Shown piece after piece: positions 1 through 64,000 of a stretch of DNA of 64,000 nucleotides (positions within the stretch are counted from its first letter, which is position 1; each line of letters begins with the position of its first letter). The notes beneath the pieces were generated by a model. It made no database searches and was not told where the DNA came from. It was given only the letters and a program-made list of their open reading frames with translations. Origin of the DNA: Bdellovibrionales bacterium (lineage in GTDB: Bacteria > Bdellovibrionota > Bdellovibrionia > Bdellovibrionales > UBA1609). The stretch lies in contig JAWLHR010000001.1 of the NCBI GenBank assembly GCA_041690295.1, positions 274,168-338,167 of the forward strand, read 5' to 3'. Position numbers and translations under genes: made by a program.

Positions 1-808
1 GCGGCGGCGCGAGATACTCGACCCCGTCTTCACGGACTTCGCTGATCATCGATCCCCCGCCTTGATAAGGCGGCATTTTCGCCAACCACTCTTCACGTCC
101 ATAAAGCACGCCGACACCGGTGGGGCCGAAAACCTTGTGACCTGAAAACGCTAAAAAGTCGCAACCCAATTGGGAAACATCGATGTTTCCGGTGGCGGCC
201 GATTGCGCCACATCGGCGATGCAAACCGCGCCCACCCGTCGCGCTTCACGGAAAAAATCCGCCAATGGATTCAAAGTGCCGATCGCGTTTGACAAATGCA
301 CCAACGAAACGATCTTGGTCCGCTCCGACAAGAGCCCTTTATAAGCGTCGAAATCCAAGGTGCCATCGTCGCGAACGGGCACGAACCGAACCCGTGCCCG
401 CCGCTCCGAAGCGATCATATGCCAGGGCACGATGTTCGAATGATGCTCCATCTGGCTTAAAACAATTTCGTCGCCTTCATTCAGAATCAAAGATCCCAGG
501 GAGCGCGCCAAAAGATTGAGGCCCTCGGTGGTCCCACGGGTGAAAACAATTTCGTTTTTGGAGCGGGCGCCGACATAGGTCCCCGCCTTTTCGCGCGCTT
601 GTTCATACTTTTCCGTGGCTTCATCGCTTAAAAAATGGGCCGCGCGATGCACGTTGGCCGCGCCTTCGCGCAGATAACGCGAAACCGCGTCCACCACGCT
701 CACCGGCTTCATGGCCGTCGCGGCGCTATCCAGATACACCAGTGGACGCCCACGAACCTGCCGGGTCAGCTGAGGAAACAAGGCTGTCATCTCACGTTCA
801 AAATCCAT
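1..808 (-). CDS. sufS: Cysteine desulfurase SufS (runs off the window edge)
   Basis: Not in the ORF track. Manual translation from ATG 808 gives MDFEREMTALFPQLTRQVRGRPLVYLDSAATAMKP, with the PLP-lysine motif DFLAFSGHKVFGPTG near nt 115-165. Overlaps the sufD stop. Confidence 0.95.
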   Translation of the reverse strand, partial: MDFEREMTALFPQLTRQVRGRPLVYLDSAATAMKPVSVVDAVSRYLREGAANVHRAAHFLSDEATEKYEQAREKAGTYVGARSKNEIVFTRGTTEGLNLLARSLGSLILNEGDEIVLSQMEHHSNIVPWHMIASERRARVRFVPVRDDGTLDFDAYKGLLSERTKIVSLVHLSNAIGTLNPLADFFREARRVGAVCIADVAQSAATGNIDVSQLGCDFLAFSGHKVFGPTGVGVLYGREEWLAKMPPYQGGGSMISEVREDGVEYLAPP

Positions 809-2003
809 CAACAGACTCCAACAACCGGCGCAAACCGCTGTCCGGTATCTTCATGATCACGTCCGTAACGAACGCCTGACTCAGTAAGCTCTCCACTTGC
901 TCCGGTGGAATCCCACGGCTGCGCAAGTAAAAGATTTTCTCCTCATCCAGACGGCCCACGCTGGCCCCATGATTCGCCTTCACGTCATCGGCGTAAATTT
1001 CAAGTTCCGGTTTTGTATTCACTTCAGCGCCCGGACCCAACAGAAGATTTTGGTTCAATTGTTTGGAATCCACCTTCTGCGCGTCTTGGGCGATATAAAT
1101 CTTGCCGTTGAAAACGCCACGGGACCGGTCTTTGTAAACACCTTTAAAAAGCTGCGACGAAGCGGTCTCGCCCGAATGATGGGAAACGACCACCCGCTGA
1201 TCGATCTGCTGTTCACTTGAGCCGAATGTCAACCCTTGCACATTCGCTTCGGCGCCGCGACCCCGCAGCTCACAAAGGATCTGCGAGCGCACCCAACCGG
1301 CGCCTTCATTCCACTGCGTGAAATGAAATCCAGAGCCTTCGTTCAACTCAATTTGTGTTTCGCTGAAGTGGTGGGCCTTCAAGCCTTCCTTCTGTATACG
1401 CAACCAATGAATTCGCGCCTTATCCGCCACCTTGATCTGGGTGAGGTCGGTCCGTAAATAAGGCACGTTTTCGCCGACCAACAGTTCCGCGACTTGAACC
1501 TTCGCTCCGGCATTCACCACCACACGGTGAAACGCCGAACGCCATCCCGCTTCCGCTTGCTGATACTTAACCAGCAAAAGCGGTTTTGAAACTTCAGCTC
1601 CGGCCGCGATTTCAATCTCGGTTCCGGGCCAAGCCACCGCCGCGCTCAAATTCGATACCGCGTCCTCGCCCAAGTACTCGCTGGTAAACTCCGCGTCCCG
1701 AACCGTAAATTGCGGACTCGACAATTTCGCTCCCGGGCGAATGACGATGAAGTCCGACTCAAGCGAGGTAAGCCGCGACTCAAGCGATGCCGGAAGCTCC
1801 GGAACGACGGCCACCGGATCACCGCCATGACGCTCAACCGGCGCCAATGTGGTGTATCGCCAGGTTTCGGATTTCCGGCCCGGCCATCCCAGTTTTTCCA
1901 TCCGCTCCCAAGCGCGCTCTCGAAACCGTCGCTCCGGCAAGCTGGCTTTGGGAAGAAGATTGTCCAACCGCGATTTCGCGGCCTTCATCAAATTCGTTGT
2001 CAT
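798..2003 (-). CDS. sufD: Fe-S cluster assembly protein SufD
   Basis: ETWRYT, FNGKIYIAQDAQK and KPELEIYADDVKANHGASVG motifs; position in the suf operon. Confidence 0.95.
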   Translation of the reverse strand: MTTNLMKAAKSRLDNLLPKASLPERRFRERAWERMEKLGWPGRKSETWRYTTLAPVERHGGDPVAVVPELPASLESRLTSLESDFIVIRPGAKLSSPQFTVRDAEFTSEYLGEDAVSNLSAAVAWPGTEIEIAAGAEVSKPLLLVKYQQAEAGWRSAFHRVVVNAGAKVQVAELLVGENVPYLRTDLTQIKVADKARIHWLRIQKEGLKAHHFSETQIELNEGSGFHFTQWNEGAGWVRSQILCELRGRGAEANVQGLTFGSSEQQIDQRVVVSHHSGETASSQLFKGVYKDRSRGVFNGKIYIAQDAQKVDSKQLNQNLLLGPGAEVNTKPELEIYADDVKANHGASVGRLDEEKIFYLRSRGIPPEQVESLLSQAFVTDVIMKIPDSGLRRLLESVDGF

Positions 2004-2761
2004 GCCTCCGCCTTGACCAACCAGTCGTATCCACGCTCTTCGAGGGTGAGCGCCAGTGTCTTGTCCCCGGATTGGACGATCCGGCCGCGATGGAGCACAT
2101 GAACAAAATCGGGCACGATGTAGTCCAACAGGCGTTGATAATGGGTGATCAACAGAATCGCGTTGTCCTTGCTGCGCAATTTGTTCACGCCCGAGGCCAC
2201 GACTTTCAATGAGTCGATGTCCAATCCGGAATCGGTCTCATCAAGAATCGCCAGCCGCGGCGACAACACGGCCATTTGCAAAATTTCATTGCGCTTTTTC
2301 TCGCCGCCCGAAAAACCTTCGTTGACCGCCCGGTCAAGAAAACGAGGATCCAGGTCCACAAGCGCGGCTTTCTTTTCCACGAACTTGCGGAATTCGTCTT
2401 CGGACATTTCCTGCACGCCTTGATGACGGCAGATTGAATTGAACGCCGTCCTTAGAAAAGTCATGTTCGAAAGCCCCGGCACCTCGATGGGATATTGGAA
2501 GGCGAGAAACACGCCTTCGCGCGCTCGCTCGTCGGGCGCCATGGTGAGCAGGTCCCGCGGAGTGAAGTTCACCTCATAAGTGACTTCCCCACGAGTCACC
2601 TCATAAGCCGGGTGGCCGGCCAACACCTTGGACAAGGTGCTCTTGCCCGATCCGTTCGGGCCCATGATGGCGTGGACTTCACCGGGATTAATGGTGAGAT
2701 TAATCCCCCGTAAAACTTCTTTGCCGTCCACGTTACAATGCAGATCTTTGATCTGAAGCAT
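2000..2761 (-). CDS. sufC: Fe-S cluster assembly ATPase SufC
   Basis: GPNGSGKST, FSGGEKKRNEILQ, LDETDSGLDID. Confidence 0.97.
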   Translation of the reverse strand: MLQIKDLHCNVDGKEVLRGINLTINPGEVHAIMGPNGSGKSTLSKVLAGHPAYEVTRGEVTYEVNFTPRDLLTMAPDERAREGVFLAFQYPIEVPGLSNMTFLRTAFNSICRHQGVQEMSEDEFRKFVEKKAALVDLDPRFLDRAVNEGFSGGEKKRNEILQMAVLSPRLAILDETDSGLDIDSLKVVASGVNKLRSKDNAILLITHYQRLLDYIVPDFVHVLHRGRIVQSGDKTLALTLEERGYDWLVKAEA

Positions 2762-2769
2762 AAATCACC

Positions 2770-4191
2770 TTATCCGATACTGTTTTCCAGTTTCATTTCG
2801 ATCAACTTGACCGCCTCGACGGAAAATTCGAGCGGCAGTTGCTTGAACACTTCCTTACAAAATCCATTCACCAGCAGCGAGACACATTCTTCCTGCGACA
2901 GACCACGCGACTGCAGATAAAACAGTTGCTCTTCACTGATGCGCGAGGTGGAGGCTTCGTGCTCCACCACCGCCGACGGATTTTTCACCTCAATCACCGG
3001 GAATGTATTGGCGCCTGACCGGTTCCCCACCAGCATGGAATCACACTGAGAGAAATTTCGCGCGCCTTCCGCTCCCGGCAAAATCTTTACTAGACCGCGA
3101 TAGCTGTTCACCGAATGACCGGTCGATATCCCTTTGGAAATGATCGTGCTCTTGGTGTTTTTCCCGATGTGGATCATCTTGGTTCCCGTATCGGCCTGCA
3201 TTCGATCGTGAGTCAGTGCCACCGAGTAAAACGCACCGACGGAGTTTTCCCCTTGCAGAATACAACTCGGATACTTCCAGGTGATGGCCGAGCCGGCTTC
3301 CACCTGGGTCCAGCTGATCTTCGAATTACGACCCTGGCACTTTCCGCGTTTGGTAACGAAGTTGTAAATTCCGCCACGGCCTTCGCGATCGCCCGTGTAC
3401 CAGTTTTGAACCGTGGAATAACGAATCTCGGCATTTTCCAAAGCGATCAGTTCCACCACCGCCGCGTGAAGTTGATTTTCATCGCGCTGGGGCGCCGTGC
3501 AGCCTTCCAGATAATTGACGTAGCTACCTTCATCCGCGATCAAAAGTGTTCGTTCAAACTGACCCGTCTCCTGTGCGTTGATGCGGAAGTAAGTCGAAAG
3601 ATCCAGCGGACAGCGAACACCTTTGGGAATGTAGCAGAACGAGCCATCCGAAAAGACCGCCGCGTTCAACGCCGCGAAGAAATTGTCGGTGTGAGGAACG
3701 ACCGTTCCCAAATATTTACGAACCAGCTCCGGATATTTCTGAATGGCTTCGGAGATGGAACAGAAAACCACGCCGTGACGCTCAAGAATTTCCTTATGGG
3801 TCGTGCCCAAGGAAACCGAATCAAACACCGCATCGATCGCCACGCCACTGATCCGCTTTTGCTCGGTCAGCGGAATTCCCAGGCGTTCAAAAGTGCGAAG
3901 CAATTCCGGATCCAGCTCGTCCAGTGATTTGGGTTTTTCTTTCACCGACTTGGGAGCGGCGTAATAGTAAATATCCTGATAATCGATCGGCTCGTAATCC
4001 GCCTTGGCCCAGTGAGGCTCGGTCATGGTGAGCCAGTGCCGGTAGGCCTTCAACCGATAATCCAACATCCAATCCGGCTCGTTCTTGCGCCGAGAAATCG
4101 CGCGGATCACGTCCTCGTTCAAACCCTTGGCAATGGTCTCGGTGTCGATTTCCGTGACAAAGCCGTGTTTATATTCACGCACTTCACTCAT
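2770..4191 (-). CDS. sufB: Fe-S cluster assembly protein SufB
   Basis: [22 protein letters not shown]; start re-called at MSEVREY (ATGA overlap with the rrf2 stop). Confidence 0.97.
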
Positions 4192-4631
4192 GAGGTGGCC
4201 TCCATCGGGGGCCGATGATGTTCCGTCTTCAAGCGCAAGAGTTCCGAGACATAAATGCTTCGATAAAAATCCTGATACCGACGGTTCAGAACCACGATGG
4301 GATTGTGAATATTGCACGTGGGTTCAAGTTCGCACCGTCCGCGACCCAGCAAACATTTGGCCGCGGCCATCGGTCCCAAAATCAATTCCATCAGTTCGTA
4401 GAGGGACACCTTTGACAGGTCGCGAACCAGCACGTAGCCGCCATGCGCCCCGTGTTCCGACCGCAAAATCCCCTTCTGTGCCATCTTCTGTAGAACCCGA
4501 GCGGTGGCATCGAATGGACAGCCAGTGATTTCAACCACTTCCTTGGCCGAAGTGAGCTCGCCCGGCTTTTTTCCGGCGATAATTTTTAAGGCCATGAGGG
4601 CGTATTCAAGTTTTCGGTTGAGCCGTGTCAC
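4188..4631 (-). CDS. Rrf2-family (IscR-like) transcriptional regulator of the suf operon
   Basis: wHTH with GAHGGYVL; three Cys (C-x6-C-x5-C) typical of Fe-S-binding Rrf2; GTG start after GAGGA. Confidence 0.9.
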
Positions 4632-4811
4632 TGCTTCTATCCTCTTAAAAATCCTAAGCTTTCTTGACTTGCGAAACCCCGCCAATTAAATGCAAGCAAG
4701 TCGAAACTCAATTGAGAGTAACTATATACGCCTAAAAAAGACTTATTTAAAGGAAATCCTATTTTTTCGGCAATTCAGAGACTGATTCTCATTAGCCTGG
4801 GCTCCATCGCG

Positions 4812-5423
4812 GTGATCGCGCTGGGGATTGGGTTCATGCGCTGGACAGGCTCCCAGCAAATGTACACTGCGCCATCACATCCTTGGTTCGAATGGCCGCA
4901 TTGGCGGGTCGAAACCCCCGCTGAAGACATACTTTGCCACTCCCAACAGAGGGTGCGGATTTCGGATCCGGATACCATTTTCCATGTGCGAGTTCGGGCC
5001 GTGGACAATCGCTGGATCGTGAACTGTCCTGATAAACCCATGCCGCTGGTGGATTTACTCAACCGCGCTGATGCCAAAAATTGGTTGCTGACAATTGAAG
5101 CGAAGGACACCATCGGGCTTGATGATCTGATTAGAGACTTGGCTCCGTTCGATAAAGAATTTCGCTTTGCCATTCATAGTCCGGCGCAACAGGTGGCCCG
5201 TTACCTACGTAAAAAATCACCGCAGTGGTTGTTCGCCGCGGATTCCGCGACACTTTTGCGTCTCCATATGTTTACAAGTCTGTGGCTCGAAACGGCATTT
5301 GATTTCTGGCCGGATTTCGTGATTCAAAATCCAGACGATCGGAATACGGATCTTTCGCCTCGTGAGTTGGCGGAAATCCGGCGGCGTAACAAGCGAGTTA
5401 TCTTGTTGCCTAATCCCCGTTAA
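4812..5423 (+). CDS. Membrane-anchored protein, degenerate glycerophosphodiester phosphodiesterase-like
   Basis: N-terminal hydrophobic anchor; C-terminal half resembles GDPD barrel strands but catalytic His motifs are not evident; start uncertain. Confidence 0.4.
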   Translation: MIALGIGFMRWTGSQQMYTAPSHPWFEWPHWRVETPAEDILCHSQQRVRISDPDTIFHVRVRAVDNRWIVNCPDKPMPLVDLLNRADAKNWLLTIEAKDTIGLDDLIRDLAPFDKEFRFAIHSPAQQVARYLRKKSPQWLFAADSATLLRLHMFTSLWLETAFDFWPDFVIQNPDDRNTDLSPRELAEIRRRNKRVILLPNPR

Positions 5424-5443
5424 TCGGCTTACGCTTTTCAATT

Positions 5444-6184
5444 ATGTTTTCAACAGCATGGGCCGCATCCGAAACCGTTAAAGTCACCGCGAACGTCGGC
5501 GCCTGGCACGCCATCACATCCGCCAGCTTCGTCGTTCAGCTGACACTTCTCTCGTTGATTCTAATGTCCGTCGGCTCCTGGGCCATCATGGCGCAGAAGC
5601 GAAAACAGTTTAAAGCCGTCGAAGAGGGCAATATTCCCTTCGAAGAAAAATTCTGGAAAGCCTCGTCCCTTGAGGAAGTGCACGACAACCTCAAGGATTT
5701 TCCCGATAGCAATATGGCCGCCGTGTTCCAGTTTGGATACCTGGAGTTAAAGAAAATCGCTGAGAGCCGTCTGCTGGCGTCCGTGCAGGAAGACGGTGAA
5801 TCGCCGGTTCTCAGCGGTATCGACAATCTTCAACGGGCGCTCCGCAAGGCCATTGACCTTGAAATCTCCCGTTTGGAATCGCGGCTGAATTTTCTCGCCA
5901 CGGTCGGCAGCGTCGGTCCGTTCGTGGGATTGTTCGGCACCGTCTGGGGGATCATGGGATCCTTTCAAAAAATCGGTGCGACCGGATCGGCCAGCCTCGC
6001 TGTTGTGGCGCCCGGGATCGCCGAAGCTTTGATCGCCACCGGTGTCGGCCTGGCCGCCGCCATCCCGGCGACAATCGCCTACAATTTGTTCGTCACCCGC
6101 ATTCGCAAACAAGAGCTGGCACTCAACAATTTCGCCGCTGACTTTTTGAATTTAGCTAAACGCAACTTCTTCAAAGGGCAGTAA
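5444..6184 (+). CDS. tolQ: TolQ (MotA/TolQ/ExbB family)
   Basis: PFVGLFGTVWGIM and VVAPGIAEALIAT; first gene of the tol cluster. Confidence 0.93.
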   Translation: MFSTAWAASETVKVTANVGAWHAITSASFVVQLTLLSLILMSVGSWAIMAQKRKQFKAVEEGNIPFEEKFWKASSLEEVHDNLKDFPDSNMAAVFQFGYLELKKIAESRLLASVQEDGESPVLSGIDNLQRALRKAIDLEISRLESRLNFLATVGSVGPFVGLFGTVWGIMGSFQKIGATGSASLAVVAPGIAEALIATGVGLAAAIPATIAYNLFVTRIRKQELALNNFAADFLNLAKRNFFKGQ

Positions 6185-6186
6185 GT

Positions 6187-6612
6187 ATGTCGGCTTCACC
6201 CGCGCCCCGAAGCGGTGCTCGCACTGTTTTAAGTGAAATCAACGTGACTCCGCTCGTGGATGTCATGTTGGTTTTGCTGATCATCTTCATGGTCACCGCG
6301 CCCATGATGCAGCAAGGGCTTGAGGTGGAACTTCCGGAAACCGCGAACAGCGGTGTTTCCACCACCGATGAGCCCTTTATCCTGGTGATCAAAAAAGATG
6401 GTTCCCTGTACGCGGGCCAGTCCCGCCTTCAAATGGAAACGCTCGGAACCAAACTCAAAGCGATATTCGCGACCCGAAAGAATAAACAAATTTATATCCA
6501 AGCCGACGCTCGCGTTAATTACGGAACGGTGGCCGAAGCTATGGGCGAGATCCGAGCCGCCGGGATTTACCAGATCGGAATGATCACTGTGCCCAAAGCC
6601 GGGGGGAGATGA
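6187..6612 (+). CDS. tolR: TolR (ExbD/TolR family)
   Basis: EINVTPLVDVMLVLLIIFMVTAP. Confidence 0.93.
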   Translation: MSASPAPRSGARTVLSEINVTPLVDVMLVLLIIFMVTAPMMQQGLEVELPETANSGVSTTDEPFILVIKKDGSLYAGQSRLQMETLGTKLKAIFATRKNKQIYIQADARVNYGTVAEAMGEIRAAGIYQIGMITVPKAGGR

Positions 6613-7316
6613 ACGACTCACTTTCCCGAGATTTGATCTATTCGCTGGCCGGACATCTCGTTGTCGTCGTGTTCATTTTCTTTTCGGCGGTATTGATTCC
6701 GAGCCAACCGATCGATCTCCGGCAAGCCATCCGCGTGGATGTGGTGGGATTGCCTGATAAACTACCTGAACAGAAACTTGCACCGCCCAAACCAGAGCCC
6801 GAATCAATGAAGGCTCCGCCCAAAGTTGAAGAGGCGAAAGCGCCGAAAGTCTCCACCAAGAAAGCCGACCTCTCCAAATCTCAACAAGCGGCCTTGAACC
6901 AGATCAAAAGCATGAAGGCTTTGGAGAAAATCAAGAGCCAATTGAACAAGGAAAAAGAGAAGAACGATAATGCCTCAACGGTCGTTAAAGGCAACCAGGT
7001 TAATGCCGGAAATTCGTTAACTGGTCTCGAGAAAATTGAATACGACCGCTATTTTGATGATCTCAACGTCCGGATCCGCGAACATTGGAATATACCGCAG
7101 TGGCTGGCGGATGCGAATCTCCGAGCTCAAGTTCAGGTTTTAATCGACGAAAGAGGCTATGTGGTCAAAAAAGTGTTCCGCCGCTCCAGCGGAAACACTG
7201 TTTTTGATAATAGCGTTCTCGCCGCGATCGATAATAGTTCACCTTTACCGGCGCCACCGGCGCGATTACGAGGACTTTTGGCCACATCTGGGGTAATCTT
7301 TAACTTTCCGGAGTAA
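6609..7316 (+). CDS. tolA: TolA/TonB-family energy transducer
   Basis: TM segment with S-x3-H, Pro/Lys-rich linker, TonB_2-like C-terminus (SSGNTVFD...PLPAPP); lies between tolR and tolB. Confidence 0.8.
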   Translation: MNDSLSRDLIYSLAGHLVVVVFIFFSAVLIPSQPIDLRQAIRVDVVGLPDKLPEQKLAPPKPEPESMKAPPKVEEAKAPKVSTKKADLSKSQQAALNQIKSMKALEKIKSQLNKEKEKNDNASTVVKGNQVNAGNSLTGLEKIEYDRYFDDLNVRIREHWNIPQWLADANLRAQVQVLIDERGYVVKKVFRRSSGNTVFDNSVLAAIDNSSPLPAPPARLRGLLATSGVIFNFPE

Positions 7317-7319
7317 GAT

Positions 7320-8705
7320 ATGAGCATACGATCTATTTTTTTATTGTCGGTCTTGTTGATTTACACCGGGCTCGTTTCGGCTCAATCCGAATCCCACATC
7401 TACATCGACGTGGGTCAAGGAAACGTTAAGAAAAGCCTTTTGGCTTTGCCGCCGCTGCTTTATGCGGGAACGCAACCCACGAATAAAAGTCACATTCAGA
7501 TCGGCCAGGACCTGTTTCGGGTCATTTATAACGATCTCAGTGTTTCGAACTTTTTCACCTTCGTAAAACCTGAAGCCTACCTTGAGGATCCGGCCAAAGT
7601 CGGACTGCGCCCGGCCCCTGGCACACCGAACGGATTCAAGTTTGAAAATTGGAAGACGATAGGCACGGAATTCTTGGTTCGCGCCGCCTACTCGGTTCTC
7701 GGCAACGACGTTTCCGTCGAGGCGTTCGTTTACCATGTGCCCACGACAAAACAGGTTCTGGGTAAAACCTATAAAGGACCGACAGGAGCCGTACGGCGAA
7801 TCGCCCACACCTTCTCGAATGATCTTGTTCAGGCTCTCACCGGAAAACGCGGAATGTTTCTCACGAAACTCGTGGCCTCGGGATTGCCGCCCGGCGGACA
7901 TAAGGAAATTTATATTATGGATTGGGACGGGGCCAATCGGCAGAAAATCACCAGCATGAAGCACATCGCGATTTCACCGGCATGGTCCACCAAAGGTGAC
8001 AAGATCGCTTACACCGGGTTTCCGCTTCATAAGAAAGAAAAAGTTCGCAATGCCGACTTATTTATTTACGACATCAAAACCGGTAAACGATTCCTGGTTT
8101 CGTACCATAAGGGAATTAACTCCGGCGCGGCTTTTCTGCCGGGCGATCAGTTCATCATGTTAACGCTTACAAAATCCGGAAATCCCGATCTTTACAAAAT
8201 GACCGCGGACGGAAAGTCTTTGCAGCGGATCACCAATGGGCCGAATCGGGCGATGAACGTGGAGCCGGCGATTTCTCCCGACGGAACGAAAGTGGCCTTT
8301 TCCTCGGACCGCGCGGGCCAGCCGCACATTTACGTTATGAATATCGACGGAAGTAATGTGAAGCGCCTGACCTTCGCGGGTAAGTACAATTCTTCGCCCT
8401 CGTGGTCACCCGATGGCAAAACATTGGCCTTCGCCGGATTTGACAAAAATCACTTTGATATCTTCACCATCAACATCGATGGAACCAATCTGAAGCGATT
8501 GACGGATGCGACAAAGCCCAACGGTAAACCGGCGGATAACGAATCACCGACCTGGTCGCCGGATGGACGGCATATCATGTTCAGCAGCAACCGGAGCGGG
8601 CGGCATCAGATTTACGTCGTGAGCCCGGACGGCACCAATGAGCGCCGGATCACTCACGACAATATCAGTTGGGAAAAACCCAAGTGGTCACCCTTCCTGG
8701 ATTAG
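7320..8705 (+). CDS. tolB: TolB periplasmic beta-propeller
   Basis: Signal peptide, TolB N-domain (RRIAHTFSND), PD40 repeats (SPSWSPDG). Confidence 0.93.
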   Translation: MSIRSIFLLSVLLIYTGLVSAQSESHIYIDVGQGNVKKSLLALPPLLYAGTQPTNKSHIQIGQDLFRVIYNDLSVSNFFTFVKPEAYLEDPAKVGLRPAPGTPNGFKFENWKTIGTEFLVRAAYSVLGNDVSVEAFVYHVPTTKQVLGKTYKGPTGAVRRIAHTFSNDLVQALTGKRGMFLTKLVASGLPPGGHKEIYIMDWDGANRQKITSMKHIAISPAWSTKGDKIAYTGFPLHKKEKVRNADLFIYDIKTGKRFLVSYHKGINSGAAFLPGDQFIMLTLTKSGNPDLYKMTADGKSLQRITNGPNRAMNVEPAISPDGTKVAFSSDRAGQPHIYVMNIDGSNVKRLTFAGKYNSSPSWSPDGKTLAFAGFDKNHFDIFTINIDGTNLKRLTDATKPNGKPADNESPTWSPDGRHIMFSSNRSGRHQIYVVSPDGTNERRITHDNISWEKPKWSPFLD

Positions 8706-11122
8706 AGACTTATTCAAGCGAGCAGATTCAAAAGGTCCACGAGGCCAGCCGGGCCTTTACCCATTACGAACGATTTGTTCCAAACCTGATCGATCCGGTC
8801 GGCTTTCATCAACAACGTCATCAAGCCTGGATGAAAGCCGCGGCCGCCACCATTCTTGAATCCGCCGCGACCGAAACTATCTGCCGCTTTTGGAGCGATA
8901 CCGCCGATGAGATATTAAAGCGGGCGTGGTCACATTTCCAGTTGGATCAATTTCCAGCCGCTCTATTCGCTTTAGGTAAGCTCGGAGCTCAGGAACTTAA
9001 TCTCAGCTCGGATATCGACCTCCTCGTGGTCTGTGAGCCTTCCGTGGCTCGCGAGGTGGAGCGAAAATTCCGGAAATTTCGCAAGTGCCTTCACCACTCC
9101 CGCGACTTGGGCCTTTGTTTCCGTCTGGATTTTGATCTGCGCCCCGGCGGGCGCATGGGCCCCCTTCTCACTTCGCCGGATCAGTTCGAGGATTATTATT
9201 GGAGCCAAGGAGAAACCTGGGAACGGCTGGCGTTGATCCGGTTGCGCGCCATTTGCGGAGACCAGGAACTGATTCGACGAATCGAAGATTTGGCGCGCCG
9301 ATTTTCTTTTCGTAAGTATCTGGATTTTACTCTGCTCGAGGATTTGAAGTCGCTTCGATCGCAAGTGCATCAATTCGGATTCCAAAGGCAGAACAATCAG
9401 ATTCACATCAAATTGGAAGTGGGTGGCATTCGCGATATCGAACTTTTTGTTCATTCCCTGCAAATCCTCAATGGCGGAAAATTGGCGGAACTACGAATCC
9501 ATTCAACCGGGCTTGCGATCGAGCGGCTCCGCGATGCCGGTCTTATGGAACGGGCGGACGCCGATCGCCTGCTTGAGTCTTATTGGTGGTTTCGCCACAT
9601 CGAAAATCGAGTGCAGGCCCAAGACGACCGGCAGACCCATTTTGTCGGAATCAATGAATATCCGGATTTAACCGCTCGGATGAATGAAGTGAATCGCATC
9701 GTCACCGATCTTTTGGGCGAGCCGGTCCCCGCGTCGCCGCGACTGCCGGCCGACCAGGCGGCTCAAAAGAAATGGCTGAAAAAGCTGGGCTACAGCCAGG
9801 AATCGATCCAGGAAACCTGGCCCCGGCTGATCAGCGCCACCGTGCTCTCCCACAAGAACGATCGCGACGAACGCGCCCGCCAGGAGCTGCTCTATGTCTT
9901 CGTGGAGGAACTGGCCAAACAAGCCCGGTTCGATCAGGATCTCGGGCTCAAAGTGCTCGAAGATTTCGTGCGCTCCACTCGGGCCAAGGCGACCTTTTTC
10001 ACCATGTTGCTGCGAACGCCGGGATTGATTCAGGATTTGGCGCGTTTGTTCTCGCTCTCTCCATACCTCAGCACCATTCTCGTGGCCCGACCGGAGCTTC
10101 TCGATCATTTTATCTTGCGGACCGATGATCCCTGGTCCACCGAGATGGAAACGCTTCTCCAGCAGATGAATGATCGTAAACTCCTTAATGAAATCTGGTC
10201 GGCCAACCGATTCGTCGCGGATCACGACTTGAATGGGTTGTTCGATCGATCGACGGAAACCGCCGATGAAATTTGCCGGCAACTGCTCTTGCAACTGAAA
10301 ACCGAGTTTCCCGCGTCATCGTTGGAAATCATCGCGCTTGGCAAATGGGGCGGACGCGAGTTGGGTTTGCGATCCGATTTGGATTTTATTTTCGTTTGTC
10401 CCAAGTCCCCCGTCGAGGATGACTTTAAAGTCGCCAGGCGTTTCGTATCCCGTTTGACCGATCCGCAAAAGTTTGGCCATTTGTTTGAGGTCGACTTGCG
10501 GCTTCGTCCATCGGGACACGGGGCGCTTTTGATCGGCCTTGAGAATTTGCATTCTTTTTGGCGGGATCAGGCCCAAGCTTGGGAGCGCCAGGCGTATTTG
10601 CGTTCGCGACCGCTGGACCCCGCGATTCATTTGGACAAATCCCTTTTATTTGAGCGGCCGATCACCGAACGGGACCGGGAAGAGCTGAAAACCATCCGCG
10701 AAAAACTTCTCAAACGAAACGCCAATGATGTGATCGACCTAAAATACGCGCCCGGCGGCCTTCTGGATATTGAATTCGTCTGCCAAATCGCGTTCCTTGA
10801 TTTAGGCGCCAGCCTGGCGAGGGACGATTTCGCCAACACGGATGTCATGATCTCACGACTGGAACAGCTCGATCAAAACTGGCGAAGCACGGGCGCTAGG
10901 TTAAGAGACCTTTACCAACGGCAGCGACTGTTCGAGCAAATGTTGCAACTCGCGGCCGAGCGCAAGCAAAACACGATGCAAAAGGGAAAACCCGTCTTTG
11001 AACGAACGGCGCGTTTACTGTCCATGGATCCGGATGACGCCTGGCTGGAAATTCAAAACCTGCAAAGCCAGTCGTGTCGATTGCTCAATTCACTGGATCC
11101 CACCGGGTTTCACCGGAGTTAA
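8669..11122 (+). CDS. glnE: Glutamine synthetase adenylyltransferase GlnE-like
   Basis: Two nucleotidyltransferase domains (GKLGAQELNLSSDID and GKWGGRELGLRSDLD), D-x-x-LRP, WER and GG-x-x-DIE each present twice; start uncertain. Confidence 0.85.
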   Translation: MGKTQVVTLPGLETYSSEQIQKVHEASRAFTHYERFVPNLIDPVGFHQQRHQAWMKAAAATILESAATETICRFWSDTADEILKRAWSHFQLDQFPAALFALGKLGAQELNLSSDIDLLVVCEPSVAREVERKFRKFRKCLHHSRDLGLCFRLDFDLRPGGRMGPLLTSPDQFEDYYWSQGETWERLALIRLRAICGDQELIRRIEDLARRFSFRKYLDFTLLEDLKSLRSQVHQFGFQRQNNQIHIKLEVGGIRDIELFVHSLQILNGGKLAELRIHSTGLAIERLRDAGLMERADADRLLESYWWFRHIENRVQAQDDRQTHFVGINEYPDLTARMNEVNRIVTDLLGEPVPASPRLPADQAAQKKWLKKLGYSQESIQETWPRLISATVLSHKNDRDERARQELLYVFVEELAKQARFDQDLGLKVLEDFVRSTRAKATFFTMLLRTPGLIQDLARLFSLSPYLSTILVARPELLDHFILRTDDPWSTEMETLLQQMNDRKLLNEIWSANRFVADHDLNGLFDRSTETADEICRQLLLQLKTEFPASSLEIIALGKWGGRELGLRSDLDFIFVCPKSPVEDDFKVARRFVSRLTDPQKFGHLFEVDLRLRPSGHGALLIGLENLHSFWRDQAQAWERQAYLRSRPLDPAIHLDKSLLFERPITERDREELKTIREKLLKRNANDVIDLKYAPGGLLDIEFVCQIAFLDLGASLARDDFANTDVMISRLEQLDQNWRSTGARLRDLYQRQRLFEQMLQLAAERKQNTMQKGKPVFERTARLLSMDPDDAWLEIQNLQSQSCRLLNSLDPTGFHRS

Positions 11123-11854
11123 TTAAAGTTCGATGTCTTGATGAAGCAAGACGATTTCGATTCGGGAGTTCAGCGGCATCCGCTCACCCTGATAAACCGG
11201 ACGACTGTCGCCGAACGAGGCCGCCACCAACTGATTGGGCCGTAATTTCTGCTTGGTTTGGACATAACGAAGAAGATTAATCGCGCGAGCGGATGCGAAG
11301 TCCCAGGTCGAGCGGGTGTTGCCTTTTTCATCCGGGGCGGCATGCCCTTCAATGAGAACCCGGCGCTTCAAGAGCGGCAAAATCTCGCTCAATTGATCCA
11401 AAAACTTGACCGCATCGGGCCTGAATTTCTCGTTTCCGGCCGCGAAGAGCGCCGACGAATTCAGAGTGATTCTCACGCCCCATTGGTCGGCACCCAAATC
11501 GGAAATATACTTTTTGCGTTGTTCGGGTGTGAATTTTTCCTCGATGAAACGTTCGGCTCGATCCAGAGTTTCCGCGAGCTCCGGTTTGCTGGGCCGAAAG
11601 GTCGGAATCGGTGGTTCTATGAGCTGGTTGTTCTTTTCGCCCTGATTGATCTGCTGACCGGATTCACCAAACGACCCCGCTTTGATCAGGTACCGTTTGA
11701 TCGATTCCTGAAACTCCTTGGCCTTCTCAAGATCCTTTTCCGACGTGGCGTAAAGAACGGCGAAGAACGCGAACATCAAAGTGATAAAATCCGCGTACGA
11801 GACAAGCCAACGCTCATGGTTGGCTTCATGCTCTTCTTTCGTTTCCCGCTTCAT
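11123..11854 (-). CDS. motB: Flagellar stator protein MotB
   Basis: ERWLVSYADFITLMFAFF (conserved Asp) plus OmpA-like domain. Confidence 0.92.
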   Translation of the reverse strand: MKRETKEEHEANHERWLVSYADFITLMFAFFAVLYATSEKDLEKAKEFQESIKRYLIKAGSFGESGQQINQGEKNNQLIEPPIPTFRPSKPELAETLDRAERFIEEKFTPEQRKKYISDLGADQWGVRITLNSSALFAAGNEKFRPDAVKFLDQLSEILPLLKRRVLIEGHAAPDEKGNTRSTWDFASARAINLLRYVQTKQKLRPNQLVAASFGDSRPVYQGERMPLNSRIEIVLLHQDIEL

Positions 11855-12609
11855 GAGGCCGAAACATCCAGTGTGAACGGACGCATTTTCTGTTCAATCA
11901 AATAAGGATTCAATCCGCTGACCACGGCCAGCGCGCCTTCTAAAATCATCTGTTCGGTTTCCGAACGGAATTTGATCAGGGCTTTCAGTTTGTTAGCGAT
12001 GGGAATAAAGACCAAGTTAGCTGAACCCACACCGTAAACCGTCGCCACGAAGGCCACCGCGATACCATGTCCAAGCAAAGCGGTATCGGTTATATTGGCC
12101 ATGACGCTGATCAATCCCAAAACAGCGCCGATAATGCCGATGGTGGGCGCGAAGCCTCCGGCATCCATCCAAACTTTCGCGGCGGCCAGCTTACGCCGTT
12201 CGTTCAATGAGATCTCTTCTTCAAAGATCTTACGTAAAACTTCCGGCTCCACGCCGTCGATGGCGAAGCGGTACACCGTGCGCATGAAGGGGTCGTGCAT
12301 TTTAGAGAGGTTTTTTTCCAGGGCCAGAATGGTTTCGCGGCGAGCGGTCTGGGCCGATTGAATAATTTCAGCGGCGATGCGATTCCGTTCTTCCACTTCG
12401 TTGCTGCGAAAGACCTGACCCAGATATTCCAACGCGAGTTTTAGATCTTCACTGCGATTGGAAACCACAGTGGCGCCGATGGTCCCGCCGAAAACAATGA
12501 AAGCCGCGGTCAATTGCAGAAGTGAACCGATACTGCCGCCTTCGAGGAGATTTCCGACGATGATTCCGCCGATGCCTACAATAAGCCCGATAATCGTCGT
12601 CATCTGCAT
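11851..12609 (-). CDS. motA: Flagellar stator protein MotA
   Basis: GGFAPTIGIIGAVLGL, AFVATVYGV; ATGA-coupled to motB. Confidence 0.92.
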   Translation of the reverse strand: MQMTTIIGLIVGIGGIIVGNLLEGGSIGSLLQLTAAFIVFGGTIGATVVSNRSEDLKLALEYLGQVFRSNEVEERNRIAAEIIQSAQTARRETILALEKNLSKMHDPFMRTVYRFAIDGVEPEVLRKIFEEEISLNERRKLAAAKVWMDAGGFAPTIGIIGAVLGLISVMANITDTALLGHGIAVAFVATVYGVGSANLVFIPIANKLKALIKFRSETEQMILEGALAVVSGLNPYLIEQKMRPFTLDVSAS

Positions 12610-12627
12610 GTAACTCTCTCCCCAGCC

Positions 12628-13077
12628 TTAGAAATGGCTAAGATTCTTCTCTCGCGCGAAATTCAAATCATTGGTGGTCACTCTCAACCGGCCACAAAGG
12701 AATTGAGAAAGCTCCCGATAGAATTTAAGAGCCGCGCCCTGGTTCTTTTCCAAAAACAAACGCAGCTTTTCATAGGGAATCTCGATCAGTTCACTGGCTT
12801 CGACCGCCTCGGCGGTCGCCGAACGGGGCTGACCATCGACAAATGACATTTCACCGAAATGACTTCCCGTCCCCAATTTGGCCACGACGATCGCATTCTG
12901 CTGTATATTCACGGAACCAAATTTGATCAGATAAAGAGCGGTGGCCGGTTCACCTTTGATGAAAATCGTGTCTCCACGATTGTATTGCTTTACAGTTCCC
13001 GTTTCGCCGATGGCGTCGAGTTCAGAACCTTCAAAGGTTTTGAAAAGATAGACGTTCTGCAGCAGCGTGCGGCTCAT
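12628..13077 (-). CDS. Stand-alone cyclic-nucleotide-binding domain protein
   Basis: Phosphate-binding cassette FGEMSF...PRSATA; no HTH. Confidence 0.88.
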   Translation of the reverse strand: MSRTLLQNVYLFKTFEGSELDAIGETGTVKQYNRGDTIFIKGEPATALYLIKFGSVNIQQNAIVVAKLGTGSHFGEMSFVDGQPRSATAEAVEASELIEIPYEKLRLFLEKNQGAALKFYRELSQFLCGRLRVTTNDLNFAREKNLSHF

Positions 13078-13164
13078 GTTGTCCCCTAAGGTGAGTATCC
13101 CAAATCAAAGGTTATCATCAGTTCCAGGATGAATCCAACCGGCTTTCGGTGTAGGAAAGTACCA

Positions 13165-14145
13165 ATGTCGACATTGGTAACGGGCGCGACTGGCTTTGTG
13201 GGATCCTGGCTTGTCCGACGATTGGTTGAATCGGGCGAACGAGTCTGTGTGCTTCACCGGTCCACATCCTCTTTAGACGAGTTAGCCGGACTTTCGTACG
13301 AGTCGCGAATCGGCGACATCACGGATCCCGAATCCATTGAAAACGCGCTGAAAGGAATAAATACGGTTTACCACCTGGCCGGCCTGGTGGGATACACACG
13401 CGCTTTGCGTGGAGCCATGGAGAAAGTGAATGTCGAGGGAACCCGCAACGTCGTTAACGCCGTCAAAAAATCCGACGCCAAACTGGTGTACATGAGTTCG
13501 GTCGTGGCCATCGGCGCGAGTTTTGACGGCACACCACTTAACGAAGATAGCCCTTACAATGTCGCCCACCTCGACCTTGGTTATTTTGAGACCAAGAGGC
13601 GGGCCGAAGAAATCGTGAAAGAGGCGTGCGATCGCGGGGAAATTCAGGCGGTGATCCTGAATCCCTCGACCATCTATGGTCCAGGCGACGCCAAGAAGGG
13701 AAGCCGCAAAACCCAGATCAAAGTGGCCCGAGGGCAACTCCCGTTTTACACTTCCGGAGGAGTTAGCGTGGTTTCCGTGCACGATGTGGTCGACGCTGTT
13801 ATCAAGGCTCACGACCTAGGTCGAAACGGAGAGCGTTACATCTTGTGCGGAGAAAACATCACCATTCACGATTTATTTGTTCGCATCGCCCGCCAAGCCG
13901 GCGTTGCACCGCCACGAATTTATCTGCCCAATTTTTTGGTACACGCTTTGGGCAAAATCGGTGATGGGATGGAAAAATTCGGCCGAAAAGGACCCTTGAA
14001 CGGTGAGAACGCCTGGACGGCTGTTTTGTATCATTGGTTTGATCATTCCAAGGCCACCCGCGAACTCGACTTTCGGCCGAGGTCGGCCAATGAAGCGATC
14101 GCTGAAAGCGTAGAATGGATGAGAGAACACGGTTACCTGAAATGA
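13165..14145 (+). CDS. NAD-dependent epimerase/dehydratase (extended SDR, dihydroflavonol reductase/HpnA-like)
   Basis: TGATGFVG, YFETK (YxxxK), NPSTIYGPGD. Confidence 0.88.
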   Translation: MSTLVTGATGFVGSWLVRRLVESGERVCVLHRSTSSLDELAGLSYESRIGDITDPESIENALKGINTVYHLAGLVGYTRALRGAMEKVNVEGTRNVVNAVKKSDAKLVYMSSVVAIGASFDGTPLNEDSPYNVAHLDLGYFETKRRAEEIVKEACDRGEIQAVILNPSTIYGPGDAKKGSRKTQIKVARGQLPFYTSGGVSVVSVHDVVDAVIKAHDLGRNGERYILCGENITIHDLFVRIARQAGVAPPRIYLPNFLVHALGKIGDGMEKFGRKGPLNGENAWTAVLYHWFDHSKATRELDFRPRSANEAIAESVEWMREHGYLK

Positions 14146-15083
14146 AGACGGAAAAACGGCCTTCCTTGATCGGCAGCTTCTTCAAAATGATTATCAGCGG
14201 CTTCGTTCTATTGGCGGTCGCGGTTCTCGCGCTGGTCCTCACCATTCCCGATGTCACTCAATTGGAACGTTGCTTTACCACATCCATGTTCCAGGTTGAG
14301 CTTTGTCCGAATTCTCCAAACTACGTCAAACTGGAAGATATCTCTTCCTATATGATTCACGCCTTGATCGTGGCGGAAGACGGCTCGTTCTATCAGCATA
14401 AAGGTTTTGACTGGCACGAAATCCAAGAAAGCTTCGAAGCCAATTTGCGCGCCGGAACCGCCCGCCGGGGCGGCTCAACGTTAACCCAACAATTGGCTAA
14501 AAACGCCTTTTTATCAGCGGAAAAAAGTTTGTGGCGTAAAGCCAAAGAAGCTTACCTCGCTTACGCCATCGAGTCCCGATATAAGAAGGATTTCATTTTG
14601 GAAAAGTATCTGAACGTGGTGGAGTTTGGTCCGAATCTCTACGGAATCAAAGCGGCGGCTCGCCACTATTTTCAAAAGAGCCCCGCTGATCTTCATCCTT
14701 TGGATGCCGCTTATCTCGCGCACCTTTTACCGAATCCAAAGGTTTACTCACAGGGATTCCGTCGAGGCGCCCTGACTCCCTTTTCCAAACGCATGATCTC
14801 AACCATTCTCAAGCGAATGAACGCTTATGGGAAACTGAGCGAGCCGACCTATGAGCGCGCCTTGGCTTTGATGGACGAATTTCCCTGGCGAACGGTTTCA
14901 ATGTCGACGTTTTCGGATGCGCCCTCCTGGAGTCTCGATATGGACGTGCCGATGCCCAACACCGCCGACCTAGAATACGACGACACCACGGTGGAGCATT
15001 CCATTGACGCGACAGCAGAAGATCCCACTCCTCAGGAGTTGGAGCGTGAGGTTAACTCCGCTCTAGGCGGGGATTTCGAATAA
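14142..15083 (+). CDS. mtgA: Monofunctional peptidoglycan transglycosylase (GT51)
   Basis: AEDGSFYQHKGFD, GGSTLTQQLAKN, RKAKE, ILEKYLN; no transpeptidase domain; acidic tail. Confidence 0.88.
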   Translation: MKTEKRPSLIGSFFKMIISGFVLLAVAVLALVLTIPDVTQLERCFTTSMFQVELCPNSPNYVKLEDISSYMIHALIVAEDGSFYQHKGFDWHEIQESFEANLRAGTARRGGSTLTQQLAKNAFLSAEKSLWRKAKEAYLAYAIESRYKKDFILEKYLNVVEFGPNLYGIKAAARHYFQKSPADLHPLDAAYLAHLLPNPKVYSQGFRRGALTPFSKRMISTILKRMNAYGKLSEPTYERALALMDEFPWRTVSMSTFSDAPSWSLDMDVPMPNTADLEYDDTTVEHSIDATAEDPTPQELEREVNSALGGDFE

Positions 15084-15572
15084 TCAGGTGCGAATTTTCA
15101 GAAAGTGGAAAAACTTCGACGGCAAAACATCGATTTCCATCGGTTCGCCTGAATCACCTTTGACGTCAGGAATTTTCAGGTAGGATTCGCCGGGCTTGCA
15201 ACTGTACTCAATGCCTTCGCGAAACAAGACCGTTTTTTCAGTTCCCGTCTCGGAATTAAAAAACGGCACGTAGAAGCTGGTGATTTGCGCGCGACTCGGA
15301 AGAAACCCTTCGACCATATTCACCTGATCGATAAAAAACTTGGGACAATGGGAGAATTCGATGGTCTCGTTCTCCAGGGTTCGGATCCACTTTTGGAACT
15401 CGCGAACGCCCACGGAATTGATGGTGCTCAGTTCTTCCAAGTCGATTTCCACGGGTTTGCTTTTCTTGACTCGAACCGGATCCAGATCCGCCACTTCCGT
15501 CAAGGGTCCGATAAAACGGATAAGTAATCTTTCTTTTTCGGTGATTAAGGTGCGAAACGTCGATGCGGTCAT
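15084..15572 (-). CDS. STAS-like (anti-sigma antagonist-like) protein
   Basis: IDLEELSTINSVGVREF resembles the STAS DSxG motif. Confidence 0.55.
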   Translation of the reverse strand: MTASTFRTLITEKERLLIRFIGPLTEVADLDPVRVKKSKPVEIDLEELSTINSVGVREFQKWIRTLENETIEFSHCPKFFIDQVNMVEGFLPSRAQITSFYVPFFNSETGTEKTVLFREGIEYSCKPGESYLKIPDVKGDSGEPMEIDVLPSKFFHFLKIRT

Positions 15573-15598
15573 ACCAATATCTAATATCTAAAGCATAA

Positions 15599-16795
15599 TC
15601 AGAGGCAATTTTCGAGCGCAATCGACCCCGACGTTAGGGTGTAATACGAGCCCGGCGGGCAACCCATCTGACGGTGGTGAGCACACGTTTGCCGCGGCAC
15701 CGATTTGCAGTGGGTCTGCATGGAATAGCTCACGATGGCTTCTAGATTTGAAGATATATTCTGCACAACTTGGTTTTCAGCGTATTTGAAGCAGGGAAAT
15801 TGCATCTTATTGGCATTGCAGGCGGCTTGGGCCTGCATGTCCGCGGCCGCGGCACTGGTGGTCACCGCATAGCCACCTCGACCATCGGCCGTGATATAAA
15901 TCGCGCCAAAACGATTATTCTGAATCACATTTGGTAAATAATCATTAGTCATTTGCGCTGTAAAAACCTGATCGCGCATTCCCGGAATGTTATTGCCCAT
16001 GGAAAGTCGCAAATACTCGATCACCGGAACGCGATTCATTTGTTTCGGTTTAAAAACCACCTCATCATTTGTGGCGAACAAGGTGCACGGACTGAACGCC
16101 GCCATCATTTCACAACGCTCCATGGCCACACGGGCCGCCTCTTGCGCCGAGAGAATGGGAAATTGCGGCGTATTGGCCACCCAGGAATAGGCTCCGTCCA
16201 AGCTGACGGCCAACGCCTTGGGCGATGAAGCGCTCATGTACTCATTCGCCAATTGACTGCGGACACCAATGGGCACGAACGGGATTTGCGTCACATTGGT
16301 CGGATCCTGAAGCGTGAACGTGTAGGTGTTCGCCATGGTCGACCGACTGACATTGAAGTTCTCACCCAAAGCGAGCAAGGTGCATGGCTGCCCGCCGGAG
16401 ATGACATAGCAGGCTTCCAAAGCGGATTGGTTGGCGTCATTTTGCTGACCTATGGCCTTGCGGGTGACAAATCCAAGTCCACTTGCCGTCACCGCGATCG
16501 CTTTAGCCCCGATGTGGTTGGAGTAATTGAAAACCTCCACCATTGTTTGCACCATTTGCGACTTATTTGGAACGAAGTCATAGTTGAAAAGTTCCCCGCG
16601 CTTGAAATTTTCGGTGCCGACCGGCCCTTTGATCACCGGGTCAAACGGCGCCGTATGCGAGGAACCGTCGCTTGGCTCCAATGGTTTACCCGAGGGAACG
16701 TCTCCCCCGCAGTTTTGAAAGACGATAATAGCCCCGACGACCGCGGCGGCTAACAATATAGTGCGCACTGTATGAATTGTATCGGATCGCGACAA
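15599..16795 (-). CDS. Lipoprotein with three tandem DUF4189-like Cys-paired domains
   Basis: Lipobox-like VFQNC; three repeats of (K/G)A(I/L)...G...A...A..C...PC. Confidence 0.6.
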   Translation of the reverse strand: MSRSDTIHTVRTILLAAAVVGAIIVFQNCGGDVPSGKPLEPSDGSSHTAPFDPVIKGPVGTENFKRGELFNYDFVPNKSQMVQTMVEVFNYSNHIGAKAIAVTASGLGFVTRKAIGQQNDANQSALEACYVISGGQPCTLLALGENFNVSRSTMANTYTFTLQDPTNVTQIPFVPIGVRSQLANEYMSASSPKALAVSLDGAYSWVANTPQFPILSAQEAARVAMERCEMMAAFSPCTLFATNDEVVFKPKQMNRVPVIEYLRLSMGNNIPGMRDQVFTAQMTNDYLPNVIQNNRFGAIYITADGRGGYAVTTSAAAADMQAQAACNANKMQFPCFKYAENQVVQNISSNLEAIVSYSMQTHCKSVPRQTCAHHRQMGCPPGSYYTLTSGSIALENCL

Positions 16796-16809
16796 CCTGG
16801 ACTTGAGAC

Positions 16810-17832
16810 TTAACCGTGGCCGCCCATTAAAAAGGGCTCGTGACTTGTATCAATTTGAGACGCCGGATCCAGGTTTTTGAAGTAATCCGCGATCGCGGCC
16901 ATGGTGCTCGCCCGGTCGGCGGACTGGAAAAGGGTCTTACGAAACTGACTGGAACCGGGAAATCCCGCAGAGTACCAGGCGGCGAATTTACGCATTTGAA
17001 TCAACACGATTCGTTCGGGGTAAAACGCTTCCAGGTGCTCGCGAAGCCGGTCCATGATGGTGACGATCTCGCCTTTGCACGGCTTGGAATCTTGATTTCG
17101 AATCGCCAGCGCCTGCGCGAAAATCCAAGGATTCTTCAGACAACCCCGACCAATCATAACGCCGTCGCAACCGCTTTCGTTCAATCTTTCAACCGCTTGC
17201 TCGGCATGATGAATATCGCCATTTCCCAGGATGGGAACGGGACTGGATTGTTTCACTTCCCGGATGTAATCCCAATCCGCCGCCCCGGAATACCCGGCCG
17301 CGCGCGTGCGACCATGAATGGCCACCCAGGTGACGCCCTCATCATAGGCCAGTCGCGCCACCTCTGGAGTGTTTCGCGTGGATTGATCCCAACCCGTCCG
17401 CACTTTGATCGTCACCGGAATCTTGACCGCAGTTCTCACCGCTCGAATCACTTCGCGCATGCGGTTTAAATCTTTGAGACACGCGGAACCCGCGCCCTTG
17501 TTCACCACCTTGGGAACCGGGCAACCAAAGTTGATATCGACAAAATCGGCGCCCGCCTGCTCGACCGCCTGCGCGGCGTAGCGGAGATGCTCCAAATTTT
17601 CCCCAAACAGCTGAATTCCTACCGGATGCTGAGAGGAATCAAACTCCATTAGTTTTCTGGTTTTCTCCGAAGAAAAACGTAATCCCGTGGCGCTCACCAA
17701 TTCACTGATGACGATTCCGCAACCCAGCTCACGCATGAAGGAACGAAACGGCCGATCGGTAATTCCAGCCATGGGGGCTAAGACGAAAGGATTTTTCCTG
17801 AGGTGCATCAGCAATGGATTTTCGGCCGTCAT
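16810..17832 (-). CDS. dusB: tRNA-dihydrouridine synthase DusB
   Basis: LAPMAGITD, DINFGCP, IHGRTR, GVMIGRG. Confidence 0.93.
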   Translation of the reverse strand: MTAENPLLMHLRKNPFVLAPMAGITDRPFRSFMRELGCGIVISELVSATGLRFSSEKTRKLMEFDSSQHPVGIQLFGENLEHLRYAAQAVEQAGADFVDINFGCPVPKVVNKGAGSACLKDLNRMREVIRAVRTAVKIPVTIKVRTGWDQSTRNTPEVARLAYDEGVTWVAIHGRTRAAGYSGAADWDYIREVKQSSPVPILGNGDIHHAEQAVERLNESGCDGVMIGRGCLKNPWIFAQALAIRNQDSKPCKGEIVTIMDRLREHLEAFYPERIVLIQMRKFAAWYSAGFPGSSQFRKTLFQSADRASTMAAIADYFKNLDPASQIDTSHEPFLMGGHG

Positions 17833-17918
17833 TGCCTGGCAATTTAAGCAAAGCGGACCACCGTGTCATCGTGGAAAATTTTTCAATCTCATGGTACCGA
17901 TTCTAGATGGGGAAAACC

Positions 17919-19193
17919 ATGGACCGGTTGCCTTTACTGCTTATCGCGATCTTCGTCATGGAAGGCGCTATGGCGAAACCTTCCTGCTCCGACACGCCCG
18001 CAAGCCCCCGCTATGTTCGCGAATTGAATATCAAGACAAGTTCATTTGGTGACACCAAGATCTGCGACCTCGTTCACAGTCTGCAGCTCATCGAAGACGG
18101 CGAATTCATCGATTCGGAATCGAGTCCATTCGTACGCGATTTCGTGGATGGCGAACTTTATTACGTTTGGTTGCGAGAGCATATCCGCAGCCTCGAAAGC
18201 GGTAACGATTTGCCCGAAACCACGGCTTCCAACTCCGCGGGACACATCACTTTACAAAAGCATTGGCATCGTCTTTCTTCCCTCGCGCGGGCGGGAAGCC
18301 TGATCCATGAGGCTCGCCACACGGAAGGTCATTCCCACACCACTTGTGAATCCGGACCTTATAAGGACTCCCCAATTCTGGGCTGTGACGAAAATTTCGA
18401 CCAAGGCGGCGCGCATGCGGTTGAAACCGAGTACTACGCCCGTGTGGCGGAACAAGGGCGCAATTTCCATCCCGCCTTCAAGGCCATGGCCAAACTCATG
18501 CTTCGCCAGCGCTCACAAACCGTCTTCAATCAAGACCCGTTGGCGGAGCGAGAGCAGTTGCTGGTCAGGACCACGGAAGGCTGGATGCGAGTCGATACCA
18601 ACGGTAAAGAAGTTTTATCCTGGGATTTTACCGACTCCGCGTCGTTACAACTTAAGACCACTTCACTCGGTCCCGCCTTGTTTGATTTGCCGCTCGGCGC
18701 TTGGTTGATTCGGCTTCAACCTTTCGCCGTTCCACTCGACGGAAACAGTTTTTTCAAACGCCTCAATCTCGCTCCACCCTCGGGTATGGTCGACGCGGAA
18801 GAATTTGAAACCGGATTGCGCCGCTACTTGTACGCCGCTGACGATCAGAATCATCTCTTCGCCTACAATTTCGGCCAAAGCACGTGGACATCGGGCGGCC
18901 ACCATCACGGTCTCAAGCGGTTGGTGACGATCAATCCACTCGGTCAGACGGGTCTATTCATCGTCTTTGATAACGACACCTACTGTCCCATCAGAGCATC
19001 TGATCTCACGTGCGATCGATCGCCGTCCTCATGGCCGACGGGAAGCAAGCGGTTCGTGCATTATCAAAATTCGTTATTGCGGTTAGATGAAAACGGCAAA
19101 GTCTACGACTCTCAAGGCCGTATCTGGAATGATCTGGCGAACGAAACCGTCCTCGATCTCATTGTCATTCCTAACTACGAGGTCCAGGAATAA
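17919..19193 (+). CDS. Secreted putative zinc metallopeptidase
   Basis: Signal peptide, HEARH (HExxH), downstream AHAVE, beta-rich C-terminal half. Confidence 0.55.
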   Translation: MDRLPLLLIAIFVMEGAMAKPSCSDTPASPRYVRELNIKTSSFGDTKICDLVHSLQLIEDGEFIDSESSPFVRDFVDGELYYVWLREHIRSLESGNDLPETTASNSAGHITLQKHWHRLSSLARAGSLIHEARHTEGHSHTTCESGPYKDSPILGCDENFDQGGAHAVETEYYARVAEQGRNFHPAFKAMAKLMLRQRSQTVFNQDPLAEREQLLVRTTEGWMRVDTNGKEVLSWDFTDSASLQLKTTSLGPALFDLPLGAWLIRLQPFAVPLDGNSFFKRLNLAPPSGMVDAEEFETGLRRYLYAADDQNHLFAYNFGQSTWTSGGHHHGLKRLVTINPLGQTGLFIVFDNDTYCPIRASDLTCDRSPSSWPTGSKRFVHYQNSLLRLDENGKVYDSQGRIWNDLANETVLDLIVIPNYEVQE

Positions 19194-19825
19194 TGCGGCC
19201 GTCGATTCTTATTTTTCTAAGCTGCGCGTTTCTCCTTTACTGGCATTTCGGTGTGGACTTCGGTGGGCAACGCCTGTTGCCAACGGTGAAACCGTTCCTT
19301 TACCAGGTGACCAATCCGCCCTACGAACCGCTTCAATCCTCGGCCAGCTTGCAACCGGATCCGGAAGATAGAAAAGAAGTGAAGCTCCAAGATGATTTCA
19401 TGCAATGGTTCCGTGCGGAGGCCGAAAAAATCGGTCGGGTGAATCCGGACCCCTCGGGCACGTTGAGCCGGCTCAAGCAAAAAGCATCGACTCTGACTCA
19501 TCATCAAATGATGCAACTCAAGCGGATGGCGCTCGAACACGATTCAAAAGGTGATGAACGATTCTTGGCGGTTTATCTCCTGGGTCTGGCCGATAACAAG
19601 CAAGCCGCCTCACATCTTAGAGAACTCGCGCTCACTAAGATTCCGGCCGTGACCAATGATCGCCAGCATTCGGACGAAGTTCTCCTTCGCGCCCAAGCCA
19701 TCGAGTCACTGGTGCAAAAACTCTCCATCGAAGATTCCCGACGGTTGCTCAGAGACGTACTCAGCCAAACGTCGGATCCCCTGCTCGCCCGTCACGCGCG
19801 ATACTGGCTCAATAGACTCGGTTGA
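19193..19825 (+). CDS. Membrane-anchored helical-repeat (HEAT-like) hypothetical protein
   Basis: TAATG overlap with the upstream gene; N-terminal TM; helical repeats (ERFLAVYLLG, RAQAIESL). Confidence 0.6.
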   Translation: MRPSILIFLSCAFLLYWHFGVDFGGQRLLPTVKPFLYQVTNPPYEPLQSSASLQPDPEDRKEVKLQDDFMQWFRAEAEKIGRVNPDPSGTLSRLKQKASTLTHHQMMQLKRMALEHDSKGDERFLAVYLLGLADNKQAASHLRELALTKIPAVTNDRQHSDEVLLRAQAIESLVQKLSIEDSRRLLRDVLSQTSDPLLARHARYWLNRLG

Positions 19826-19938
19826 GTGGATTTCCCAGTTGACAAAAATCTCCGCAATACTTCACATAACATCTTTTGTCGGGCACTCCCGCCAGGAATT
19901 TGTTACAATTCAATAGAAACACCAACAAAGGAGGTTGG

Positions 19939-20232
19939 ATGCTCTCAGAGGACGTGAAAGTTATGTTTACCGGGTTCGAGCCCAACGAGGACGTGCGCTC
20001 GAAACTTTATTATTTTTTAAACCGACTTTACTTCAAGTCACCGAGCCAGTCCTTCTTACAAGCCACTTTCACCTTTACGAACGGATTGTTCGAAGGCGTT
20101 ATCAATATCACTTCATCGGCGGAAAACTTCGTAGTTAAGGCCTCCGATGTACATCTTTCGCAACTCACCGAAAAATTATTTGAAAAAGTCGGTGAGAAAC
20201 TTGAGGACTGGAAGTCCCTCCGCTTCGACTGA
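19939..20232 (+). CDS. Small HPF/RaiA-fold-like protein
   Basis: AAGGAGG SD; 97 aa with beta-alpha-beta-beta-beta-alpha pattern; paralog of 32656..33057. Confidence 0.5.
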   Translation: MLSEDVKVMFTGFEPNEDVRSKLYYFLNRLYFKSPSQSFLQATFTFTNGLFEGVINITSSAENFVVKASDVHLSQLTEKLFEKVGEKLEDWKSLRFD

Positions 20233-20313
20233 GTGCCTATTGATTCGCCGCATCCTTGCCGGCGATTTACCCCCGTGAAAGACTAGGAACGGTCATCAAA
20301 AAGGGGGGTCTAG

Positions 20314-20745
20314 ATGAGAACATTACTTATAGTCTTGGCATTCATGTCGTCGGCGGCATCGGCCAAAGTCGTGGAAGTGACGTGCTCCAAGAAAGCCTAC
20401 GGCTGCTGGAATTCAACCGAAGGAGTAGTCTGTCGATGGGTGTCGATGGATGACGCGGTTCCTGTGCAGATTCAAATGTACCGCGATCCGAATTTTCCCA
20501 AAGAGGATTTGCCCTGGGAAGTTTATCGCGCTGTCTATCAAAACACTTATGACCGGCATTTCCTCACCGTTAATGTGGAATATCGCGTGCTCGAGGGGCT
20601 GAGAGATCCCATTTCGGTGAAAGCCAGCTTGAACGCGGGCACTGTAATCGCCGAAGCGTCGGGCCGAGACCGCATTGAAATCGGTTTGCGAAACGCCAAT
20701 TATGGACGCGGCTTTATCTGCAATTCCATTCGCGTGATTGAATAA
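20314..20745 (+). CDS. Secreted hypothetical protein
   Basis: Signal peptide ending ASA, four Cys. Confidence 0.7.
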   Translation: MRTLLIVLAFMSSAASAKVVEVTCSKKAYGCWNSTEGVVCRWVSMDDAVPVQIQMYRDPNFPKEDLPWEVYRAVYQNTYDRHFLTVNVEYRVLEGLRDPISVKASLNAGTVIAEASGRDRIEIGLRNANYGRGFICNSIRVIE

Positions 20746-20775
20746 GAGAGCCATTCATGCGAAGTTGAGACTCGC

Positions 20776-21186
20776 ATGCATGAGCATCTCAAGAAAACTC
20801 TTCTGGAATTGAGCGTCGCGCTCCAAGATCTTCATCGCAATTTGTTGATGCTGGAGGCCCAGGCCGTGGAAGCGGCCTCGGGCCAAAAGTTGAATCCCTA
20901 CGATCTGCTTCACAAATCGCTACATGATCCGGGATTTTCGTGGCTACGTCTGATGAGCGCGATGATCGTTCATGTGGACACCATTGTGGATGAGACGCCT
21001 CAACTCAACGCCCAGCAGGCCAGCATCATCGCCGATGAGGTTTTGAACCTGCTTGAAAAACCGGATGCCCGCGCCAATCAGGAGTTTTGGAACAAATACT
21101 CCGCGTACCTTTCACACAATCCGGACATCATCATGAAACATTCGCGGGTCAAAACGCTTCTTGAAAGTTTGCGTCCGCAAATGTGA
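20776..21186 (+). CDS. Hypothetical all-helical protein
   Basis: Clean ORF filling the gap; motif LH..LL...DP.F.WLR.MS..IV..D. Confidence 0.7.
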   Translation: MHEHLKKTLLELSVALQDLHRNLLMLEAQAVEAASGQKLNPYDLLHKSLHDPGFSWLRLMSAMIVHVDTIVDETPQLNAQQASIIADEVLNLLEKPDARANQEFWNKYSAYLSHNPDIIMKHSRVKTLLESLRPQM

Positions 21187-22014
21187 TCAGTATTGGGTGA
21201 ATACGAGATAATAGGGATCGATAATTCCCGTGGCCCAGGAATAAAACTCGCCTTTATGAGTGACAAGAACAATGCGGGCCGCGCCTTGTTCAACGATATA
21301 GATGTTGCCGACCGGATCCACGGCGATCCCCGTGGGGCCGCTCAATGAATCAGCGACCACCTTTGGATTGCCCGGAGAACGCTGATGATAGCGAAGCACG
21401 CGCGCGCCGCTCGAGGCGCCTTCGGCCACATAAACCCGTCCGGTGGCATCCGTCGTGATATTCACCGGATCATCGACGGTCGTCGTCGGCCCGGATCCAA
21501 GTCCCCATTGAACGAGGTCCTCACTGAAAAGTCCAACGAGAGGAATGTCATTCACGCCGAAGGCGAGCGCCGAAGCGATTGATGTGTATGTCGCGAAAAC
21601 TTTCTTGTCCGACGCGCGAATAATATTCATTTGACCGTCTTGAGCCACGAACACTTCGCCCACGCTGTTCACCGCGACCACGCTGGGGGTGAATAAATTA
21701 TCGGCCACAACCGTTCGTTGTCCCGAGGAGATATTGATTTTGGTGAGTTGATTCGCCCCTTGTTCGACCACATAGAGATTGCCGAATCGATCGGCCGCGA
21801 GGCCGCGCGGATCATTCAATCCCGACGCGAACACGGATCGGGTGCCGTCGGAATTGAACTGCAAGATCGTTCCCGGGGCTCCGCAGCTGACGTACATCGG
21901 GAAATCGTAAACCGGCGCTTGGCCCACGCGCAGAAGTCGGGACGCCGAACGCCCGCAGTTCACGAGTGAGAAGCATAAGAAGACAAATAAAAACGTCCTA
22001 GCTAATGTGGTCAA
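21187..22014 (-). CDS. NHL-repeat beta-propeller lipoprotein
   Basis: Lipobox-like LVNC; repeats PRGLAADRFGNLYV, PTGIAVDPVGNIYI. Confidence 0.85.
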   Translation of the reverse strand: MTTLARTFLFVFLCFSLVNCGRSASRLLRVGQAPVYDFPMYVSCGAPGTILQFNSDGTRSVFASGLNDPRGLAADRFGNLYVVEQGANQLTKINISSGQRTVVADNLFTPSVVAVNSVGEVFVAQDGQMNIIRASDKKVFATYTSIASALAFGVNDIPLVGLFSEDLVQWGLGSGPTTTVDDPVNITTDATGRVYVAEGASSGARVLRYHQRSPGNPKVVADSLSGPTGIAVDPVGNIYIVEQGAARIVLVTHKGEFYSWATGIIDPYYLVFTQY

Positions 22015-22568
22015 AACCTATACCCCAAACCAAAAACCGGATAACCATCCGTTTGCTCAATGGGTTCATCCAAACTGACGCCATCCTGCTTGCCCAACTT
22101 CTGTGTTCGATATTTATAACTGGCTTGAAAATACATGCCGCCGGTTTTTCCACCACCGGAAGCCAAGGCGAATCGCACACCGACACCAAGAAGCATACCA
22201 TCACCCGTTTGATTGGCGATCGAGCGGTCGGTGAAACTTCTCGCCACGTTGAAGGTGTAACCCAATTCGAAGTAGAACGGCTGGTAAGCCAACTCCAGTT
22301 TCGGACCAATCCCCGTGTCCGTTTCGCTGTCACCATGTTTATCGTACTGAAAGTAAATCCCGAATCCCCACCACGACTTGCTGTACATCAATTCGGAATG
22401 AGTCAAAATCGTGCTGCCCTCGGGGCCTTGGCCGCCTTGTTTGGTGGAACTGGTGAGAACCATCGCCGCCGCCGACGCGTGAAAACCGCCCGGTCCCGCG
22501 GCACCACTGGATCCCTGTGCATATCCCGTCTGACAAAAGAGCAATGCCATCAGCGCAAGCCATTTCAT
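22011..22568 (-). CDS. Small outer-membrane beta-barrel protein
   Basis: Signal peptide, alternating beta-strands, C-terminal FGLGYRF. Confidence 0.8.
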   Translation of the reverse strand: MKWLALMALLFCQTGYAQGSSGAAGPGGFHASAAAMVLTSSTKQGGQGPEGSTILTHSELMYSKSWWGFGIYFQYDKHGDSETDTGIGPKLELAYQPFYFELGYTFNVARSFTDRSIANQTGDGMLLGVGVRFALASGGGKTGGMYFQASYKYRTQKLGKQDGVSLDEPIEQTDGYPVFGLGYRF

Positions 22569-22572
22569 TGAA

Positions 22573-24270
22573 TCACCTCAAAGTCCTAAACACCTTAGTG
22601 GCGTAGGTCGTTAAGTTTCCGTTTCCGTCTTTGGAACGGACTTCGTAGTAATAATACTTGTACGGCTGTAAACCGGTCAGTTCGACGGAGTGGAACGTTT
22701 TTAGTGTCGCATCGAGCGGTGTGAAGTTGGTGATTTCGCCGATTCCGTAACCCACCTGAGTGTCAGCGCCCTCATCGGTCAGCCACTGGATGGTCGCCGA
22801 ATTGGACGTGATGTTGATCGCCTGCACTGAAGTGATCAACGGACTGGTTTCGTCACCGACTCCGGGCGGATCAGGATTATCGTCACTGAGCGGAGAGTTG
22901 GGATCGTTGGGTACGGCACAGATCTGAGTGAAATAAGTTCCGTTCAAAGTGAATTCAGGACCGTTCACGGATACGCCGTAGGTGCGCGCGGAGGTATCGT
23001 TGCTCGCTTGCACCGTATGAATTCCGCCGGCGAAGGCCACATTTAACTTTCCCTGGGCGATCAGTTCCCGAACGGTTCCCGCGCCGAACATCGCCAACAG
23101 ATCCAACGTGGCGGCTTGATTGGTTTCGTTACCCGTGATGCTTTGAACAAACGTGTCCCAATAAGTGTTGGTGGAAGCGTCATCATTCCAGGTTTCCACC
23201 GCCACCGTGGCTTGGTTCCGATCAAATCCCGCTTGGGCGACGCCCATGCCGTTGACGACAATCGCCGCCGGATCTCCTGATTTTCTCTTCACCGTCATCG
23301 ATAGCGAGGCCGCTGTGATGGTGATGTCTTTCACCGCCGCGACCGAAGGCAATCGCGGGTCATAGTAAAATTCCACCGACCGAAAGCCGCCTGGGGCGTT
23401 GTCCACCGATTGTTTGGGTGTCACCGCATTGTTAAACGCGTCTTGCCCGATGGAATTGCCGTCGTTATGCACATAAACATTGCGGAACTGGTAAGTGGGA
23501 CTTGTGGTGCAGCTCAGCGGGTTCTTCGAGATGGTTACGCCCTTGATAAAAAGTTTCGGCTCATAGCCCGTTCCGCTGAATATCGGCGAATCATCTCCGG
23601 TCACGACTTGCACTTTCCCATCATTGATGACATCGACCAGAGTTTTCGTACCGTCCGGCAACAGATCCGCGACATTCAAATCGAATGTGTTCGGTATGTT
23701 CGCTTTATAATGGCTCAGCGACCAATCCAGGTAGTAGGCGTTTTCAGGTACATCCGGCACCATCGCCCCTGTGCAATCGGAGCAAAGATAACGGCGAAAC
23801 TCCACTTTCGTGTTCGCGGGGTTGGTGTTCAAAATCCCCTGGCTCACGCGCCCCGTGAACACGCCGTCGACCATAATACCTTCGGTGTCGGATGTGTCCC
23901 GTTGCGTGTCGATCACGAGATGCGCTTCATTCAATTTGAAATTGTTCGGCGGATACGAATAGGAGAAAGTGAACGGCACTTGCCGGTCCGTTTGCGTGTT
24001 ATTGAATCCGATCCGCGCGCCGGCGAACGGATACTCATTGGTCGCGAATTCGGGAAAATCCCCGGCGGTGGCGGTGATGATTTGCACGACTTCATAGAGA
24101 TTACCGAGGTTGGCTCCATCGGTTCGGCTGCCATCATCACCGATTTCCGCCGGGCCTAAGTATTCCCCGGTGAACAAAGGCTTAGCCTTTCCACAACCCA
24201 GGGAAATTCCCAAAGCCATCGCGAGCGCCGCCAGAACCACGGCCGCATTGGTTCGCCAGTTCAAAAACAT
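22573..24270 (-). CDS. Large lipoprotein with C-terminal fibronectin type III domain
   Basis: Lipobox SLGC; C-terminal ATIQWLTDE...HSVELTGLQP...YYYEVRSKD. Confidence 0.8.
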   Translation of the reverse strand: MFLNWRTNAAVVLAALAMALGISLGCGKAKPLFTGEYLGPAEIGDDGSRTDGANLGNLYEVVQIITATAGDFPEFATNEYPFAGARIGFNNTQTDRQVPFTFSYSYPPNNFKLNEAHLVIDTQRDTSDTEGIMVDGVFTGRVSQGILNTNPANTKVEFRRYLCSDCTGAMVPDVPENAYYLDWSLSHYKANIPNTFDLNVADLLPDGTKTLVDVINDGKVQVVTGDDSPIFSGTGYEPKLFIKGVTISKNPLSCTTSPTYQFRNVYVHNDGNSIGQDAFNNAVTPKQSVDNAPGGFRSVEFYYDPRLPSVAAVKDITITAASLSMTVKRKSGDPAAIVVNGMGVAQAGFDRNQATVAVETWNDDASTNTYWDTFVQSITGNETNQAATLDLLAMFGAGTVRELIAQGKLNVAFAGGIHTVQASNDTSARTYGVSVNGPEFTLNGTYFTQICAVPNDPNSPLSDDNPDPPGVGDETSPLITSVQAINITSNSATIQWLTDEGADTQVGYGIGEITNFTPLDATLKTFHSVELTGLQPYKYYYYEVRSKDGNGNLTTYATKVFRTLR

Positions 24271-24334
24271 AAACTAATTTTATCTTGCAATGGAGTGGCT
24301 TGGCCACTGGACTAGGACGATGGTCTAACCGATC

Positions 24335-24697
24335 TTATTGAGAGTCCCGCAAAACGCGAATGATTTGCTGGAGCCGCAGCGGTTCTCCCGTTGGGGAACA
24401 AAGTTCGCCACTTTCCATTTTCCGCGCTAACTTATCGAGAACCGCGGCTTCTTGCCCGCCGGCAATTCCGAGCGCACGAAAGATCGGTTGTGCGGATTGA
24501 TAAGCCATTGAGATTCCGTTCCGATAGTCAAAGTAAGTGGAATAAATATCGTGAGCCTCTTCCAAAGCCTGGCTCGGATTCCGTGTCATGGAATAACCGA
24601 TGTAGGCCTGGCGGTAAGCCTGGACGCACGCGGACTCACTCGACCAAGATACAGGCGAATTCAAGAGAAAAACAGCAATAGCCCAGATCAAAATCAT
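24335..24697 (-). CDS. Secreted hypothetical protein
   Basis: Signal peptide, Cys pair; sigma-54-like motif upstream. Confidence 0.65.
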   Translation of the reverse strand: MILIWAIAVFLLNSPVSWSSESACVQAYRQAYIGYSMTRNPSQALEEAHDIYSTYFDYRNGISMAYQSAQPIFRALGIAGGQEAAVLDKLARKMESGELCSPTGEPLRLQQIIRVLRDSQ

Positions 24698-24713
24698 ATC
24701 ACCTTAAGGGCAT

Positions 24714-24729
24714 TGCAGAACCAGTGCCA
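24714..24729 (-). promoter_or_regulatory. Sigma-54 -24/-12 promoter candidate
   Basis: TGGCAC-TGGTT-CTGCA upstream of the 24697 start. Confidence 0.6.
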
Positions 24730-24788
24730 TGTTCCACCCGGACTGAATTCGCGTACAGTTGCGAGTTCAGGTGCCCGATAAGTCATCT

Positions 24789-26051
24789 ATGAGGGTTTTT
24801 CGTGTATTTTTGAAAATACTCCTGAGCGCATTTTTGGCATTCCCATATTCCGCTCCATTCGCACAGATCACCCCGGTTGCCAAAAATCCTGACTTTCGTG
24901 AAAAAATGATTCGGCTCCACTTCGATCATATCGTCCGCCAATCCATGCTCGTTCAGACCCATAAGGACTTCGAAAAAGTCTTCCTCGCCCAGCTGTCGGA
25001 GAAGGATCGCAAGGACATCGCCAAAGCCGTTCGAAGCCTAAAAACCTTTCCCACTTTCAAGCGCGTTGATTCGAAGCTTGTTCTCAAGGAATACGGCTTC
25101 CCCAAAATTGAGATCACCTGGCCGGAACCCTTGAAAATGGATTTTGTAATTAATGGCGTTTTGTGGAGCTATGACGAGAAAAAACCCCTCATGCCGCAAG
25201 TTGAGAAACTCGCGCGACAGCTGGGCACGCAAAAAAGGTCGGCGTTCGTGTTCGACATTCTTCCAGACGCCCACGCCGATGGCGGCCTCATGTCAATTCC
25301 GGTTGTGGCCATGGTCGTCGGCAGCTTGATTGGGGTGACTGGCGGCGTGATCTTCAATGACCTATTGATCGTGGCCTGGTGTTGGAGCGCTGAAAAGACG
25401 GGTATCGTTAGCCAACGATGCGTGGACCGCGAAAAGGCCAAACAAGAAGTCATTTTCAAGAACGTTCCGTCACTTGACGCTGTTGTCAAACAGACCGGAT
25501 CGGACAAGAAGAACGTGCTTGCTCGATGGGAAACGGCCAGTGAAATGTCCTGCCCCGCGAACAATGACGGCCAACCCCGACAGTATCGGGCGAAGATTCG
25601 GTCCGTGGCCGTCCAAGACGGCAAAAAGGTTCCCATTTCCAAGTGGCATAATGTCTTAGCCAAATTTAACGCCGACGGTTATCCGACCGATGTCATCATT
25701 ACGGATGAGTCGGTCAACCCGGAAAAATTAAACCCGGCCGACAATTCCAAACTGGTGGTGCACATAGCGTTTGACCCCACGACATCAAAACCGGTCAGCT
25801 ATCGAATTCCTAACCCGAATTACAATAAGGATAGTCTATTGGCGCGCCCGACAATCTCATTGACTCGCCTCAATGAATTAACGCCCGCTCAACAGGAGTT
25901 GATCACCAATGCCGACGATGCCATTATCGTCGTAAACTGGAGCTTGTATCGTTGCGTCGGTGACAAGGTGAAGCGCGAGGTAACGGCCGGTATCGATCCG
26001 GGATCGCCCGCCGAGCCCAAGCCCACACCCGATGCGAAAACGACAAAATAG
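24789..26051 (+). CDS. Secreted/membrane hypothetical protein
   Basis: Signal peptide, internal hydrophobic segment after LPDAHA, Cys pairs. Confidence 0.7.
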   Translation: MRVFRVFLKILLSAFLAFPYSAPFAQITPVAKNPDFREKMIRLHFDHIVRQSMLVQTHKDFEKVFLAQLSEKDRKDIAKAVRSLKTFPTFKRVDSKLVLKEYGFPKIEITWPEPLKMDFVINGVLWSYDEKKPLMPQVEKLARQLGTQKRSAFVFDILPDAHADGGLMSIPVVAMVVGSLIGVTGGVIFNDLLIVAWCWSAEKTGIVSQRCVDREKAKQEVIFKNVPSLDAVVKQTGSDKKNVLARWETASEMSCPANNDGQPRQYRAKIRSVAVQDGKKVPISKWHNVLAKFNADGYPTDVIITDESVNPEKLNPADNSKLVVHIAFDPTTSKPVSYRIPNPNYNKDSLLARPTISLTRLNELTPAQQELITNADDAIIVVNWSLYRCVGDKVKREVTAGIDPGSPAEPKPTPDAKTTK

Positions 26052-26054
26052 CGA

Positions 26055-26702
26055 ATGGCATTGGAACGGTTCCGTCAGGAAGCCCGAGAAAAATATATCT
26101 CTCATTTTTACTCACCTTGGGTCCACACCCTGTTCATTATTCTTTTCACCGTCTGCGGTCTCGTCATTTATTCACAGGCCCTGGAAGTCAGAAATCCATT
26201 TTTTATCATCGCGGTTTGCCTTTGCAGTTTGCTGATCGCCAATGTGGTGGAGTATTGGGCGCACCGGTTACCCATGCACCGGCCGTATAAGTGGCTTTAC
26301 TTCGCCTTCGATCACCACACGCTTCGCCACCACCGTTTTTTCCCCGATACGGATATGGGTTACGAATCAGGAAAAGACGTGGCCTTCGTGCTCTTTTCAC
26401 CTTTGATGATGGTTTTATTTTTCTTGGGCTTCGCGGCGCCGATTTGCCTTGCGGGCGGGTGGCTCTTTGGCCGAGACACTGGTCTTTTAATGATGATGAC
26501 CGCGCATGTTTATTATTTCTCTTACGAGTGCCTGCACTTCCTCTATCACTTACCCGAAGCGCACTGGCTTAAAGAGACGGCCTTCTTGCGATGGCTGAGC
26601 GCTCATCACCGAATTCACCACGATCCACGATACATGGGAAATTCCAACTTTAACGTGACTCTGCCGCTGGCCGATTGGATTTTCGGCACCTATCGCCGTT
26701 AA
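26055..26702 (+). CDS. Fatty acid hydroxylase/sterol desaturase family protein
   Basis: His boxes HRLPMH, HHTLRHH, HFLYH, HHRIHH; NFNVTLP..DWIFGT. Confidence 0.9.
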   Translation: MALERFRQEAREKYISHFYSPWVHTLFIILFTVCGLVIYSQALEVRNPFFIIAVCLCSLLIANVVEYWAHRLPMHRPYKWLYFAFDHHTLRHHRFFPDTDMGYESGKDVAFVLFSPLMMVLFFLGFAAPICLAGGWLFGRDTGLLMMMTAHVYYFSYECLHFLYHLPEAHWLKETAFLRWLSAHHRIHHDPRYMGNSNFNVTLPLADWIFGTYRR

Positions 26703-26703
26703 T

Positions 26704-27270
26704 TTATTTCGATTTAATTCTTAAGTCTTTGCCGATCTCGTACTTGGACTCACCGTCGGTCAACAGCTTCACACCCTTTTGTACCACGGGTTTGAGCGAC
26801 GGAAGCGCTTCATTGGTCATCACGAAACGCTGATTTTTCGCATCCCAAAGGAAGTAGTAATAAAGAGGACCAAGCTTCATTGAATCCAAACCACTCAAAG
26901 CCAAATCGAAGACCTTGGGATCTCTCAGGTTCACCAAATAAAAACCAACCTGATCGTCTTCAGAAAGACCCTGAATTCTTGGAACCCCGTCGACTTGTGG
27001 AATCTTGATAATGTCGCGCGATTTTCCGTTGAGGTTTATAAATTCAACCCGTTCAATCAGGCGCAGTTCCGGATAATCCCGATCCGGCTGAGTGTGAAAA
27101 ATCACATGAAATTGAGCTTTGCCATCCGGAGAGAATCGGCAGGGCGCCTCTTTGGTGCAGGACTTTTTCTGCTCATAAGTGATGTCACGCCAGGTGGAGG
27201 AATCAGCGAATCCCGTCACTGGGCTGAGAAGCAACGCCGACAGAAGAAGCACGTGACTTCGCCTTAACAC
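26704..27270 (-). CDS. Secreted hypothetical protein overlapping the GH19 gene end
   Basis: GTG start gives signal peptide MLRRSHVLLLSALLLSPVTGFA; start uncertain. Confidence 0.65.
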   Translation of the reverse strand: MLRRSHVLLLSALLLSPVTGFADSSTWRDITYEQKKSCTKEAPCRFSPDGKAQFHVIFHTQPDRDYPELRLIERVEFINLNGKSRDIIKIPQVDGVPRIQGLSEDDQVGFYLVNLRDPKVFDLALSGLDSMKLGPLYYYFLWDAKNQRFVMTNEALPSLKPVVQKGVKLLTDGESKYEIGKDLRIKSK

Positions 27271-28054
27271 TGGCGATGGCCTGCTCGAAATTGCCATTTA
27301 AGCATCCTCCAATTTTATTATACATTTTGGTGCGGCTTTCTAAACCTTTTATTTGCTTTCCGTTAATCGTTCGTGAAACCTCGACGATGCCCTCACTGCC
27401 ACTGGTCAATGATTTGCGAAATTCGTGCATGTGGAATTTCGCGTTTTCCCACCAGTAAAGCGTGCACGTGGCGGCCAATCGTTTATCGGGCGCGGCGTCA
27501 CCTAAGAGTTTTTCAGGATCAGTGATGATCGGATGATCCTTAACATCGTCCCTGGGCGGTGGACATTTTTTACGTTCACTTTGCACGACTTCAAACAGCC
27601 GGCGAGCCGGCTCACCCGTCTTTAATCGTTCAACGAATCTCGCGCAACCCGCATAGTTGTAACAATGGGTGACCTGGATCGGTCCGCGGCCTTTGTATTT
27701 GGGACGACCTTGAACGAATTTGCTTCCGTCGCCGAGCTCGGTCATATATTTGAACCGCATACTTTCGTGCAGGAGTTGCGAATAAAAGTGATGGCGCTCA
27801 TTATCACTCGGCGTACGTAAACCAATCGCGGCCATTTTCGCCCAAGTATCGGCGAACCCCTCGGCCAATTCTTTGACTTTTTTCTCTGTCGCCTGATCCA
27901 ACGCTGGGCCGGTTTTATTCGCCGAACAGGTCATCTCTTGATAGAGGATATCACTGAGGCGGGCGATCGGATCCGATTCCTGAGCGGCACCCGCCCATGA
28001 AAAAGCGACCAAGCTGACGGCGATTCCCAAGCCATAAACCAAATGTCTGCTCAT
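27203..28054 (-). CDS. Secreted glycoside hydrolase family 19 (lysozyme/chitinase-like)
   Basis: FYSQLLHES...TE, YKGRGPIQVT..YNY, YWW, SRTING...GLESR. Confidence 0.85.
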   Translation of the reverse strand: MSRHLVYGLGIAVSLVAFSWAGAAQESDPIARLSDILYQEMTCSANKTGPALDQATEKKVKELAEGFADTWAKMAAIGLRTPSDNERHHFYSQLLHESMRFKYMTELGDGSKFVQGRPKYKGRGPIQVTHCYNYAGCARFVERLKTGEPARRLFEVVQSERKKCPPPRDDVKDHPIITDPEKLLGDAAPDKRLAATCTLYWWENAKFHMHEFRKSLTSGSEGIVEVSRTINGKQIKGLESRTKMYNKIGGCLNGNFEQAIASVKAKSRASSVGVASQPSDGIR

Positions 28055-28152
28055 GGCTTGTCGACGGTGCAATTAACGCATCTATTGAGAGGCAACGAGG
28101 GGCGGTTTCAATGTCTAAAACTTAAACACCTGGCACAAGTAAGTTCATGTGA

Positions 28153-28767
28153 TCACTCAATATCCAGCCGCGAGATCACGACCGAAACGCCCATGCCGAT
28201 GCCGGCCGAGTAGACCCTGGCGGTGGCATTGGTCTGCTCATTATACAAATTAAAATAGGCCGCCGAGGCATAGTAGCCCGCGGAACCTCCGTATCCGTCA
28301 TACTGGCCGCGCACGCTTTCGCGAAGGTTTTGACGATCAGGAACCTCGATGGTGATGACCATGAGATGTAGCATGGCGTTCGCGGCGACCGCCGGACTGA
28401 AATAGGTCACCTTATAAAAGGTTGCCCTGTCATCGACACAAACCGCCCCACCGTATTCGATAATCGCACCCACTTTTAAACTCACACAATAAAGCCATAA
28501 CTCCAGCGACCGACCACCGACGGGTAGACTTTTGGACAGTTCTCTTTCTTTCGCTTTTTCCGATTCCACCTCTTTGCCGAATCGCTCAGCCTCTTCAAGT
28601 TCATCGAAAACTTGCGCACGCTCGAATTCCGGCTGCGTCATGTACCAATCATAAAGGCGTTTTATCGAATCGATAGGAAACGGCCAGCCCGCTTGCTCTT
28701 CCGCGCGGCAGATACCAACGTGAACGTTGCATAGAATGAAAATCAGAAAGAATAAATGCGCTTTCAC
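28153..28767 (-). CDS. Secreted hypothetical protein
   Basis: Signal peptide; Gly/Ala-rich beta C-terminus; sigma-54-like motif upstream. Confidence 0.65.
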   Translation of the reverse strand: MKAHLFFLIFILCNVHVGICRAEEQAGWPFPIDSIKRLYDWYMTQPEFERAQVFDELEEAERFGKEVESEKAKERELSKSLPVGGRSLELWLYCVSLKVGAIIEYGGAVCVDDRATFYKVTYFSPAVAANAMLHLMVITIEVPDRQNLRESVRGQYDGYGGSAGYYASAAYFNLYNEQTNATARVYSAGIGMGVSVVISRLDIE

Positions 28768-28779
28768 AACCGATATAGC

Positions 28780-28795
28780 AGCAATTCATGTGCCG
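28780..28795 (-). promoter_or_regulatory. Sigma-54 -24/-12 promoter candidate
   Basis: CGGCAC-ATGAA-TTGCT immediately upstream of the 28767 start. Confidence 0.6.
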
Positions 28796-28910
28796 CCACG
28801 ACCAATGGCCAGCGGGATTTTGGTACGGAAATAAATCCTGGATTCTAGATTTTTTCAGAGCGCAAAAGCAGATTGATTCTATCAAGTCTCGTTTCAACCA
28901 AGGATTACCT

Positions 28911-29810
28911 ATGAAAGCTATCCGTTCCAAAGCCATCCGCATAGGATCAATGGCGTTTGTTGTTGGAATCATCGCCGCTCAAACCCGTTGTGCCGATGAT
29001 TCCGAATCTAAAACCTCGCCAAGCTCCTGTACGCAATCGACCGTACCGAAGAATTATGCGTGCACCACCAATTTCGCCTTGGGGATTCCCGATTGGATCA
29101 AGGATAATTTCACCTGCGTGCAAGTGACGGACGATGGCACCAATTATGTCTTCGCGACCGAAGACGTGCCGTCTTACAACAGCATGTACTTCGGAACCTG
29201 CGACTCACGATATGAAGCCGCTCCGGGGACCAACCGTGCCAATCCGAATCTGATCTCGATTCAAAACTACGTCATCAAAGTTCCCAAGAATCCGGAAGTC
29301 GCCGCTAATCCCACCGATGTTTCCCTGACAACCGTAGGTGTGGCCACGAACGGCATCGTTTACTTCGACAATATGGCCGCGCCACCCGACAACCTGGTCA
29401 ATGAGCTGGCCACGATGGACGCAGGCAACGGACACCCCACGAACACCGGCACCTACCACTATCATGCCGAGCCCTATAAGCTGACCGACACCGATCCGGG
29501 CGCGTTCGTTGGTGTGGCCCGCGACGGTTTCCCTGTGTTCGGCCCCAAAGAAGCCGACGGTACAACGAATCCGCAATACGTGGGCGGCGCGAACTGCAAC
29601 CCAACAAAGGTTAACGAAAGGATGGCCGGCACCAACGACGATGCACCAGACAACTGCCAGCCACTGGCGATTTCAAACTTCCATTGTCATGAAATCGCGG
29701 GAGCCACCTTCTTCCCTGATATCTACACTTGCCACTATCATGTCGATAATGGACCGACTTATATGTTGGATAAATTCGCGGGCACTCCGGGAAGTTTCAC
29801 AAACAATTGA
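28911..29810 (+). CDS. YHYH-domain exported protein
   Basis: GVATNGI, GHPTNTGTYHYH, GVARDGFPVFGP, CHYH. Confidence 0.85.
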   Translation: MKAIRSKAIRIGSMAFVVGIIAAQTRCADDSESKTSPSSCTQSTVPKNYACTTNFALGIPDWIKDNFTCVQVTDDGTNYVFATEDVPSYNSMYFGTCDSRYEAAPGTNRANPNLISIQNYVIKVPKNPEVAANPTDVSLTTVGVATNGIVYFDNMAAPPDNLVNELATMDAGNGHPTNTGTYHYHAEPYKLTDTDPGAFVGVARDGFPVFGPKEADGTTNPQYVGGANCNPTKVNERMAGTNDDAPDNCQPLAISNFHCHEIAGATFFPDIYTCHYHVDNGPTYMLDKFAGTPGSFTNN

Positions 29811-30379
29811 TGATTAAAAAATTTGTCATTCTCCTGCTTTTCATCGGTACGACGTCAGCGTCGTACCGATTCGCCTTGAACGAACGAATGATTGAGGCCA
29901 CTGATTCCCGGCTTTCACTTTCGCCATCGGGTGATCGACTCTTTAAGAATAAACCATTCGATGGAACTCTCATCTATCGCCGGTCGGACGGATCCGTTTG
30001 GAGAAAAGAAGGTTACCTCAATGGAAGAAAACACGGCGAGCACATCAGCTGGTTTCCTAACGGCAAGATCGAAGCGAAACGCCAATACAAGAACGGAATA
30101 AAAATCGGAACGCACGAAGGCTGGTATCCTAACGGCCAAAAACGTTTTGAAAGCCGGCATGAAAACGGCGTTTATCACGGCATCTTTCAATCCTGGTATG
30201 ACAACGGACAATTGTTCGAGTTCATAAAGTATGATCGTGGAGAAGAGGTTCACCACAAAAAATGGCGCCGCACCGGACAAATCTACGCGAATTACATTTG
30301 GCGCGACGGCCGAACTTACGGCCTTAAAGGAGATAAAGCCTGCTTCAAAACGACGGGAGATGGAATTGCGAAGAATTAG
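29807..30379 (+). CDS. MORN-variant repeat protein (YwqK-like)
   Basis: Repeats NGRKHG...WFPNG, NGIKIG...WYPNG, NGVYHG...WYDNG. Confidence 0.85.
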   Translation: MMIKKFVILLLFIGTTSASYRFALNERMIEATDSRLSLSPSGDRLFKNKPFDGTLIYRRSDGSVWRKEGYLNGRKHGEHISWFPNGKIEAKRQYKNGIKIGTHEGWYPNGQKRFESRHENGVYHGIFQSWYDNGQLFEFIKYDRGEEVHHKKWRRTGQIYANYIWRDGRTYGLKGDKACFKTTGDGIAKN

Positions 30380-30998
30380 TTGGCTCTTGAGCGTTTTCTA
30401 CAGTTCTTCACTCTTTGCCAGTGTCAGCCCTCTGCCCTTTTTCACCGCCCATGATTTCACTCCGGTTTTCGAAATAAAGGAAACGCGGGAAGAATTCGCC
30501 AAGGTTTCCGCTTTCCAATTCATCAATCAAAATAACCAACCTGTGACCGATGAAAAGCTGAGCGGAAAAATCAGTATTGTGAACTTCTTTTTCACGCAAT
30601 GTAACGGCATTTGCCCCACACTGATGTCGAATCTCAGGAACTTGCATGAGAAAGTGAAAAATTCGCGAGACGTGCAGATGCTGTCGTTTTCCATCACTCC
30701 AACTCATGACACGCCTGAAAAACTCCGTGAATTCGCAAAAACTCGCCGCATAGATCTCATGCGATGGGACTTGATCACTGGTGACCAACAAAACGTGCTT
30801 GAGTTCGCAAAGAAAGTTTTCAAGGCTGATAAAGCCACCAACGACAAATCGCCCGATCAGTTTGTACATTCAGACACAGTGTTCTTGATTGACGGTTCAA
30901 ATCACATTCGGGGCATTTACCGAGGACAGAAGCCAAGCTCACTGCAAGATCTGGTGAAGGACATTCAGCGTCTGCGCTTGGAGCTGCGCGGCTCGTGA
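30360..30998 (+). CDS. SCO1/SenC copper chaperone
   Basis: FFFTQCNGICP (CxxxC), FSITP.HDTP, distal His in FVHSD. Confidence 0.92.
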   Translation: MELRRISWLLSVFYSSSLFASVSPLPFFTAHDFTPVFEIKETREEFAKVSAFQFINQNNQPVTDEKLSGKISIVNFFFTQCNGICPTLMSNLRNLHEKVKNSRDVQMLSFSITPTHDTPEKLREFAKTRRIDLMRWDLITGDQQNVLEFAKKVFKADKATNDKSPDQFVHSDTVFLIDGSNHIRGIYRGQKPSSLQDLVKDIQRLRLELRGS

Positions 30999-31055
30999 AA
31001 TCATCTCCATTAAAATAAACAAAAGTAATCACACTGAGGCTTGAGACACGCGGGG

Positions 31056-31084
31056 TTGTCAAACGTGCGCCTTTCTGCTATTCT
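31056..31084 (+). promoter_or_regulatory. Sigma-70-type promoter candidate
   Basis: TTGTCA-17nt-TATTCT with TG extension; implies a ~130-nt leader before 31223. Confidence 0.45.
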
Positions 31085-31139
31085 ATAATGGTCGCTTTGA
31101 CACCATAAGCGCTCCAAAACGAGCCGCTTTCTAAAAACA

Positions 31140-31218
31140 ATCCTTCAGAGAGAGTGGAGGTATCGGTAATCAATCCGGCGCGCGTTTCGCGTCGTTTAAT
31201 TCTACGTGATCGGAGGTG
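31140..31218 (+). ncRNA. Candidate cis-regulatory RNA (SAM-I-like variant) in the polyamine gene leader
   Basis: CCTTC-AGAG-AGAGTGGAGG resembles the SAM-I 5' region; GC hairpin 31177-31195; CCTTC can pair with the SD GGAGG at 31212. Confidence 0.3.
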
Positions 31219-31222
31219 ACGG

Positions 31223-32491
31223 ATGAAAAATCAGAAAATCACGGAACGCGCTTTGATCGTGGGATACAATGGCGGCGTCGGTCAGGCGGTCCTCTCACTT
31301 CTGCAACACAGTCAGCCCGGCCGCCAGTTGCGCGACCGTTTTGAAACGATATTTCTCTTGGACAAAAATCCGGCGGCCTCAGTCGACCTTGCCAACGCGA
31401 AAATTTTGGAGCCGATGGTCATCGATAGCGCGGAAACGCTAGCTCGATTGATCCGGACACATGGAATCACCCAAGTCGTAGATTTTTCCTCCATCGACAC
31501 TGTTGATTGCGCCAGCGTTTGTGATCGGGAAGGTGCTGATTTTCTTTGTACCAGTGTTGAAGAATGGCCGGGACATGGAACCATGCCGACTGACGAAGCG
31601 ATCGCGCGTTTATTTCCTCCCCGCCGGCCCGAACTGAAGCAGCGGAGTCATTTAATCGGAAGCGGTGCCAATCCAGGTATTGTGAACGCAATGGTATACG
31701 CGGCCCTTGAGGAATTCGCCCGCCGAACCGGCGCGCAACCGACGACGGAAGACCTTGATTTACACTCGATCCTCATTACCGAAGTGGATACGACCACTGA
31801 AATCGGCGCGAAATACCCAGATAACGTATTCGCCATCACCTGGAGCCCCGCGCACTGTCTGGAAGAGCTTTTTGAGCGACGATCATTTTCCGTGCGAAAC
31901 GGCCGCTCGATCGACCTTGGCCATCGCCCCATTGAATGTTGGTATCAAGCGCGTTGCGGGGATCAGCTGATTGAGGGTATGGCTGTGCCGCACGAAGAAA
32001 CCGTCACTTTGGCGCGAAAATTTTCAAACGTGGAGATCGCGTTTATTTACCGCGTGCCCGAAGCCGCGCGCGTCGCGCTAGGCGCCCGCTCATATCGAGT
32101 CCCTATTGAAAAATGGCCGACCCGCCGACTGCATCCGCCGACCACTTCCAAGATCGAGGGCTTTGATCGCGTCGGCGTGCTCCTTTGCAGCCGCAAATAC
32201 GGCGAGCTTTGGATGGGGTTTGAAACCAATGTTTCAAAGGGACTGGAGCTGGGCACCAACGCCACTCAACTTCAGGTCGCCGCCGGCGTTCTTGCAGGTT
32301 GGCACCAACTTGGTCGGGTGAAGGGCATTCATTTCGTGGAAGATCTCGACTGGCGTGAGTTTCTCGAGATCTCCGCCGAGGTGCTCGGCTCCCCGATCGT
32401 GGTGCATGACCCAGACGCGCCGTACCTCCCGTTGTCCGAACGGGCTCAAAGCCGCTCTGGCGCGCAGCCCGTCGCCATCGGCGCGAAATAA
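31223..32491 (+). CDS. Homospermidine synthase-like / saccharopine dehydrogenase-family NAD-dependent enzyme
   Basis: Rossmann IVG.NGGVG, TSVEEW, GSGANPGIV, ITWSP, VPHEE, TNATQLQVAAGV. Confidence 0.75.
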   Translation: MKNQKITERALIVGYNGGVGQAVLSLLQHSQPGRQLRDRFETIFLLDKNPAASVDLANAKILEPMVIDSAETLARLIRTHGITQVVDFSSIDTVDCASVCDREGADFLCTSVEEWPGHGTMPTDEAIARLFPPRRPELKQRSHLIGSGANPGIVNAMVYAALEEFARRTGAQPTTEDLDLHSILITEVDTTTEIGAKYPDNVFAITWSPAHCLEELFERRSFSVRNGRSIDLGHRPIECWYQARCGDQLIEGMAVPHEETVTLARKFSNVEIAFIYRVPEAARVALGARSYRVPIEKWPTRRLHPPTTSKIEGFDRVGVLLCSRKYGELWMGFETNVSKGLELGTNATQLQVAAGVLAGWHQLGRVKGIHFVEDLDWREFLEISAEVLGSPIVVHDPDAPYLPLSERAQSRSGAQPVAIGAK

Positions 32492-32529
32492 CGCGGGCTT
32501 TTTTCCGCTTTACTCCTGTCCGTAAAAAA

Positions 32530-32576
32530 TTCCGGCCAAGGTCCGATTCTGGACCTTGACAAAATTTTCGCCGGAA
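32530..32576. repeat. Nested inverted repeat overlapping a TTGACA -35 box
   Basis: TTCCGGC-CAAGGTCC-gattct-GGACCTTG-...-GCCGGAA. Confidence 0.6.
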
Positions 32577-32655
32577 TCATTTTTCGCCTTAGAAATCAGG
32601 GAAACGACATAACCCTTTTCATTTAAGAGAAATTTTGAATGAGGAGGTGTTACTG

Positions 32656-33057
32656 ATGTTTTTCGATGATCTTTTTCTCGCCTTCCATGGGTTTCAACCC
32701 TCGGATATCACCCGCTCATATTTGCACGATAAAATGAACGCGCTTCAGAATGAGGCGCCCTACGGTTCAAATTTAAAAGCGACGTTCACCAGACGGGATA
32801 ACCTCTATCAAGGTGTGATCACCATTTATTCTTCCGCGGGAAGATTCTTCGCCGCGGCCTCCGGGGAAAAAATAAAAGAGGTGACCCGCAAGTTGATTGA
32901 GCAGATCAGAACGCAACTCAATCGTTGGAAAAAGCAGAGGTTTCATTGTGAGTATTTTGACTTTACTCCGTTTGGTGGCCGACCCGACTTGACAGATGAT
33001 TCCGCGACTACAGATTTAGGGTGTAACCAACAAACCTTTAAGGAGGTAAGACAATGA
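32656..33057 (+). CDS. HPF/RaiA-fold-like protein
   Basis: GAGGAGG SD; paralog of 19939..20232; ATGA-coupled to hsp20. Confidence 0.5.
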   Translation: MFFDDLFLAFHGFQPSDITRSYLHDKMNALQNEAPYGSNLKATFTRRDNLYQGVITIYSSAGRFFAAASGEKIKEVTRKLIEQIRTQLNRWKKQRFHCEYFDFTPFGGRPDLTDDSATTDLGCNQQTFKEVRQ

Positions 33058-33587
33058 GAATGTTAACGCCGTTTTGGTCAACTCGCAGTCTCGCTTCCGA
33101 TCTCTTCGATGAAATGGACCGCTTCTTTGACGAATGGAACTTCGCGAATTCACCGGCGAGAGAGCTTGATGGCCGATCCATCTTGCCCGCGTTCGAGACG
33201 ACGGAAGCCGACGACCACTTTCTGATGAGCGTGGATCTGCCTGGCGTAAAGAAAGAGGACATCAAAATTGAAGTGACCGACAACGTCCTCACCGTTTCAG
33301 GCGAACGCAAACGTGAAGTCGCCGAGAAAGGCCAGACCGTTCAGAAGTTCGGCAAGGCTTACGGCTACTTCAAACGGAGCTTCACACTTCCCGCTTCGGT
33401 GGATTCGGAAAAGGTTGAAGCCCGGTACGAAGATGGGGTTCTTGAGGTTTACTTGCCCAAGACCCAGGCCGCGAAAACCCGGCAAATCGAAATTCAGTCG
33501 GGTAAAGGCGGAATTTTTGGAAAGCTTTTGGGTTCAAGAAAAAACAATCAAGAACTCAAAGACGTCTCGTCACCTAAGGTCTCTTAA
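33054..33587 (+). CDS. Small heat-shock protein Hsp20
   Basis: DLPGVKKEDI, YGYFKRSFTLP, ARYEDGVLEVYLPK. Confidence 0.95.
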   Translation: MRMLTPFWSTRSLASDLFDEMDRFFDEWNFANSPARELDGRSILPAFETTEADDHFLMSVDLPGVKKEDIKIEVTDNVLTVSGERKREVAEKGQTVQKFGKAYGYFKRSFTLPASVDSEKVEARYEDGVLEVYLPKTQAAKTRQIEIQSGKGGIFGKLLGSRKNNQELKDVSSPKVS

Positions 33588-33612
33588 CACCCTCCGAACC
33601 CTACCCACCTTT

Positions 33613-33650
33613 AACCCTGCGGAATCCCCCTCCGCAGGGTTTCGTTTTTT
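33613..33650 (+). terminator. Rho-independent terminator
   Basis: AACCCTGCGGA-loop-TCCGCAGGGTT followed by a T-rich tract. Confidence 0.85.
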
Positions 33651-33717
33651 CAATTCTCAATTTTGCACAAGCCATATGAGATCGAAGTCCACCTGAACAC
33701 TGGCCACGGATTCTTCC

Positions 33718-34815
33718 TCATTCGTTTGTCATTAGGACCTTCAGGACATTCTCTTTCATCGCATCACCAAACACATCATAGGCCTTCATCGTCTCCGCCA
33801 GGTTGAAGTGGTGGGTGATCAATGATTTGGGTTGAATTTTTCCCGCTTGCACCACCTTCAACAGGAGCGGGATGGTTTCGGTATCCACCAAGCGAGTGGT
33901 CATTGTAATGTTCTTGGACCAAAGATCCCGCAGTTTAAGTTCAACACTTGTTCCGTGAACACCAATGTTCGCGATGTGGCCTCCTGGAGCCACGATCTGT
34001 TGGCAATAATCAAATGTTTCCGGCACTCCAACGGCCTCGATGGCCACATCCACACCTCGTCCATTGGTGATGGATCGGATTCTTTCAACGATGTTTCCCT
34101 GGCGACTGTTCAAAGTCGCCGTGGCTCCCAATTTCTTGGCCACACCTAACCGGTAATCATCAATGTCAGCCATGATGATCTCGGCCGGTGAATAAAACTG
34201 GCAGGTCAACAATGCGGCAAGGCCGATCGGGCCGGCTCCGATGATCGCCACGGTATCGCCAGGCTTCACCCTTCCATTCAAAACGCCGCATTCATAACCG
34301 GTCGGTAAGATATCACTCAACATCGTTAGGGCTTCTTCATCCGCTCCAATGGGTACGTGATAGAGACTCGTATCGGCGTAGGGAATTCTCACGTATTCAG
34401 CTTGAGTCCCGTCGATGAGATGGCCCAAAAGCCAGCCGCCATTTTCGCATTGGGAATACATCGCCCGCCGGCAATATTCGCAGCGCCCATCAGCGGTGAT
34501 ACACGAGATCAGCACTCGGTCTCCCACTTTGAAATTAAATACCGCATCACCGACTTCCTCAACGATCCCGACACCCTCATGACCTAAAACAGTGCCAGGT
34601 TTCACATCGGAGACGTCACCCTTCATGATGTGAAGATCCGTGCCACAGATGGTTGTTTTCACTACTTTAAGAACCGCATCCGTCGGTTGTTGAATCGTCG
34701 GCTTCGGCTTCTTTTTCCAGCTTCTCTTTCCTGGCCCGTCATAAACAAGTGCCCACATCTCTTCATGAGTTTGAGACCTGACCGTATCAGTTGTTTGAAC
34801 TTTCTCGTGCTGCAT
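33718..34815 (-). CDS. Zinc-dependent alcohol dehydrogenase (MDR family)
   Basis: ICGTDLH, GHEGVG, structural Zn Cys cluster, LSDILPTG, GAGPIG. Confidence 0.93.
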   Translation of the reverse strand: MQHEKVQTTDTVRSQTHEEMWALVYDGPGKRSWKKKPKPTIQQPTDAVLKVVKTTICGTDLHIMKGDVSDVKPGTVLGHEGVGIVEEVGDAVFNFKVGDRVLISCITADGRCEYCRRAMYSQCENGGWLLGHLIDGTQAEYVRIPYADTSLYHVPIGADEEALTMLSDILPTGYECGVLNGRVKPGDTVAIIGAGPIGLAALLTCQFYSPAEIIMADIDDYRLGVAKKLGATATLNSRQGNIVERIRSITNGRGVDVAIEAVGVPETFDYCQQIVAPGGHIANIGVHGTSVELKLRDLWSKNITMTTRLVDTETIPLLLKVVQAGKIQPKSLITHHFNLAETMKAYDVFGDAMKENVLKVLMTNE

Positions 34816-34843
34816 AGTTACCTCACTATTTGGAGCTTAAGGT

Positions 34844-34859
34844 AGCAATGCCAGTGCCA
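34844..34859 (-). promoter_or_regulatory. Sigma-54 -24/-12 promoter candidate
   Basis: Consensus TGGCAC-TGGCA-TTGCT upstream of the ADH gene. Confidence 0.7.
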
Positions 34860-34879
34860 ATCCTGTTATATGCTGACTC

Positions 34880-35797
34880 ATGTCTGAGCAGGTTTTCTCG
34901 CTCGATAGAATTCAATGGCCCTTCCGTCTTGATCTCACGGCCTGGGCTCTTCGCCGCAAAGCTGTAAACGAAGTTGATCAATGGGACGGAGAAACTTACT
35001 CCAGGGTCATTGTTGAACGCGACGAACCGGTCATGATCAAAATCACCCAATCCGAAAACCGACTTCAAGTTAAGGCGATCAGCGATGGTAAAATCAAAAA
35101 TATAAAATCCAAAATCGGTCCTATCGTCGAACGTATGCTTGGATTGAATGTCGATCTTCGAAAATTCTACCGGCTGGCGAAAAACGACGAGAAGCTCAGC
35201 GCGCTCACATCCCGTTTTCTGGGATTAAAGCCTCCTCGCTTCCCAAGCGTTTTTGAGGCGATTGTCAATGGGATCGCCTGCCAGCAACTGAGTCTCCATG
35301 TCGGCCTCATCCTTTTAAACCGCCTGGCCACCAAATGCGGTCTTGCGATCGAAAACTCCCAACACTCTTTTCCCCGGCCGGAATGCCTCAAACACCTCTC
35401 ACCCGCGCAATTTCGTAAGCTCGGTTTCAGCCATAGCAAAGCCTTGGCGATCAAAAACCTCGCGCGCGTTTATGATCACTCCCTCAAGCCAGACCGCCTT
35501 GAGGAACTGAATGACGACAAGGCCCTTGTTCGACTTGAACAGCTCAGAGGTGTCGGCCGATGGACCGCGGAATATGTTCTTCTTCGGGGATTGGGCCGCC
35601 TGAATGTTTTTCCCGGCGATGATGTCGGCGCACGATCCAAGCTCAAACGCTGGCTTGGTCTAAGAAAGGATTTGGACTATATACGTGTTAAGAAGGTTCT
35701 TGAGCGATGGCAACCGTTCGCCGGCCTTATCTACTTTCACCTCCTGCTCGATGGCCTGGAAAAGGAGGGCTATCTGAATTCCCCGCCCGATAAGTAG
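34880..35797 (+). CDS. alkA: DNA-3-methyladenine glycosylase II (AlkA/HhH-GPD family)
   Basis: FEAIV..IACQQLS, LRGVGRWTAEYVLLRGLG...FPGDD. Confidence 0.88.
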   Translation: MSEQVFSLDRIQWPFRLDLTAWALRRKAVNEVDQWDGETYSRVIVERDEPVMIKITQSENRLQVKAISDGKIKNIKSKIGPIVERMLGLNVDLRKFYRLAKNDEKLSALTSRFLGLKPPRFPSVFEAIVNGIACQQLSLHVGLILLNRLATKCGLAIENSQHSFPRPECLKHLSPAQFRKLGFSHSKALAIKNLARVYDHSLKPDRLEELNDDKALVRLEQLRGVGRWTAEYVLLRGLGRLNVFPGDDVGARSKLKRWLGLRKDLDYIRVKKVLERWQPFAGLIYFHLLLDGLEKEGYLNSPPDK

Positions 35798-35927
35798 CTT
35801 TTATAAAACGAAACAAAGGCCTTTTCGGTATAAGTGAGTTTCTTGGAAAGGGGCAGGGCCAGCGTGATTTGATTCATCAGCGGTTTCTTATCAGTCGCAA
35901 TCTACAGAGATTTGTCTTTCGCAACGC

Positions 35928-36659
35928 TCATACAAAAGAAAATTCTCCTAACGCAAGCATCAGCGAATACCTAGACACATCAACGGATGGCGAGAATGCG
36001 GTATCGATCTCCGATTGTCGAAGGTGTGTACGGTATAAAGTTCTTAGGTCTTCCTTCAATCGTTCTGCATTTTGGGGAGGCAGTCTCAACAAACTAATCT
36101 TGATTTCCTTAAAGTCATCGCCAGAAGAAGAGCTTTGGAGCTTATCTAGAAAGGTATGCGCAAGTTTGTAGGTAATTTGTGACTTGAGAATCCCCTCGGT
36201 TGCAATATTTAAAAGGCGGCCATGGATTAGCTCGACTCGATTTCCTTCGTGAAGACGAATCAAATCAACATCGTCTAAAGCCTTCAAATACTTCCAAAGC
36301 CGGTCTTTTTCGATTCTGAAGTCGGCATTCGCTTTTTGTACATCACCGTTTTCCTCAGAAAGCCTTAGAAAGAAAACGAACAATTCCGGATTCTTGAGAA
36401 ATAACATCTGCTGCTTTGGGTTTGGTTTAAGCTCTCGAATTGGTCTCGATTTGGCGGCGTCGATTACACTATCAACCGATACACCCAGGACTTCGCAAAT
36501 CTTTGAAAGGCGATTGAATGAAATGTCTGAGGCTTGAAACTGTTTCTTTATTGCGGCCTCTGTGAGCCCAAGGCGCTGGCCTAATTTCTTGTAGGTAATT
36601 TTCTGCTTTTTCAACGCTGCTTTAAGAGTGCGTAAAATGAGAAGGCTATTCACTATCAC
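35928..36659 (-). CDS. XRE-family HTH transcriptional regulator
   Basis: LKAALKKQKITYKKLGQRLGLTEAAIKKQF HTH; YLKALDDVDLIRLHEGN second domain. Confidence 0.85.
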   Translation of the reverse strand: MIVNSLLILRTLKAALKKQKITYKKLGQRLGLTEAAIKKQFQASDISFNRLSKICEVLGVSVDSVIDAAKSRPIRELKPNPKQQMLFLKNPELFVFFLRLSEENGDVQKANADFRIEKDRLWKYLKALDDVDLIRLHEGNRVELIHGRLLNIATEGILKSQITYKLAHTFLDKLQSSSSGDDFKEIKISLLRLPPQNAERLKEDLRTLYRTHLRQSEIDTAFSPSVDVSRYSLMLALGEFSFV

Positions 36660-36728
36660 CTCTATTAAATCACTTGAGATAAATTTGGTAATCTTTCCTA
36701 ATCGAAATAGACAATGTTTTCAACATTG

Positions 36729-36745
36729 GGATAACGATATTATCC
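36729..36745. promoter_or_regulatory. Palindromic operator candidate
   Basis: GGATAA-N5-TTATCC between the divergent XRE and secreted-protein genes. Confidence 0.45.
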
Positions 36746-36762
36746 AATTTAGGGAGGGTTAT

Positions 36763-37269
36763 ATGGTTTGGATACTTCCAATCTTCGGTATATTGATTTC
36801 TGTGATTTGCATGGCTCAACCAAACGTTCGTAGTGGCACCGGTCCACTAAAGCCAACATGTGAGCAGGACGGCGTAGTTACATACTGCCCGCCATACGAT
36901 GTTGCTGTGATGGCTATGACTGGCTTCGAGCAGTGGAACTGCTTAAATCAGCTAGAGCAACATTCAGCTTCACCAGACAGCGCAGACCTTCGAAATTGTT
37001 TTCTACAACCGAGATTAATCGATTACTTCGATCAACTAGAGTTAATGCGTGTGCCTAAGAGCTGCCTTCACCGGAAGGTTGAAGACTGCTCGAAAACTGG
37101 ATCCGATGGTTCCTGCAGTCCAGCTCCGTGCGGATTTTTGGGGAATTTTTTGAGTGATTTAAGGGAAAGAGGCTGGGACAGGCTCTTCACAGAACAGGAC
37201 GGAAAAAATGCCTGTGAGACCCTGATCAGACGAGAGCAGCGCGGAGCTTCGAACGCGGGAAGCATTTGA
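36763..37269 (+). CDS. Secreted Cys-rich hypothetical protein
   Basis: GGGAGG SD, signal peptide, multiple Cys. Confidence 0.65.
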   Translation: MVWILPIFGILISVICMAQPNVRSGTGPLKPTCEQDGVVTYCPPYDVAVMAMTGFEQWNCLNQLEQHSASPDSADLRNCFLQPRLIDYFDQLELMRVPKSCLHRKVEDCSKTGSDGSCSPAPCGFLGNFLSDLRERGWDRLFTEQDGKNACETLIRREQRGASNAGSI

Positions 37270-37570
37270 GAAGCAAAAAAGAAGCATACTCACGAAATTT
37301 TGCGAAATTCGGTGAAAGATTCGGCCAGCGGTCCTCAGACCCTGGTTTGTGGTTTCAACTACTTGTCTTGATTGCTCTTCTTGACGACTGGCTTCGGTGG
37401 CCTAACGAATAATGGCGGGCACGGATAGATGACTTTATAACCGAGTGCCTCGCCTTGGCTGGTTAGTAGCGATATAATTGAGTTCGAGCCAAGGACGACG
37501 AAACAGTATCGAACCATCGAGCAACTTTGAATTCGACCGAGATGGTGCGATTCGCTCAAAGGTAGGAAAA

Positions 37571-38668
37571 ATGGCAACCTTCGGTCCAGAAGAGTTTGGG
37601 ACAAAAAGCGGAAGATGCGTGGTCTTTCGCCATTGCGAAGTTGAGGACGTCGACGCATTTCTCGCTTTCCAACCCCAAGTCGCCGCAGAGACCTCGAATA
37701 CTCTTCAGGTAGTAGGGCGCATCCCCGAGCGAGCCAAGATCGAGGCGGCGTGGCAGACCTCGATCCAAGATCCGATTGCCCTTCGAATCGGGGTTTTCGC
37801 CGAAAATCGGATGGTGGCACAACTCGGATTTCATCCGGAAGGGCAACCCCCTCACCCCTGGACCCGGCATATTGGGCGGTTCGGGATGATGATCCTGAAA
37901 GAATATTGGGGCGAAGGTATTGGTCGTAGATTGCTGGAGATTATGGAAGCACACGCAAAGAACTGTGGCATCACTCGTATTGAGGCGATGGTTCGAACCC
38001 AGAACGATCGTGGCGTGAAGCTGTATAGAAGGATGGGCTATCAAATCGAAGGTACACGGAGGCAAGCCGCGCTGATCGAAGGGACGTTTCAGGATGAATA
38101 TTTCATCTCCAAATTGCTAGATGCCGCCAATGAATGGCGTCCGCCATGTCTTGAGACGGACCGACTGATCCTTCGCGCGCTGGAGCTTCCCGATGCGCCC
38201 GCCATTTTTGAATACGCCAGTAACCCTAGGGTGAGGCAGTACACGCTGTGGGAGCCTCATCAAACAGTCAAAGATTCTGAGTCCTATGTGCTGGACTACG
38301 CTCATGACTACTATCGAGATCACACTCCCGAGCCCTGGGGTATCGCTCTGAAATCAGATCCCAAAAAGATCATCGGCACTGTTGGACTTTTCTGGGTGTC
38401 GAAAAACGCGAAATCCATGGAGCTAGCCTACGCGATTGGCGAACCCCATTGGGGAAAGGGAATCGTGGTCGAAGCCTCCCGCGCTGCCATCGAGTATGTT
38501 CAGCGGGAATTCGGTGCCATTCGAATCCAAGCCCGGTGCAAAGTCGAGAATCGCGCGAGTGCCCGAGTGATGGAAAAGCTTGGTATGCAGCATGAAGGAA
38601 CACTTAAATCCGCGCTCTTTCACCGTGGACGGCATTGGGACATGCATTACTACGCTATTGTTCGATAA
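37571..38668 (+). CDS. Tandem GNAT acetyltransferase (GNAT + RimJ/RimL-like)
   Basis: YWGEGIG and HWGKGIV acetyl-CoA loops; LETDRLILR; ENRASARVMEKLGM. Confidence 0.9.
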   Translation: MATFGPEEFGTKSGRCVVFRHCEVEDVDAFLAFQPQVAAETSNTLQVVGRIPERAKIEAAWQTSIQDPIALRIGVFAENRMVAQLGFHPEGQPPHPWTRHIGRFGMMILKEYWGEGIGRRLLEIMEAHAKNCGITRIEAMVRTQNDRGVKLYRRMGYQIEGTRRQAALIEGTFQDEYFISKLLDAANEWRPPCLETDRLILRALELPDAPAIFEYASNPRVRQYTLWEPHQTVKDSESYVLDYAHDYYRDHTPEPWGIALKSDPKKIIGTVGLFWVSKNAKSMELAYAIGEPHWGKGIVVEASRAAIEYVQREFGAIRIQARCKVENRASARVMEKLGMQHEGTLKSALFHRGRHWDMHYYAIVR

Positions 38669-38690
38669 GAGTCTAAAGACAGATCAAAAT

Positions 38691-38781
38691 TGGCGGAGAG
38701 GGTGAGATTCGAACTCACGAGACTGTTTTGCAGTCTACTCGATTTCGAATCGAGCGCCTTCGGCCACTCGGCCACCTCTCC
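38691..38781 (-). tRNA. tRNA-Ser(CGA)
   Basis: GGAGAGG/CCTCTCC acceptor stem, G discriminator, encoded CCA, anticodon arm CTCGA-TTCGAAA-TCGAG, long variable arm, GTTCGAATC T-loop. Confidence 0.97.
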
Positions 38782-38866
38782 GTCTCTGAGATCTTAAAGG
38801 TTCTGATAGCATCAAATTGCCTGCCGCGACAATTCTAAAATGCGATGCAGCGACAGGCGGTTACCC

Positions 38867-40486
38867 CTAACGGCAGCCGATAAGTTCGCCCAGGCGGCAC
38901 TTTATTGTCATTCGTTCAGTTATGCGTTTCCAAATGTCCGTGTGCTGACTGTTGATCTGGGCGGCGACATAGGGCCGGGACCCTCCTAGCCGTCTTCGGC
39001 GCGGATCGCGGGATCCGCCTGGCAAGAATCTTCGTAAATCCAAACTATTTGCATCCCCCGCCACCGCACGACGAGTCCCTCGCTGATCCGCACCCAAATC
39101 ATCAACCGATAAAGAGCCGACGGATGGGCTTTGCGCTCCGGACGGTGAGGCTCCTTGAAAGCCTTTTAAGACATCGGTCGTATACCCCGGCACGCCGAAT
39201 GAGCCGGTTGTACGTCCGCCGCCACCACCAACACCGGCCTGCACCACTTGCGCGCCCGTACCAGGGATCGCGCCGCCGGTGTTATTGCTCACCGGATTCA
39301 CCTTGTTTCTACCGTTGGTTTTGTCGGCACCGTCCTTGGCGACGTTGAACTGTGTCTTCGGTTTGTCGCCGGTATCAGGAAGATTGAATGAAACATCTCG
39401 CGCGGAACGGGTTCCAGTTTGAAATCCCGCGTGTCCCTTGACTGGTTGGTTCGCTTCCTTAATGGCGACTTGGGCTCGCGAATCAATAACCGGTCCCATG
39501 TAGACGGGGTTCGATCGCGTCGGAGAAACACTCCCGCCGCCAGGCGCTCCACCACTGGTTCCAGGATTCGGCGCCGCCGCGGTCGATTGCGTACAGTAAG
39601 TGGCATAAGCGGCGTTATATCCCGTGGACACGCCCGACATCGCCGCGTAATTGGCTCTCGATCCGTAATCAGCGCAGGCGTCAGCAAGAACATAAAGTTT
39701 GATCGCGGTTTCATCACCCTCGTAATAATTCTCGGCTAAAGCTTCACAAGTCGCCCGACAGGTACTTTGCGCAACCGCGCAAGAAGCGGCGTAGGCCATA
39801 TTCGTTCGACCAGCCAGATCGGTGAGCTGGTCCATGCGCCGGCAATATTCGTTAAGGCCCATTCCGTTTTGATCCGGAGATGTGCTTGAGAGTCTTCGAA
39901 GCTCATTCATGTCGGCTGAACTTGCTCCTGAGGCCATGCAAGCATTAAAGGCGTTCGATTCCAATCGCCGACACGACATCAGATCCGCTTCCGGATCAGC
40001 TGCGGTTGCCGATGGGGATGGTAAATCCGTACTTGGTTTTTCAGCGACTTTAGAATCTTTTTTCTCTTCCTTGTCTTTATCCGCCGTTTTGTCTTTATCG
40101 GACGCCGGCTTTTTCTTGGGTACAGGAGGTTTTTTATCCGGTGTCACCGGGTCGTCATCGGCGTCATTCCCTCCACCAGCGGTGTAAAGCGTGACTGGTT
40201 TATCCAAGCCGGCCTGCTTTCGGCATTTTTCGACCGAGGATTCAGGCAACGGATAATTGGCATTGTCCTGTTCGCAATGTAAAGCCTCCGTCGTCTCCGG
40301 CGACCCGTCGTCGATCACTTTATCCGGGCCCTTTTCAGCCAAACTCCAACAGGCATCGGAAATTTTCCGTTGCATCTCGTCCCGCAAATTTTTGAGACAT
40401 TGCAAATAGACTTGTTGAGCATCGGCGGCCCAGGCTGAAATTGGAAAAACCAGCGCGAACAAAAGCAAGAGCTTATGGGGGGTCAT
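38867..40486 (-). CDS. Secreted Cys-rich/low-complexity hypothetical protein
   Basis: Signal peptide AWA; Lys/Asp-rich linker; Cys-rich helical middle; Gly-rich tail. Confidence 0.75.
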   Translation of the reverse strand: MTPHKLLLLFALVFPISAWAADAQQVYLQCLKNLRDEMQRKISDACWSLAEKGPDKVIDDGSPETTEALHCEQDNANYPLPESSVEKCRKQAGLDKPVTLYTAGGGNDADDDPVTPDKKPPVPKKKPASDKDKTADKDKEEKKDSKVAEKPSTDLPSPSATAADPEADLMSCRRLESNAFNACMASGASSADMNELRRLSSTSPDQNGMGLNEYCRRMDQLTDLAGRTNMAYAASCAVAQSTCRATCEALAENYYEGDETAIKLYVLADACADYGSRANYAAMSGVSTGYNAAYATYCTQSTAAAPNPGTSGGAPGGGSVSPTRSNPVYMGPVIDSRAQVAIKEANQPVKGHAGFQTGTRSARDVSFNLPDTGDKPKTQFNVAKDGADKTNGRNKVNPVSNNTGGAIPGTGAQVVQAGVGGGGGRTTGSFGVPGYTTDVLKGFQGASPSGAQSPSVGSLSVDDLGADQRGTRRAVAGDANSLDLRRFLPGGSRDPRRRRLGGSRPYVAAQINSQHTDIWKRITERMTIKCRLGELIGCR

Positions 40487-40538
40487 ATTGTTCTATCTTA
40501 AGACAGCACTAATGAAACACCGCAAAAAATAATGATGA

Positions 40539-40555
40539 TGTCTCAATTTGAGACA
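40539..40555. promoter_or_regulatory. Perfect 17-bp palindrome TGTCTCAA-T-TTGAGACA
   Basis: Intergenic, ~55 nt upstream of the 40486 start. Confidence 0.55.
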
Positions 40556-40581
40556 AACAAAATTAGTTTTTCACGAGATCT

Positions 40582-41451
40582 TCATCGCCCGCTCAAGATA
40601 TCGCGTTGGACACGGCCATCCATGCCGATTGAAACACTCCAGGCGCCGGACGCCTCGTCATAGTGGTCGAAATGGGGAATAAGAGATCCACTACCTATTT
40701 GTATGGCCCTGACCTTCAGGGAACCCCGGCTATCTCGAGTCAAGATCGGACCCCCTGAGGCTCCGCGGTTCGCATCGCAGTCGGTCCGATAAGAAGCGGT
40801 TCCGTCATGTGGCGAAAAATCCCTTTTTCGAACCTGACACTCTTGAGCGATTGGCTCGTGTCCCCGGAAGACCTCTCGATTCATGCCCCTTTGAACATGA
40901 GTTAACATAATGACCGTCTCGCCTTCTTCGAGATGATTGGAATCAAACTCAAAGGGCTTGGAACATTTTTTTATAGGAGACTCCAAGTCGAGGACGATGT
41001 AGTCGTTATAATGATCATTCATCAGATCTTTTTCGGCGACCTTCGCTTTGCTTAAGCGAAGTGGAATCTTTTCTCCGGCGTAATTGGCGAAATAACAGTT
41101 TTTAAAATCGGACCGGGGAGTATTGGTGTCATGATTATAAAATGTGTGGCGCGCGGTGACGATTCGATCTGGTTTGTCCACGCTGAACCCCGTACTGTAA
41201 GTATGTCCTGGGCAGTGGACGTACCCCATGCAAGCCAAGGCTTGTCGGCGCTCTTGACGACTGAAACCTTTGATTTTTTTGGGCTTAAAATTCTGAATCT
41301 TGACCCGATCATCTTCACCGATCACCGAGACCAAATGGAACAAATGCGCATAGGGATTGATCCGCTGAGGCGCCGGGCAATTGGTCTTGGGGATAATGGC
41401 TTGAACGGGAGTCACAAAAATAATGCACAGTGAAACCAATAAGATCCGCAT
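40582..41451 (-). CDS. Secreted trypsin-like (S1/V8-type) serine protease
   Basis: Triad VTARH / NDYIVL / GASGGP; signal peptide; VIGEDDR processing-like motif. Confidence 0.88.
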   Translation of the reverse strand: MRILLVSLCIIFVTPVQAIIPKTNCPAPQRINPYAHLFHLVSVIGEDDRVKIQNFKPKKIKGFSRQERRQALACMGYVHCPGHTYSTGFSVDKPDRIVTARHTFYNHDTNTPRSDFKNCYFANYAGEKIPLRLSKAKVAEKDLMNDHYNDYIVLDLESPIKKCSKPFEFDSNHLEEGETVIMLTHVQRGMNREVFRGHEPIAQECQVRKRDFSPHDGTASYRTDCDANRGASGGPILTRDSRGSLKVRAIQIGSGSLIPHFDHYDEASGAWSVSIGMDGRVQRDILSGR

Positions 41452-41465
41452 GAAACTAATGAGAT

Positions 41466-41481
41466 AGCAGGAAATATGCCT
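41466..41481 (-). promoter_or_regulatory. Sigma-54 -24/-12 promoter candidate
   Basis: AGGCAT-ATTTC-CTGCT just upstream of the 41451 start. Confidence 0.5.
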
Positions 41482-41582
41482 GCCTATGAAGCAGCAGACC
41501 GGCTGGTCAGCTTGAATACACGGCCGACAATCATGGGGTGACAATTTTGGGTAGTCGACCGGAATCAGGTTAGGCGCCCAGC

Positions 41583-42659
41583 TTAAATCGCACTATATAT
41601 TCCAAGTTGAAAATAAGATTCGTCCTTGAAATGCTCTCTGAATTTTGAACGCCATTTTTCCGGCAAATTGAGACCCGTCATGATGAGATAGCTGGACCGC
41701 TCCCGCCCTATCGAATGAATTTGATCCAATAATTCATCCAGGAGTCCAGATTTCACCGAATTGCCAACGAAATAAAAATCGGCGGCGGGAAGTTCAAACG
41801 CGGGATCATCCAGATCCTGGACCACCGATTTTACAGTGGTCAAATCCAGCCGATCGCTCAATCGGTTGGCCACGCGAACTTTTTCCCGAACGAGATCGAA
41901 TCCAGTGTACTTTAACTTGGGATGGGTGATTCCCCAAACCACGCCCGGCAATCCGTATCCGCTGCCGATATCGATGACATGTATGGGCCGCTCAGGAAAC
42001 CATCGCTTAATCACCATAAGAAGTTCAATCGGCGTGTTGAGTTCCAGTCCAGTCATCATTGCCGACAATTCTCCCTTATAAATCCGCGAGTTCTTTTTCA
42101 CAGCCTGTTCAACCGCTTCGATATCCACGCCCAACAAATCCAGCACCACTTCGGTGAGGGCCAAAACTTTAAGGTCTCGGACATCCTCCATCACATTCGC
42201 GCGAGCGATGACCTTTAAAGACAGAATCGAATTCTCGAAAAAGACCCGGAGTGCCTCCTTCTGCTCCCTCGCGGGAAGAGATGTAAATCGCAGCGCGGTC
42301 TTTAACGGCTTCCTTGGCAAAACATAGTTATGCTTGAACGTAATCACCTCCCGATACATCTCGCTCCAGAATTTCGGATCATTGTGTCTTTCGGGTTCGC
42401 CGACGAAATGGGCCGGCGGAAAGTTATGTAGAAAATATTCACAGATGCGAATCGCGTCCCGAGGGAAAGCAACCGGTCTTTCTTCAGAAATGTCTCTTAA
42501 TTTCTCAACTTGGAATTTGAGGTACTCATCGCTGAACCTGCGCTGCGCTCCATAGCTGAGGCGTTCAAGTGTCGCATCGTACAACCATTGGAAAGGCCCT
42601 TTCTTTTCCGCACCGAACGACGGCGAAAGCGCCAATGACAGGATTAGCCAAAGCCACAT
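41583..42659 (-). CDS. Class I SAM-dependent methyltransferase with N-terminal signal peptide
   Basis: VIDIGSGYG, YTGFDL, VVQDL, ADFYFV; N-terminus MWLWLILSLALSPSFGA. Confidence 0.75.
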   Translation of the reverse strand: MWLWLILSLALSPSFGAEKKGPFQWLYDATLERLSYGAQRRFSDEYLKFQVEKLRDISEERPVAFPRDAIRICEYFLHNFPPAHFVGEPERHNDPKFWSEMYREVITFKHNYVLPRKPLKTALRFTSLPAREQKEALRVFFENSILSLKVIARANVMEDVRDLKVLALTEVVLDLLGVDIEAVEQAVKKNSRIYKGELSAMMTGLELNTPIELLMVIKRWFPERPIHVIDIGSGYGLPGVVWGITHPKLKYTGFDLVREKVRVANRLSDRLDLTTVKSVVQDLDDPAFELPAADFYFVGNSVKSGLLDELLDQIHSIGRERSSYLIMTGLNLPEKWRSKFREHFKDESYFQLGIYSAI

Positions 42660-42851
42660 GGTTTGCTTTTAGATTCAAAGTTCAAGCCACCGTGATCTAA
42701 TCGGCCGTCCCTTCTCTCCCCAAATGAAAACACGGCAACTCATTCTCGAATCTGACGGCGGGACAAAATACCCCAGCAACGCACCGTGAATCCATCGCCT
42801 ATCGTGGAAGAGCAATTGCAAGGCAATTAGAAGTTACGATTTGGAGGGCCA

Positions 42852-43337
42852 ATGCAATCACAAGTGGAACGACTGGCCAACCTTATTCGCGGAATCGATA
42901 GCGTGATGTTCTCAGCTCTGGATGTGGACGGCAAAATTCAAAGCCGTCCGATGGTGTCCCAAGAGCGCGAATTTGATGGCCGCCTCTGGTTTTTTACTGA
43001 AATGGATACCGAGTCCATACGGACGGATGTAAACGTCAACATAAGTTATATGGAGCCCGCGTCCAACCGGTATATCTCAGTGATGGGTCACGCCGAAATC
43101 ATCAAGGACGAAAACATCAAACGTGAACTCTGGGATGAATCGACGGAACGATGGTTCCCGTACGGTTTACAGAACCCGGATTTGAATTTGATCTGCGTCG
43201 GAGTCACCCGTGCGGAATATTGGGATACGCCGAACGCGCCTTCCGTCGAGACATTCGATTTCACCGGAGAAGGGTATCATCACCGGCCTTATTCACACGA
43301 TTGTGAGAAGCCGAATCTTGATTCCCTTCAAAGCTGA
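42852..43337 (+). CDS. General stress protein, pyridoxamine 5'-phosphate oxidase-like
   Basis: SRPM, GRLWFFT, YISVMGHA, WFP.G..NP, AEYWD. Confidence 0.88.
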   Translation: MQSQVERLANLIRGIDSVMFSALDVDGKIQSRPMVSQEREFDGRLWFFTEMDTESIRTDVNVNISYMEPASNRYISVMGHAEIIKDENIKRELWDESTERWFPYGLQNPDLNLICVGVTRAEYWDTPNAPSVETFDFTGEGYHHRPYSHDCEKPNLDSLQS

Positions 43338-44146
43338 CTTTCGTCATTCAAAAGCGCGCGAACCACATAGCCAGCCATCGCCAGGCCGAACGTGCCCGTG
43401 ACAAAGCTGGCGGTCCCGTAAATTAAGTTTCGTTTTTCGCAAGAATGAAATTCGTTGGCGCCCTGGGGGCAAACACATTTGAAACCCAATCCTTTATCGT
43501 ACTTCAATTCCACCGGATGAGTGGGCTCCTCGGAACTGAACACCGCCGGAATTCCGAAGTCCGTATCACTTGGAAAGCCGTATTTTCCACGCAGCACTTT
43601 TCGCACTTGCTGAAAAAGCGGATCCGTATGGGTTTTGGCCAGATCAGAAATTTGAATTTTCAATGGATCCATGCGACCGCCCGATCCGCCGGCCGAGATC
43701 ACGCGAATCGAGTGCTCCTTGCAAGTGGCCAGCAAGTGACATTTCGCCGTGACGTTATCGATGGCGTCAACAATATAGTCCGGTCGGCTGGAAAGGAGTT
43801 CATCGGAGGATTCAAAATTGTAGAACTTGGTGATCGCTTCGATTTTCGCGTTGGGATTTATTTTTTGCATCCGCTCGGCCAGCACCGGAGCTTTTTTCTT
43901 CCCCACCATTCCAGATAGGGCATGGAGCTGGCGATTGGTGTTCGTGATACAGATATCATCGAAGTCGACCAGCGTAAGCCGGCCGACACCCGAGCGAGCA
44001 AGGCTCTCAGCGGTCCACGATCCCACACCCCCCAAACCGATAATCATCACATGGGAGTGAAAAAGTTTGGCCATATTGGCGTCACCGATCAATCGACCGA
44101 TCCGGTCAAACCGCCGGTGAAGCGTGTACGTATCCATTTCCAGCAT
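43328..44146 (-). CDS. tcdA: tRNA threonylcarbamoyladenosine dehydratase (ThiF family)
   Basis: GLGGVGSW, DFDDICITNTNRQ, DAID, AVFSSE, GTASFVTGTFG. Confidence 0.9.
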   Translation of the reverse strand: MLEMDTYTLHRRFDRIGRLIGDANMAKLFHSHVMIIGLGGVGSWTAESLARSGVGRLTLVDFDDICITNTNRQLHALSGMVGKKKAPVLAERMQKINPNAKIEAITKFYNFESSDELLSSRPDYIVDAIDNVTAKCHLLATCKEHSIRVISAGGSGGRMDPLKIQISDLAKTHTDPLFQQVRKVLRGKYGFPSDTDFGIPAVFSSEEPTHPVELKYDKGLGFKCVCPQGANEFHSCEKRNLIYGTASFVTGTFGLAMAGYVVRALLNDESQL

Positions 44147-44156
44147 GGGGTTTTCA

Positions 44157-44933
44157 TTAAATGGAAATGCCCACTAAGTCAGCGAGATTTTGACGGGTCC
44201 GCGAAATGATTTCATTCCGTGGCTTTTGGTGGATGTCCGCGATTCGCGAGGCAATCCGCCATATTGTGGAAGAATCATGAATTTCTTGCCCGGGGGGAGG
44301 CTGATCGGGGGCATCGGATTCAATGAGGAGGCGCTCCAGCGGAGCCGTACGCACGGCTTCCCTCAGTGGCTCGGCCTTATCGAACAGGATGGCGGCTCCA
44401 ATGGAAAGGTGAAGGCCCAATTCTAGATATCGGCGGGCGTTTTCCCTCGACGAATTAAACGCATGAACCATGCCCTTGAGCGGCGCGAATTTGCGCAAGA
44501 TCTGAATCGCCGGCTCGTGGGCCCGGACAATGTGTAATACGATCGGTTTATTCATTCTTTGAGCGACGGCCATTTGGCGTTCAAACCAGATCTCCTGGTG
44601 TTTGGGGCCGGACGCGAGATAAGGTCGACGGAAATCTAAACCCATCTCACCCGCGAGCGCGGCGGCCGGAAGAAGTTTTTCCCATTGCAAAAAGGCTTTT
44701 TGCAAAACCGGGTTGTCTGAGTTCGCGACGAAATAAGGGTGGAGGCCGAACGCGGACCAGAAACGACCTGGAAACCGGTCTCTCAATTGGAGTTGTCGAC
44801 TCCATTCATCCGGGTCGACGCCGCCCAAAACAAATCCACGGATCCCGCCCCGATCCATTTTCGCCAAATAAGCCGGCATCAGATCGAAACACCTCGGATC
44901 CGTTAAATGGCAATGAGCATCGATCGTCCACAT
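44157..44933 (-). CDS. TatD-family hydrolase
   Basis: IDAHCHL, GLHP, GEMGLD, LH, HAF, IESDAPD. Confidence 0.92.
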   Translation of the reverse strand: MWTIDAHCHLTDPRCFDLMPAYLAKMDRGGIRGFVLGGVDPDEWSRQLQLRDRFPGRFWSAFGLHPYFVANSDNPVLQKAFLQWEKLLPAAALAGEMGLDFRRPYLASGPKHQEIWFERQMAVAQRMNKPIVLHIVRAHEPAIQILRKFAPLKGMVHAFNSSRENARRYLELGLHLSIGAAILFDKAEPLREAVRTAPLERLLIESDAPDQPPPGQEIHDSSTIWRIASRIADIHQKPRNEIISRTRQNLADLVGISI

Positions 44934-45028
44934 GGACCTATAAGATAACGATTGGGGCAAATGAGGCAAGATCACGGCCCTTGATTTTCGATCATTTTCT
45001 TGCTTGCCTTTACATAGGGAGCGGGGCC

Positions 45029-45811
45029 ATGAAAAGAATTCTATCTCACATCTTCAATCCCTCCCCTTCGCGCGTTGAAATTCCGCCGGAATTCTTTAGC
45101 GAAAAACGACGGCGGATCATCGACAAATACGATATCCCGCCGACAAAACTCGAAAAAGTTTTCTCCGATAAGGAATTGGAGGAAATAAAAAAGCTGGCCC
45201 TCGAAAACTCAACGCAAACCATTCGCCCCGGCTCAAAAAACTTCTGTGTGGATTGGAGTCATTTAAAGCCGATTGTACTGCCGAAATTTAAACCCTGGAT
45301 GCCGAAGACTGGACGGGTCAATGAACAGCTGAACGTGACAACGAATGCGTTTCGGCCACATACGGATATGGCGGTCGATCCAGGTCAGCCGAACGTCATT
45401 CAATTCATAGTGCCGGTGGACGCTTGGGGAAAAGACCGGCAAGCTTCGATCGTCTTTTTCAAGCAACGGTTTTTAGGCTCCCGCTTATCGCCTCTTTTTC
45501 AAAGACCCGAAGGCTCGGTTGAACGATGGCTTGAGAGTCGGAACCGTTATATCGAGGGCTATGAACCAAATCATAAAATTGACGAGTCCCTGCTGAAAGG
45601 TCCACTGGCGCATGTTGAGCCATTACTCTTATCCGGCCTTTCCGTTTCCGAAATCCTGACTTATGAGCCGGGTGACCTTATTGTGTTCGGCACCTCTCGT
45701 GTCCATTGCTCCGGCGATATGATGTTTCATGGGCTCTTTGCTAAGTTGTTCTTGCTACCCAGGATCCAGATCGGTCTGGATGAGCCTCAGTCACGCCCAG
45801 GTTCAGAGTAA
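45029..45811 (+). CDS. Putative 2OG-Fe(II) oxygenase-like (DSBH) protein
   Basis: HTD...PGDLIVF....VHCS: HxD...H facial triad. Confidence 0.55.
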   Translation: MKRILSHIFNPSPSRVEIPPEFFSEKRRRIIDKYDIPPTKLEKVFSDKELEEIKKLALENSTQTIRPGSKNFCVDWSHLKPIVLPKFKPWMPKTGRVNEQLNVTTNAFRPHTDMAVDPGQPNVIQFIVPVDAWGKDRQASIVFFKQRFLGSRLSPLFQRPEGSVERWLESRNRYIEGYEPNHKIDESLLKGPLAHVEPLLLSGLSVSEILTYEPGDLIVFGTSRVHCSGDMMFHGLFAKLFLLPRIQIGLDEPQSRPGSE

Positions 45812-45940
45812 AATAAACAGGGTACCAATCAAATCCATGAAATTTTCCTGACCGTTTTTGAACATATTTCCAGTTGAACAGTTAGGCACATTCTGTCAGA
45901 AAAACGACTTCTCATCCCAAAATAAAGAAGAGGTGGAGAT

Positions 45941-47098
45941 ATGCCATTATTGTTCCTTTTCCTTTTGTTTCCCTTTGTGACGGCCAATGCCACTTCGGGT
46001 GTGATTACCGGTATCTCAGTTAACCCAGAGTTATTGCCAAAGGTGAAATGGAGCGGGGATCTCCGCTATAGCCTTTTGAGCTCGAAAGAAAAAGCTGAGG
46101 ATGCGCGATACTATCAGCAGCTTCGATTGCGAGTGGGATTCGATGCGGATGTAAATGAATCTCTGAAAACCAAAGTACGATTGGCCACGGGAACATCGGC
46201 GACTTCGACCAATCAAACTTTAGGAGACCCAAGTGACCCGGGAATGCCACGTCGAAGTTTCGGTATTGATCGCGCTTATATGGATTGGACCGCGAATAAG
46301 ACCACATCGGTTTGGCTCGGTCGCACAGCCAATCCATTTTGGCGCCCGGAAAATGTTCAAATTCTATATGACAACGATTTGGCGTTTGAAGGTTCGGTCC
46401 TGCGCTGGCGGAACAAATGGTCGGATTCGGAAGCTTTTTCCAATTTGGGTGGATTCATAATTTCCGAGAACTACGCCGAGGGAGAGGATTTGGTTGATAT
46501 CGCCTTAATTGGCATGGACCTCGGTTGGCTCAAAAAAGGTACGGATTGGCGATGGACATCGCGCATCGGACATCATCACTACCTCAACGTCAAGGACCGG
46601 ACCATCTCCCGCCTCGCTCGAGGGGCCAAGATCGATTCAACCTCTCCATCGGTTCCCCGCTATAAAGGCAACACGGTTTACGCCGAAGATCCTTCTTTGC
46701 CGGCGGCAGATCGGGTCTATCGATTCAAAAATGATTACGCTCTTTTTCAAGCGGGTACGGAGTTCGCCTATAATTTCGGATCGGTGGAAGGCCTATTCTT
46801 TTTTGAAGGCATTCGGAACACGGCGATCAGCCGGATGCGAGACGCCTTCCAAACCGGCCTTAAAATCGAATGGAAATGGTTCTCATGGACGGAAGCCTAT
46901 CTTCGCAAAGAGCCGGACTCCGTATTGGGCCAATTCAGTTATTTTGGATCGGATCAAGAAGGGTTTCGCCATGTCATGACTTTTCGCCTGGATAAAAACG
47001 TAAAGCTATGGTTGACCCGTTTCGATCTTGATCGACATTATGCCGAATCCAAGAGCAAATACGAGATCACATTCTTAGAACTTGTGGCCGCTTTTTAG
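45941..47098 (+). CDS. Putative outer-membrane porin
   Basis: Signal peptide, WSGDLRY, RLRVG, RLATG..TSTNQTLG, IDRAY, C-terminal Phe. Confidence 0.8.
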   Translation: MPLLFLFLLFPFVTANATSGVITGISVNPELLPKVKWSGDLRYSLLSSKEKAEDARYYQQLRLRVGFDADVNESLKTKVRLATGTSATSTNQTLGDPSDPGMPRRSFGIDRAYMDWTANKTTSVWLGRTANPFWRPENVQILYDNDLAFEGSVLRWRNKWSDSEAFSNLGGFIISENYAEGEDLVDIALIGMDLGWLKKGTDWRWTSRIGHHHYLNVKDRTISRLARGAKIDSTSPSVPRYKGNTVYAEDPSLPAADRVYRFKNDYALFQAGTEFAYNFGSVEGLFFFEGIRNTAISRMRDAFQTGLKIEWKWFSWTEAYLRKEPDSVLGQFSYFGSDQEGFRHVMTFRLDKNVKLWLTRFDLDRHYAESKSKYEITFLELVAAF

Positions 47099-47107
47099 AA
47101 TGAGGGT

Positions 47108-47878
47108 CTACGCTTTCGTGATGACCGGAGCGTTCATGAGGAGCTTGTCCTCGGGGTGGTCCAAAAACGGCTCTCGCCAAACCTCTCCCTGAGGCAGATA
47201 TCTCCGGATCGATTTTTGGTAAGCGTGTTCATCAAAGTGAACCACCGTCGCGCCTGATAACTTTGACTTCGCTGAAAAATAGAGGTTCCAACTCTGGGTG
47301 AACTCCGGAAGATATCGGTGATCGTAAGGCTTAAAGGGCAGGACCTCAGGCCGAAATTCATTTAGTTTCAATGACAGAAGGCCGAGTTGCAGGAAGTACA
47401 TCCGATTCATTGATGCATTTTCATAAGATCGAGGTTCAAACAGATAAGTTTGGAAACCGTTCTTTTCCAGAAACTCGACCATTTCATCGAAACCTGTCGG
47501 GCGGATCCGAATACTGACGATGTACTTCTCACCGGGTCTTTGTTTCTTCAGTTCAGACTCCAGGAAAGAGACGGATTCATGATTCCGGCGTAGGTCACGC
47601 CACTTGCCCACCTGGAAATTGTGTAACATTCTACAAGAACCGTTCACTGAGCCGTATGAGGTGAGCAGATGAGCCGCGGAATGCGCACCGGTGAAATCGA
47701 GTCCCACACAAGCGATCCGGTCATTATTAAGCATACGAGGGAGATTGGCAAAAAACTGGCCTTCTCCTGATCTGGATTTGGAGACGAGCGTGAACGAACC
47801 CAGTTTGGATCCGATGAAGCACCCCGAACCAAACAGCAGCAACTGTCTTAAAAAGAGACGTCGGTCGCTCTTATTCAT
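47108..47878 (-). CDS. Hypothetical protein with twin-arginine-like signal
   Basis: SDRRLFL plus hydrophobic stretch; VGLDFTGAHSAAHLL is weakly sulfotransferase-like. Confidence 0.55.
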   Translation of the reverse strand: MNKSDRRLFLRQLLLFGSGCFIGSKLGSFTLVSKSRSGEGQFFANLPRMLNNDRIACVGLDFTGAHSAAHLLTSYGSVNGSCRMLHNFQVGKWRDLRRNHESVSFLESELKKQRPGEKYIVSIRIRPTGFDEMVEFLEKNGFQTYLFEPRSYENASMNRMYFLQLGLLSLKLNEFRPEVLPFKPYDHRYLPEFTQSWNLYFSAKSKLSGATVVHFDEHAYQKSIRRYLPQGEVWREPFLDHPEDKLLMNAPVITKA

Positions 47879-48076
47879 TGGTAAGTAAAATTGTATAACG
47901 CGCCATTCCCGCGATTCAAGACAGTGGATCAACTCTGGACACTGGCCTGGAATTAACTTGCCTTGAACTGACGTCAGGCCTCTCGGCCGTGCCTCATTCG
48001 AGTTGAAGGCCGAATGCCAAGTGGCTATATTCCCTACATGAATAAGATCGACAATAGGCTTGATCGGAGGGGTTCA

Positions 48077-49036
48077 ATGTATCTTTTGACGGTTATCCTT
48101 TCTCTTTTCATGGTCCAGGCTCAGGCCCACGATTTAACCACAATCGTTTACGCGGCCCCCACCACGATCACCGCGGGCATCCCCTATGTTGCGCAAGCCA
48201 ATGGGTATTTCAAAGAGCAGAATATCAAAATCGAAGAGAAGCTTTTCGCTTCAGGGCGCGAATCGCTTGAGGCTCTGCTCGCGGGACACGCCCAACTTCA
48301 GTCGGTTTCCGAGACACCGTTCATTCACGCGGTATTGCAGGGTAACAAAATCGTTACAATCGCGACTGTGGCCGTGCACGGCGAAGCGAAGCTCATCGCG
48401 CGGAAAGATCGCGGAATAATAAAAGAGACCGACTTAAAAGGAAAAAAGGTGGGGACCGCTCCCGGCACGAATTCGGATTATTTCATGCACGTCTTCTTGA
48501 GTGGCCACGGGTTGAAGCCGAATGACATCGCCATATTCAACATGAAGGCGCCGCAAATGAAAACCGCGCTCGTGAAAGGCGACATCGATGCCTATTTCGC
48601 CTGGGAGCCTCACATCTATTACGCTAAAAAGGAGCTGGGCGACAAAGCGATTGTGTTTAATCCGGGCCAACGATATAGCGGCCGGCAGACGATCAACATG
48701 AATGCGGACTTCGCGGAAAAGAATCCGGATGTAGTCCGGAGCATCGTTAGAGCCCTTTTGCGGGCGGAAGAATTCATCAAGAAGAATCCCGAGAAAGCAC
48801 GGGAAATCGTCGCGGCCAAATTGGGAGTTAAAATCGAGGACATCGATCCCATGTGGAAAGAAATCGATTTCAAAGTCCAGTTAGATAACGGCATTCTTCC
48901 GCTCTTTGAAAAGATCGGTAAGTGGTCCGCCGAGATGAATAAACGAGCGGCGCCGATTCCCGATTTTAAAAAACACATTTATGCGAAGGCGCTGCTAAGG
49001 GAAAAAGAAAATGTGGTGGCACCCGAACTTCGTTAA
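48077..49036 (+). CDS. ABC substrate-binding protein, NMT1/SsuA/TauA family
   Basis: Signal peptide, DLKGKKVG..PGT, GDIDA...WEP. Confidence 0.9.
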   Translation: MYLLTVILSLFMVQAQAHDLTTIVYAAPTTITAGIPYVAQANGYFKEQNIKIEEKLFASGRESLEALLAGHAQLQSVSETPFIHAVLQGNKIVTIATVAVHGEAKLIARKDRGIIKETDLKGKKVGTAPGTNSDYFMHVFLSGHGLKPNDIAIFNMKAPQMKTALVKGDIDAYFAWEPHIYYAKKELGDKAIVFNPGQRYSGRQTINMNADFAEKNPDVVRSIVRALLRAEEFIKKNPEKAREIVAAKLGVKIEDIDPMWKEIDFKVQLDNGILPLFEKIGKWSAEMNKRAAPIPDFKKHIYAKALLREKENVVAPELR

Positions 49037-49781
49037 GGTGCGCGACCACGCGATCACAGTCCTGTTCCTCATGGGTGTATTCGGCGCTTGGGAATGGTTA
49101 TACAGATCCAACCTCTATCCGCCTCACCTCTTCCCCGGCCCGAGCGCGGTGTGGCCGGCCTTGGTGGAAATGGCCAAGTCCGGTGAACTGGCCCAAGATT
49201 TTTTGGCTTCCTCATTCAGATGGATAACGGGATTTATTATCGGGACGGTTCTGGGTGTACCGTTTGGCATGATTTGCGGACGCTTGAAATTCATTCGGAT
49301 GTCAATCGGCGGATTGCTCAACGGTTTAAGTTCCATTCCAAAAATCGTTATGATTCCGATCGCGATACTATGGTTTGGGCTGGGAGAAACGCAGAAGGTC
49401 TCGCTGGTGGCCTGGGGCGCCTTTTTTCCCGTCTGGCTCAGCTCCATGGAAGCGGCCCTGCACACGCCCCGGGAACTTGTTTGGGTGGCGCGATCTTATA
49501 ATCTGACGCCATTGCAGTCGGCGCTCCACATTTTTTGGCCGAGCGCCATTCCTCATATCGTGGCCGGCATACGCATCGCCATCTCGACGGCCACCTTTTC
49601 TCTCGCGGCGGCCGAGATGTCGGGCGCGTTCTCCGGATTGGCCTATCGAGTTTTTTATAGTCACGAAATGTTTCAGACCGATAAGATGATGGCCGGAATA
49701 TTTGTCATTACGGTGCTGTCTTGGTTGGTGAACTATGCGTTTATGAAGCTGGTCAAGTACTTGGCCCCTTGGGCGACTTAA
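49011..49781 (+). CDS. ABC permease, SsuC/TauC family
   Basis: FPGPSAV, IPIAILWFGLGE, AFFPV, AAEM; start uncertain. Confidence 0.9.
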   Translation: MWWHPNFVKVRDHAITVLFLMGVFGAWEWLYRSNLYPPHLFPGPSAVWPALVEMAKSGELAQDFLASSFRWITGFIIGTVLGVPFGMICGRLKFIRMSIGGLLNGLSSIPKIVMIPIAILWFGLGETQKVSLVAWGAFFPVWLSSMEAALHTPRELVWVARSYNLTPLQSALHIFWPSAIPHIVAGIRIAISTATFSLAAAEMSGAFSGLAYRVFYSHEMFQTDKMMAGIFVITVLSWLVNYAFMKLVKYLAPWAT

Positions 49782-49791
49782 CCGGCAGGAG

Positions 49792-50589
49792 ATGGAAGTG
49801 CGGTCGGGTTACGAAATACAAGATCTCTGCTTTGGATACACCGACAGGCGGCGCCTATTCGACAATTTCAACTTCCGTGTGCGCAATGGCGAGTTCGTCA
49901 CCATTACGGGACACTCGGGTTGCGGAAAAAGCACCTTCCTCTATTTGCTCGCTGGTTTATTGAAAGCCAACAGCGGCTCGATTCGGTTTAATCAAAAGGT
50001 CAATCCCCCACCGGGTCCGGACCGTTTTACGGTCTTCCAATCAGACAATCTGTTCTTCTGGAAAACCGCCTTGGGAAACGTCGCTCTGGGACCAAGGCTC
50101 GTACATCGCCTGACAAAAAAAGAATCGCGGCGCGAAAGTCTAGCGCTGCTTGAACGCGTGGGTTTGAAAGGGTTCGAGAAATACTACCCGCACCAACTGA
50201 GCGGCGGCATGCGACAAAGGGTCGGCTTGGCGAGAGCCTTTGCCGTGCGCCCTGATGCCATTCTCATGGATGAGCCCTTCGGGTCATTAGACGCGCAAAC
50301 TCGCGTAGAAATGCAAAATCTGCTGATCGAAATTTGGGGTGAGTATTCAGGAACCATCGTCTTCATCACGCATGATATCGACGAGGCCATAACGTTATCC
50401 GATCGAATTGTGGTGTTCGGCGGTGAACCCGTTCACATCAAAACGGAGATCCGGATACCGGAAGAAAGACTTTTACGGCGTTCGAAAACTTTCTTGCCAA
50501 GGCGAGAGGCGATTCGGGACGAAATCATGAACATGTTGGGCGCGGAACAGGGGGCCAGAATAAATCATGAAGATCTTCGCTTATCGTGA
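49792..50589 (+). CDS. ABC ATPase, SsuB/TauB family
   Basis: GHSGCGKST, YPHQLSGGMRQR, LMDEPFGSLD, ITHDIDEA. Confidence 0.93.
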   Translation: MEVRSGYEIQDLCFGYTDRRRLFDNFNFRVRNGEFVTITGHSGCGKSTFLYLLAGLLKANSGSIRFNQKVNPPPGPDRFTVFQSDNLFFWKTALGNVALGPRLVHRLTKKESRRESLALLERVGLKGFEKYYPHQLSGGMRQRVGLARAFAVRPDAILMDEPFGSLDAQTRVEMQNLLIEIWGEYSGTIVFITHDIDEAITLSDRIVVFGGEPVHIKTEIRIPEERLLRRSKTFLPRREAIRDEIMNMLGAEQGARINHEDLRLS

Positions 50590-52327
50590 CCTATCGTCTT
50601 CGCATATTGACTTCGAAAAGTTGAATCCGGGATATCGGCCCGTGAAAGTGAGCCAAGACTGCTGGTTTGTTTGCAGCCAGGATTTATATGACGATCATGA
50701 ACACACTATCGCCTTCCTCGGCGATCTTTTCAATTTGGAAGACCTGAAGCGGAAATACGGACACGAGTCGACGGCTTCTGAGTTCGAATATTTAGTGAAA
50801 GCCATTAAAGATGGAACCTTTCGTAATGAAGAACATGAAGGGTCGTTTTGCCTGATCGTTTATGAGAAAGCCTCCGGCCGCTTTTCGGTTCATACGGATC
50901 CATTCGGTGATCTGTACCCCTATTACTCGGTGACGGATAAATTCGTTTTGATCTCCACACACATGACGGATTTTTCCGATCCAAGGTATTTCGAACTGAA
51001 TCCCGACTGGATTCGAAGATACTTCCAAGGCAATGACACTGTTGATTTAATGACCGTCATCAAGGGCGTGAGCCGGCTTCGCAGCGGGCGTTATCTTCAA
51101 ATTCAAGGGCAACAGGCGGTTGAACATCAATATTTCGATCTTCTCGAGAAGATCCGGACTCAGATGGCGAAACCGCGCCTGGAGATTTCCATTGATGAAG
51201 CCGTCGACGAATTCTCCAGAATTACGATCGCGAACCTGCGATCGGTTTTTAAGAAATACAAGAAACCGATTTTGTTCCTTTCCCAAGGCATAGACAGCGT
51301 CAGTTTGCTCGCCCTTATGGCCCAAGCCGGGCTGCCGCTCCTGTCGATGACAAGAATTCCGGACAATGACTTCACGGATGAATGCCTTTCGATGCACAGA
51401 AGGATTCTTGAAAAAGTTCCCCACGAAAATCATCACCATAAGATTATCGGCGATCGAGTCTTCTTGGAATTGCAGAAGAGCTATTACACTCAGCCGGACA
51501 ACAACACATGGCAAACTCTCGGCATCAATCATGGTAAGTCCGTGGTGCCGTCTCTTGAGTTGGGCGCGGACTGCGTGATTTCGGCCAGCATGGGTGATTT
51601 CTTGTTCATCCACCGGACGCGGTATTTGTTCACGCATTGGCTGGCCCAAACCGGAAGAGGAAAAGGCGACGACTCGAAACTCGAAAACCTAAAGAACGAT
51701 TTTTTCGCAAGCCTCCCCGGTTTCGAGAACGATTACGCCTACAACCCGCATGAAATCAACGAGCGGCTCTTGCGCCTCTTTCGCGCGGCGGACCATGATT
51801 TCTGGCGGTTTTTCGCCGAGAATCTGCACATTTGGAGAGGCGTTTCCCACGACAGGGATAACCGGCTGGCCGGCAAGATCAGCGTTGTCGATCCTTTTAA
51901 AGACACAAGACTCTTCGATTTCTTCTATTTGTTACCGGAGGACCACCACCTCTTGTCGATGAAGCAATCGATCTTTCAGGAAAAAATGATCACCCGGACC
52001 TTTAATGAAAAGGTCTATTTACAAAAAAAGGCGAATCCATTCGCCTTAGGATTGGTCGCTTACAAATATCAAGATGCAATCGAAGGCGATTTGCAAAATG
52101 CGCTTGACTTGCTCAATCAGCTTCAGGTGGAATCATACGACTACTATCAAAACCAATTGTCGGAACAGAAGCGCAGAGGTTCCATGGATCTAGTCCTCTG
52201 CCGGATGCTGACTTTTTATTATTGGCATCAGAATTGGCTTGCGGCACGGCGAACCCGGCGCACGTTCTGGCGTGGCGTTTTAAGGCCGGTCATTCAAGCG
52301 TTCACGCCCACTCACCCGAGGAGTTAG
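50567..52327 (+). CDS. Asparagine synthetase-like protein (degenerate Ntn domain plus PP-loop domain)
   Basis: GDLFNLEDLK, EGSF, TDPFG..P.YY, LFLSQGIDS, MGDFLF, DPFKD.RL; no N-terminal Cys. Confidence 0.75.
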   Translation: MKIFAYRDLSSSHIDFEKLNPGYRPVKVSQDCWFVCSQDLYDDHEHTIAFLGDLFNLEDLKRKYGHESTASEFEYLVKAIKDGTFRNEEHEGSFCLIVYEKASGRFSVHTDPFGDLYPYYSVTDKFVLISTHMTDFSDPRYFELNPDWIRRYFQGNDTVDLMTVIKGVSRLRSGRYLQIQGQQAVEHQYFDLLEKIRTQMAKPRLEISIDEAVDEFSRITIANLRSVFKKYKKPILFLSQGIDSVSLLALMAQAGLPLLSMTRIPDNDFTDECLSMHRRILEKVPHENHHHKIIGDRVFLELQKSYYTQPDNNTWQTLGINHGKSVVPSLELGADCVISASMGDFLFIHRTRYLFTHWLAQTGRGKGDDSKLENLKNDFFASLPGFENDYAYNPHEINERLLRLFRAADHDFWRFFAENLHIWRGVSHDRDNRLAGKISVVDPFKDTRLFDFFYLLPEDHHLLSMKQSIFQEKMITRTFNEKVYLQKKANPFALGLVAYKYQDAIEGDLQNALDLLNQLQVESYDYYQNQLSEQKRRGSMDLVLCRMLTFYYWHQNWLAARRTRRTFWRGVLRPVIQAFTPTHPRS

Positions 52328-53407
52328 ATGGCGAAAAACACAGGCCGCACGTTTTGGCTTTACGACGGACGCCAGTTTTTTAATAAGAATTCGGCCCTCG
52401 AAAGCGCCGGCGACATATCCCGCGTGAGTTTTCATCATCATGATGAGGCCTTTTCCAAAGCCAATTGGCTGGTTGAACCCGAGAAGAGTTGGCCGGATCT
52501 TTTATGCGAGCGCGCCTGCCAATTGCGGGACTCGTATGACCATCTTCGGCTTTGGTACAGTGGTGGTGTCGATAGCCATACGGTTTTAATGACTTTTATC
52601 GAGAACAAGATTCCACTGGATGAAATTTGTATCATGCGCACCAGTCCCACCGCGGACTATGAAGACCCCGGCAACAGCGAGATCAATTTCGTCGCCTTGC
52701 CTTTTCTGCGCCGGATTCAGCCCCTGCTGGGCAAAGCGAAAATCAATCTCCTCGATCTAGGGCCGCGACATTACCAAAAATTTTTCTCCGATCCAGATTG
52801 GGCTAAACAGGTCAACACGATCGACTTCCGGCTTTCTTACGTCAGTACCGCGAGCCTTCTCCTACCTGAGTTAATCTCACCGATTGAACGAGGCCGTAAA
52901 CTGGCCAACGTCACCGGAGGAAACAAGCCCCGGTTGGAAATGGAGAATGGACGATATTACGCCTTCTACTGGGACGAATATCTCAAATGGGACTTGAACG
53001 AAGCGACCCGTGAAAGTTTGGAGGAGTTTTACTTTTCGTCCGAACTGCCGGAAGTTCATATCAAACAGTGCCACATGGTCAAAAATCACCTCAAAGCGAA
53101 ACACCCGGAAATGACTGACCTTAAGGAGTTCTTCAGAAACGACCATCCTGTTTACGTGAACGAACTCAACAGCATTGTCCGGCTCCCCGCCCCTGGCGGC
53201 GTTTCATTAGGCAAATCCTCGACACTTCTCACCCCCAAAGCGGCCTATCAACTGCAGCAAGCGCGCGAAGGAAATGAAGAGGTGTTCCTTCTTTACCAAC
53301 GTCGGCTTGAGGAACTGGAGTCCTTTGATCAATGGAGGTTTAACAATGGACATATCTCGTCTGGATTCATCGGCATCAAATCCCAGCGCTACGATCTCGG
53401 AGCGTAG
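52328..53407 (+). CDS. PP-loop (adenine nucleotide alpha-hydrolase-like) protein of unknown function
   Basis: RACQLRDSYDHLRLWYSGGVDSHTVL, VTGGNKP, HIKQCHMVK. Confidence 0.65.
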   Translation: MAKNTGRTFWLYDGRQFFNKNSALESAGDISRVSFHHHDEAFSKANWLVEPEKSWPDLLCERACQLRDSYDHLRLWYSGGVDSHTVLMTFIENKIPLDEICIMRTSPTADYEDPGNSEINFVALPFLRRIQPLLGKAKINLLDLGPRHYQKFFSDPDWAKQVNTIDFRLSYVSTASLLLPELISPIERGRKLANVTGGNKPRLEMENGRYYAFYWDEYLKWDLNEATRESLEEFYFSSELPEVHIKQCHMVKNHLKAKHPEMTDLKEFFRNDHPVYVNELNSIVRLPAPGGVSLGKSSTLLTPKAAYQLQQAREGNEEVFLLYQRRLEELESFDQWRFNNGHISSGFIGIKSQRYDLGA

Positions 53408-53411
53408 TGAC

Positions 53412-55001
53412 GTGAGGCTCTGGAGCAAGTATGCCCCCATTCTGATGATTGCGGCTGTTATATTATTGTTCACTCTGATTCAACCTGTACACGCGGATTT
53501 GAAGCCACAAGGTGAACTCCGCATCGCCGTCGAATCGCTTGGTAACGAAACTCTCGATCCGGTGATGGGACCGGCGACCAACACCAAGATTTACCTTCCA
53601 CTCATTTACGATTCACTCGTGGGCGCGGATAAGGCCAATTCCGGAATCTCAAAGGAAACTGGCGTGGCCAAAGACTGGAAAATTTCGAAAGACGGCAAGA
53701 CTTACACATTTTACCTCCGCCAAGGCATCAAGTTTCACAACGGAGATGAACTGACCGCCGAAGACGTCAAATTCTCGTTTGAGCGCGCGATCGGGCCCAA
53801 AGCGGTCTCTTCGCTTTCGGGTGTGTTGGCCAAAATTATCGATAAAATCACGGTTGTCGATCCTTACACGGTCACCATCACGCTGAAAGAGCCGAGTTTT
53901 TCCTTTTTGCTGGATATCTCGATCCTGGTGGGTTCGGAATCCATGATTGTTCCGAAAAAGTATATCGAAAAAGTGGGTGAGGAAAAATTCGCCCTCGAAC
54001 CGATCGGCAGCGGCCCTTATCGATTCAAAGCGCGCCATGCCGGCTCGTCGATCGAGTTCGAAGCCATGCCCCACCACTGGTTGGTTGGCGTCCCCCGGTT
54101 TGCGAATGTCAGCGTCATGGGGGTTTCCGAGCAAGGGACAAGGCTGACCATGTTACGAAGCGGCCATGCGGATGTGATCACCATCGGCCGGCGATATGTG
54201 GACGAGTTAAAGAAACAGGGATTTTTGATCGCGACCAAGCCCGCCAGTCACAACATGCACATGCTCTTCAACAATCAATGGGAAAAGGACAATCCATTAA
54301 ATAACAAAAAAGTCCGTCAGGCGATCGCACTGGCCATTGATAGCCAGACCATACTTAAAACTATTATGCTCAACGGCGGTCAGTTGACCCGCTGTTGGAT
54401 CGCGGATGTAGCGTACGATTCGCGCCCTTCCGGCCTCTGCGATCCCCAGAAATACGATCCCAAAGCGGCGAAGAAACTTCTTCAAGAAGCGGGTTATCCG
54501 GATGGCATCGACATCACCTTCAAGTCGTTTGCCAAGACGGGTGTGCCTGAAAAATTTGAGATCGACCAGGCCATCGCCGGCTATTTACGTGCCGTTGGAA
54601 TCCGCGCCAAGATTGAGGTCGGCGAATACGGCGCTTATCGGACCCAATGGCCGAAACCCGAAAGCCATCCGAAGACCATCGCGACCAATCCGACTTCATC
54701 GCAGGTGGTGATTGGCTCGCTGCTGCAAGTTTTCTGGGGATCGGACGGCCTCCTCTCCACCACGCGAAACGTAAGTCCGAAAGCGGATAAGGCGATCAAG
54801 CACATGCTCGCCTCGCCCGATCTCAAGGCCTACAAAAAGCGCCTGATGGACGCGTGGAAGATTTTGATCGAGGACGCTCACACCGTTATGCTGTTCAGCA
54901 TAGATGCGAAGTACGCGGCCAATAAGAAAAAGATTTCTAAAGAATGGCCCATGGGTACAAGTACGGCTGATCCCAACTTGCGCGCTCTCGTGAGCCGGTA
55001 A
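53412..55001 (+). CDS. ABC substrate-binding protein, family 5 (peptide/nickel)
   Basis: YTFYLRQGIKFHNGDELTAEDVKFS, PIGSGPY, KVRQAIALAID, YDPKAAKKLL. Confidence 0.92.
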   Translation: MRLWSKYAPILMIAAVILLFTLIQPVHADLKPQGELRIAVESLGNETLDPVMGPATNTKIYLPLIYDSLVGADKANSGISKETGVAKDWKISKDGKTYTFYLRQGIKFHNGDELTAEDVKFSFERAIGPKAVSSLSGVLAKIIDKITVVDPYTVTITLKEPSFSFLLDISILVGSESMIVPKKYIEKVGEEKFALEPIGSGPYRFKARHAGSSIEFEAMPHHWLVGVPRFANVSVMGVSEQGTRLTMLRSGHADVITIGRRYVDELKKQGFLIATKPASHNMHMLFNNQWEKDNPLNNKKVRQAIALAIDSQTILKTIMLNGGQLTRCWIADVAYDSRPSGLCDPQKYDPKAAKKLLQEAGYPDGIDITFKSFAKTGVPEKFEIDQAIAGYLRAVGIRAKIEVGEYGAYRTQWPKPESHPKTIATNPTSSQVVIGSLLQVFWGSDGLLSTTRNVSPKADKAIKHMLASPDLKAYKKRLMDAWKILIEDAHTVMLFSIDAKYAANKKKISKEWPMGTSTADPNLRALVSR

Positions 55002-55016
55002 GATAATTTTGGTGTC

Positions 55017-55940
55017 ATGCTGAAGTTTCTGATTCGTCGTACAATGCAATCCCTTGTCACGGTCTTCTTGCTCTTTACGATCGTTTTTTTGATGACGCGG
55101 GCAACGGGAGATCCCGTGGGCCTTCTCGTGCCGCCTGAGGTTGGTGCTGAAACGGTGGCACATGTCCGCCAGAACCTTGGCCTAAATGAGCCCTATTATG
55201 TGCAATACGCTCTCTTTCTAAAAAGTATTCTCACCGCGGACCTGGGCACGTCCTTTCTGGCCCGTCGGCCGGTGATGGATCTGATTCTCGAGCGTTTGCC
55301 CGTCTCGATGATTTTGGCCGTTGCCAGTATGTTGCTTGGAGTTCTTTTGGCTTTTCCTCTGGGAATTCTCTCCGCACTTAAACGCGGCCGCAAGATTGAC
55401 AGTTGCATTCAAATTTTCGGTGCGTTCGGAATCGCGACCCCGCAATTTTGGATCGGCCTTATTCTGATCCAGATTTTTGCCGGCCACTTGGGCCTGCTCC
55501 CCGTGGGCGGCGCCGAATCCTGGCGGCATTTTATTTTGCCCACTTGCACATTGGGATTGCTTCAGGCTTGCAGTATGTTGCGAATACTTCGCTCGAACAT
55601 GATTGAAGCGCTCGGCACTGATTTTGTCGCACTCGCGCGGGCGAAGGGTCTTTCGGAAGCTCGTGTGGTGGGCGTTCACGCCCTTGGCAATGCCGTGCTC
55701 CCGGTTCTCACGTTCGGCGGACTTCTGCTCGCTTCTCTTATGACCGGGACAATCGTGGTGGAGTCCGTTTTCGCGCTTCCAGGCCTTGGCCGCCTGGCCT
55801 ATGACGCCGCTCTTTTTCGGGACTATCCGCTCGTTCAAGGCGTGGTGATCGTCGCCGGCGTCATCATCATTGCCATCAATTTGCTTATTGATGTTTCTTA
55901 CGCCTTCATTGATCCCCGTATTCAGTTGGATAATTCGTGA
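55017..55940 (+). CDS. ABC permease DppB/OppB-like
   Basis: DLGTSF, ARAKGLSE, VESVFALPGLG, RDYPLVQG, IDPRI. Confidence 0.92.
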   Translation: MLKFLIRRTMQSLVTVFLLFTIVFLMTRATGDPVGLLVPPEVGAETVAHVRQNLGLNEPYYVQYALFLKSILTADLGTSFLARRPVMDLILERLPVSMILAVASMLLGVLLAFPLGILSALKRGRKIDSCIQIFGAFGIATPQFWIGLILIQIFAGHLGLLPVGGAESWRHFILPTCTLGLLQACSMLRILRSNMIEALGTDFVALARAKGLSEARVVGVHALGNAVLPVLTFGGLLLASLMTGTIVVESVFALPGLGRLAYDAALFRDYPLVQGVVIVAGVIIIAINLLIDVSYAFIDPRIQLDNS

Positions 55941-56782
55941 TTCGATCTCGGCTGCCCTGGGTCTCCATTTTTATACTTTTCGTTTTCCTGATGATGGCGA
56001 TTTTGGGCGACCTCATCGCACCCCAAGACATGTACGCGCAAAATCTCATGAAACGCCTTGAACCGCCCGTATGGATGGAAGGCGGCAGTTGGGCGCACAT
56101 TTTCGGCACCGATGCTTTGGGAAGGGACATTTTGAGCCGGTTGATCGGGGGAGTGCGAACCTCACTGGCGATTGGAATCATCGGGCTTTTAATCGGGGGT
56201 GGAATCGGTGGTGCGGTCGGCATCATCGCCGGCTATTCGGGCCGGTACGTGGACACCATCATCATGCGATTGGCGGATGCTTCACTCTCCTGTCCCATGA
56301 TCTTGTTCGCTCTCCTTCTATCGGTCTCTTTGGGCAGCGGCATCACCTCCGCCTTAACCGCGATTTGTATGGTGATTTGGGCGCCGTTCGCGCGCGTAGT
56401 CCGCTCCGAAGTGCTGGTCATTCGTGAAATGGATTACGTCAAGGTGGCGCAGATCTCGGGTGCCTCATCCATACGAGTTTTGTTCCGTCATATCTTGCCC
56501 AATGTGGCCAACACCTTGATCGCCTTTGCCGGTTTACAAATCGGCTTTATCATTATCCTTGAGGCGACGCTCAGTTTTCTTGGAGTCGGGATTTCTCCCC
56601 CAACTCCGGCTTGGGGCTCGATGACCGCCGAAGGAAGAGAATACCTTGCGACCCATTGGTGGGTTTCGGTGATACCTGGAACCGCGATTACGATAACGGT
56701 CGTCGCGTTCACTTTGTTTGGTGATTGGCTGCGTGACCGGCTCGACCCTCGCCTTGGCCGAAAAGATTGGCATCCGAGCTAG
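55937..56782 (+). CDS. ABC permease DppC/OppC-like
   Basis: FGTDALGRDILSRL, RHILPN, LSFLGVG, GDWLRDRLDPR. Confidence 0.92.
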   Translation: MIRSRLPWVSIFILFVFLMMAILGDLIAPQDMYAQNLMKRLEPPVWMEGGSWAHIFGTDALGRDILSRLIGGVRTSLAIGIIGLLIGGGIGGAVGIIAGYSGRYVDTIIMRLADASLSCPMILFALLLSVSLGSGITSALTAICMVIWAPFARVVRSEVLVIREMDYVKVAQISGASSIRVLFRHILPNVANTLIAFAGLQIGFIIILEATLSFLGVGISPPTPAWGSMTAEGREYLATHWWVSVIPGTAITITVVAFTLFGDWLRDRLDPRLGRKDWHPS

Positions 56783-56805
56783 CCGTCATCTAGAATTATC
56801 GGAAT

Positions 56806-58392
56806 ATGAGGCAACTGCGAAAGAATTCGGATCTCCTGATTTTGAACATGCCCGTTCTCTTTCCAGTTTGCCCGCCGCTCGGACCCGCCATCATCAAGGG
56901 TCAGCTCTCGAAACATGGATACAGCTGTGAAGTCTGGGACTTGAACATCGAGCTTTTTCAGATCGAAAAATTCCGATCCCTGTTCACAACCGAATACGAA
57001 TTGCTTGTTTTCAAACCTCCGCAGTCGTCTTCGCGCTTTATCGACTATTACGAAAAACAAGGGTTACGCGAGGTCTTTCAAGCCTGGGCGGACAACGTGA
57101 TCAAGGCCAATCCCAAAACTCTGGGCCTGAGCCTTTATTCGTTTCATTCCGGTCATTTCGGTGAACGGTTGATTTTTGAAGTCAGGGACCGCGGCTATCG
57201 CGGCCGTATCGTACTCGGCGGCCCGTTCGCCCACGACCTCCACCGAAAGCCCCATTTAAGGGAATTTTACCCGCAAGACGTGGACGTCATCGCGGGAGAA
57301 GGTGAACTGGCCATTCTTAGTTATCTAAAGGGGGATCTCAACTACCCGGGCATTAACTCCGCTCCCGTCCCCTTGAACGACCTGAATGCGATGCCGATTC
57401 CCGAATATGAGGACGGCCAATTTGAACCGTTCGACCGAATCGAAGAAGAAGAGGGGCTCAACAAGGTCTATATTACGGCTTCACGCGGGTGTGTGAGGCG
57501 GTGCACGTTTTGCGATATTAAAAACATGTGGCCCAAGTATCGATATCGAAGCGCGGAACATATCTTTCGCGAAATCGTTTATCTTCACGAAAAGTTCAAT
57601 CGCACCGAGTTCAAGTTCACGGACAGTCTCATAAACGGCAACCTGAAGATGTTGTCCGAGCTCAGTGAGCTCATCGTTGACTACAAGGCACGAAAGCAAA
57701 AAAAACGTTGGATATTTTTCGGCAAAAAAAGTGATCCCCCGCGAATTCATTGGGGCGGCCATTTTATCTGTCGCACACGCGCTTCCACCCCACCGGAATT
57801 CTTTTCGTTGATCGCGAGAGCGGGCTGCTGTTATGTCAGCATCGGCGTGGAATCCGGTAGTGAACGCGTTCGCAAACATATGGGAAAGCCCTTTTCCAAC
57901 GAAGACCTGTTTTACACTCTTGAACAATTCAACCGGGTCGGCATCAGCGTCACGTTCCTGATGGTGATTGGCTATCTCACCGAAACCGAAGAGGACTTCC
58001 AGCAAACACTTCAGCTTTTTAAAGATTGTAAGGATCGGGGGCTTTTGGCCTCGCCGGAGAAATGGGCTTGCGTCCAAGGCATCGAACTCGGCCCGACTCT
58101 GACTCTGCCCCCTGACACAGAGGTTCGACACCTCGTTGAAAAAGAGATAGGGGAGACGCCCTCCAATTCACATTGGACCTACAACGGCTTGGATCGCTTT
58201 ACCCGCTTGGAACGGTTATTCAGAGCCATGGTATTTATTGAGGAAATGGGCTATTCACATCTCCTCAAAGGCCAACTGGGCTCGCGCTACGGACATCTCT
58301 GGAATGAATTTATCAACTTTGAAAACTTCCAAAGAGTGGACCGGGATGTGATTGAAGTTCTCGCCAATGCCGGCTATTTCAAAAACGCCTGA
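56806..58392 (+). CDS. Cobalamin-dependent radical SAM enzyme
   Basis: B12-binding N-domain (PPLGPAI, IVLGGP, GEGE), SRGCVRRCTFC, GVESGS. Confidence 0.9.
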   Translation: MRQLRKNSDLLILNMPVLFPVCPPLGPAIIKGQLSKHGYSCEVWDLNIELFQIEKFRSLFTTEYELLVFKPPQSSSRFIDYYEKQGLREVFQAWADNVIKANPKTLGLSLYSFHSGHFGERLIFEVRDRGYRGRIVLGGPFAHDLHRKPHLREFYPQDVDVIAGEGELAILSYLKGDLNYPGINSAPVPLNDLNAMPIPEYEDGQFEPFDRIEEEEGLNKVYITASRGCVRRCTFCDIKNMWPKYRYRSAEHIFREIVYLHEKFNRTEFKFTDSLINGNLKMLSELSELIVDYKARKQKKRWIFFGKKSDPPRIHWGGHFICRTRASTPPEFFSLIARAGCCYVSIGVESGSERVRKHMGKPFSNEDLFYTLEQFNRVGISVTFLMVIGYLTETEEDFQQTLQLFKDCKDRGLLASPEKWACVQGIELGPTLTLPPDTEVRHLVEKEIGETPSNSHWTYNGLDRFTRLERLFRAMVFIEEMGYSHLLKGQLGSRYGHLWNEFINFENFQRVDRDVIEVLANAGYFKNA

Positions 58393-59147
58393 TCGCGTGC
58401 CGGTTCCGGCAGCGTTCGCCGAAGCTTGTCCAACCAGGTGTGCGGATCATCTTGGACGTGTTCAAATTTTTCTTTCAGAAAATGGAAGTCATGGAGAAGT
58501 GATCGGGCCTTCTGCTCCTGATCGTCAAAAAAGAATTGGGCGGCCATGGTGGCGCCTAAGAGACAAAAAACTCCATTTGTTTTTTCCAGCCCCTTATTCA
58601 TCCATGTGATCGCGCGAGACAACGCCTGCTGGTCGCCCTCGCCGGTGAACGCCTGGGATAAGAGCTTGTATGTCTCACGGAACCCGCTTCGCCACGCGTG
58701 AAAGGGCGATTTATGAAAATGACAACTGCTCGCGATCTTCTCGATCACGACGTAATGGGAGCCGGCGACTTCAGCGGTAAAGTCGAGCGCCATGGATTTC
58801 TTGTGTTCCAATACCCTGGCTTTCGGCCATAACTTCACGGCTCCGTTCCCGTAAACGAGGTCGTTGACTTCGTTTCGGCAGCGCCACACGTATACGGAAT
58901 TTTCTTCCGGCGGAAAACTTTGCCCCCAACTGAATGTGAAATCCTGTTCAATTATGTTGTCCGCATCGACCGAGAAAAAAAACTCCGCCCCACTAAGTTC
59001 AGCGGCTTGGGACCAAGCTTGGGCGATAATGGGGATCCCGTGAATCCGTCTGGCGCGGGGAAACCGCTCGGAAAGCAGCCGCCAATGTTCATCCGCATAA
59101 GGCTCGTCCAGTGAGAAAAAGAAAATGTCAAAACGGTCGGGATCCAT
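58374..59147 (-). CDS. GT-A-fold glycosyltransferase-like protein
   Basis: DIFFFSLDEP.A, VDADN (DxD), VW...N.VN.L.YGNGAVKLWP, AWRSGFRE..KL. Confidence 0.6.
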   Translation of the reverse strand: MDPDRFDIFFFSLDEPYADEHWRLLSERFPRARRIHGIPIIAQAWSQAAELSGAEFFFSVDADNIIEQDFTFSWGQSFPPEENSVYVWRCRNEVNDLVYGNGAVKLWPKARVLEHKKSMALDFTAEVAGSHYVVIEKIASSCHFHKSPFHAWRSGFRETYKLLSQAFTGEGDQQALSRAITWMNKGLEKTNGVFCLLGATMAAQFFFDDQEQKARSLLHDFHFLKEKFEHVQDDPHTWLDKLRRTLPEPARDQAFLK

Positions 59148-59168
59148 CTGATTTCTTTCGCACACGGA

Positions 59169-59936
59169 TCATGAACCGAAAATATTGAACGCCACGTGCC
59201 AAGCATCATTGGCATTCACTAAGAACTTCACTTTCTCCTTGAGCATGTAGGCGTGGATGTAATCGTTAAACGCCTTGTATTCACCCTCTTTTCGGCTCGG
59301 CCCCCCGAGCATCATGACGATGATGTCAGAAGGTCTTACATAAGGGTGCCAAGCCGTGAGTAAAAACAAAGCCGAGCTATACAGATCGGAGTTGATGTAA
59401 ATCACTTTTCTTCGTGCATTCGGATCATAGGACGCCAAAAAATCCGGTAGCGTGTTTTGAAAGTAGCCGGCGATTAATTTCACTCCCCTGCGGCTCTTTT
59501 GCTTCGCCAGATACGCTCTGTCCTCATCGGTTAACAGGTAATCTTCACGCCCCCTATGCACTCGACCATCCACCTGCCAGGCCTCGGGGTACCCTTTGAA
59601 TGAATCGAAGCCGTAAAGTCTGGCGTCGCGTTCATTCAGTAAGTCGGCCACCAAAGACAAAGACTCGCCACGATAGACACCGAACTCAAAATAATCCAAT
59701 GGATCGCCGGTCAACGAGAAGACGCTTTCAAAAAAGCGTTTTTTTAAATCGCGTTTGGCGGTGGCCGAATTCAGTTCGCCGTCGACGCGAATGCAGCCGG
59801 ATTTCCGTAATTCGGTTTGGAGTTCGGCCTGGCTTGACCAATGCAGTTGAACGTTCGGTAAAATCCGTCGGTAGGTCTTTTTTCGTCCGGGAATTCTAGG
59901 ATCCCACCCAATACGAAAATCGTTTTTAGTTTCCAT
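59169..59936 (-). CDS. TylF/MycF-like methyltransferase (divergent)
   Basis: EFGVYRGES, YGFDSFKGYPE, GYFQNTLP, INSDLYSS, GEYKAF. Confidence 0.8.
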   Translation of the reverse strand: METKNDFRIGWDPRIPGRKKTYRRILPNVQLHWSSQAELQTELRKSGCIRVDGELNSATAKRDLKKRFFESVFSLTGDPLDYFEFGVYRGESLSLVADLLNERDARLYGFDSFKGYPEAWQVDGRVHRGREDYLLTDEDRAYLAKQKSRRGVKLIAGYFQNTLPDFLASYDPNARRKVIYINSDLYSSALFLLTAWHPYVRPSDIIVMMLGGPSRKEGEYKAFNDYIHAYMLKEKVKFLVNANDAWHVAFNIFGS

Positions 59937-59960
59937 GGCCTCCGCCCGCCCGGATCTTGA

Positions 59961-61952
59961 CTAATGGCGCACGAGAAAATCATGCGTCTGCAGAATCCCC
60001 AACTCTTCCGGCCTAAGCATTCGAGCTATACCATGACCTCGACGTCTATAATAGTAGCTGGTGTTCCGGATAAACGCTTCAAATGGCATTTTATGAGTGT
60101 CGGGTAAAGCGCATTGGAAATAAAATTCGGATTTCTTGGGCTCGAGCATCACCCCTGTGTTGATCGTCTTTTGCCAATCATGGTCAAATTCACCGAACAC
60201 CGGGTATTCGCGGCCATGCTTAATCCAAAGCTTGTCATTTAACTCAAAAAGTTCTTCGTCATTGATATTGAACCGGCTTCGGCAAAATTCCCTTAAAAAT
60301 CGCTCGAATTCGCTCCGTTGCACTTGAGCGGCGATGGCGACAAATCTTTCGTATCGTGTGTAACGAGCGCCGAGGAACTCAAAATACTTCTTCGTGGTCT
60401 CCCGGCTGACATAAATATTAATCCAACCTGAACGCACGCTGTTCATCATTTCCTCGTCGAGCGCCTTGAGAATGCCATTCAGAAAAAAGGAATCATCCCT
60501 CCGGACTGCTTCCATAAAAGAGGAATAGAAGTCCCTAACCGGGATCTGATATTTATAATAAAGGCCCATGGCCAAACCATAAGTTCCGCCCAAAAGGTGA
60601 AGTCCCGTGGCGATATGGCTTTCCACCCAAGCTTCGCGCCACTTGTCGTTTGGAAGCGTATTGGTGGCGATGACATACTCTGAAGTTTCAATCAGTTCCG
60701 GATCCGGAATCAGGCTGAAATTGTCATGCATGCTGCCCGGTAGGGTTTTAAATCCATACCGTTCGCGTGATTCAGGACTCGCCAATTCGGTATTTGGTAT
60801 CAGAACTAAAATATTCACGTCGATCGACGTGTATCGCGCACGCTCCAGACTATCGTAAATACCGGTTAAGAAGGACTCCTTGGTCTCGTGTGGTAAACCC
60901 AAGATCAACTGATTGTAATAGGCGAACTGATTCTGACTGAATTGGCTCGCGATCTCTCGAACCTGAGTCGGGTCGAGATTCTTCCGCTTCACCGCCTTGA
61001 GAGTTTCGGGATTCTCCGATTGGGTGGCAAGCGTAATGCCCTCGAGAAGACCGACGTTATGCCGTTTACGAGCGATCGAAACGACTCTTCGAGGGCTGCT
61101 CTTCGCCCAGGTGAGCATCAGTTTATGCGGATAACCTGTCTTTTGTTTTATTTCGACGATCCGATCAGCGAGCTTTTCATCCATATCGGAAATTCCAAAG
61201 TTGGCGTCGGTGAAATAAAGATGCCGCAGTTTGGTTTTTTCGAACCAGTCTAATTCCTGATAAATTTTATGGCTGAAGGATTTGATTTTCGATTGAGTCA
61301 GCGAGCCCCAGTTGCAAAAACCGCATTGGTAAGGGCAACCTCGATTGGATTCAAAGATGGCGGTCCATTGGTCCGAGCCATTGATCATCTCGTCGAACAA
61401 ACCCATCGTGTAGGGGCTTGGCAGTTGGCTTAAATCTTTGATCCTCGGGCGCGGGCTGTTTTTCTTGATGTCGCCACCTGGTTCCCGGTAAGTGATCCCA
61501 AGGACTGAACTCAAACTTTTTTCGCGCGAACGTAAAGTTCGGAGAATCTCAAGAAAGGTCACTTCACCTTCGCCGTGCGCCGCGATATCAACTTGCGGAT
61601 GGTTTCGAAGAAATTCTACCCCCTCATCGGGAACATCCGGCCCGCCGAAAATGATGGTGCACTTTGGGTATCTCGCTTTGATCAATTCGGCTAATTTGAG
61701 ATTCCATCGCGTGTTCCAACAGTAAGACGAAAATCCGACAACCGTCGGATTTACGACTTTTTCAATCGCCTCATTCACCGGTTCGCGCAACGCAAAAAGA
61801 CCGCCCAGATCATAGGTCTCGCGAATATCATCAAACTTATGCGCGTAAGCCCACAATGTCGCGGCTGAGTAGGGCAGGTAATTCACATTCCCCGGAAAGT
61901 AGACCTTGAATAGATAAACGGACTTACGCTTTCTCGGCCACAGCCACTTCAT
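59961..61952 (-). CDS. Cobalamin-dependent radical SAM enzyme
   Basis: LPYSAATL, GFSSYCWN, IIFGGPD, HGEGE, ESNRGCPYQCGFCNWG, TDANFG, ILGLPHET. Confidence 0.92.
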   Translation of the reverse strand: MKWLWPRKRKSVYLFKVYFPGNVNYLPYSAATLWAYAHKFDDIRETYDLGGLFALREPVNEAIEKVVNPTVVGFSSYCWNTRWNLKLAELIKARYPKCTIIFGGPDVPDEGVEFLRNHPQVDIAAHGEGEVTFLEILRTLRSREKSLSSVLGITYREPGGDIKKNSPRPRIKDLSQLPSPYTMGLFDEMINGSDQWTAIFESNRGCPYQCGFCNWGSLTQSKIKSFSHKIYQELDWFEKTKLRHLYFTDANFGISDMDEKLADRIVEIKQKTGYPHKLMLTWAKSSPRRVVSIARKRHNVGLLEGITLATQSENPETLKAVKRKNLDPTQVREIASQFSQNQFAYYNQLILGLPHETKESFLTGIYDSLERARYTSIDVNILVLIPNTELASPESRERYGFKTLPGSMHDNFSLIPDPELIETSEYVIATNTLPNDKWREAWVESHIATGLHLLGGTYGLAMGLYYKYQIPVRDFYSSFMEAVRRDDSFFLNGILKALDEEMMNSVRSGWINIYVSRETTKKYFEFLGARYTRYERFVAIAAQVQRSEFERFLREFCRSRFNINDEELFELNDKLWIKHGREYPVFGEFDHDWQKTINTGVMLEPKKSEFYFQCALPDTHKMPFEAFIRNTSYYYRRRGHGIARMLRPEELGILQTHDFLVRH

Positions 61953-62167
61953 ATTTACTCACTCTATCTGGGAGGTAATTATTCTATGTTAAACTCTTGC
62001 GGACACAAGCAGAATCTAACCGCATGACGGGACCAGATTAACGGAAATTTACCGCCCGCCTCAGCGCGTCCATCCACGGTTGAATTTTCAGTTAATTTAC
62101 AGGTGATTCAGAACACTCTTTTCGTTACAAAATCGGCATTCGTTAAACAACACAGAAAGGACCAAAG

Positions 62168-62710
62168 ATGAAAGTGGCAACACTTGCGTTTTTCTTATTA
62201 TTTAATCCTCTCTCTTGGGCCGAACAGTTGGACGAAGAGATCTATCTGGCGGGGGAAGAGGAACTCTCTTGTCTCGAATGCATGTTTCCAAGCTGGGAGA
62301 GTTGGATCGAAGAGGCCGGGACGCGCAATAAATGTGTTTATCCAGTCAAGGGCGGCGGCCGTGTGATTTCAAAGCTTGGTGATCCGCGCGGACGGCGCCG
62401 GCATATGGGAGTTGATATCAAAGCGCCCATGAATCGCCAGGTGGTGGCCGCATGGGGCGGCAAAGTTGTTTCCGCCGGATATCATCGTCGAGCGGGTTAT
62501 GCGGTGAAGATCGTGCACCCCAACGGTTACAAAACCTACTACGCTCACCTGAATGGACACCCTCACGTTTCCCGCGGTCAGCACGTGAAGGCCGGCCAGA
62601 AAATCGGTTTGGTTGGCATGTCCGGCAATGCCAAAGGAACCGTCCCTCATTTGCACTTCGAAGTGCACTCCCATTCGGGACATGTGCTGAATCCGCTCCA
62701 TTTCTTTTAA
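62168..62710 (+). CDS. Secreted M23 metallopeptidase
   Basis: HMGVD, YAHL, PHLHFE; signal peptide. Confidence 0.92.
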   Translation: MKVATLAFFLLFNPLSWAEQLDEEIYLAGEEELSCLECMFPSWESWIEEAGTRNKCVYPVKGGGRVISKLGDPRGRRRHMGVDIKAPMNRQVVAAWGGKVVSAGYHRRAGYAVKIVHPNGYKTYYAHLNGHPHVSRGQHVKAGQKIGLVGMSGNAKGTVPHLHFEVHSHSGHVLNPLHFF

Positions 62711-62756
62711 ATTGAAAGACCGTTGGCGGCCGCTGGAACTGGGTGGCCCGCCAATT

Positions 62757-62772
62757 CGGCATACCGCTTGCT
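62757..62772 (+). promoter_or_regulatory. Sigma-54 -24/-12 promoter candidate
   Basis: CGGCAT-ACCGC-TTGCT upstream of the 62806 start. Confidence 0.55.
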
Positions 62773-62805
62773 TTGCAATGTCCCATTCGCAAGCGGAGTC
62801 CGCGA

Positions 62806-63480
62806 ATGTTCCGAATCTGCCCGTTTTTGCCGATCCTCGTCCTTTCTTTGGTCCTTCCCCTCGCTCCCGTTAAAACTCAGGCCTCATTCAAACGCCGATT
62901 CACCGAGTACTGCGCTTCATTTCTCGAGCGTTACAAAATCATTCCGATTTTCGGCCGGAGAATTCCGCGGGATTTAAGCGCGGATGAGTTCTGGACAAAT
63001 GATCCGGGTTTTCTAATTTCCTTTTCCAAATGGTCCAACATGACCCGTAACCGCTGGATGGGTGTGCGCTATTTTCCGGGGACCAAGAGTCCAGGCCTTA
63101 GCGTCGTGATCGATTTGGAAGTCCGCCGGTTTAACGTCAAACTTCACGGGGATCACGGAATTTTACCCAATGTCAGAAGGATCGCCTGGAGTTTGGCGGA
63201 AGCGAAGAATCTCTATTCCTTCGATCAGACCCCGCAAACCCGCATCACTCGTGAAAATGATGTGGTTGTGGAATCGTTGGAATTCTCACCATCCGCTCTA
63301 TATTTCGCGCGAATCCTGATCGAGATGCGAGAGATAAACTCTTTTAGTAAACCAATTAAACTCGATCCGGCGGACACCGGTTTTCTAAGGGCATGGTTCG
63401 AAACTCACTTTAAGCAAGATGAATTGGTTTGGCAGTCCATCATACGATTCCACGAAATCGTCCACGATTTGAGTCCTTGA
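62806..63480 (+). CDS. Secreted hypothetical protein
   Basis: GGAG SD; signal peptide ending TQA. Confidence 0.6.
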   Translation: MFRICPFLPILVLSLVLPLAPVKTQASFKRRFTEYCASFLERYKIIPIFGRRIPRDLSADEFWTNDPGFLISFSKWSNMTRNRWMGVRYFPGTKSPGLSVVIDLEVRRFNVKLHGDHGILPNVRRIAWSLAEAKNLYSFDQTPQTRITRENDVVVESLEFSPSALYFARILIEMREINSFSKPIKLDPADTGFLRAWFETHFKQDELVWQSIIRFHEIVHDLSP

Positions 63481-63524
63481 TTTTTAACCCTATCCCTGCT
63501 TGCCTGAATGAGAGGGGGTCTCTC

Positions 63525-63821
63525 ATGAAGGGAATGACTTTACTTTTGATAGGAATCTTTTTGAGTGCCGGTGCCGCCTTCGCCGAGGGCGAATTCTGCA
63601 CGGTCCAACGCTATATCAAAAATTACACATCTTTATACGCTTGCCGCCAGTATGACCAAGCCAAGTTCGACGAAAGAGCCGCGACGGACGCGCGCGAGCT
63701 CGAAACTGAACTGGGCGACGGTTACCGCTGCACCTTCGAACCGATCACTTTGATCACCTGCCGCCAACACTTCAAACGTTTCGTGCAATCCCAAACCTTC
63801 GAAATCTGCTGTGACAAATAG
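63525..63821 (+). CDS. Small secreted six-Cys protein
   Basis: Signal peptide AFA; six Cys in the mature part. Confidence 0.7.
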   Translation: MKGMTLLLIGIFLSAGAAFAEGEFCTVQRYIKNYTSLYACRQYDQAKFDERAATDARELETELGDGYRCTFEPITLITCRQHFKRFVQSQTFEICCDK

Positions 63822-63847
63822 CGGGCGCGCTCGGATATGAGCTGTGC

Positions 63848-64000
63848 CTATGGAATGGACCCGCCCCTTGTCTGACATACATTAATGTCAATTTGCGGTA
63901 TTCTAGGTACCAAATAAGTTATCGCACTTATTAGCAAGGGGAGGAGTCCGAAATGAAAGTTACAACATTGGGAATAGATTTGGCAAAACGAACATTTCAA
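63848..64000 (+). mobile_element. Left end of an IS110-family (IS1111-like) insertion sequence
   Basis: Subterminal repeat ATGGACCCGCCCCTTG with an inverted internal copy CAAGGGGAGGAGTCC before the transposase start; exact left boundary uncertain. Confidence 0.75.
63953..64000 (+). CDS. IS110-family DEDD transposase/recombinase, N-terminus (truncated by the window edge)
   Basis: MKVTTLGIDLAKRTFQ is the classic GIDLAK..FQ start; GGAGG SD. Confidence 0.85.
   Translation, partial: MKVTTLGIDLAKRTFQ

Follow-up and report, generated by a model that had tools for sequence, protein, structure and literature searches.

The 17-kb block at positions 45029..61952 of the window, the whole 64,000-nucleotide stretch of Bdellovibrionales DNA that was analysed, is a rare mosaic and not one conserved pathway. 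Our preferred reading, to which we give a probability of roughly 0.4, is that the block is a patchwork of two modules, with enzyme families shared between large aquatic phages and Bdellovibrionales, which likely act together to decorate a sugar-type surface structure, with the backbone of that structure likely built elsewhere in the genome. Decoration of a glycan or protein encoded elsewhere was the second of two options in the original prediction, and it fits best; the interpretation given there is, overall, partly supported. The block holds the following genes.

45029..45811, plus strand: predicted Fe(II)/2OG-type oxygenase, no Pfam match, HxD...H motif
45941..47098, plus strand: putative porin (PF16930), a host-type gene
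47108..47878, minus strand: Tat-like protein with an RRxFL N-terminus
48077..49036, plus strand: SsuA/NMT1-like solute-binding protein (ssuA; TIGR01728)
49011..49781, plus strand: SsuC-like ABC permease (ssuC)
49792..50589, plus strand: SsuB/TauB-like ABC ATPase (ssuB)
50567..52327, plus strand: Asn-synthetase-like protein (asn; GATase_7) with an altered PP-loop, LSQGIDS
52328..53407, plus strand: PP-loop (SGGVDS) amide-synthetase-like protein (PP), 359 aa, of a Pfam-less, mainly viral family
53412..55001, plus strand: DppA-like family-5 binding protein (dppA), start inferred
55017..55940, plus strand: DppB-like permease (dppB)
55937..56782, plus strand: DppC-like permease (dppC), followed by rs1 and not by an ATPase gene
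56806..58392, plus strand: B12-binding radical SAM protein (rs1), CX3CX2C at 229
58374..59147, minus strand: GT-A-fold glycosyltransferase-like protein (GT-A), invariant DxD
59169..59936, minus strand: TylF/Methyltransf_24 O-methyltransferase-like protein (tylF)
59961..61952, minus strand: B12-binding radical SAM protein (rs2), KedN5-like, CX3CX2C at 206

All 15 reading frames are open and unbroken, and each non-transporter gene is present once in the genome that carries the block (G000; 2.88 Mb, 99.89% complete). The block lies on a 338-kb contig of this bacterial chromosome, with TatD and M23 genes at its flanks. As had been proposed, the run from ssuA to rs1 is tightly coupled, with successive gaps of -26, 10, -23, 0, about 4, 15, -4 and 23 nt (the PP/dppA gap is about 4 nt if dppA starts at the inferred GTG at 53412, and -2 if at 53406). 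The second operon that was thought to converge on this run does so: rs2, tylF and GT-A are separated by 24 and 21 nt, and the last overlaps rs1 by 19 nt. The Tat-like gene lies on the minus strand, facing the porin and diverging from ssuA; the left end of the block is therefore not a single operon. A promoter scan returned 14 signals against 16.2 +/- 4.4 expected, which is chance level. Contigs from four runs, each from a different study and one possibly the source sample, cover 27, 27, 14 and 14 of 30 bins, at a depth that is similarly low within and beyond the block. Short contigs span the asn/PP, dppB/dppC, rs1/GT-A and tylF/rs2 junctions; the PP/dppA junction is spanned by no piece among those listed.

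The gene-family calls made originally agree with Pfam and NCBIfam, except on two points: no ATPase accompanies the Dpp importer, and the catalytic Cys is missing from the Asn-synthetase-like protein. Pfam matched Porin_5, NMT1/SsuA-like, BPD_transp_1, ABC_tran, GATase_7, SBP_bac_5 and Methyltransf_24/TylF, together with B12-binding and Radical_SAM domains in both rs1 and rs2. The oxygenase, PP, GT-A and Tat-like proteins had no Pfam match, and their assignments are based on motifs and folds. The predicted absence of a scaffold synthase is borne out: no NRPS, PKS, flippase or nucleotide-sugar family was matched by Pfam among the 15 genes, and the Condensation domain (PF00668) gave no match in G000, while its positive control was matched in 4 of 14 genomes.

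The two proteins at the centre of the block both resemble asparagine synthetases. The asn product begins MKIFA, and is thus without the N-terminal catalytic Cys, as is its relative P0017, which makes class II glutaminase chemistry impossible. It scored 39.2 bits against TIGR01536, where the cut-off is 267.1, and has two close relatives and one phage relative (E 6.5e-23). In PP, S78 and D82 of the PP-loop are invariant and G79, G80 and S83 are found in at least 90% of 102 sequences. Its model (pLDDT 93.4) is closest among the named synthetases to AsnB (1ct9; Z 11.1, rmsd 5.2, 282 aligned), followed by beta-lactam synthetase (1jgt; Z 10.3), TsnB9 (7ylz; 8.7) and CarA (1q15; 8.0), and it also resembles uncharacterised Caudovirales proteins (TM 0.72-0.84). 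PP, which has no Pfam match, is a predicted amide ligase with the shape of an Asn synthetase and the AANH fold. It shares with those four enzymes the fold and the conserved PP-loop motif, but differs from them in identity (7-13%) and in backbone position (rmsd 5.2-6.6); it has neither a glutaminase domain nor the Cys, and it forms a separate family without a Pfam model. A PAPS reductase or ATP sulfurylase was considered for PP and rejected, the fold scores (Z of 7.6 or less) falling under that of AsnB. Sequence searches of the PDB with PP and asn gave nothing significant.

Two importers enclose this pair. The Ssu/Tau-type set is complete, with binding protein, permease and ATPase together, whereas the Dpp set consists of a binding protein and two permeases without an ATPase; other ABC ATPases are encoded in G000, and the Dpp set may share one of them. 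SsuA scored 153 bits against TIGR01728, below the cut-off of 163.5, and both binding proteins fell below every equivalog cut-off scored. DppA had no relative at E<=1e-45 in the 120 relatives searched, and the search of family genomes gave no close relative for either binding protein.

The remaining enzymes are of tailoring types. In the oxygenase, the H111-x-D113...H226 triad and K239, the basic 2OG-binding residue, are invariant in six aligned relatives, a pattern that marks it as a probable Fe(II)/2OG oxygenase. Both rs1 and rs2 have a B12-binding domain followed by a CX3CX2C radical SAM domain, the B12-binding score lying above the Pfam cut-off in rs2 and below it in rs1. Full-length relatives of rs1 are found in large phages (33%) and in Bdellovibrionales (35-38%), and a quick tree had long branches and gave the window protein no firm placement. 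Against the KedN5 model NF033712, rs2 scored 282.9 bits (cut-off 700). The best matches found for it are phage proteins encoded close to GT-A genes; a single-protein pattern search of viral contigs found none, and the relatives surfaced within GT-A loci, 5 of 80 phage loci having one no more than 6 kb from GT-A. The DxD of the GT-A protein (D67, D69) is invariant in 13 sequences, and its fold matches B4GALNT1 (Z 11.6, rmsd 2.8, 143 aligned), with nucleotidyltransferases close behind.

The Tat-like protein has two relatives (40-43%) among 1.84 billion representatives. It was compared with the gene beside PP in another bacterial genome (G006): a BLASTP E of 9e-4 was not significant against background, and an independent profile gave a weak E of 0.046. 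An order-wide search with alignment A3 recovered its three seeds alone and, being circular, was not counted. A by-eye resemblance to sulfotransferases was rejected, with an hhalign probability of 0.2% against the phage candidate and no Pfam, PDB or Atlas match.

By this account, module A would consist of ssuABC-asn-PP followed by dppABC, with importers that would take up a small acid or amine. Both PP-loop proteins would use ATP to turn a carboxylate into an acyl-adenylate and would then form an amide. Since the glutaminase Cys is missing, either ammonia or an organic amine would have to serve as the amine; this would be a reason for an importer. Module B, comprising rs2-tylF-GT-A, rs1 and the oxygenase, would carry out C- and O-methylation, hydroxylation and sugar transfer. 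We infer these substrates and their product, as well as co-expression of the genes and the action of modules A and B on a single molecule.

The complete gene set was found in no other genome searched, so the idea that the 17 kb form one pathway failed the co-occurrence test. Full-length PP genes are present in 3 of the 384 genomes of the order. A 71%-identical relative retains ssuB-asn-PP and then diverges, carrying a citrate-synthase gene where the block has dppA; identity across the conserved set is 67-71%. Of 28 loci anchored on the enzymes in other Bdellovibrionales, none had an Ssu- or Dpp-like gene, and the view of the block as one conserved unit is not supported. Relatives of the porin at 45% identity occur in two of five congeners, in unrelated surroundings. 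A search for an empty site was uninformative, the TatD flank gene having no match at E<=1e-30 in the five congeners. At three other loci (G006, G039 and L065) a DegT aminotransferase gene is found no more than a few genes from PP, and the last two also have an epimerase and a GT-A gene nearby. The GT-A and rs1 families of the window are spread through other Bdellovibrionales, among sugar genes, and GT2-DegT-epimerase loci are present elsewhere in G000.

Relatives of six of the eight non-transport genes are present in contigs of large phages, a link that the original prediction did not make, and the GT-A family was found in at least 606 viral stretches. An uptake gene (TctC, TctA or DctP) lies directly beside PP in 26 of 49 viral loci, compared with 0 of 80 GT-A control loci; when sequences are grouped at 80% identity the figures are 15 of 35 and 0 of 34. 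A Pfam check of the distinct neighbours scanned gave uptake families for 23 of 91 at PP and 0 of 111 at GT-A. The classes that recur at PP elsewhere are TTT, TRAP, and an amino-acid SBP that comes with two permeases but without an ATPase. Therefore, import plus ligation looks like a real, recurring module, which in the block is served by ABC importers instead. The coupling of uptake to tailoring claimed for the block is upheld to this extent, but it does not carry over to the other bacterial PP loci (G006, G039, L059 and L065), where no uptake gene was recognised beside PP, and uptake is thus not obligatory. GT-A, radical SAM and oxygenase genes belong to a second module, one for sugar tailoring, which is seen again in phages and other Bdellovibrionales; phage GT-A neighbours include UDP-glucose dehydrogenases and carbamoyltransferases. 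The two modules are seldom found side by side: PP-type genes occur in 5 of the 80 GT-A loci, and GT-A in none of the 49 viral PP loci. At many phage PP loci the neighbours are oxygenases or of desaturase/lipid type and not sugar genes, which leaves room for a non-sugar product. PP had no match in cultured, annotated phages.

It is somewhat unlikely, in our judgement, that the block is simply an insertion hot-spot whose parts (module A, the Dpp set, rs1, module B, the porin and the oxygenase) came in independently of one another, with no joint function and with importers that scavenge nutrients. The uniqueness of the set, the different gene past PP in the 71% relative, the unrelated contexts of the porin relatives, the four transcription directions in the block and the 0 of 28 count for such importers are all in keeping with this idea. 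However, ssuA to rs1 form a single run with no gap above 23 nt, ssuB-asn-PP is conserved, all genes are intact, and the PP-uptake adjacency in phages recurs with unrelated transporters. We consider it unlikely that, in line with the main option of the original prediction, a single pathway turns an imported precursor into a diffusible small molecule (a signal, metallophore or inhibitor), which the binding proteins might take up again. Carbapenem-type molecules are tailored by B12 radical SAMs and by Fe/2OG oxygenases, and the block has both; beta-lactam and carbapenam synthetases and TsnB9 are among the nearest solved folds, and importers recur beside PP. Yet no exporter or resistance gene was recognised among the scanned block proteins, the set is not conserved, and the same enzymes lie among sugar genes in other bacteria.

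Phage relatives for six of eight non-transport genes, and a CAI below the host median for all 15 genes, might suggest a decayed prophage or a recently captured phage fragment without a present role, but this is very improbable. No virion, integrase or replication family was found among 23 proteins scanned, there are no stops or frameshifts, relatives at 65-71% have intact frames, and the same families are spread through Bdellovibrionales. Codon use is within the host range (CAI percentiles 6-43) with host-like GC and GC3, and the GC of the block is 48-55%, against 30-46% in viral PP loci, an indication of long residence. Among AsnB homologues, the lasso cyclases lack the Cys, and asn, being Cys-less as well, could be the macrolactam cyclase of a lasso-type RiPP locus in which the B12 radical SAMs methylate a peptide that Dpp handles; weak matches to RiPP radical SAM models, far under cut-off, point the same way. 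This reading is largely refuted: asn did not match the lasso cyclase model NF033535 at E<=0.01, leader peptidase B (PF13471) had no match in G000 (positive control matched in 2 of 14 genomes), and the ORFs in the four gaps scanned are of only 15-32 aa, chance-like and with no evident precursor pattern.

Our literature searches found no description of this gene combination, nor any earlier record of a bacterial version coupled to ABC importers. In O-antigen and capsule loci of the WbpS/WbpG type, sugars are amidated by AsnB-like and PP-loop enzymes that lie next to DegT, epimerases and glycosyltransferases; the block differs from these in having no polymerase, flippase or nucleotide-sugar enzyme, and in its interleaved importers. 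Twitch radical SAM arrays (NF033640, NCBIfam) host window-type GT-A and rs1 families in Bdellovibrionales and phages, and the cultured jumbo phage RsoM2USA has such an array, with window families, near its tail sheath gene. The block itself is without a twitch radical SAM, the NF033640 copy of G000 being on a different contig. The host recognition cluster of pelagimyophages and cyanomyophages is described as a hypervariable island with many glycosyltransferases, sugar-nucleotide enzymes and radical SAM cassettes, and its proposed role is to change the host O-chain (Zaragoza-Solas et al. 2020, PMC7029224). The block resembles it as a non-syntenic, variable set of glycosyltransferases, radical SAMs and oxygenases. 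However, that cluster is reported between vrlC and gp14 of a myovirus genome, with tail fibres, whereas the block lies on a bacterial chromosome with TatD and M23 flanks and ABC importers, and no virion family was found among the proteins scanned; the accessible sections of that paper make no mention of asparagine-synthetase-like or PP-loop genes. Marine viral contigs carry tctA and 2OG-Fe(II) oxygenases, whose role is given as unknown (Roux et al. 2014, PMC4164917); the accessible sections make no connection to a PP-loop enzyme, and the uptake genes of the block are Ssu- and Dpp-type ABC genes.

Such enzyme islands take up tens of kilobases in large aquatic phages. That predatory bacteria carry these families in an intact, host-adapted form suggests a gene pool common to two kinds of bacterial predators, and the results point to a new amide-synthetase family repeatedly paired with unrelated uptake systems. 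Should the block be no more than an insertion hot-spot, it would be a variable island of the ordinary kind that holds a few uncharacterised enzymes. A broader and, we think, rather unlikely proposal is that predatory Bdellovibrionales and jumbo myoviruses share an undescribed system of import, amide linkage and tailoring. A binding-protein transporter of any class would supply the new family of PP-loop amide synthetases, and a decoration on surface glycans or host-recognition fibres would be completed by radical SAM, oxygenase, methyltransferase and GT-A enzymes. If that were true, the window would hold a complete bacterial copy with cloneable soluble enzymes and binding proteins, the chemistry of the phage islands would become testable, and it would seem that two kinds of bacterial predator use the same surface chemistry.

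The block is a mosaic with a recurring core of uptake and amide-ligase genes, and it is real and unbroken. All 15 of its genes were found with unbroken frames, the tight gene spacing held on recount, and the transporter, radical SAM, TylF, porin and AsnB-like assignments were backed by Pfam and NCBIfam, with no block protein reaching a specific NCBIfam equivalog at or above its cut-off. The Tat-like gene, which had been placed before the coupled run, actually lies on the minus strand, and two other calls stood in part: a Dpp-type set is present, without an ATPase, and the Asn-synthetase-like protein (asn) is AsnB-like, with its N-terminal Cys absent and its PP-loop altered. The window spans G000:C1:274168-338167 of the host genome (G000; 2.88 Mb, 99.89% complete); the host belongs to Bdellovibrionales, an order of predators, and is putatively a predator itself. 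Coverage by contigs from four studies is even across the block and the flanking sequence, and four of the block's junctions are bridged by them; its GC content is 48-55%, and its codon adaptation is low-normal (percentiles 6-43 among 1363 host genes). Three features lie outside the block in the window:

43328-44975, minus strand: ThiF (TcdA-like) and TatD genes, the left flank of the block
38867-40486, minus strand: a 539-aa Cys-rich, low-complexity, secreted-looking protein with no Pfam match
62743-63480, plus strand: a 245-aa protein with no Pfam match

The reading of the block as one conserved pathway did not survive. Co-occurrence fails: none of 28 enzyme-anchored stretches from Bdellovibrionales relatives (a subset of the enzyme matches, plus one ssuA stretch) holds an Ssu- or Dpp-like gene, and block members are sparse in the order. 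A profile of 102 sequences, searched against 384 genomes of the order, recovered the 359-aa PP-loop protein (PP) at full length in three (G000 and the relatives G006 and G039), with partial-profile matches, all at E 5e-8 or weaker, in 41 more. For asn there were partial matches (22-25% identity) in 6/60 relatives and two close relatives among 5.8 billion proteins; SsuA had three matches at E<=1e-25 among 383 other genomes, none within the family, and DppA none at E<=1e-45 in 120 relatives. The glycosyltransferase-like protein (GT-A) was found in 7/60 relatives, the B12-binding radical SAM proteins rs1 and rs2 in 17/120 each, the oxygenase in 8/120 and TylF in 1/120. The nearest relative, L057, with a PP 71% identical, retains ssuB-asn-PP, followed by a citrate-synthase gene on the opposite strand; since this contig spans no more than 4.4 kb, the remaining block genes could be elsewhere in that genome. 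Two rs1 relatives (G049:C106 and G249:C15) have one internal stop apiece.

The PP structure model is confident (pLDDT 93.4), and its best solved fold matches are AsnB (Z 11.1), human ASNS (10.4) and beta-lactam synthetase (10.3), then TsnB9 (Z 8.7) and CarA (Z 8.0), with sulfur-transfer, NAD and GMP synthetases behind at Z 7.6 or less. Uncharacterised Caudovirales proteins are far closer in fold (TM 0.72-0.84), and no Pfam model covers the family. By established AANH chemistry, we infer that PP would act on a carboxylate, adenylating it and then making an amide. PP directly adjoins a TctC, TctA or DctP gene in 26 of 49 viral loci (15/35 groups when clustered at 80% identity), against 0/80 viral control loci (0/34 groups) anchored on GT-A; the Fisher p on groups, 9e-6, is overstated because kin are not independent. 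Since the adjacency profiles were derived from PP loci, the test was redone with Pfam, and uptake proteins made up 23 of 91 distinct PP neighbours (TctC 13, TctA 6, DctP 4) against none of 111 GT-A neighbours, a scan that omitted 31 more as radical SAMs. The available text of PMC4164917 had noted tctA in viruses, with its role given as unknown. In four viral-looking metagenome contigs (L060, L062-L064), the genes after PP encode an amino-acid binding protein and a pair of permease-like proteins, with no ATPase recognised, an arrangement resembling the Dpp set of the block. Speaking against such coupling, no uptake gene was recognised adjoining PP in four other bacterial-looking loci (G006, G039, L059, L065). 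A class IV aminotransferase gene lies directly ahead of PP in L068:3786-5731 and L069. Elsewhere in the host, L149:9456-11207 (G000:C2:33455-35206) encodes a TIGR03975 RiPP-maturation B12 radical SAM protein (505 bits vs a cut-off of 281.85), close to two further DppA-like genes.

Relatives of PP occur in 49 IMG/VR loci and 228 metagenome stretches (80 retained for analysis), and those of GT-A, whose fold was confirmed (Z 11.6; DxD invariant), in at least 606 viral stretches (80 retained); the jumbo phage RsoM2USA has two GT-A copies close to its tail sheath gene. Relatives of rs2 lie in 5 of the 80 viral GT-A loci (E<=1e-74), which also include rs1 and PP relatives, one asn relative and one weakly matching oxygenase relative. 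Large phage contigs hold full-length rs1 relatives at 33% identity, the nearest Atlas clusters to the oxygenase are viral hypothetical proteins (score 0.93), and TylF matches a PHROG methyltransferase; for the Tat-like protein no viral link was found. Among those compared, the best match of rs2 is viral (306 vs 253 bits bacterial), but those of rs1 (271 vs 263 viral), PP (229 vs 140 viral, among classified loci) and the oxygenase are bacterial, so the pool is common to both and not simply viral. FastTree grouped the window PP with G006, G039 and metagenome contigs in a single fork of 19 rows (support 91), and some of these contigs share gene families with IMG/VR loci; because the tree is unrooted and the fork has no IMG/VR rows, the direction of transfer is not readable from it.

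We suggest that the importers, asn and PP likely amide-link an imported acid or amine, combining uptake with two Cys-less PP-loop ligases, and that GT-A, the O-methyltransferase and the B12 radical SAM proteins likely edit a sugar. The most likely end product, at a probability of about 0.4, is a decorated surface glycan, favoured because bacterial PP and GT-A relatives have sugar genes around them and GT2-DegT-epimerase loci are present in G000 outside the block. A DegT aminotransferase lies within a few genes of PP in G006, G039 and L065, as do an epimerase and GT-A in G039 and L065. In the host, GT2-like, DegT and epimerase genes at L144:1545-15081 (G000:C6:31544-45080) adjoin the gene for a 2355-aa secreted-looking protein and belong to families that also lie on either side of PP and GT-A in G039; this is a possible candidate backbone locus for the block enzymes.

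That the genes form an unlinked mosaic with no joint function is a less likely but still live reading: the lack of importers in the relatives' enzyme loci speaks for it, the persistence of ssuB-asn-PP in L057 against it. A diffusible metabolite, made from what the importers bring in, is somewhat less likely again but also live, the sugar genes beside PP and GT-A pointing to the glycan. A lasso or RiPP locus, which an AsnB-like protein might suggest, is unlikely; a dead prophage, with viral relatives on one side and unbroken frames on the other, is also unlikely.

As described in part of PMC7029224, the host recognition cluster of pelagimyophages is rich in glycosyltransferases and radical SAM proteins and works like the block, which falls outside that class because it is chromosomal and without fibres. 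Bdellovibrio employs MAT adhesins resembling phage tail fibres, according to sections of PMC10769870 in which "glycosylat" does not occur, and G000 has one S74-domain protein; a fibre is therefore a conceivable target for decoration. In the literature outside subscription journals we found no description of an enzyme-importer set like this one in Bdellovibrionota.

Judged by sequence, islands of the same type occur in other Bdellovibrionales: twitch radical SAM matches were present in 7 of 9 GT-A stretches and 11 of 19 rs1, rs2 or oxygenase stretches. At L340:462-5633 (G011:C181), an rs2-type gene, a gene of an unknown phage-island family and a short DegT-like gene precede UDP-glucose dehydrogenase, all of these families also occurring in phage GT-A loci. 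Many Bdellovibrionales have large twitch radical SAM arrays (L325, L331, L336, L327 and L338, in G318, G017, G249, G320 and G037), with small PP-loop proteins, rs1-type B12 radical SAM proteins and, in some, carbamoyltransferase- or amidinotransferase-like genes; these arrays match profiles derived from jumbo-phage islands. In the cultured Ralstonia phage RsoM2USA (L203:6230-16370), an epimerase and a twitch radical SAM gene accompany the two GT-A genes near the tail sheath gene. Virion glycosylation could readily be tested in this phage, and the larger twitch radical SAM islands may repay study more than this window does.

Follow-up and report, generated by a model that had tools for sequence, protein, structure and literature searches.

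The 64,000-nt stretch of DNA analyzed here (the window) carries a chromosomal Bdellovibrionota island. Several of its enzyme families are shared with giant phages, and with about an even chance it takes up a precursor and turns it into a surface sugar bearing chemical decorations. The most likely product would be an amide-bearing, methylated surface glycan. The island spans about 44981–61952 (Table 1) and is wider than the 52328–59147 cluster of phage-like enzymes proposed in an earlier note. The enzymes of that cluster are present, but three of its six genes form an ordinary peptide/nickel-type ABC unit. B12 radical SAM, AsnB-like and 2OG-oxygenase-like genes, which the same note had named as their companions in phage genomes, are also found in the window (56806 and 59961, 50567, and 44981, respectively). 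The borders of the island are approximate because the flanking genes were absent or met once in a synteny comparison with five same-genus genomes.

Table 1. Genes of the island, with positions in the window.
Feature	Position	Strand	Basis or remark
2OG-Fe(II) oxygenase-like protein	44981..45811	+	family occurs in phage and Bdellovibrionota islands
Putative outer-membrane porin	45941..47098	+	Pfam Porin_5 E 2e-23
Protein of no assigned function, twin-arginine-like N-terminus	47108..47932	-	no Pfam or Atlas match
NitT/TauT-type ABC importer (binding protein, permease, ATPase)	48014..50589	+	Pfam NMT1, BPD_transp_1, ABC_tran
Degenerate AsnB-like protein	50567..52327	+	GATase_7; TIGR01536 39 bits
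Stand-alone asparagine-synthetase-like PP-loop (SGGxDS) predicted adenylating enzyme	52328..53407	+	model pLDDT 94; family mostly viral
Family-5 binding protein and two permeases, without own ATPase gene	53412..56782	+	Pfam SBP_bac_5, BPD_transp_1
B12-binding radical SAM, Bdellovibrionota-plus-jumbo-phage clade	56806..58392	+	Pfam; CVRRCTFC at 229
Minimal GT-A-fold protein, DxD (VDADN)	58374..59147	-	model pLDDT 92
TylF-like O-methyltransferase	59169..59936	-	Pfam Methyltransf_24, TylF; phrog_6608 E 4e-15
Second B12 radical SAM, KedN5-like	59961..61952	-	NF033712 283 bits

Chromosomal setting of the island

It is extremely improbable that the island is left over from a prophage or lies on a jumbo-phage contig that was binned by mistake, and this reading is largely refuted. 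The contig has the size of these phages (338 kb), and binning errors of this kind are present in other MAGs. However, its GC content (52.7%) is like that of the genome's other contigs, compared with 33–46% in phage loci, and the GC3 of the island genes departs from the genome mean by less than 1.8 SD, with host-like codon use. The contig also carries orthologues of housekeeping genes located on a 1.2-Mb Bdellovibrionota contig, and no att-like repeats were found. The earlier observation that the window has no phage structural or integrase gene holds: structural profiles from viral loci match neither the window nor the rest of the genome, and no integrase was detected among the window proteins that were scanned, 26 of them against Pfam and 13 against PHROGs.

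Predicted enzymes of the island

By its SGGxDS loop and its predicted fold, 52328 is a PP-loop (HUP) enzyme of the AsnB-like branch. The pattern by which it had been singled out (W..EP..S...L..ERA.QLRD.YD.L.LWYSGG.DS) occupies residues 47–83 of the 359-aa ORF exactly as written, and Ser78, Gly80 and Asp82 are invariant across 74 aligned relatives. In the predicted structure, a strand (72–76) is followed by a helix (81–92), and the loop sits in a HUP fold. The best five fold matches are all AsnB-like (AsnB 1ct9, Z 11.2, rmsd 5.2, 285 aligned residues); beta-lactam synthetase (Z 9.1) and carbapenam synthetase are among the best matches, and the weaker ones include TilS, TtuA and QueC. An amide-forming adenylation by 52328 is probable.

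Neither 52328 nor 50567, as judged from their sequences, qualifies as a glutamine-dependent asparagine synthetase (TIGR01536). The former has no TIGR01536 or GATase match and no N-terminal Ntn glutaminase domain with Cys1. The latter starts with MKIF, without an N-terminal Cys, and combines a GATase_7-like region and an SQGIDS loop at 239 with a TIGR01536 score far below the curated cut-off of 267 bits. A profile comparison of the two proteins aligns the loop region only (probability 13%). Two relatives of 50567 were found at 65–67%, and the next best match lies in the jumbo phage G462 (24% over 581 aa). As a single-protein query in the viral scan 50567 found nothing, and a two-sequence query found only G462, which was itself part of the query.

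The 58374 protein is predicted to adopt a GT-A fold with a DxD motif. All pieces of its pattern match as written: DI.F.S.DEP.A...W..L..RFP.A.R.HG at 7–37, VDADN at 60–64 and YG.G.VKL at 99–106. Glu15, Asp63, Asn92, Asn95, Tyr99 and Gly100 are invariant in 88 aligned relatives, and Asp61 nearly so; in these alignments, the motifs of 52328 and 58374 are family-conserved and not chance likenesses. Fold matches to GT-A proteins reach Z 10–11.5 (RmlT, E 1e-5), and the nucleotidyltransferases MobA and IspD match at Z about 10, within about 1.5 Z of the top glycosyltransferase. Searches of Pfam, PHROGs and NCBIfam returned nothing for 52328 or 58374, so that the PHROG comparison proposed earlier is blank, and PDB sequence searches gave nothing significant for either protein (best E 0.085, a galactosyltransferase DxD stretch).

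Both 56806 and 59961 contain a B12-binding domain and CxxxCxxC, the B12 domain of 56806 scoring under the Pfam gathering threshold. At 283 bits, 59961 stays under the NF033712 (KedN5 family) cut-off of 700. The 44981 protein, a putative oxygenase by its motif and without a Pfam match, is recognized by a profile built from phage cluster c73 (E 7.6e-11) and has HTD at 127 and His242; its family is also present in the Bdellovibrionota loci L498–L500. In L259 and G006, the PP-loop gene has neighbors whose products weakly resemble the 47108 protein (phmmer E 0.01, L259 only). A sulfotransferase assignment for 47108 and these similar neighbors was dropped: the motif likeness was by eye, Pfam gave no match and a leave-out profile failed to recover 47108.

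Distribution, trees and gene neighborhoods

The earlier statement that 52328 and 58374 are typical of large phages was largely right: both families are abundant in jumbo-phage contigs of IMG/VR, with 160 viral relatives among 259 stretches for 52328 and at least 538 viral stretches among 608 scanned for 58374, the putative glycosyltransferase (GT). The three ESM Atlas clusters closest to 52328 are 100% viral. A scan of 185,579 species genomes yielded 7 loci of the 52328 family, 6 of them in Bdellovibrionota, and the GT occurs at 51 genomic loci (15 Bdellovibrionota, 21 actinomycetes, 2 unassigned and 13 in other MAGs, 9 of which carry phage tail or core genes). The 56806 radical SAM follows a similar pattern, with relatives in jumbo phages and Bdellovibrionota. 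The second radical SAM, 59961, has 549 viral relatives among 604 stretches and is present in 17 of 301 Bdellovibrionota at E ≤ 1e-40, the comparison among bacteria being confined to this phylum. In GenBank phages, neither 52328 nor a viral member of its family found a match and 56806 weakly matched a Streptomyces phage only; the single GT match among 50,697 phage records is the Ralstonia jumbo phage RsoM2USA (36%). The closest relatives of 52328, 58374 and 56806 are cellular and belong to Bdellovibrionota, the host phylum.

Trees were calculated under LG+G4 without a mixture model from sequence subsets, some as quick runs, and after earlier trees had been seen. For the GT, AU tests reject both a viral clade (p 4e-4) and a Bdellovibrionota clade (p 1e-3). 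Bdellovibrionota monophyly is also rejected for the 56806 radical SAM (p 5e-5), and the true phage contigs L414 and L432 are sister to Bdellovibrionota genes with support of 99. A single Bdellovibrionota origin of the PP-loop gene is not rejected (p-AU 0.295); one tree recovers one clade at 89/80 and another gives no resolution. Broken monophyly can also stem from hidden paralogy. An exclusively cellular set of homologues, which would have spoken against the earlier proposal of phage-host exchange, is clearly not what was found, as indicated by the large phage radiations, the viral Atlas clusters and the AU rejections. That proposal is supported, with the qualification that Bdellovibrionota need not be the phages' host, because the only cultured GT-bearing phage infects Ralstonia. 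The enzyme families are very probably shared with giant T4-like phages through a common pool and repeated exchange, mostly without an assigned direction.

The PP-loop and GT genes belong to two modules in phages, which are joined in several Bdellovibrionota. Of 17 phage contigs, 7 hold both genes, and a search in the reverse direction gave 1 of 23; the seven contigs that were mapped keep the two genes separated by more than 15 kb. Conversely, all five Bdellovibrionota with the PP-loop gene (of 401) also carry the GT, and linkage recurs in three families, at 2.6–7.4 kb in G039, G233 and G265 and with adjacent genes in L400. The phage counterpart of the island is not one toolkit, as had been suggested, but two separate modules. 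DegT aminotransferase and NDP-sugar epimerase genes lie near the pair in G039, G233 and L400, compared with only 4 of 39 viral PP-loop loci, and GT2 genes also accompany cellular PP-loop genes; neither type of gene is present in the window's own island. In phage G462, relatives of 50567, 52328 and 56806 occur together with a GT copy that falls inside the window's own clade (98/93) and faces a DegT gene, as in G233. The GT has radical SAM genes of three clusters as neighbors at 62 of 80 loci from viruses and 16 of 22 from Bdellovibrionota.

The linkage in three families, the grouping of the window's GT with PP-loop-linked copies and the tightly packed co-directional run at 48014–58392 make it unlikely that the island is a mosaic of separately acquired genes without a common pathway. 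A mosaic would agree with genes on both strands, with the dispersal of other phage-cassette members (the twitch radical SAM and genes related to it) over the genome's other contigs, and with the transporters. The binding proteins at 48014 and 53412 (likely GTG start) were not found in 60 relatives at E ≤ 1e-30 and E ≤ 1e-40, respectively, and the family-5 unit is absent after the PP-loop gene in L252. The permease and ATPase of the 48014 importer (TIGR01728 153 bits, under the cut-off of 163.5) keep the same order in L252.

Hypermodification of DNA or RNA bases, of which phage glycosyltransferases and 2OG dioxygenases are capable, is a quite improbable role for these enzymes. The tRNA-modifying TilS, TtuA and QueC do match 52328, and phage glycosyltransferases can modify DNA, as described in passages of PMC12619734. 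However, tail-module or core genes are present at 40 of 80 phage GT loci, where the cassette comes after tail-fibre genes, and the neighbors are periplasmic transporters and sugar enzymes. The models lack a nucleic-acid-binding or zinc-binding tRNA domain, and no base-modifying kinase or hydroxymethylase family is present among the annotated neighbor clusters.

Proposed pathway and known systems

From the genes, their predicted folds, distribution and neighborhoods, we infer the following steps. The porin and the binding-protein transporters would import a small acid or amine. With ATP, 52328, and perhaps 50567, would activate a carboxylate as its adenylate and couple it to an amine, and the resulting amide would reside on a nucleotide sugar as an N-acyl amino sugar or uronamide. 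C-methylation may come from the two cobalamin radical SAMs, O-methylation from the TylF-like enzyme and hydroxylation from the 2OG enzyme, and the GT-A protein would move the product onto a surface glycan or protein. TctA/TctC/DctP/porin genes lie within two ORFs of the PP-loop gene in 22 of 39 dereplicated viral loci (mean 10.1 and maximum 16 in 1000 shuffles); uptake genes occupy this position in 38 of 67 further PP-loop loci and 1 of 80 GT loci, and in L257 an amino-acid ABC takes their place. None of the 6 other cellular PP-loop loci has such genes within this distance, and the uptake link in cells therefore comes from the window and L252.

A surface glycan as the end product is about as probable as all other outcomes together. 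With a smaller but appreciable chance, the island makes and re-imports a diffusible small molecule (a metal chelator, a signal or an antibiotic-like amide or lactam); the transporters would then act on this product, and the role of the GT would be limited to its glycosylation. KedN5-like and TylF-like enzymes, both encoded in the island, occur in natural-product pathways, and the fold likeness of 52328 to beta-lactam and carbapenam synthetases points the same way. Genes for transporters and 2OG-like oxygenases also accompany the phage PP-loop gene (at 16 of 67 viral loci and at 40 of 80 from metagenomes), a class IV aminotransferase does so in one case, and Bdellovibrionota loci contain MFS/spermidine-synthase fusions. 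Against a diffusible product, the cellular PP-loop gene adjoins GT, DegT, epimerase and GT2 genes, and nothing in the island was recognized as an exporter, a carrier protein or a precursor peptide. Among island proteins, with ORFs of at least 70 aa covered, Pfam and NCBIfam gave no lasso peptide precursor, leader peptidase or RRE.

Bdellovibrionota and giant myophages are two kinds of predator that grow inside Gram-negative cells. It is conceivable, although doubtful, that they share a mobile chemistry kit (precursor import, amide ligation, methylation and glycosylation) that was swapped repeatedly, possibly in co-invaded prey, and that coats the predator or its occupied cell against rivals; the island would then be one cellular example in which the uptake-ligase and GT modules of the phages are combined into a single pathway. 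The narrow sharing suggests an unrecognized route of gene flow, either through unknown Bdellovibrionota-infecting jumbo phages or by exchange inside prey. Jumbo-phage genomes hold large unannotated enzyme blocks that are out of reach of study because nearly all carriers are uncultured, and a chromosomal PP-loop ligase and GT beside sugar enzymes in one phylum would tie two phage modules functionally. For expression, the island offers compact targets from a new family of AsnB-like ligases, from a minimal GT-A family and from two clades of cobalamin radical SAMs. Judged by titles and the opening lines of abstracts, no paper listed in searches of the open literature describes the 52328 or 58374 families or their sharing with Bdellovibrionota.

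The AsnB family includes polysaccharide amidotransferases of the WbpS/WbqG type. With AsnB, beta-lactam synthetase, carbapenam synthetase CarA and TsnB9, 52328 has in common the predicted synthetase-domain fold (Z 8–11) and the SGGxDS loop. Unlike them, it is short, lacks the glutaminase domain, shows 8–14% identity and no profile match, and belongs to a mostly phage-borne family tied to uptake systems. The GT-A fold and DxD of 58374 are common to the PBCV-1 capsid glycosyltransferase 2p72, STIV A197 and RmlT/TarS/TarP at 7–14% identity; members of its family have about 230–260 aa, with a helical C-terminal part barely covered by the fold search. The NF033640 twitch-domain radical SAM cassette of NCBIfam is the usual GT neighbor in phages and Bdellovibrionota, whereas here B12 radical SAMs flank the GT and the genome's copy of the cassette lies on contig C16. 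Marine T4-like genomes rich in radical SAMs are described in passages of PMC5332604. In RsoM2USA, the ORF348 region has the GT among genes for the tail sheath and tube, with paralogues of the GT and a twitch radical SAM nearby, and no PP-loop gene was found in this phage; the ORFs of this region are annotated as hypothetical and are not among the virion proteins named in passages of PMC8504454. Passages on the pelagimyophage host recognition cluster (PMC7029224) and on jumbo cyanophage sugar/metabolite clusters (PMC7824862) mention neither the GT family nor the PP-loop ligase, nor any counterparts in Bdellovibrionota, and the genes described here are chromosomal. Those clusters, for which a change of the host's surface glycans or the synthesis of a metabolite has been proposed, resemble the present system in their glycosyltransferases and other sugar enzymes, their oxygenases and their radical SAM cassettes, which lie close to tail-fibre genes in the phages.

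Identity and distribution of the island enzymes

Neither the stand-alone PP-loop protein at 52328 (ligase) nor the minimal GT-A-fold protein at 58374 (GT) has a match in Pfam, PHROG or NCBIfam. The motifs that the earlier note had described as typical of large aquatic Caudoviricetes match the window as written and are conserved over 74 and 88 aligned relatives. The predicted model of 52328 (pLDDT 94) best matches asparagine synthetase B (Z 11.2, rmsd 5.2, 285 residues), followed in order by human AsnB, beta-lactam synthetase, carbapenam synthetase and TsnB9; the remaining PP-loop enzymes fall below these AsnB-like matches (Z 7.3 or less). The glutaminase domain is absent, which by analogy with AsnB-family chemistry makes an external amine the likely nucleophile. 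The 58374 model (pLDDT 92) has a GT-A fold and matches B4GALNT1 (Z 11.5), viral A197 (Z 10.6) and RmlT (E 1e-5), with nucleotidyltransferases close below.

Distribution scans were based on short patterns, which divergent members escape. A first scan for the PP-loop family gave 49 viral loci, and a second gave 160 viral relatives among 259 stretches; the three Atlas clusters nearest to 52328 are 100% viral, and none was found in 50,697 GenBank phages. Among 185,579 species genomes it occupies seven loci, six in Bdellovibrionota and one on a MAG contig with a phage-type TctA-TctC context. Five of 401 Bdellovibrionota carry it at full length, and 10 more show a loop-only match. At least 538 of the 608 viral stretches scanned carry GT relatives, RsoM2USA (described in the available text of PMC8504454) being the sole cultured phage. 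The 51 GT loci in species genomes comprise 15 Bdellovibrionota, 21 actinomycete, 2 without taxon and 13 from other MAGs, 9 of which hold phage tail or core genes; strong matches occur in 26/401 Bdellovibrionota and weak ones in 2 more. The 21 actinomycete loci (within L157-L182; Streptomyces, Micromonospora, Salinispora) form a separate clade, in which radical SAM neighbours are absent and a GT2-like/AAA kinase fusion adjoins. The B12 radical SAM 56806 has at least 375 viral relatives among 615 stretches; the second, 59961, has 549 among 604 and occurs in 17/301 Bdellovibrionota, which formed the bacterial comparison. The degenerate AsnB-like 50567 has two close relatives and one full-length viral match, in jumbo phage G462; across 400 Bdellovibrionota, no hit surpassed E 5e-10.

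The island and its chromosomal setting

The source genome (G000), from a member of Bdellovibrionota, is 2.88 Mb and 99.9% complete; the window spans positions 274168-338167 of contig C1. This contig is cellular, because its GC content (52.7%) is similar to that of the remaining contigs, orthologues of housekeeping genes lie directly upstream, and the tail, terminase and gp32 profiles, among 120 built from viral loci, gave no match on it, in line with the earlier note's statement that the window holds no phage structural gene. Codon GC3 of the island genes (0.52–0.67) is host-like (genome, 0.61 ± 0.05), so the island is not a fresh phage insert. The reading of the island as a prophage or misbin is scarcely credible.

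Island features and related loci in the source genome (window positions unless a contig is named)
Feature	Position	Strand	Content or basis
Island	~44981-61952	both	approximate borders
Island, in order		first	2OG-like oxygenase, porin, uncharacterised protein (opposite strand), NitT/TauT ABC importer, degenerate AsnB, PP-loop protein, family-5 binding protein and two permeases, B12 radical SAM
Island, in order		opposite	GT, TylF-like methyltransferase, second B12 radical SAM
tRNA-Ser(CGA)	38691-38781		6 kb from island
Other phage-cassette family	C16:16077-17447
Other phage-cassette family	C3:30112-32183
Other phage-cassette family	C20:9349-10356
Other phage-cassette family	C14:40112-41110

No flanking repeat of the tRNA was found within 42000-64000. 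Both island binding proteins were found in 0/60 relatives at the thresholds used. The C3:30112 product is 42–49% identical to phage copies versus 25% to Bdellovibrionota copies in the comparison set.

Phage and cellular neighbourhoods and a candidate pathway

The larger viral contigs carry T4-like tail, terminase and recombination genes and imply genomes of ~340-400 kb (CheckV). Phage GT lies in a cassette behind tail-fibre genes, together with UDP-glucose dehydrogenase, carbamoyltransferases and amidinotransferases, and with twitch-type and related radical SAMs (NF033640) nearby in 62/80 loci. The GT-radical SAM core is common to phages and Bdellovibrionota (16/22 loci); the latter show tail genes at 0/22 GT loci and often GT2 and sugar genes. 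In Bdellovibrionota family f2, GT occurs in 9/10 genomes, and large islands (L495-L501, G037:C23) with twitch radical SAMs, QueC-like proteins, 2OG oxygenases and a B12 radical SAM resemble the phage cassette. Some contigs of MAGs that bear the names of other bacteria (L148-L150, L152, L155, L156, L159, L170, L177, L404, L503, L507; L503 has 349,524 bp and 33% GC) also have phage tail, terminase or cassette genes and are probably misbinned jumbo-phage pieces.

Within two ORFs of the phage PP-loop gene, TctA, TctC, DctP or porin genes are present in 22/39 loci after removal of 10 near-duplicates (shuffles, mean 10.1; maximum, 16), in 38/67 further viral loci (not dereplicated) and in 19/80 metagenome loci; an amino-acid ABC importer stands in at L257. 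Nearby 2OG-like oxygenases occur in 16/67 further viral and 40/80 metagenome loci, and DegT or epimerase genes in 4/39 and 1/67 viral and 6/80 metagenome loci. By eye, the DctP-like binding proteins beside the phage ligase (L005, L006, L022-L024, L031, L034, L036, L046, L049) appear to lack a signal peptide; TctC-like ones have one. In cells, TTT or TRAP genes were found at 0/6 PP-loop loci. The window is the case that combines the ligase, unrelated importers and GT. A 71% relative (L252) keeps importer, AsnB and ligase; the family-5 unit is missing. The uptake genes could instead serve a diffusible product that the cell takes back up, a distinctly less probable reading than the pathway proposed below.

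All five cellular PP-loop carriers among the 401 Bdellovibrionota also have GT. In cells the two genes are thereby linked: they lie 2.6–7.4 kb apart in G039, G233 and G265 and next to each other in L400, and genes for DegT, epimerase and MFS/spermidine-synthase fusions accompany them. In phages, 7/17 larger PP-loop contigs also carry GT, always >15 kb away; conversely, 1/23 GT records holds a PP-loop gene. A mosaic of unlinked genes is unlikely, and nucleic-acid modification very unlikely. In the pathway that we infer, with about an even chance of being right as a whole, a small acid or amine would be imported, 52328 would adenylate and form an amide, the B12 radical SAMs would C-methylate, O-methylation and hydroxylation would be further steps, and GT would move the product onto a surface glycan or protein.

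Gene trees and probable exchange with phages

All trees and tests used LG+G4 only, the tested groups were chosen after inspection of earlier trees, and paralogy is possible. In the careful GT tree (38 of 95 rows, actinomycete root; a quick tree covers all 95), the window GT groups at 98/93 with those of four other Bdellovibrionota and with the third of the GT copies in G462; monophyly of the viral (p-AU 4e-4) and of the Bdellovibrionota (p-AU 1e-3) sequences is rejected. This phage copy branches from within the cellular genes and, like the copy in the Bdellovibrionota genome G233, has a DegT gene facing it; both points favour its transfer from cell to phage. G462 (L239-L248) carries three GT copies, an AsnB-like gene, a TctA-TctC-ligase triad and a B12 radical SAM, and encodes full-length LpxC (Pfam E 1e-78); it is labelled a provirus by IMG/VR, and a 570-kb metagenome contig (L267) contains this locus too.

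In the quick 56806 tree (35 of 73 rows), Bdellovibrionota and phage genes interleave in one clade (99-100) that excludes the homologues from Elusimicrobiota, Omnitrophota and Myxococcota. The test rejects monophyly of the Bdellovibrionota genes (p 5e-5) with L418 and L453 excluded, because no hallmark genes are in view there; the L414 and L432 contigs are genuinely phage, and L493 is a genuine chromosome. At L493 and L494, on a Bdellovibrionota contig of 1.2 Mb, B12 radical SAM genes from the phage-shared clade are inserted in tandem between housekeeping genes. PP-loop sequences (76 rows) form a single cellular group (89/80); with metagenomic rows added, cellular copies take three positions that the tree does not resolve, and one cellular origin is not rejected (p 0.295; 44 of 68 rows). 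Diversity of the PP-loop family is much greater in phages than in cells, which suggests phage-to-cell movement.

The earlier note had read the island as the cellular counterpart of a phage toolkit, with phage-host exchange. The viral distribution and the interleaving of GT and 56806 with viral homologues, including a G462 copy inside a cellular clade, support this reading; it is qualified by the single PP-loop origin, which is not rejected, and by the best local scores, which are cellular for PP-loop (221 versus 144 bits viral), GT (164 versus 159) and 56806 (Bdellovibrionota 286, a taxon-less 349-kb contig 283, viral 273, and at most 234 for other named taxa).

The open-access main texts searched yielded no description of these families or of their link with Bdellovibrionota; PMC12619734, in its available text, deals with a different lineage. 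The accessible parts of earlier reports describe sugar genes and radical SAM genes close to those for tail fibres in pelagimyophages (PMC7029224) and jumbo cyanophages (PMC7824862), and T4-like genomes rich in radical SAM genes (PMC5332604). New here are the cellular copies of the ligase, the ligase-GT linkage and the tree tests of exchange.
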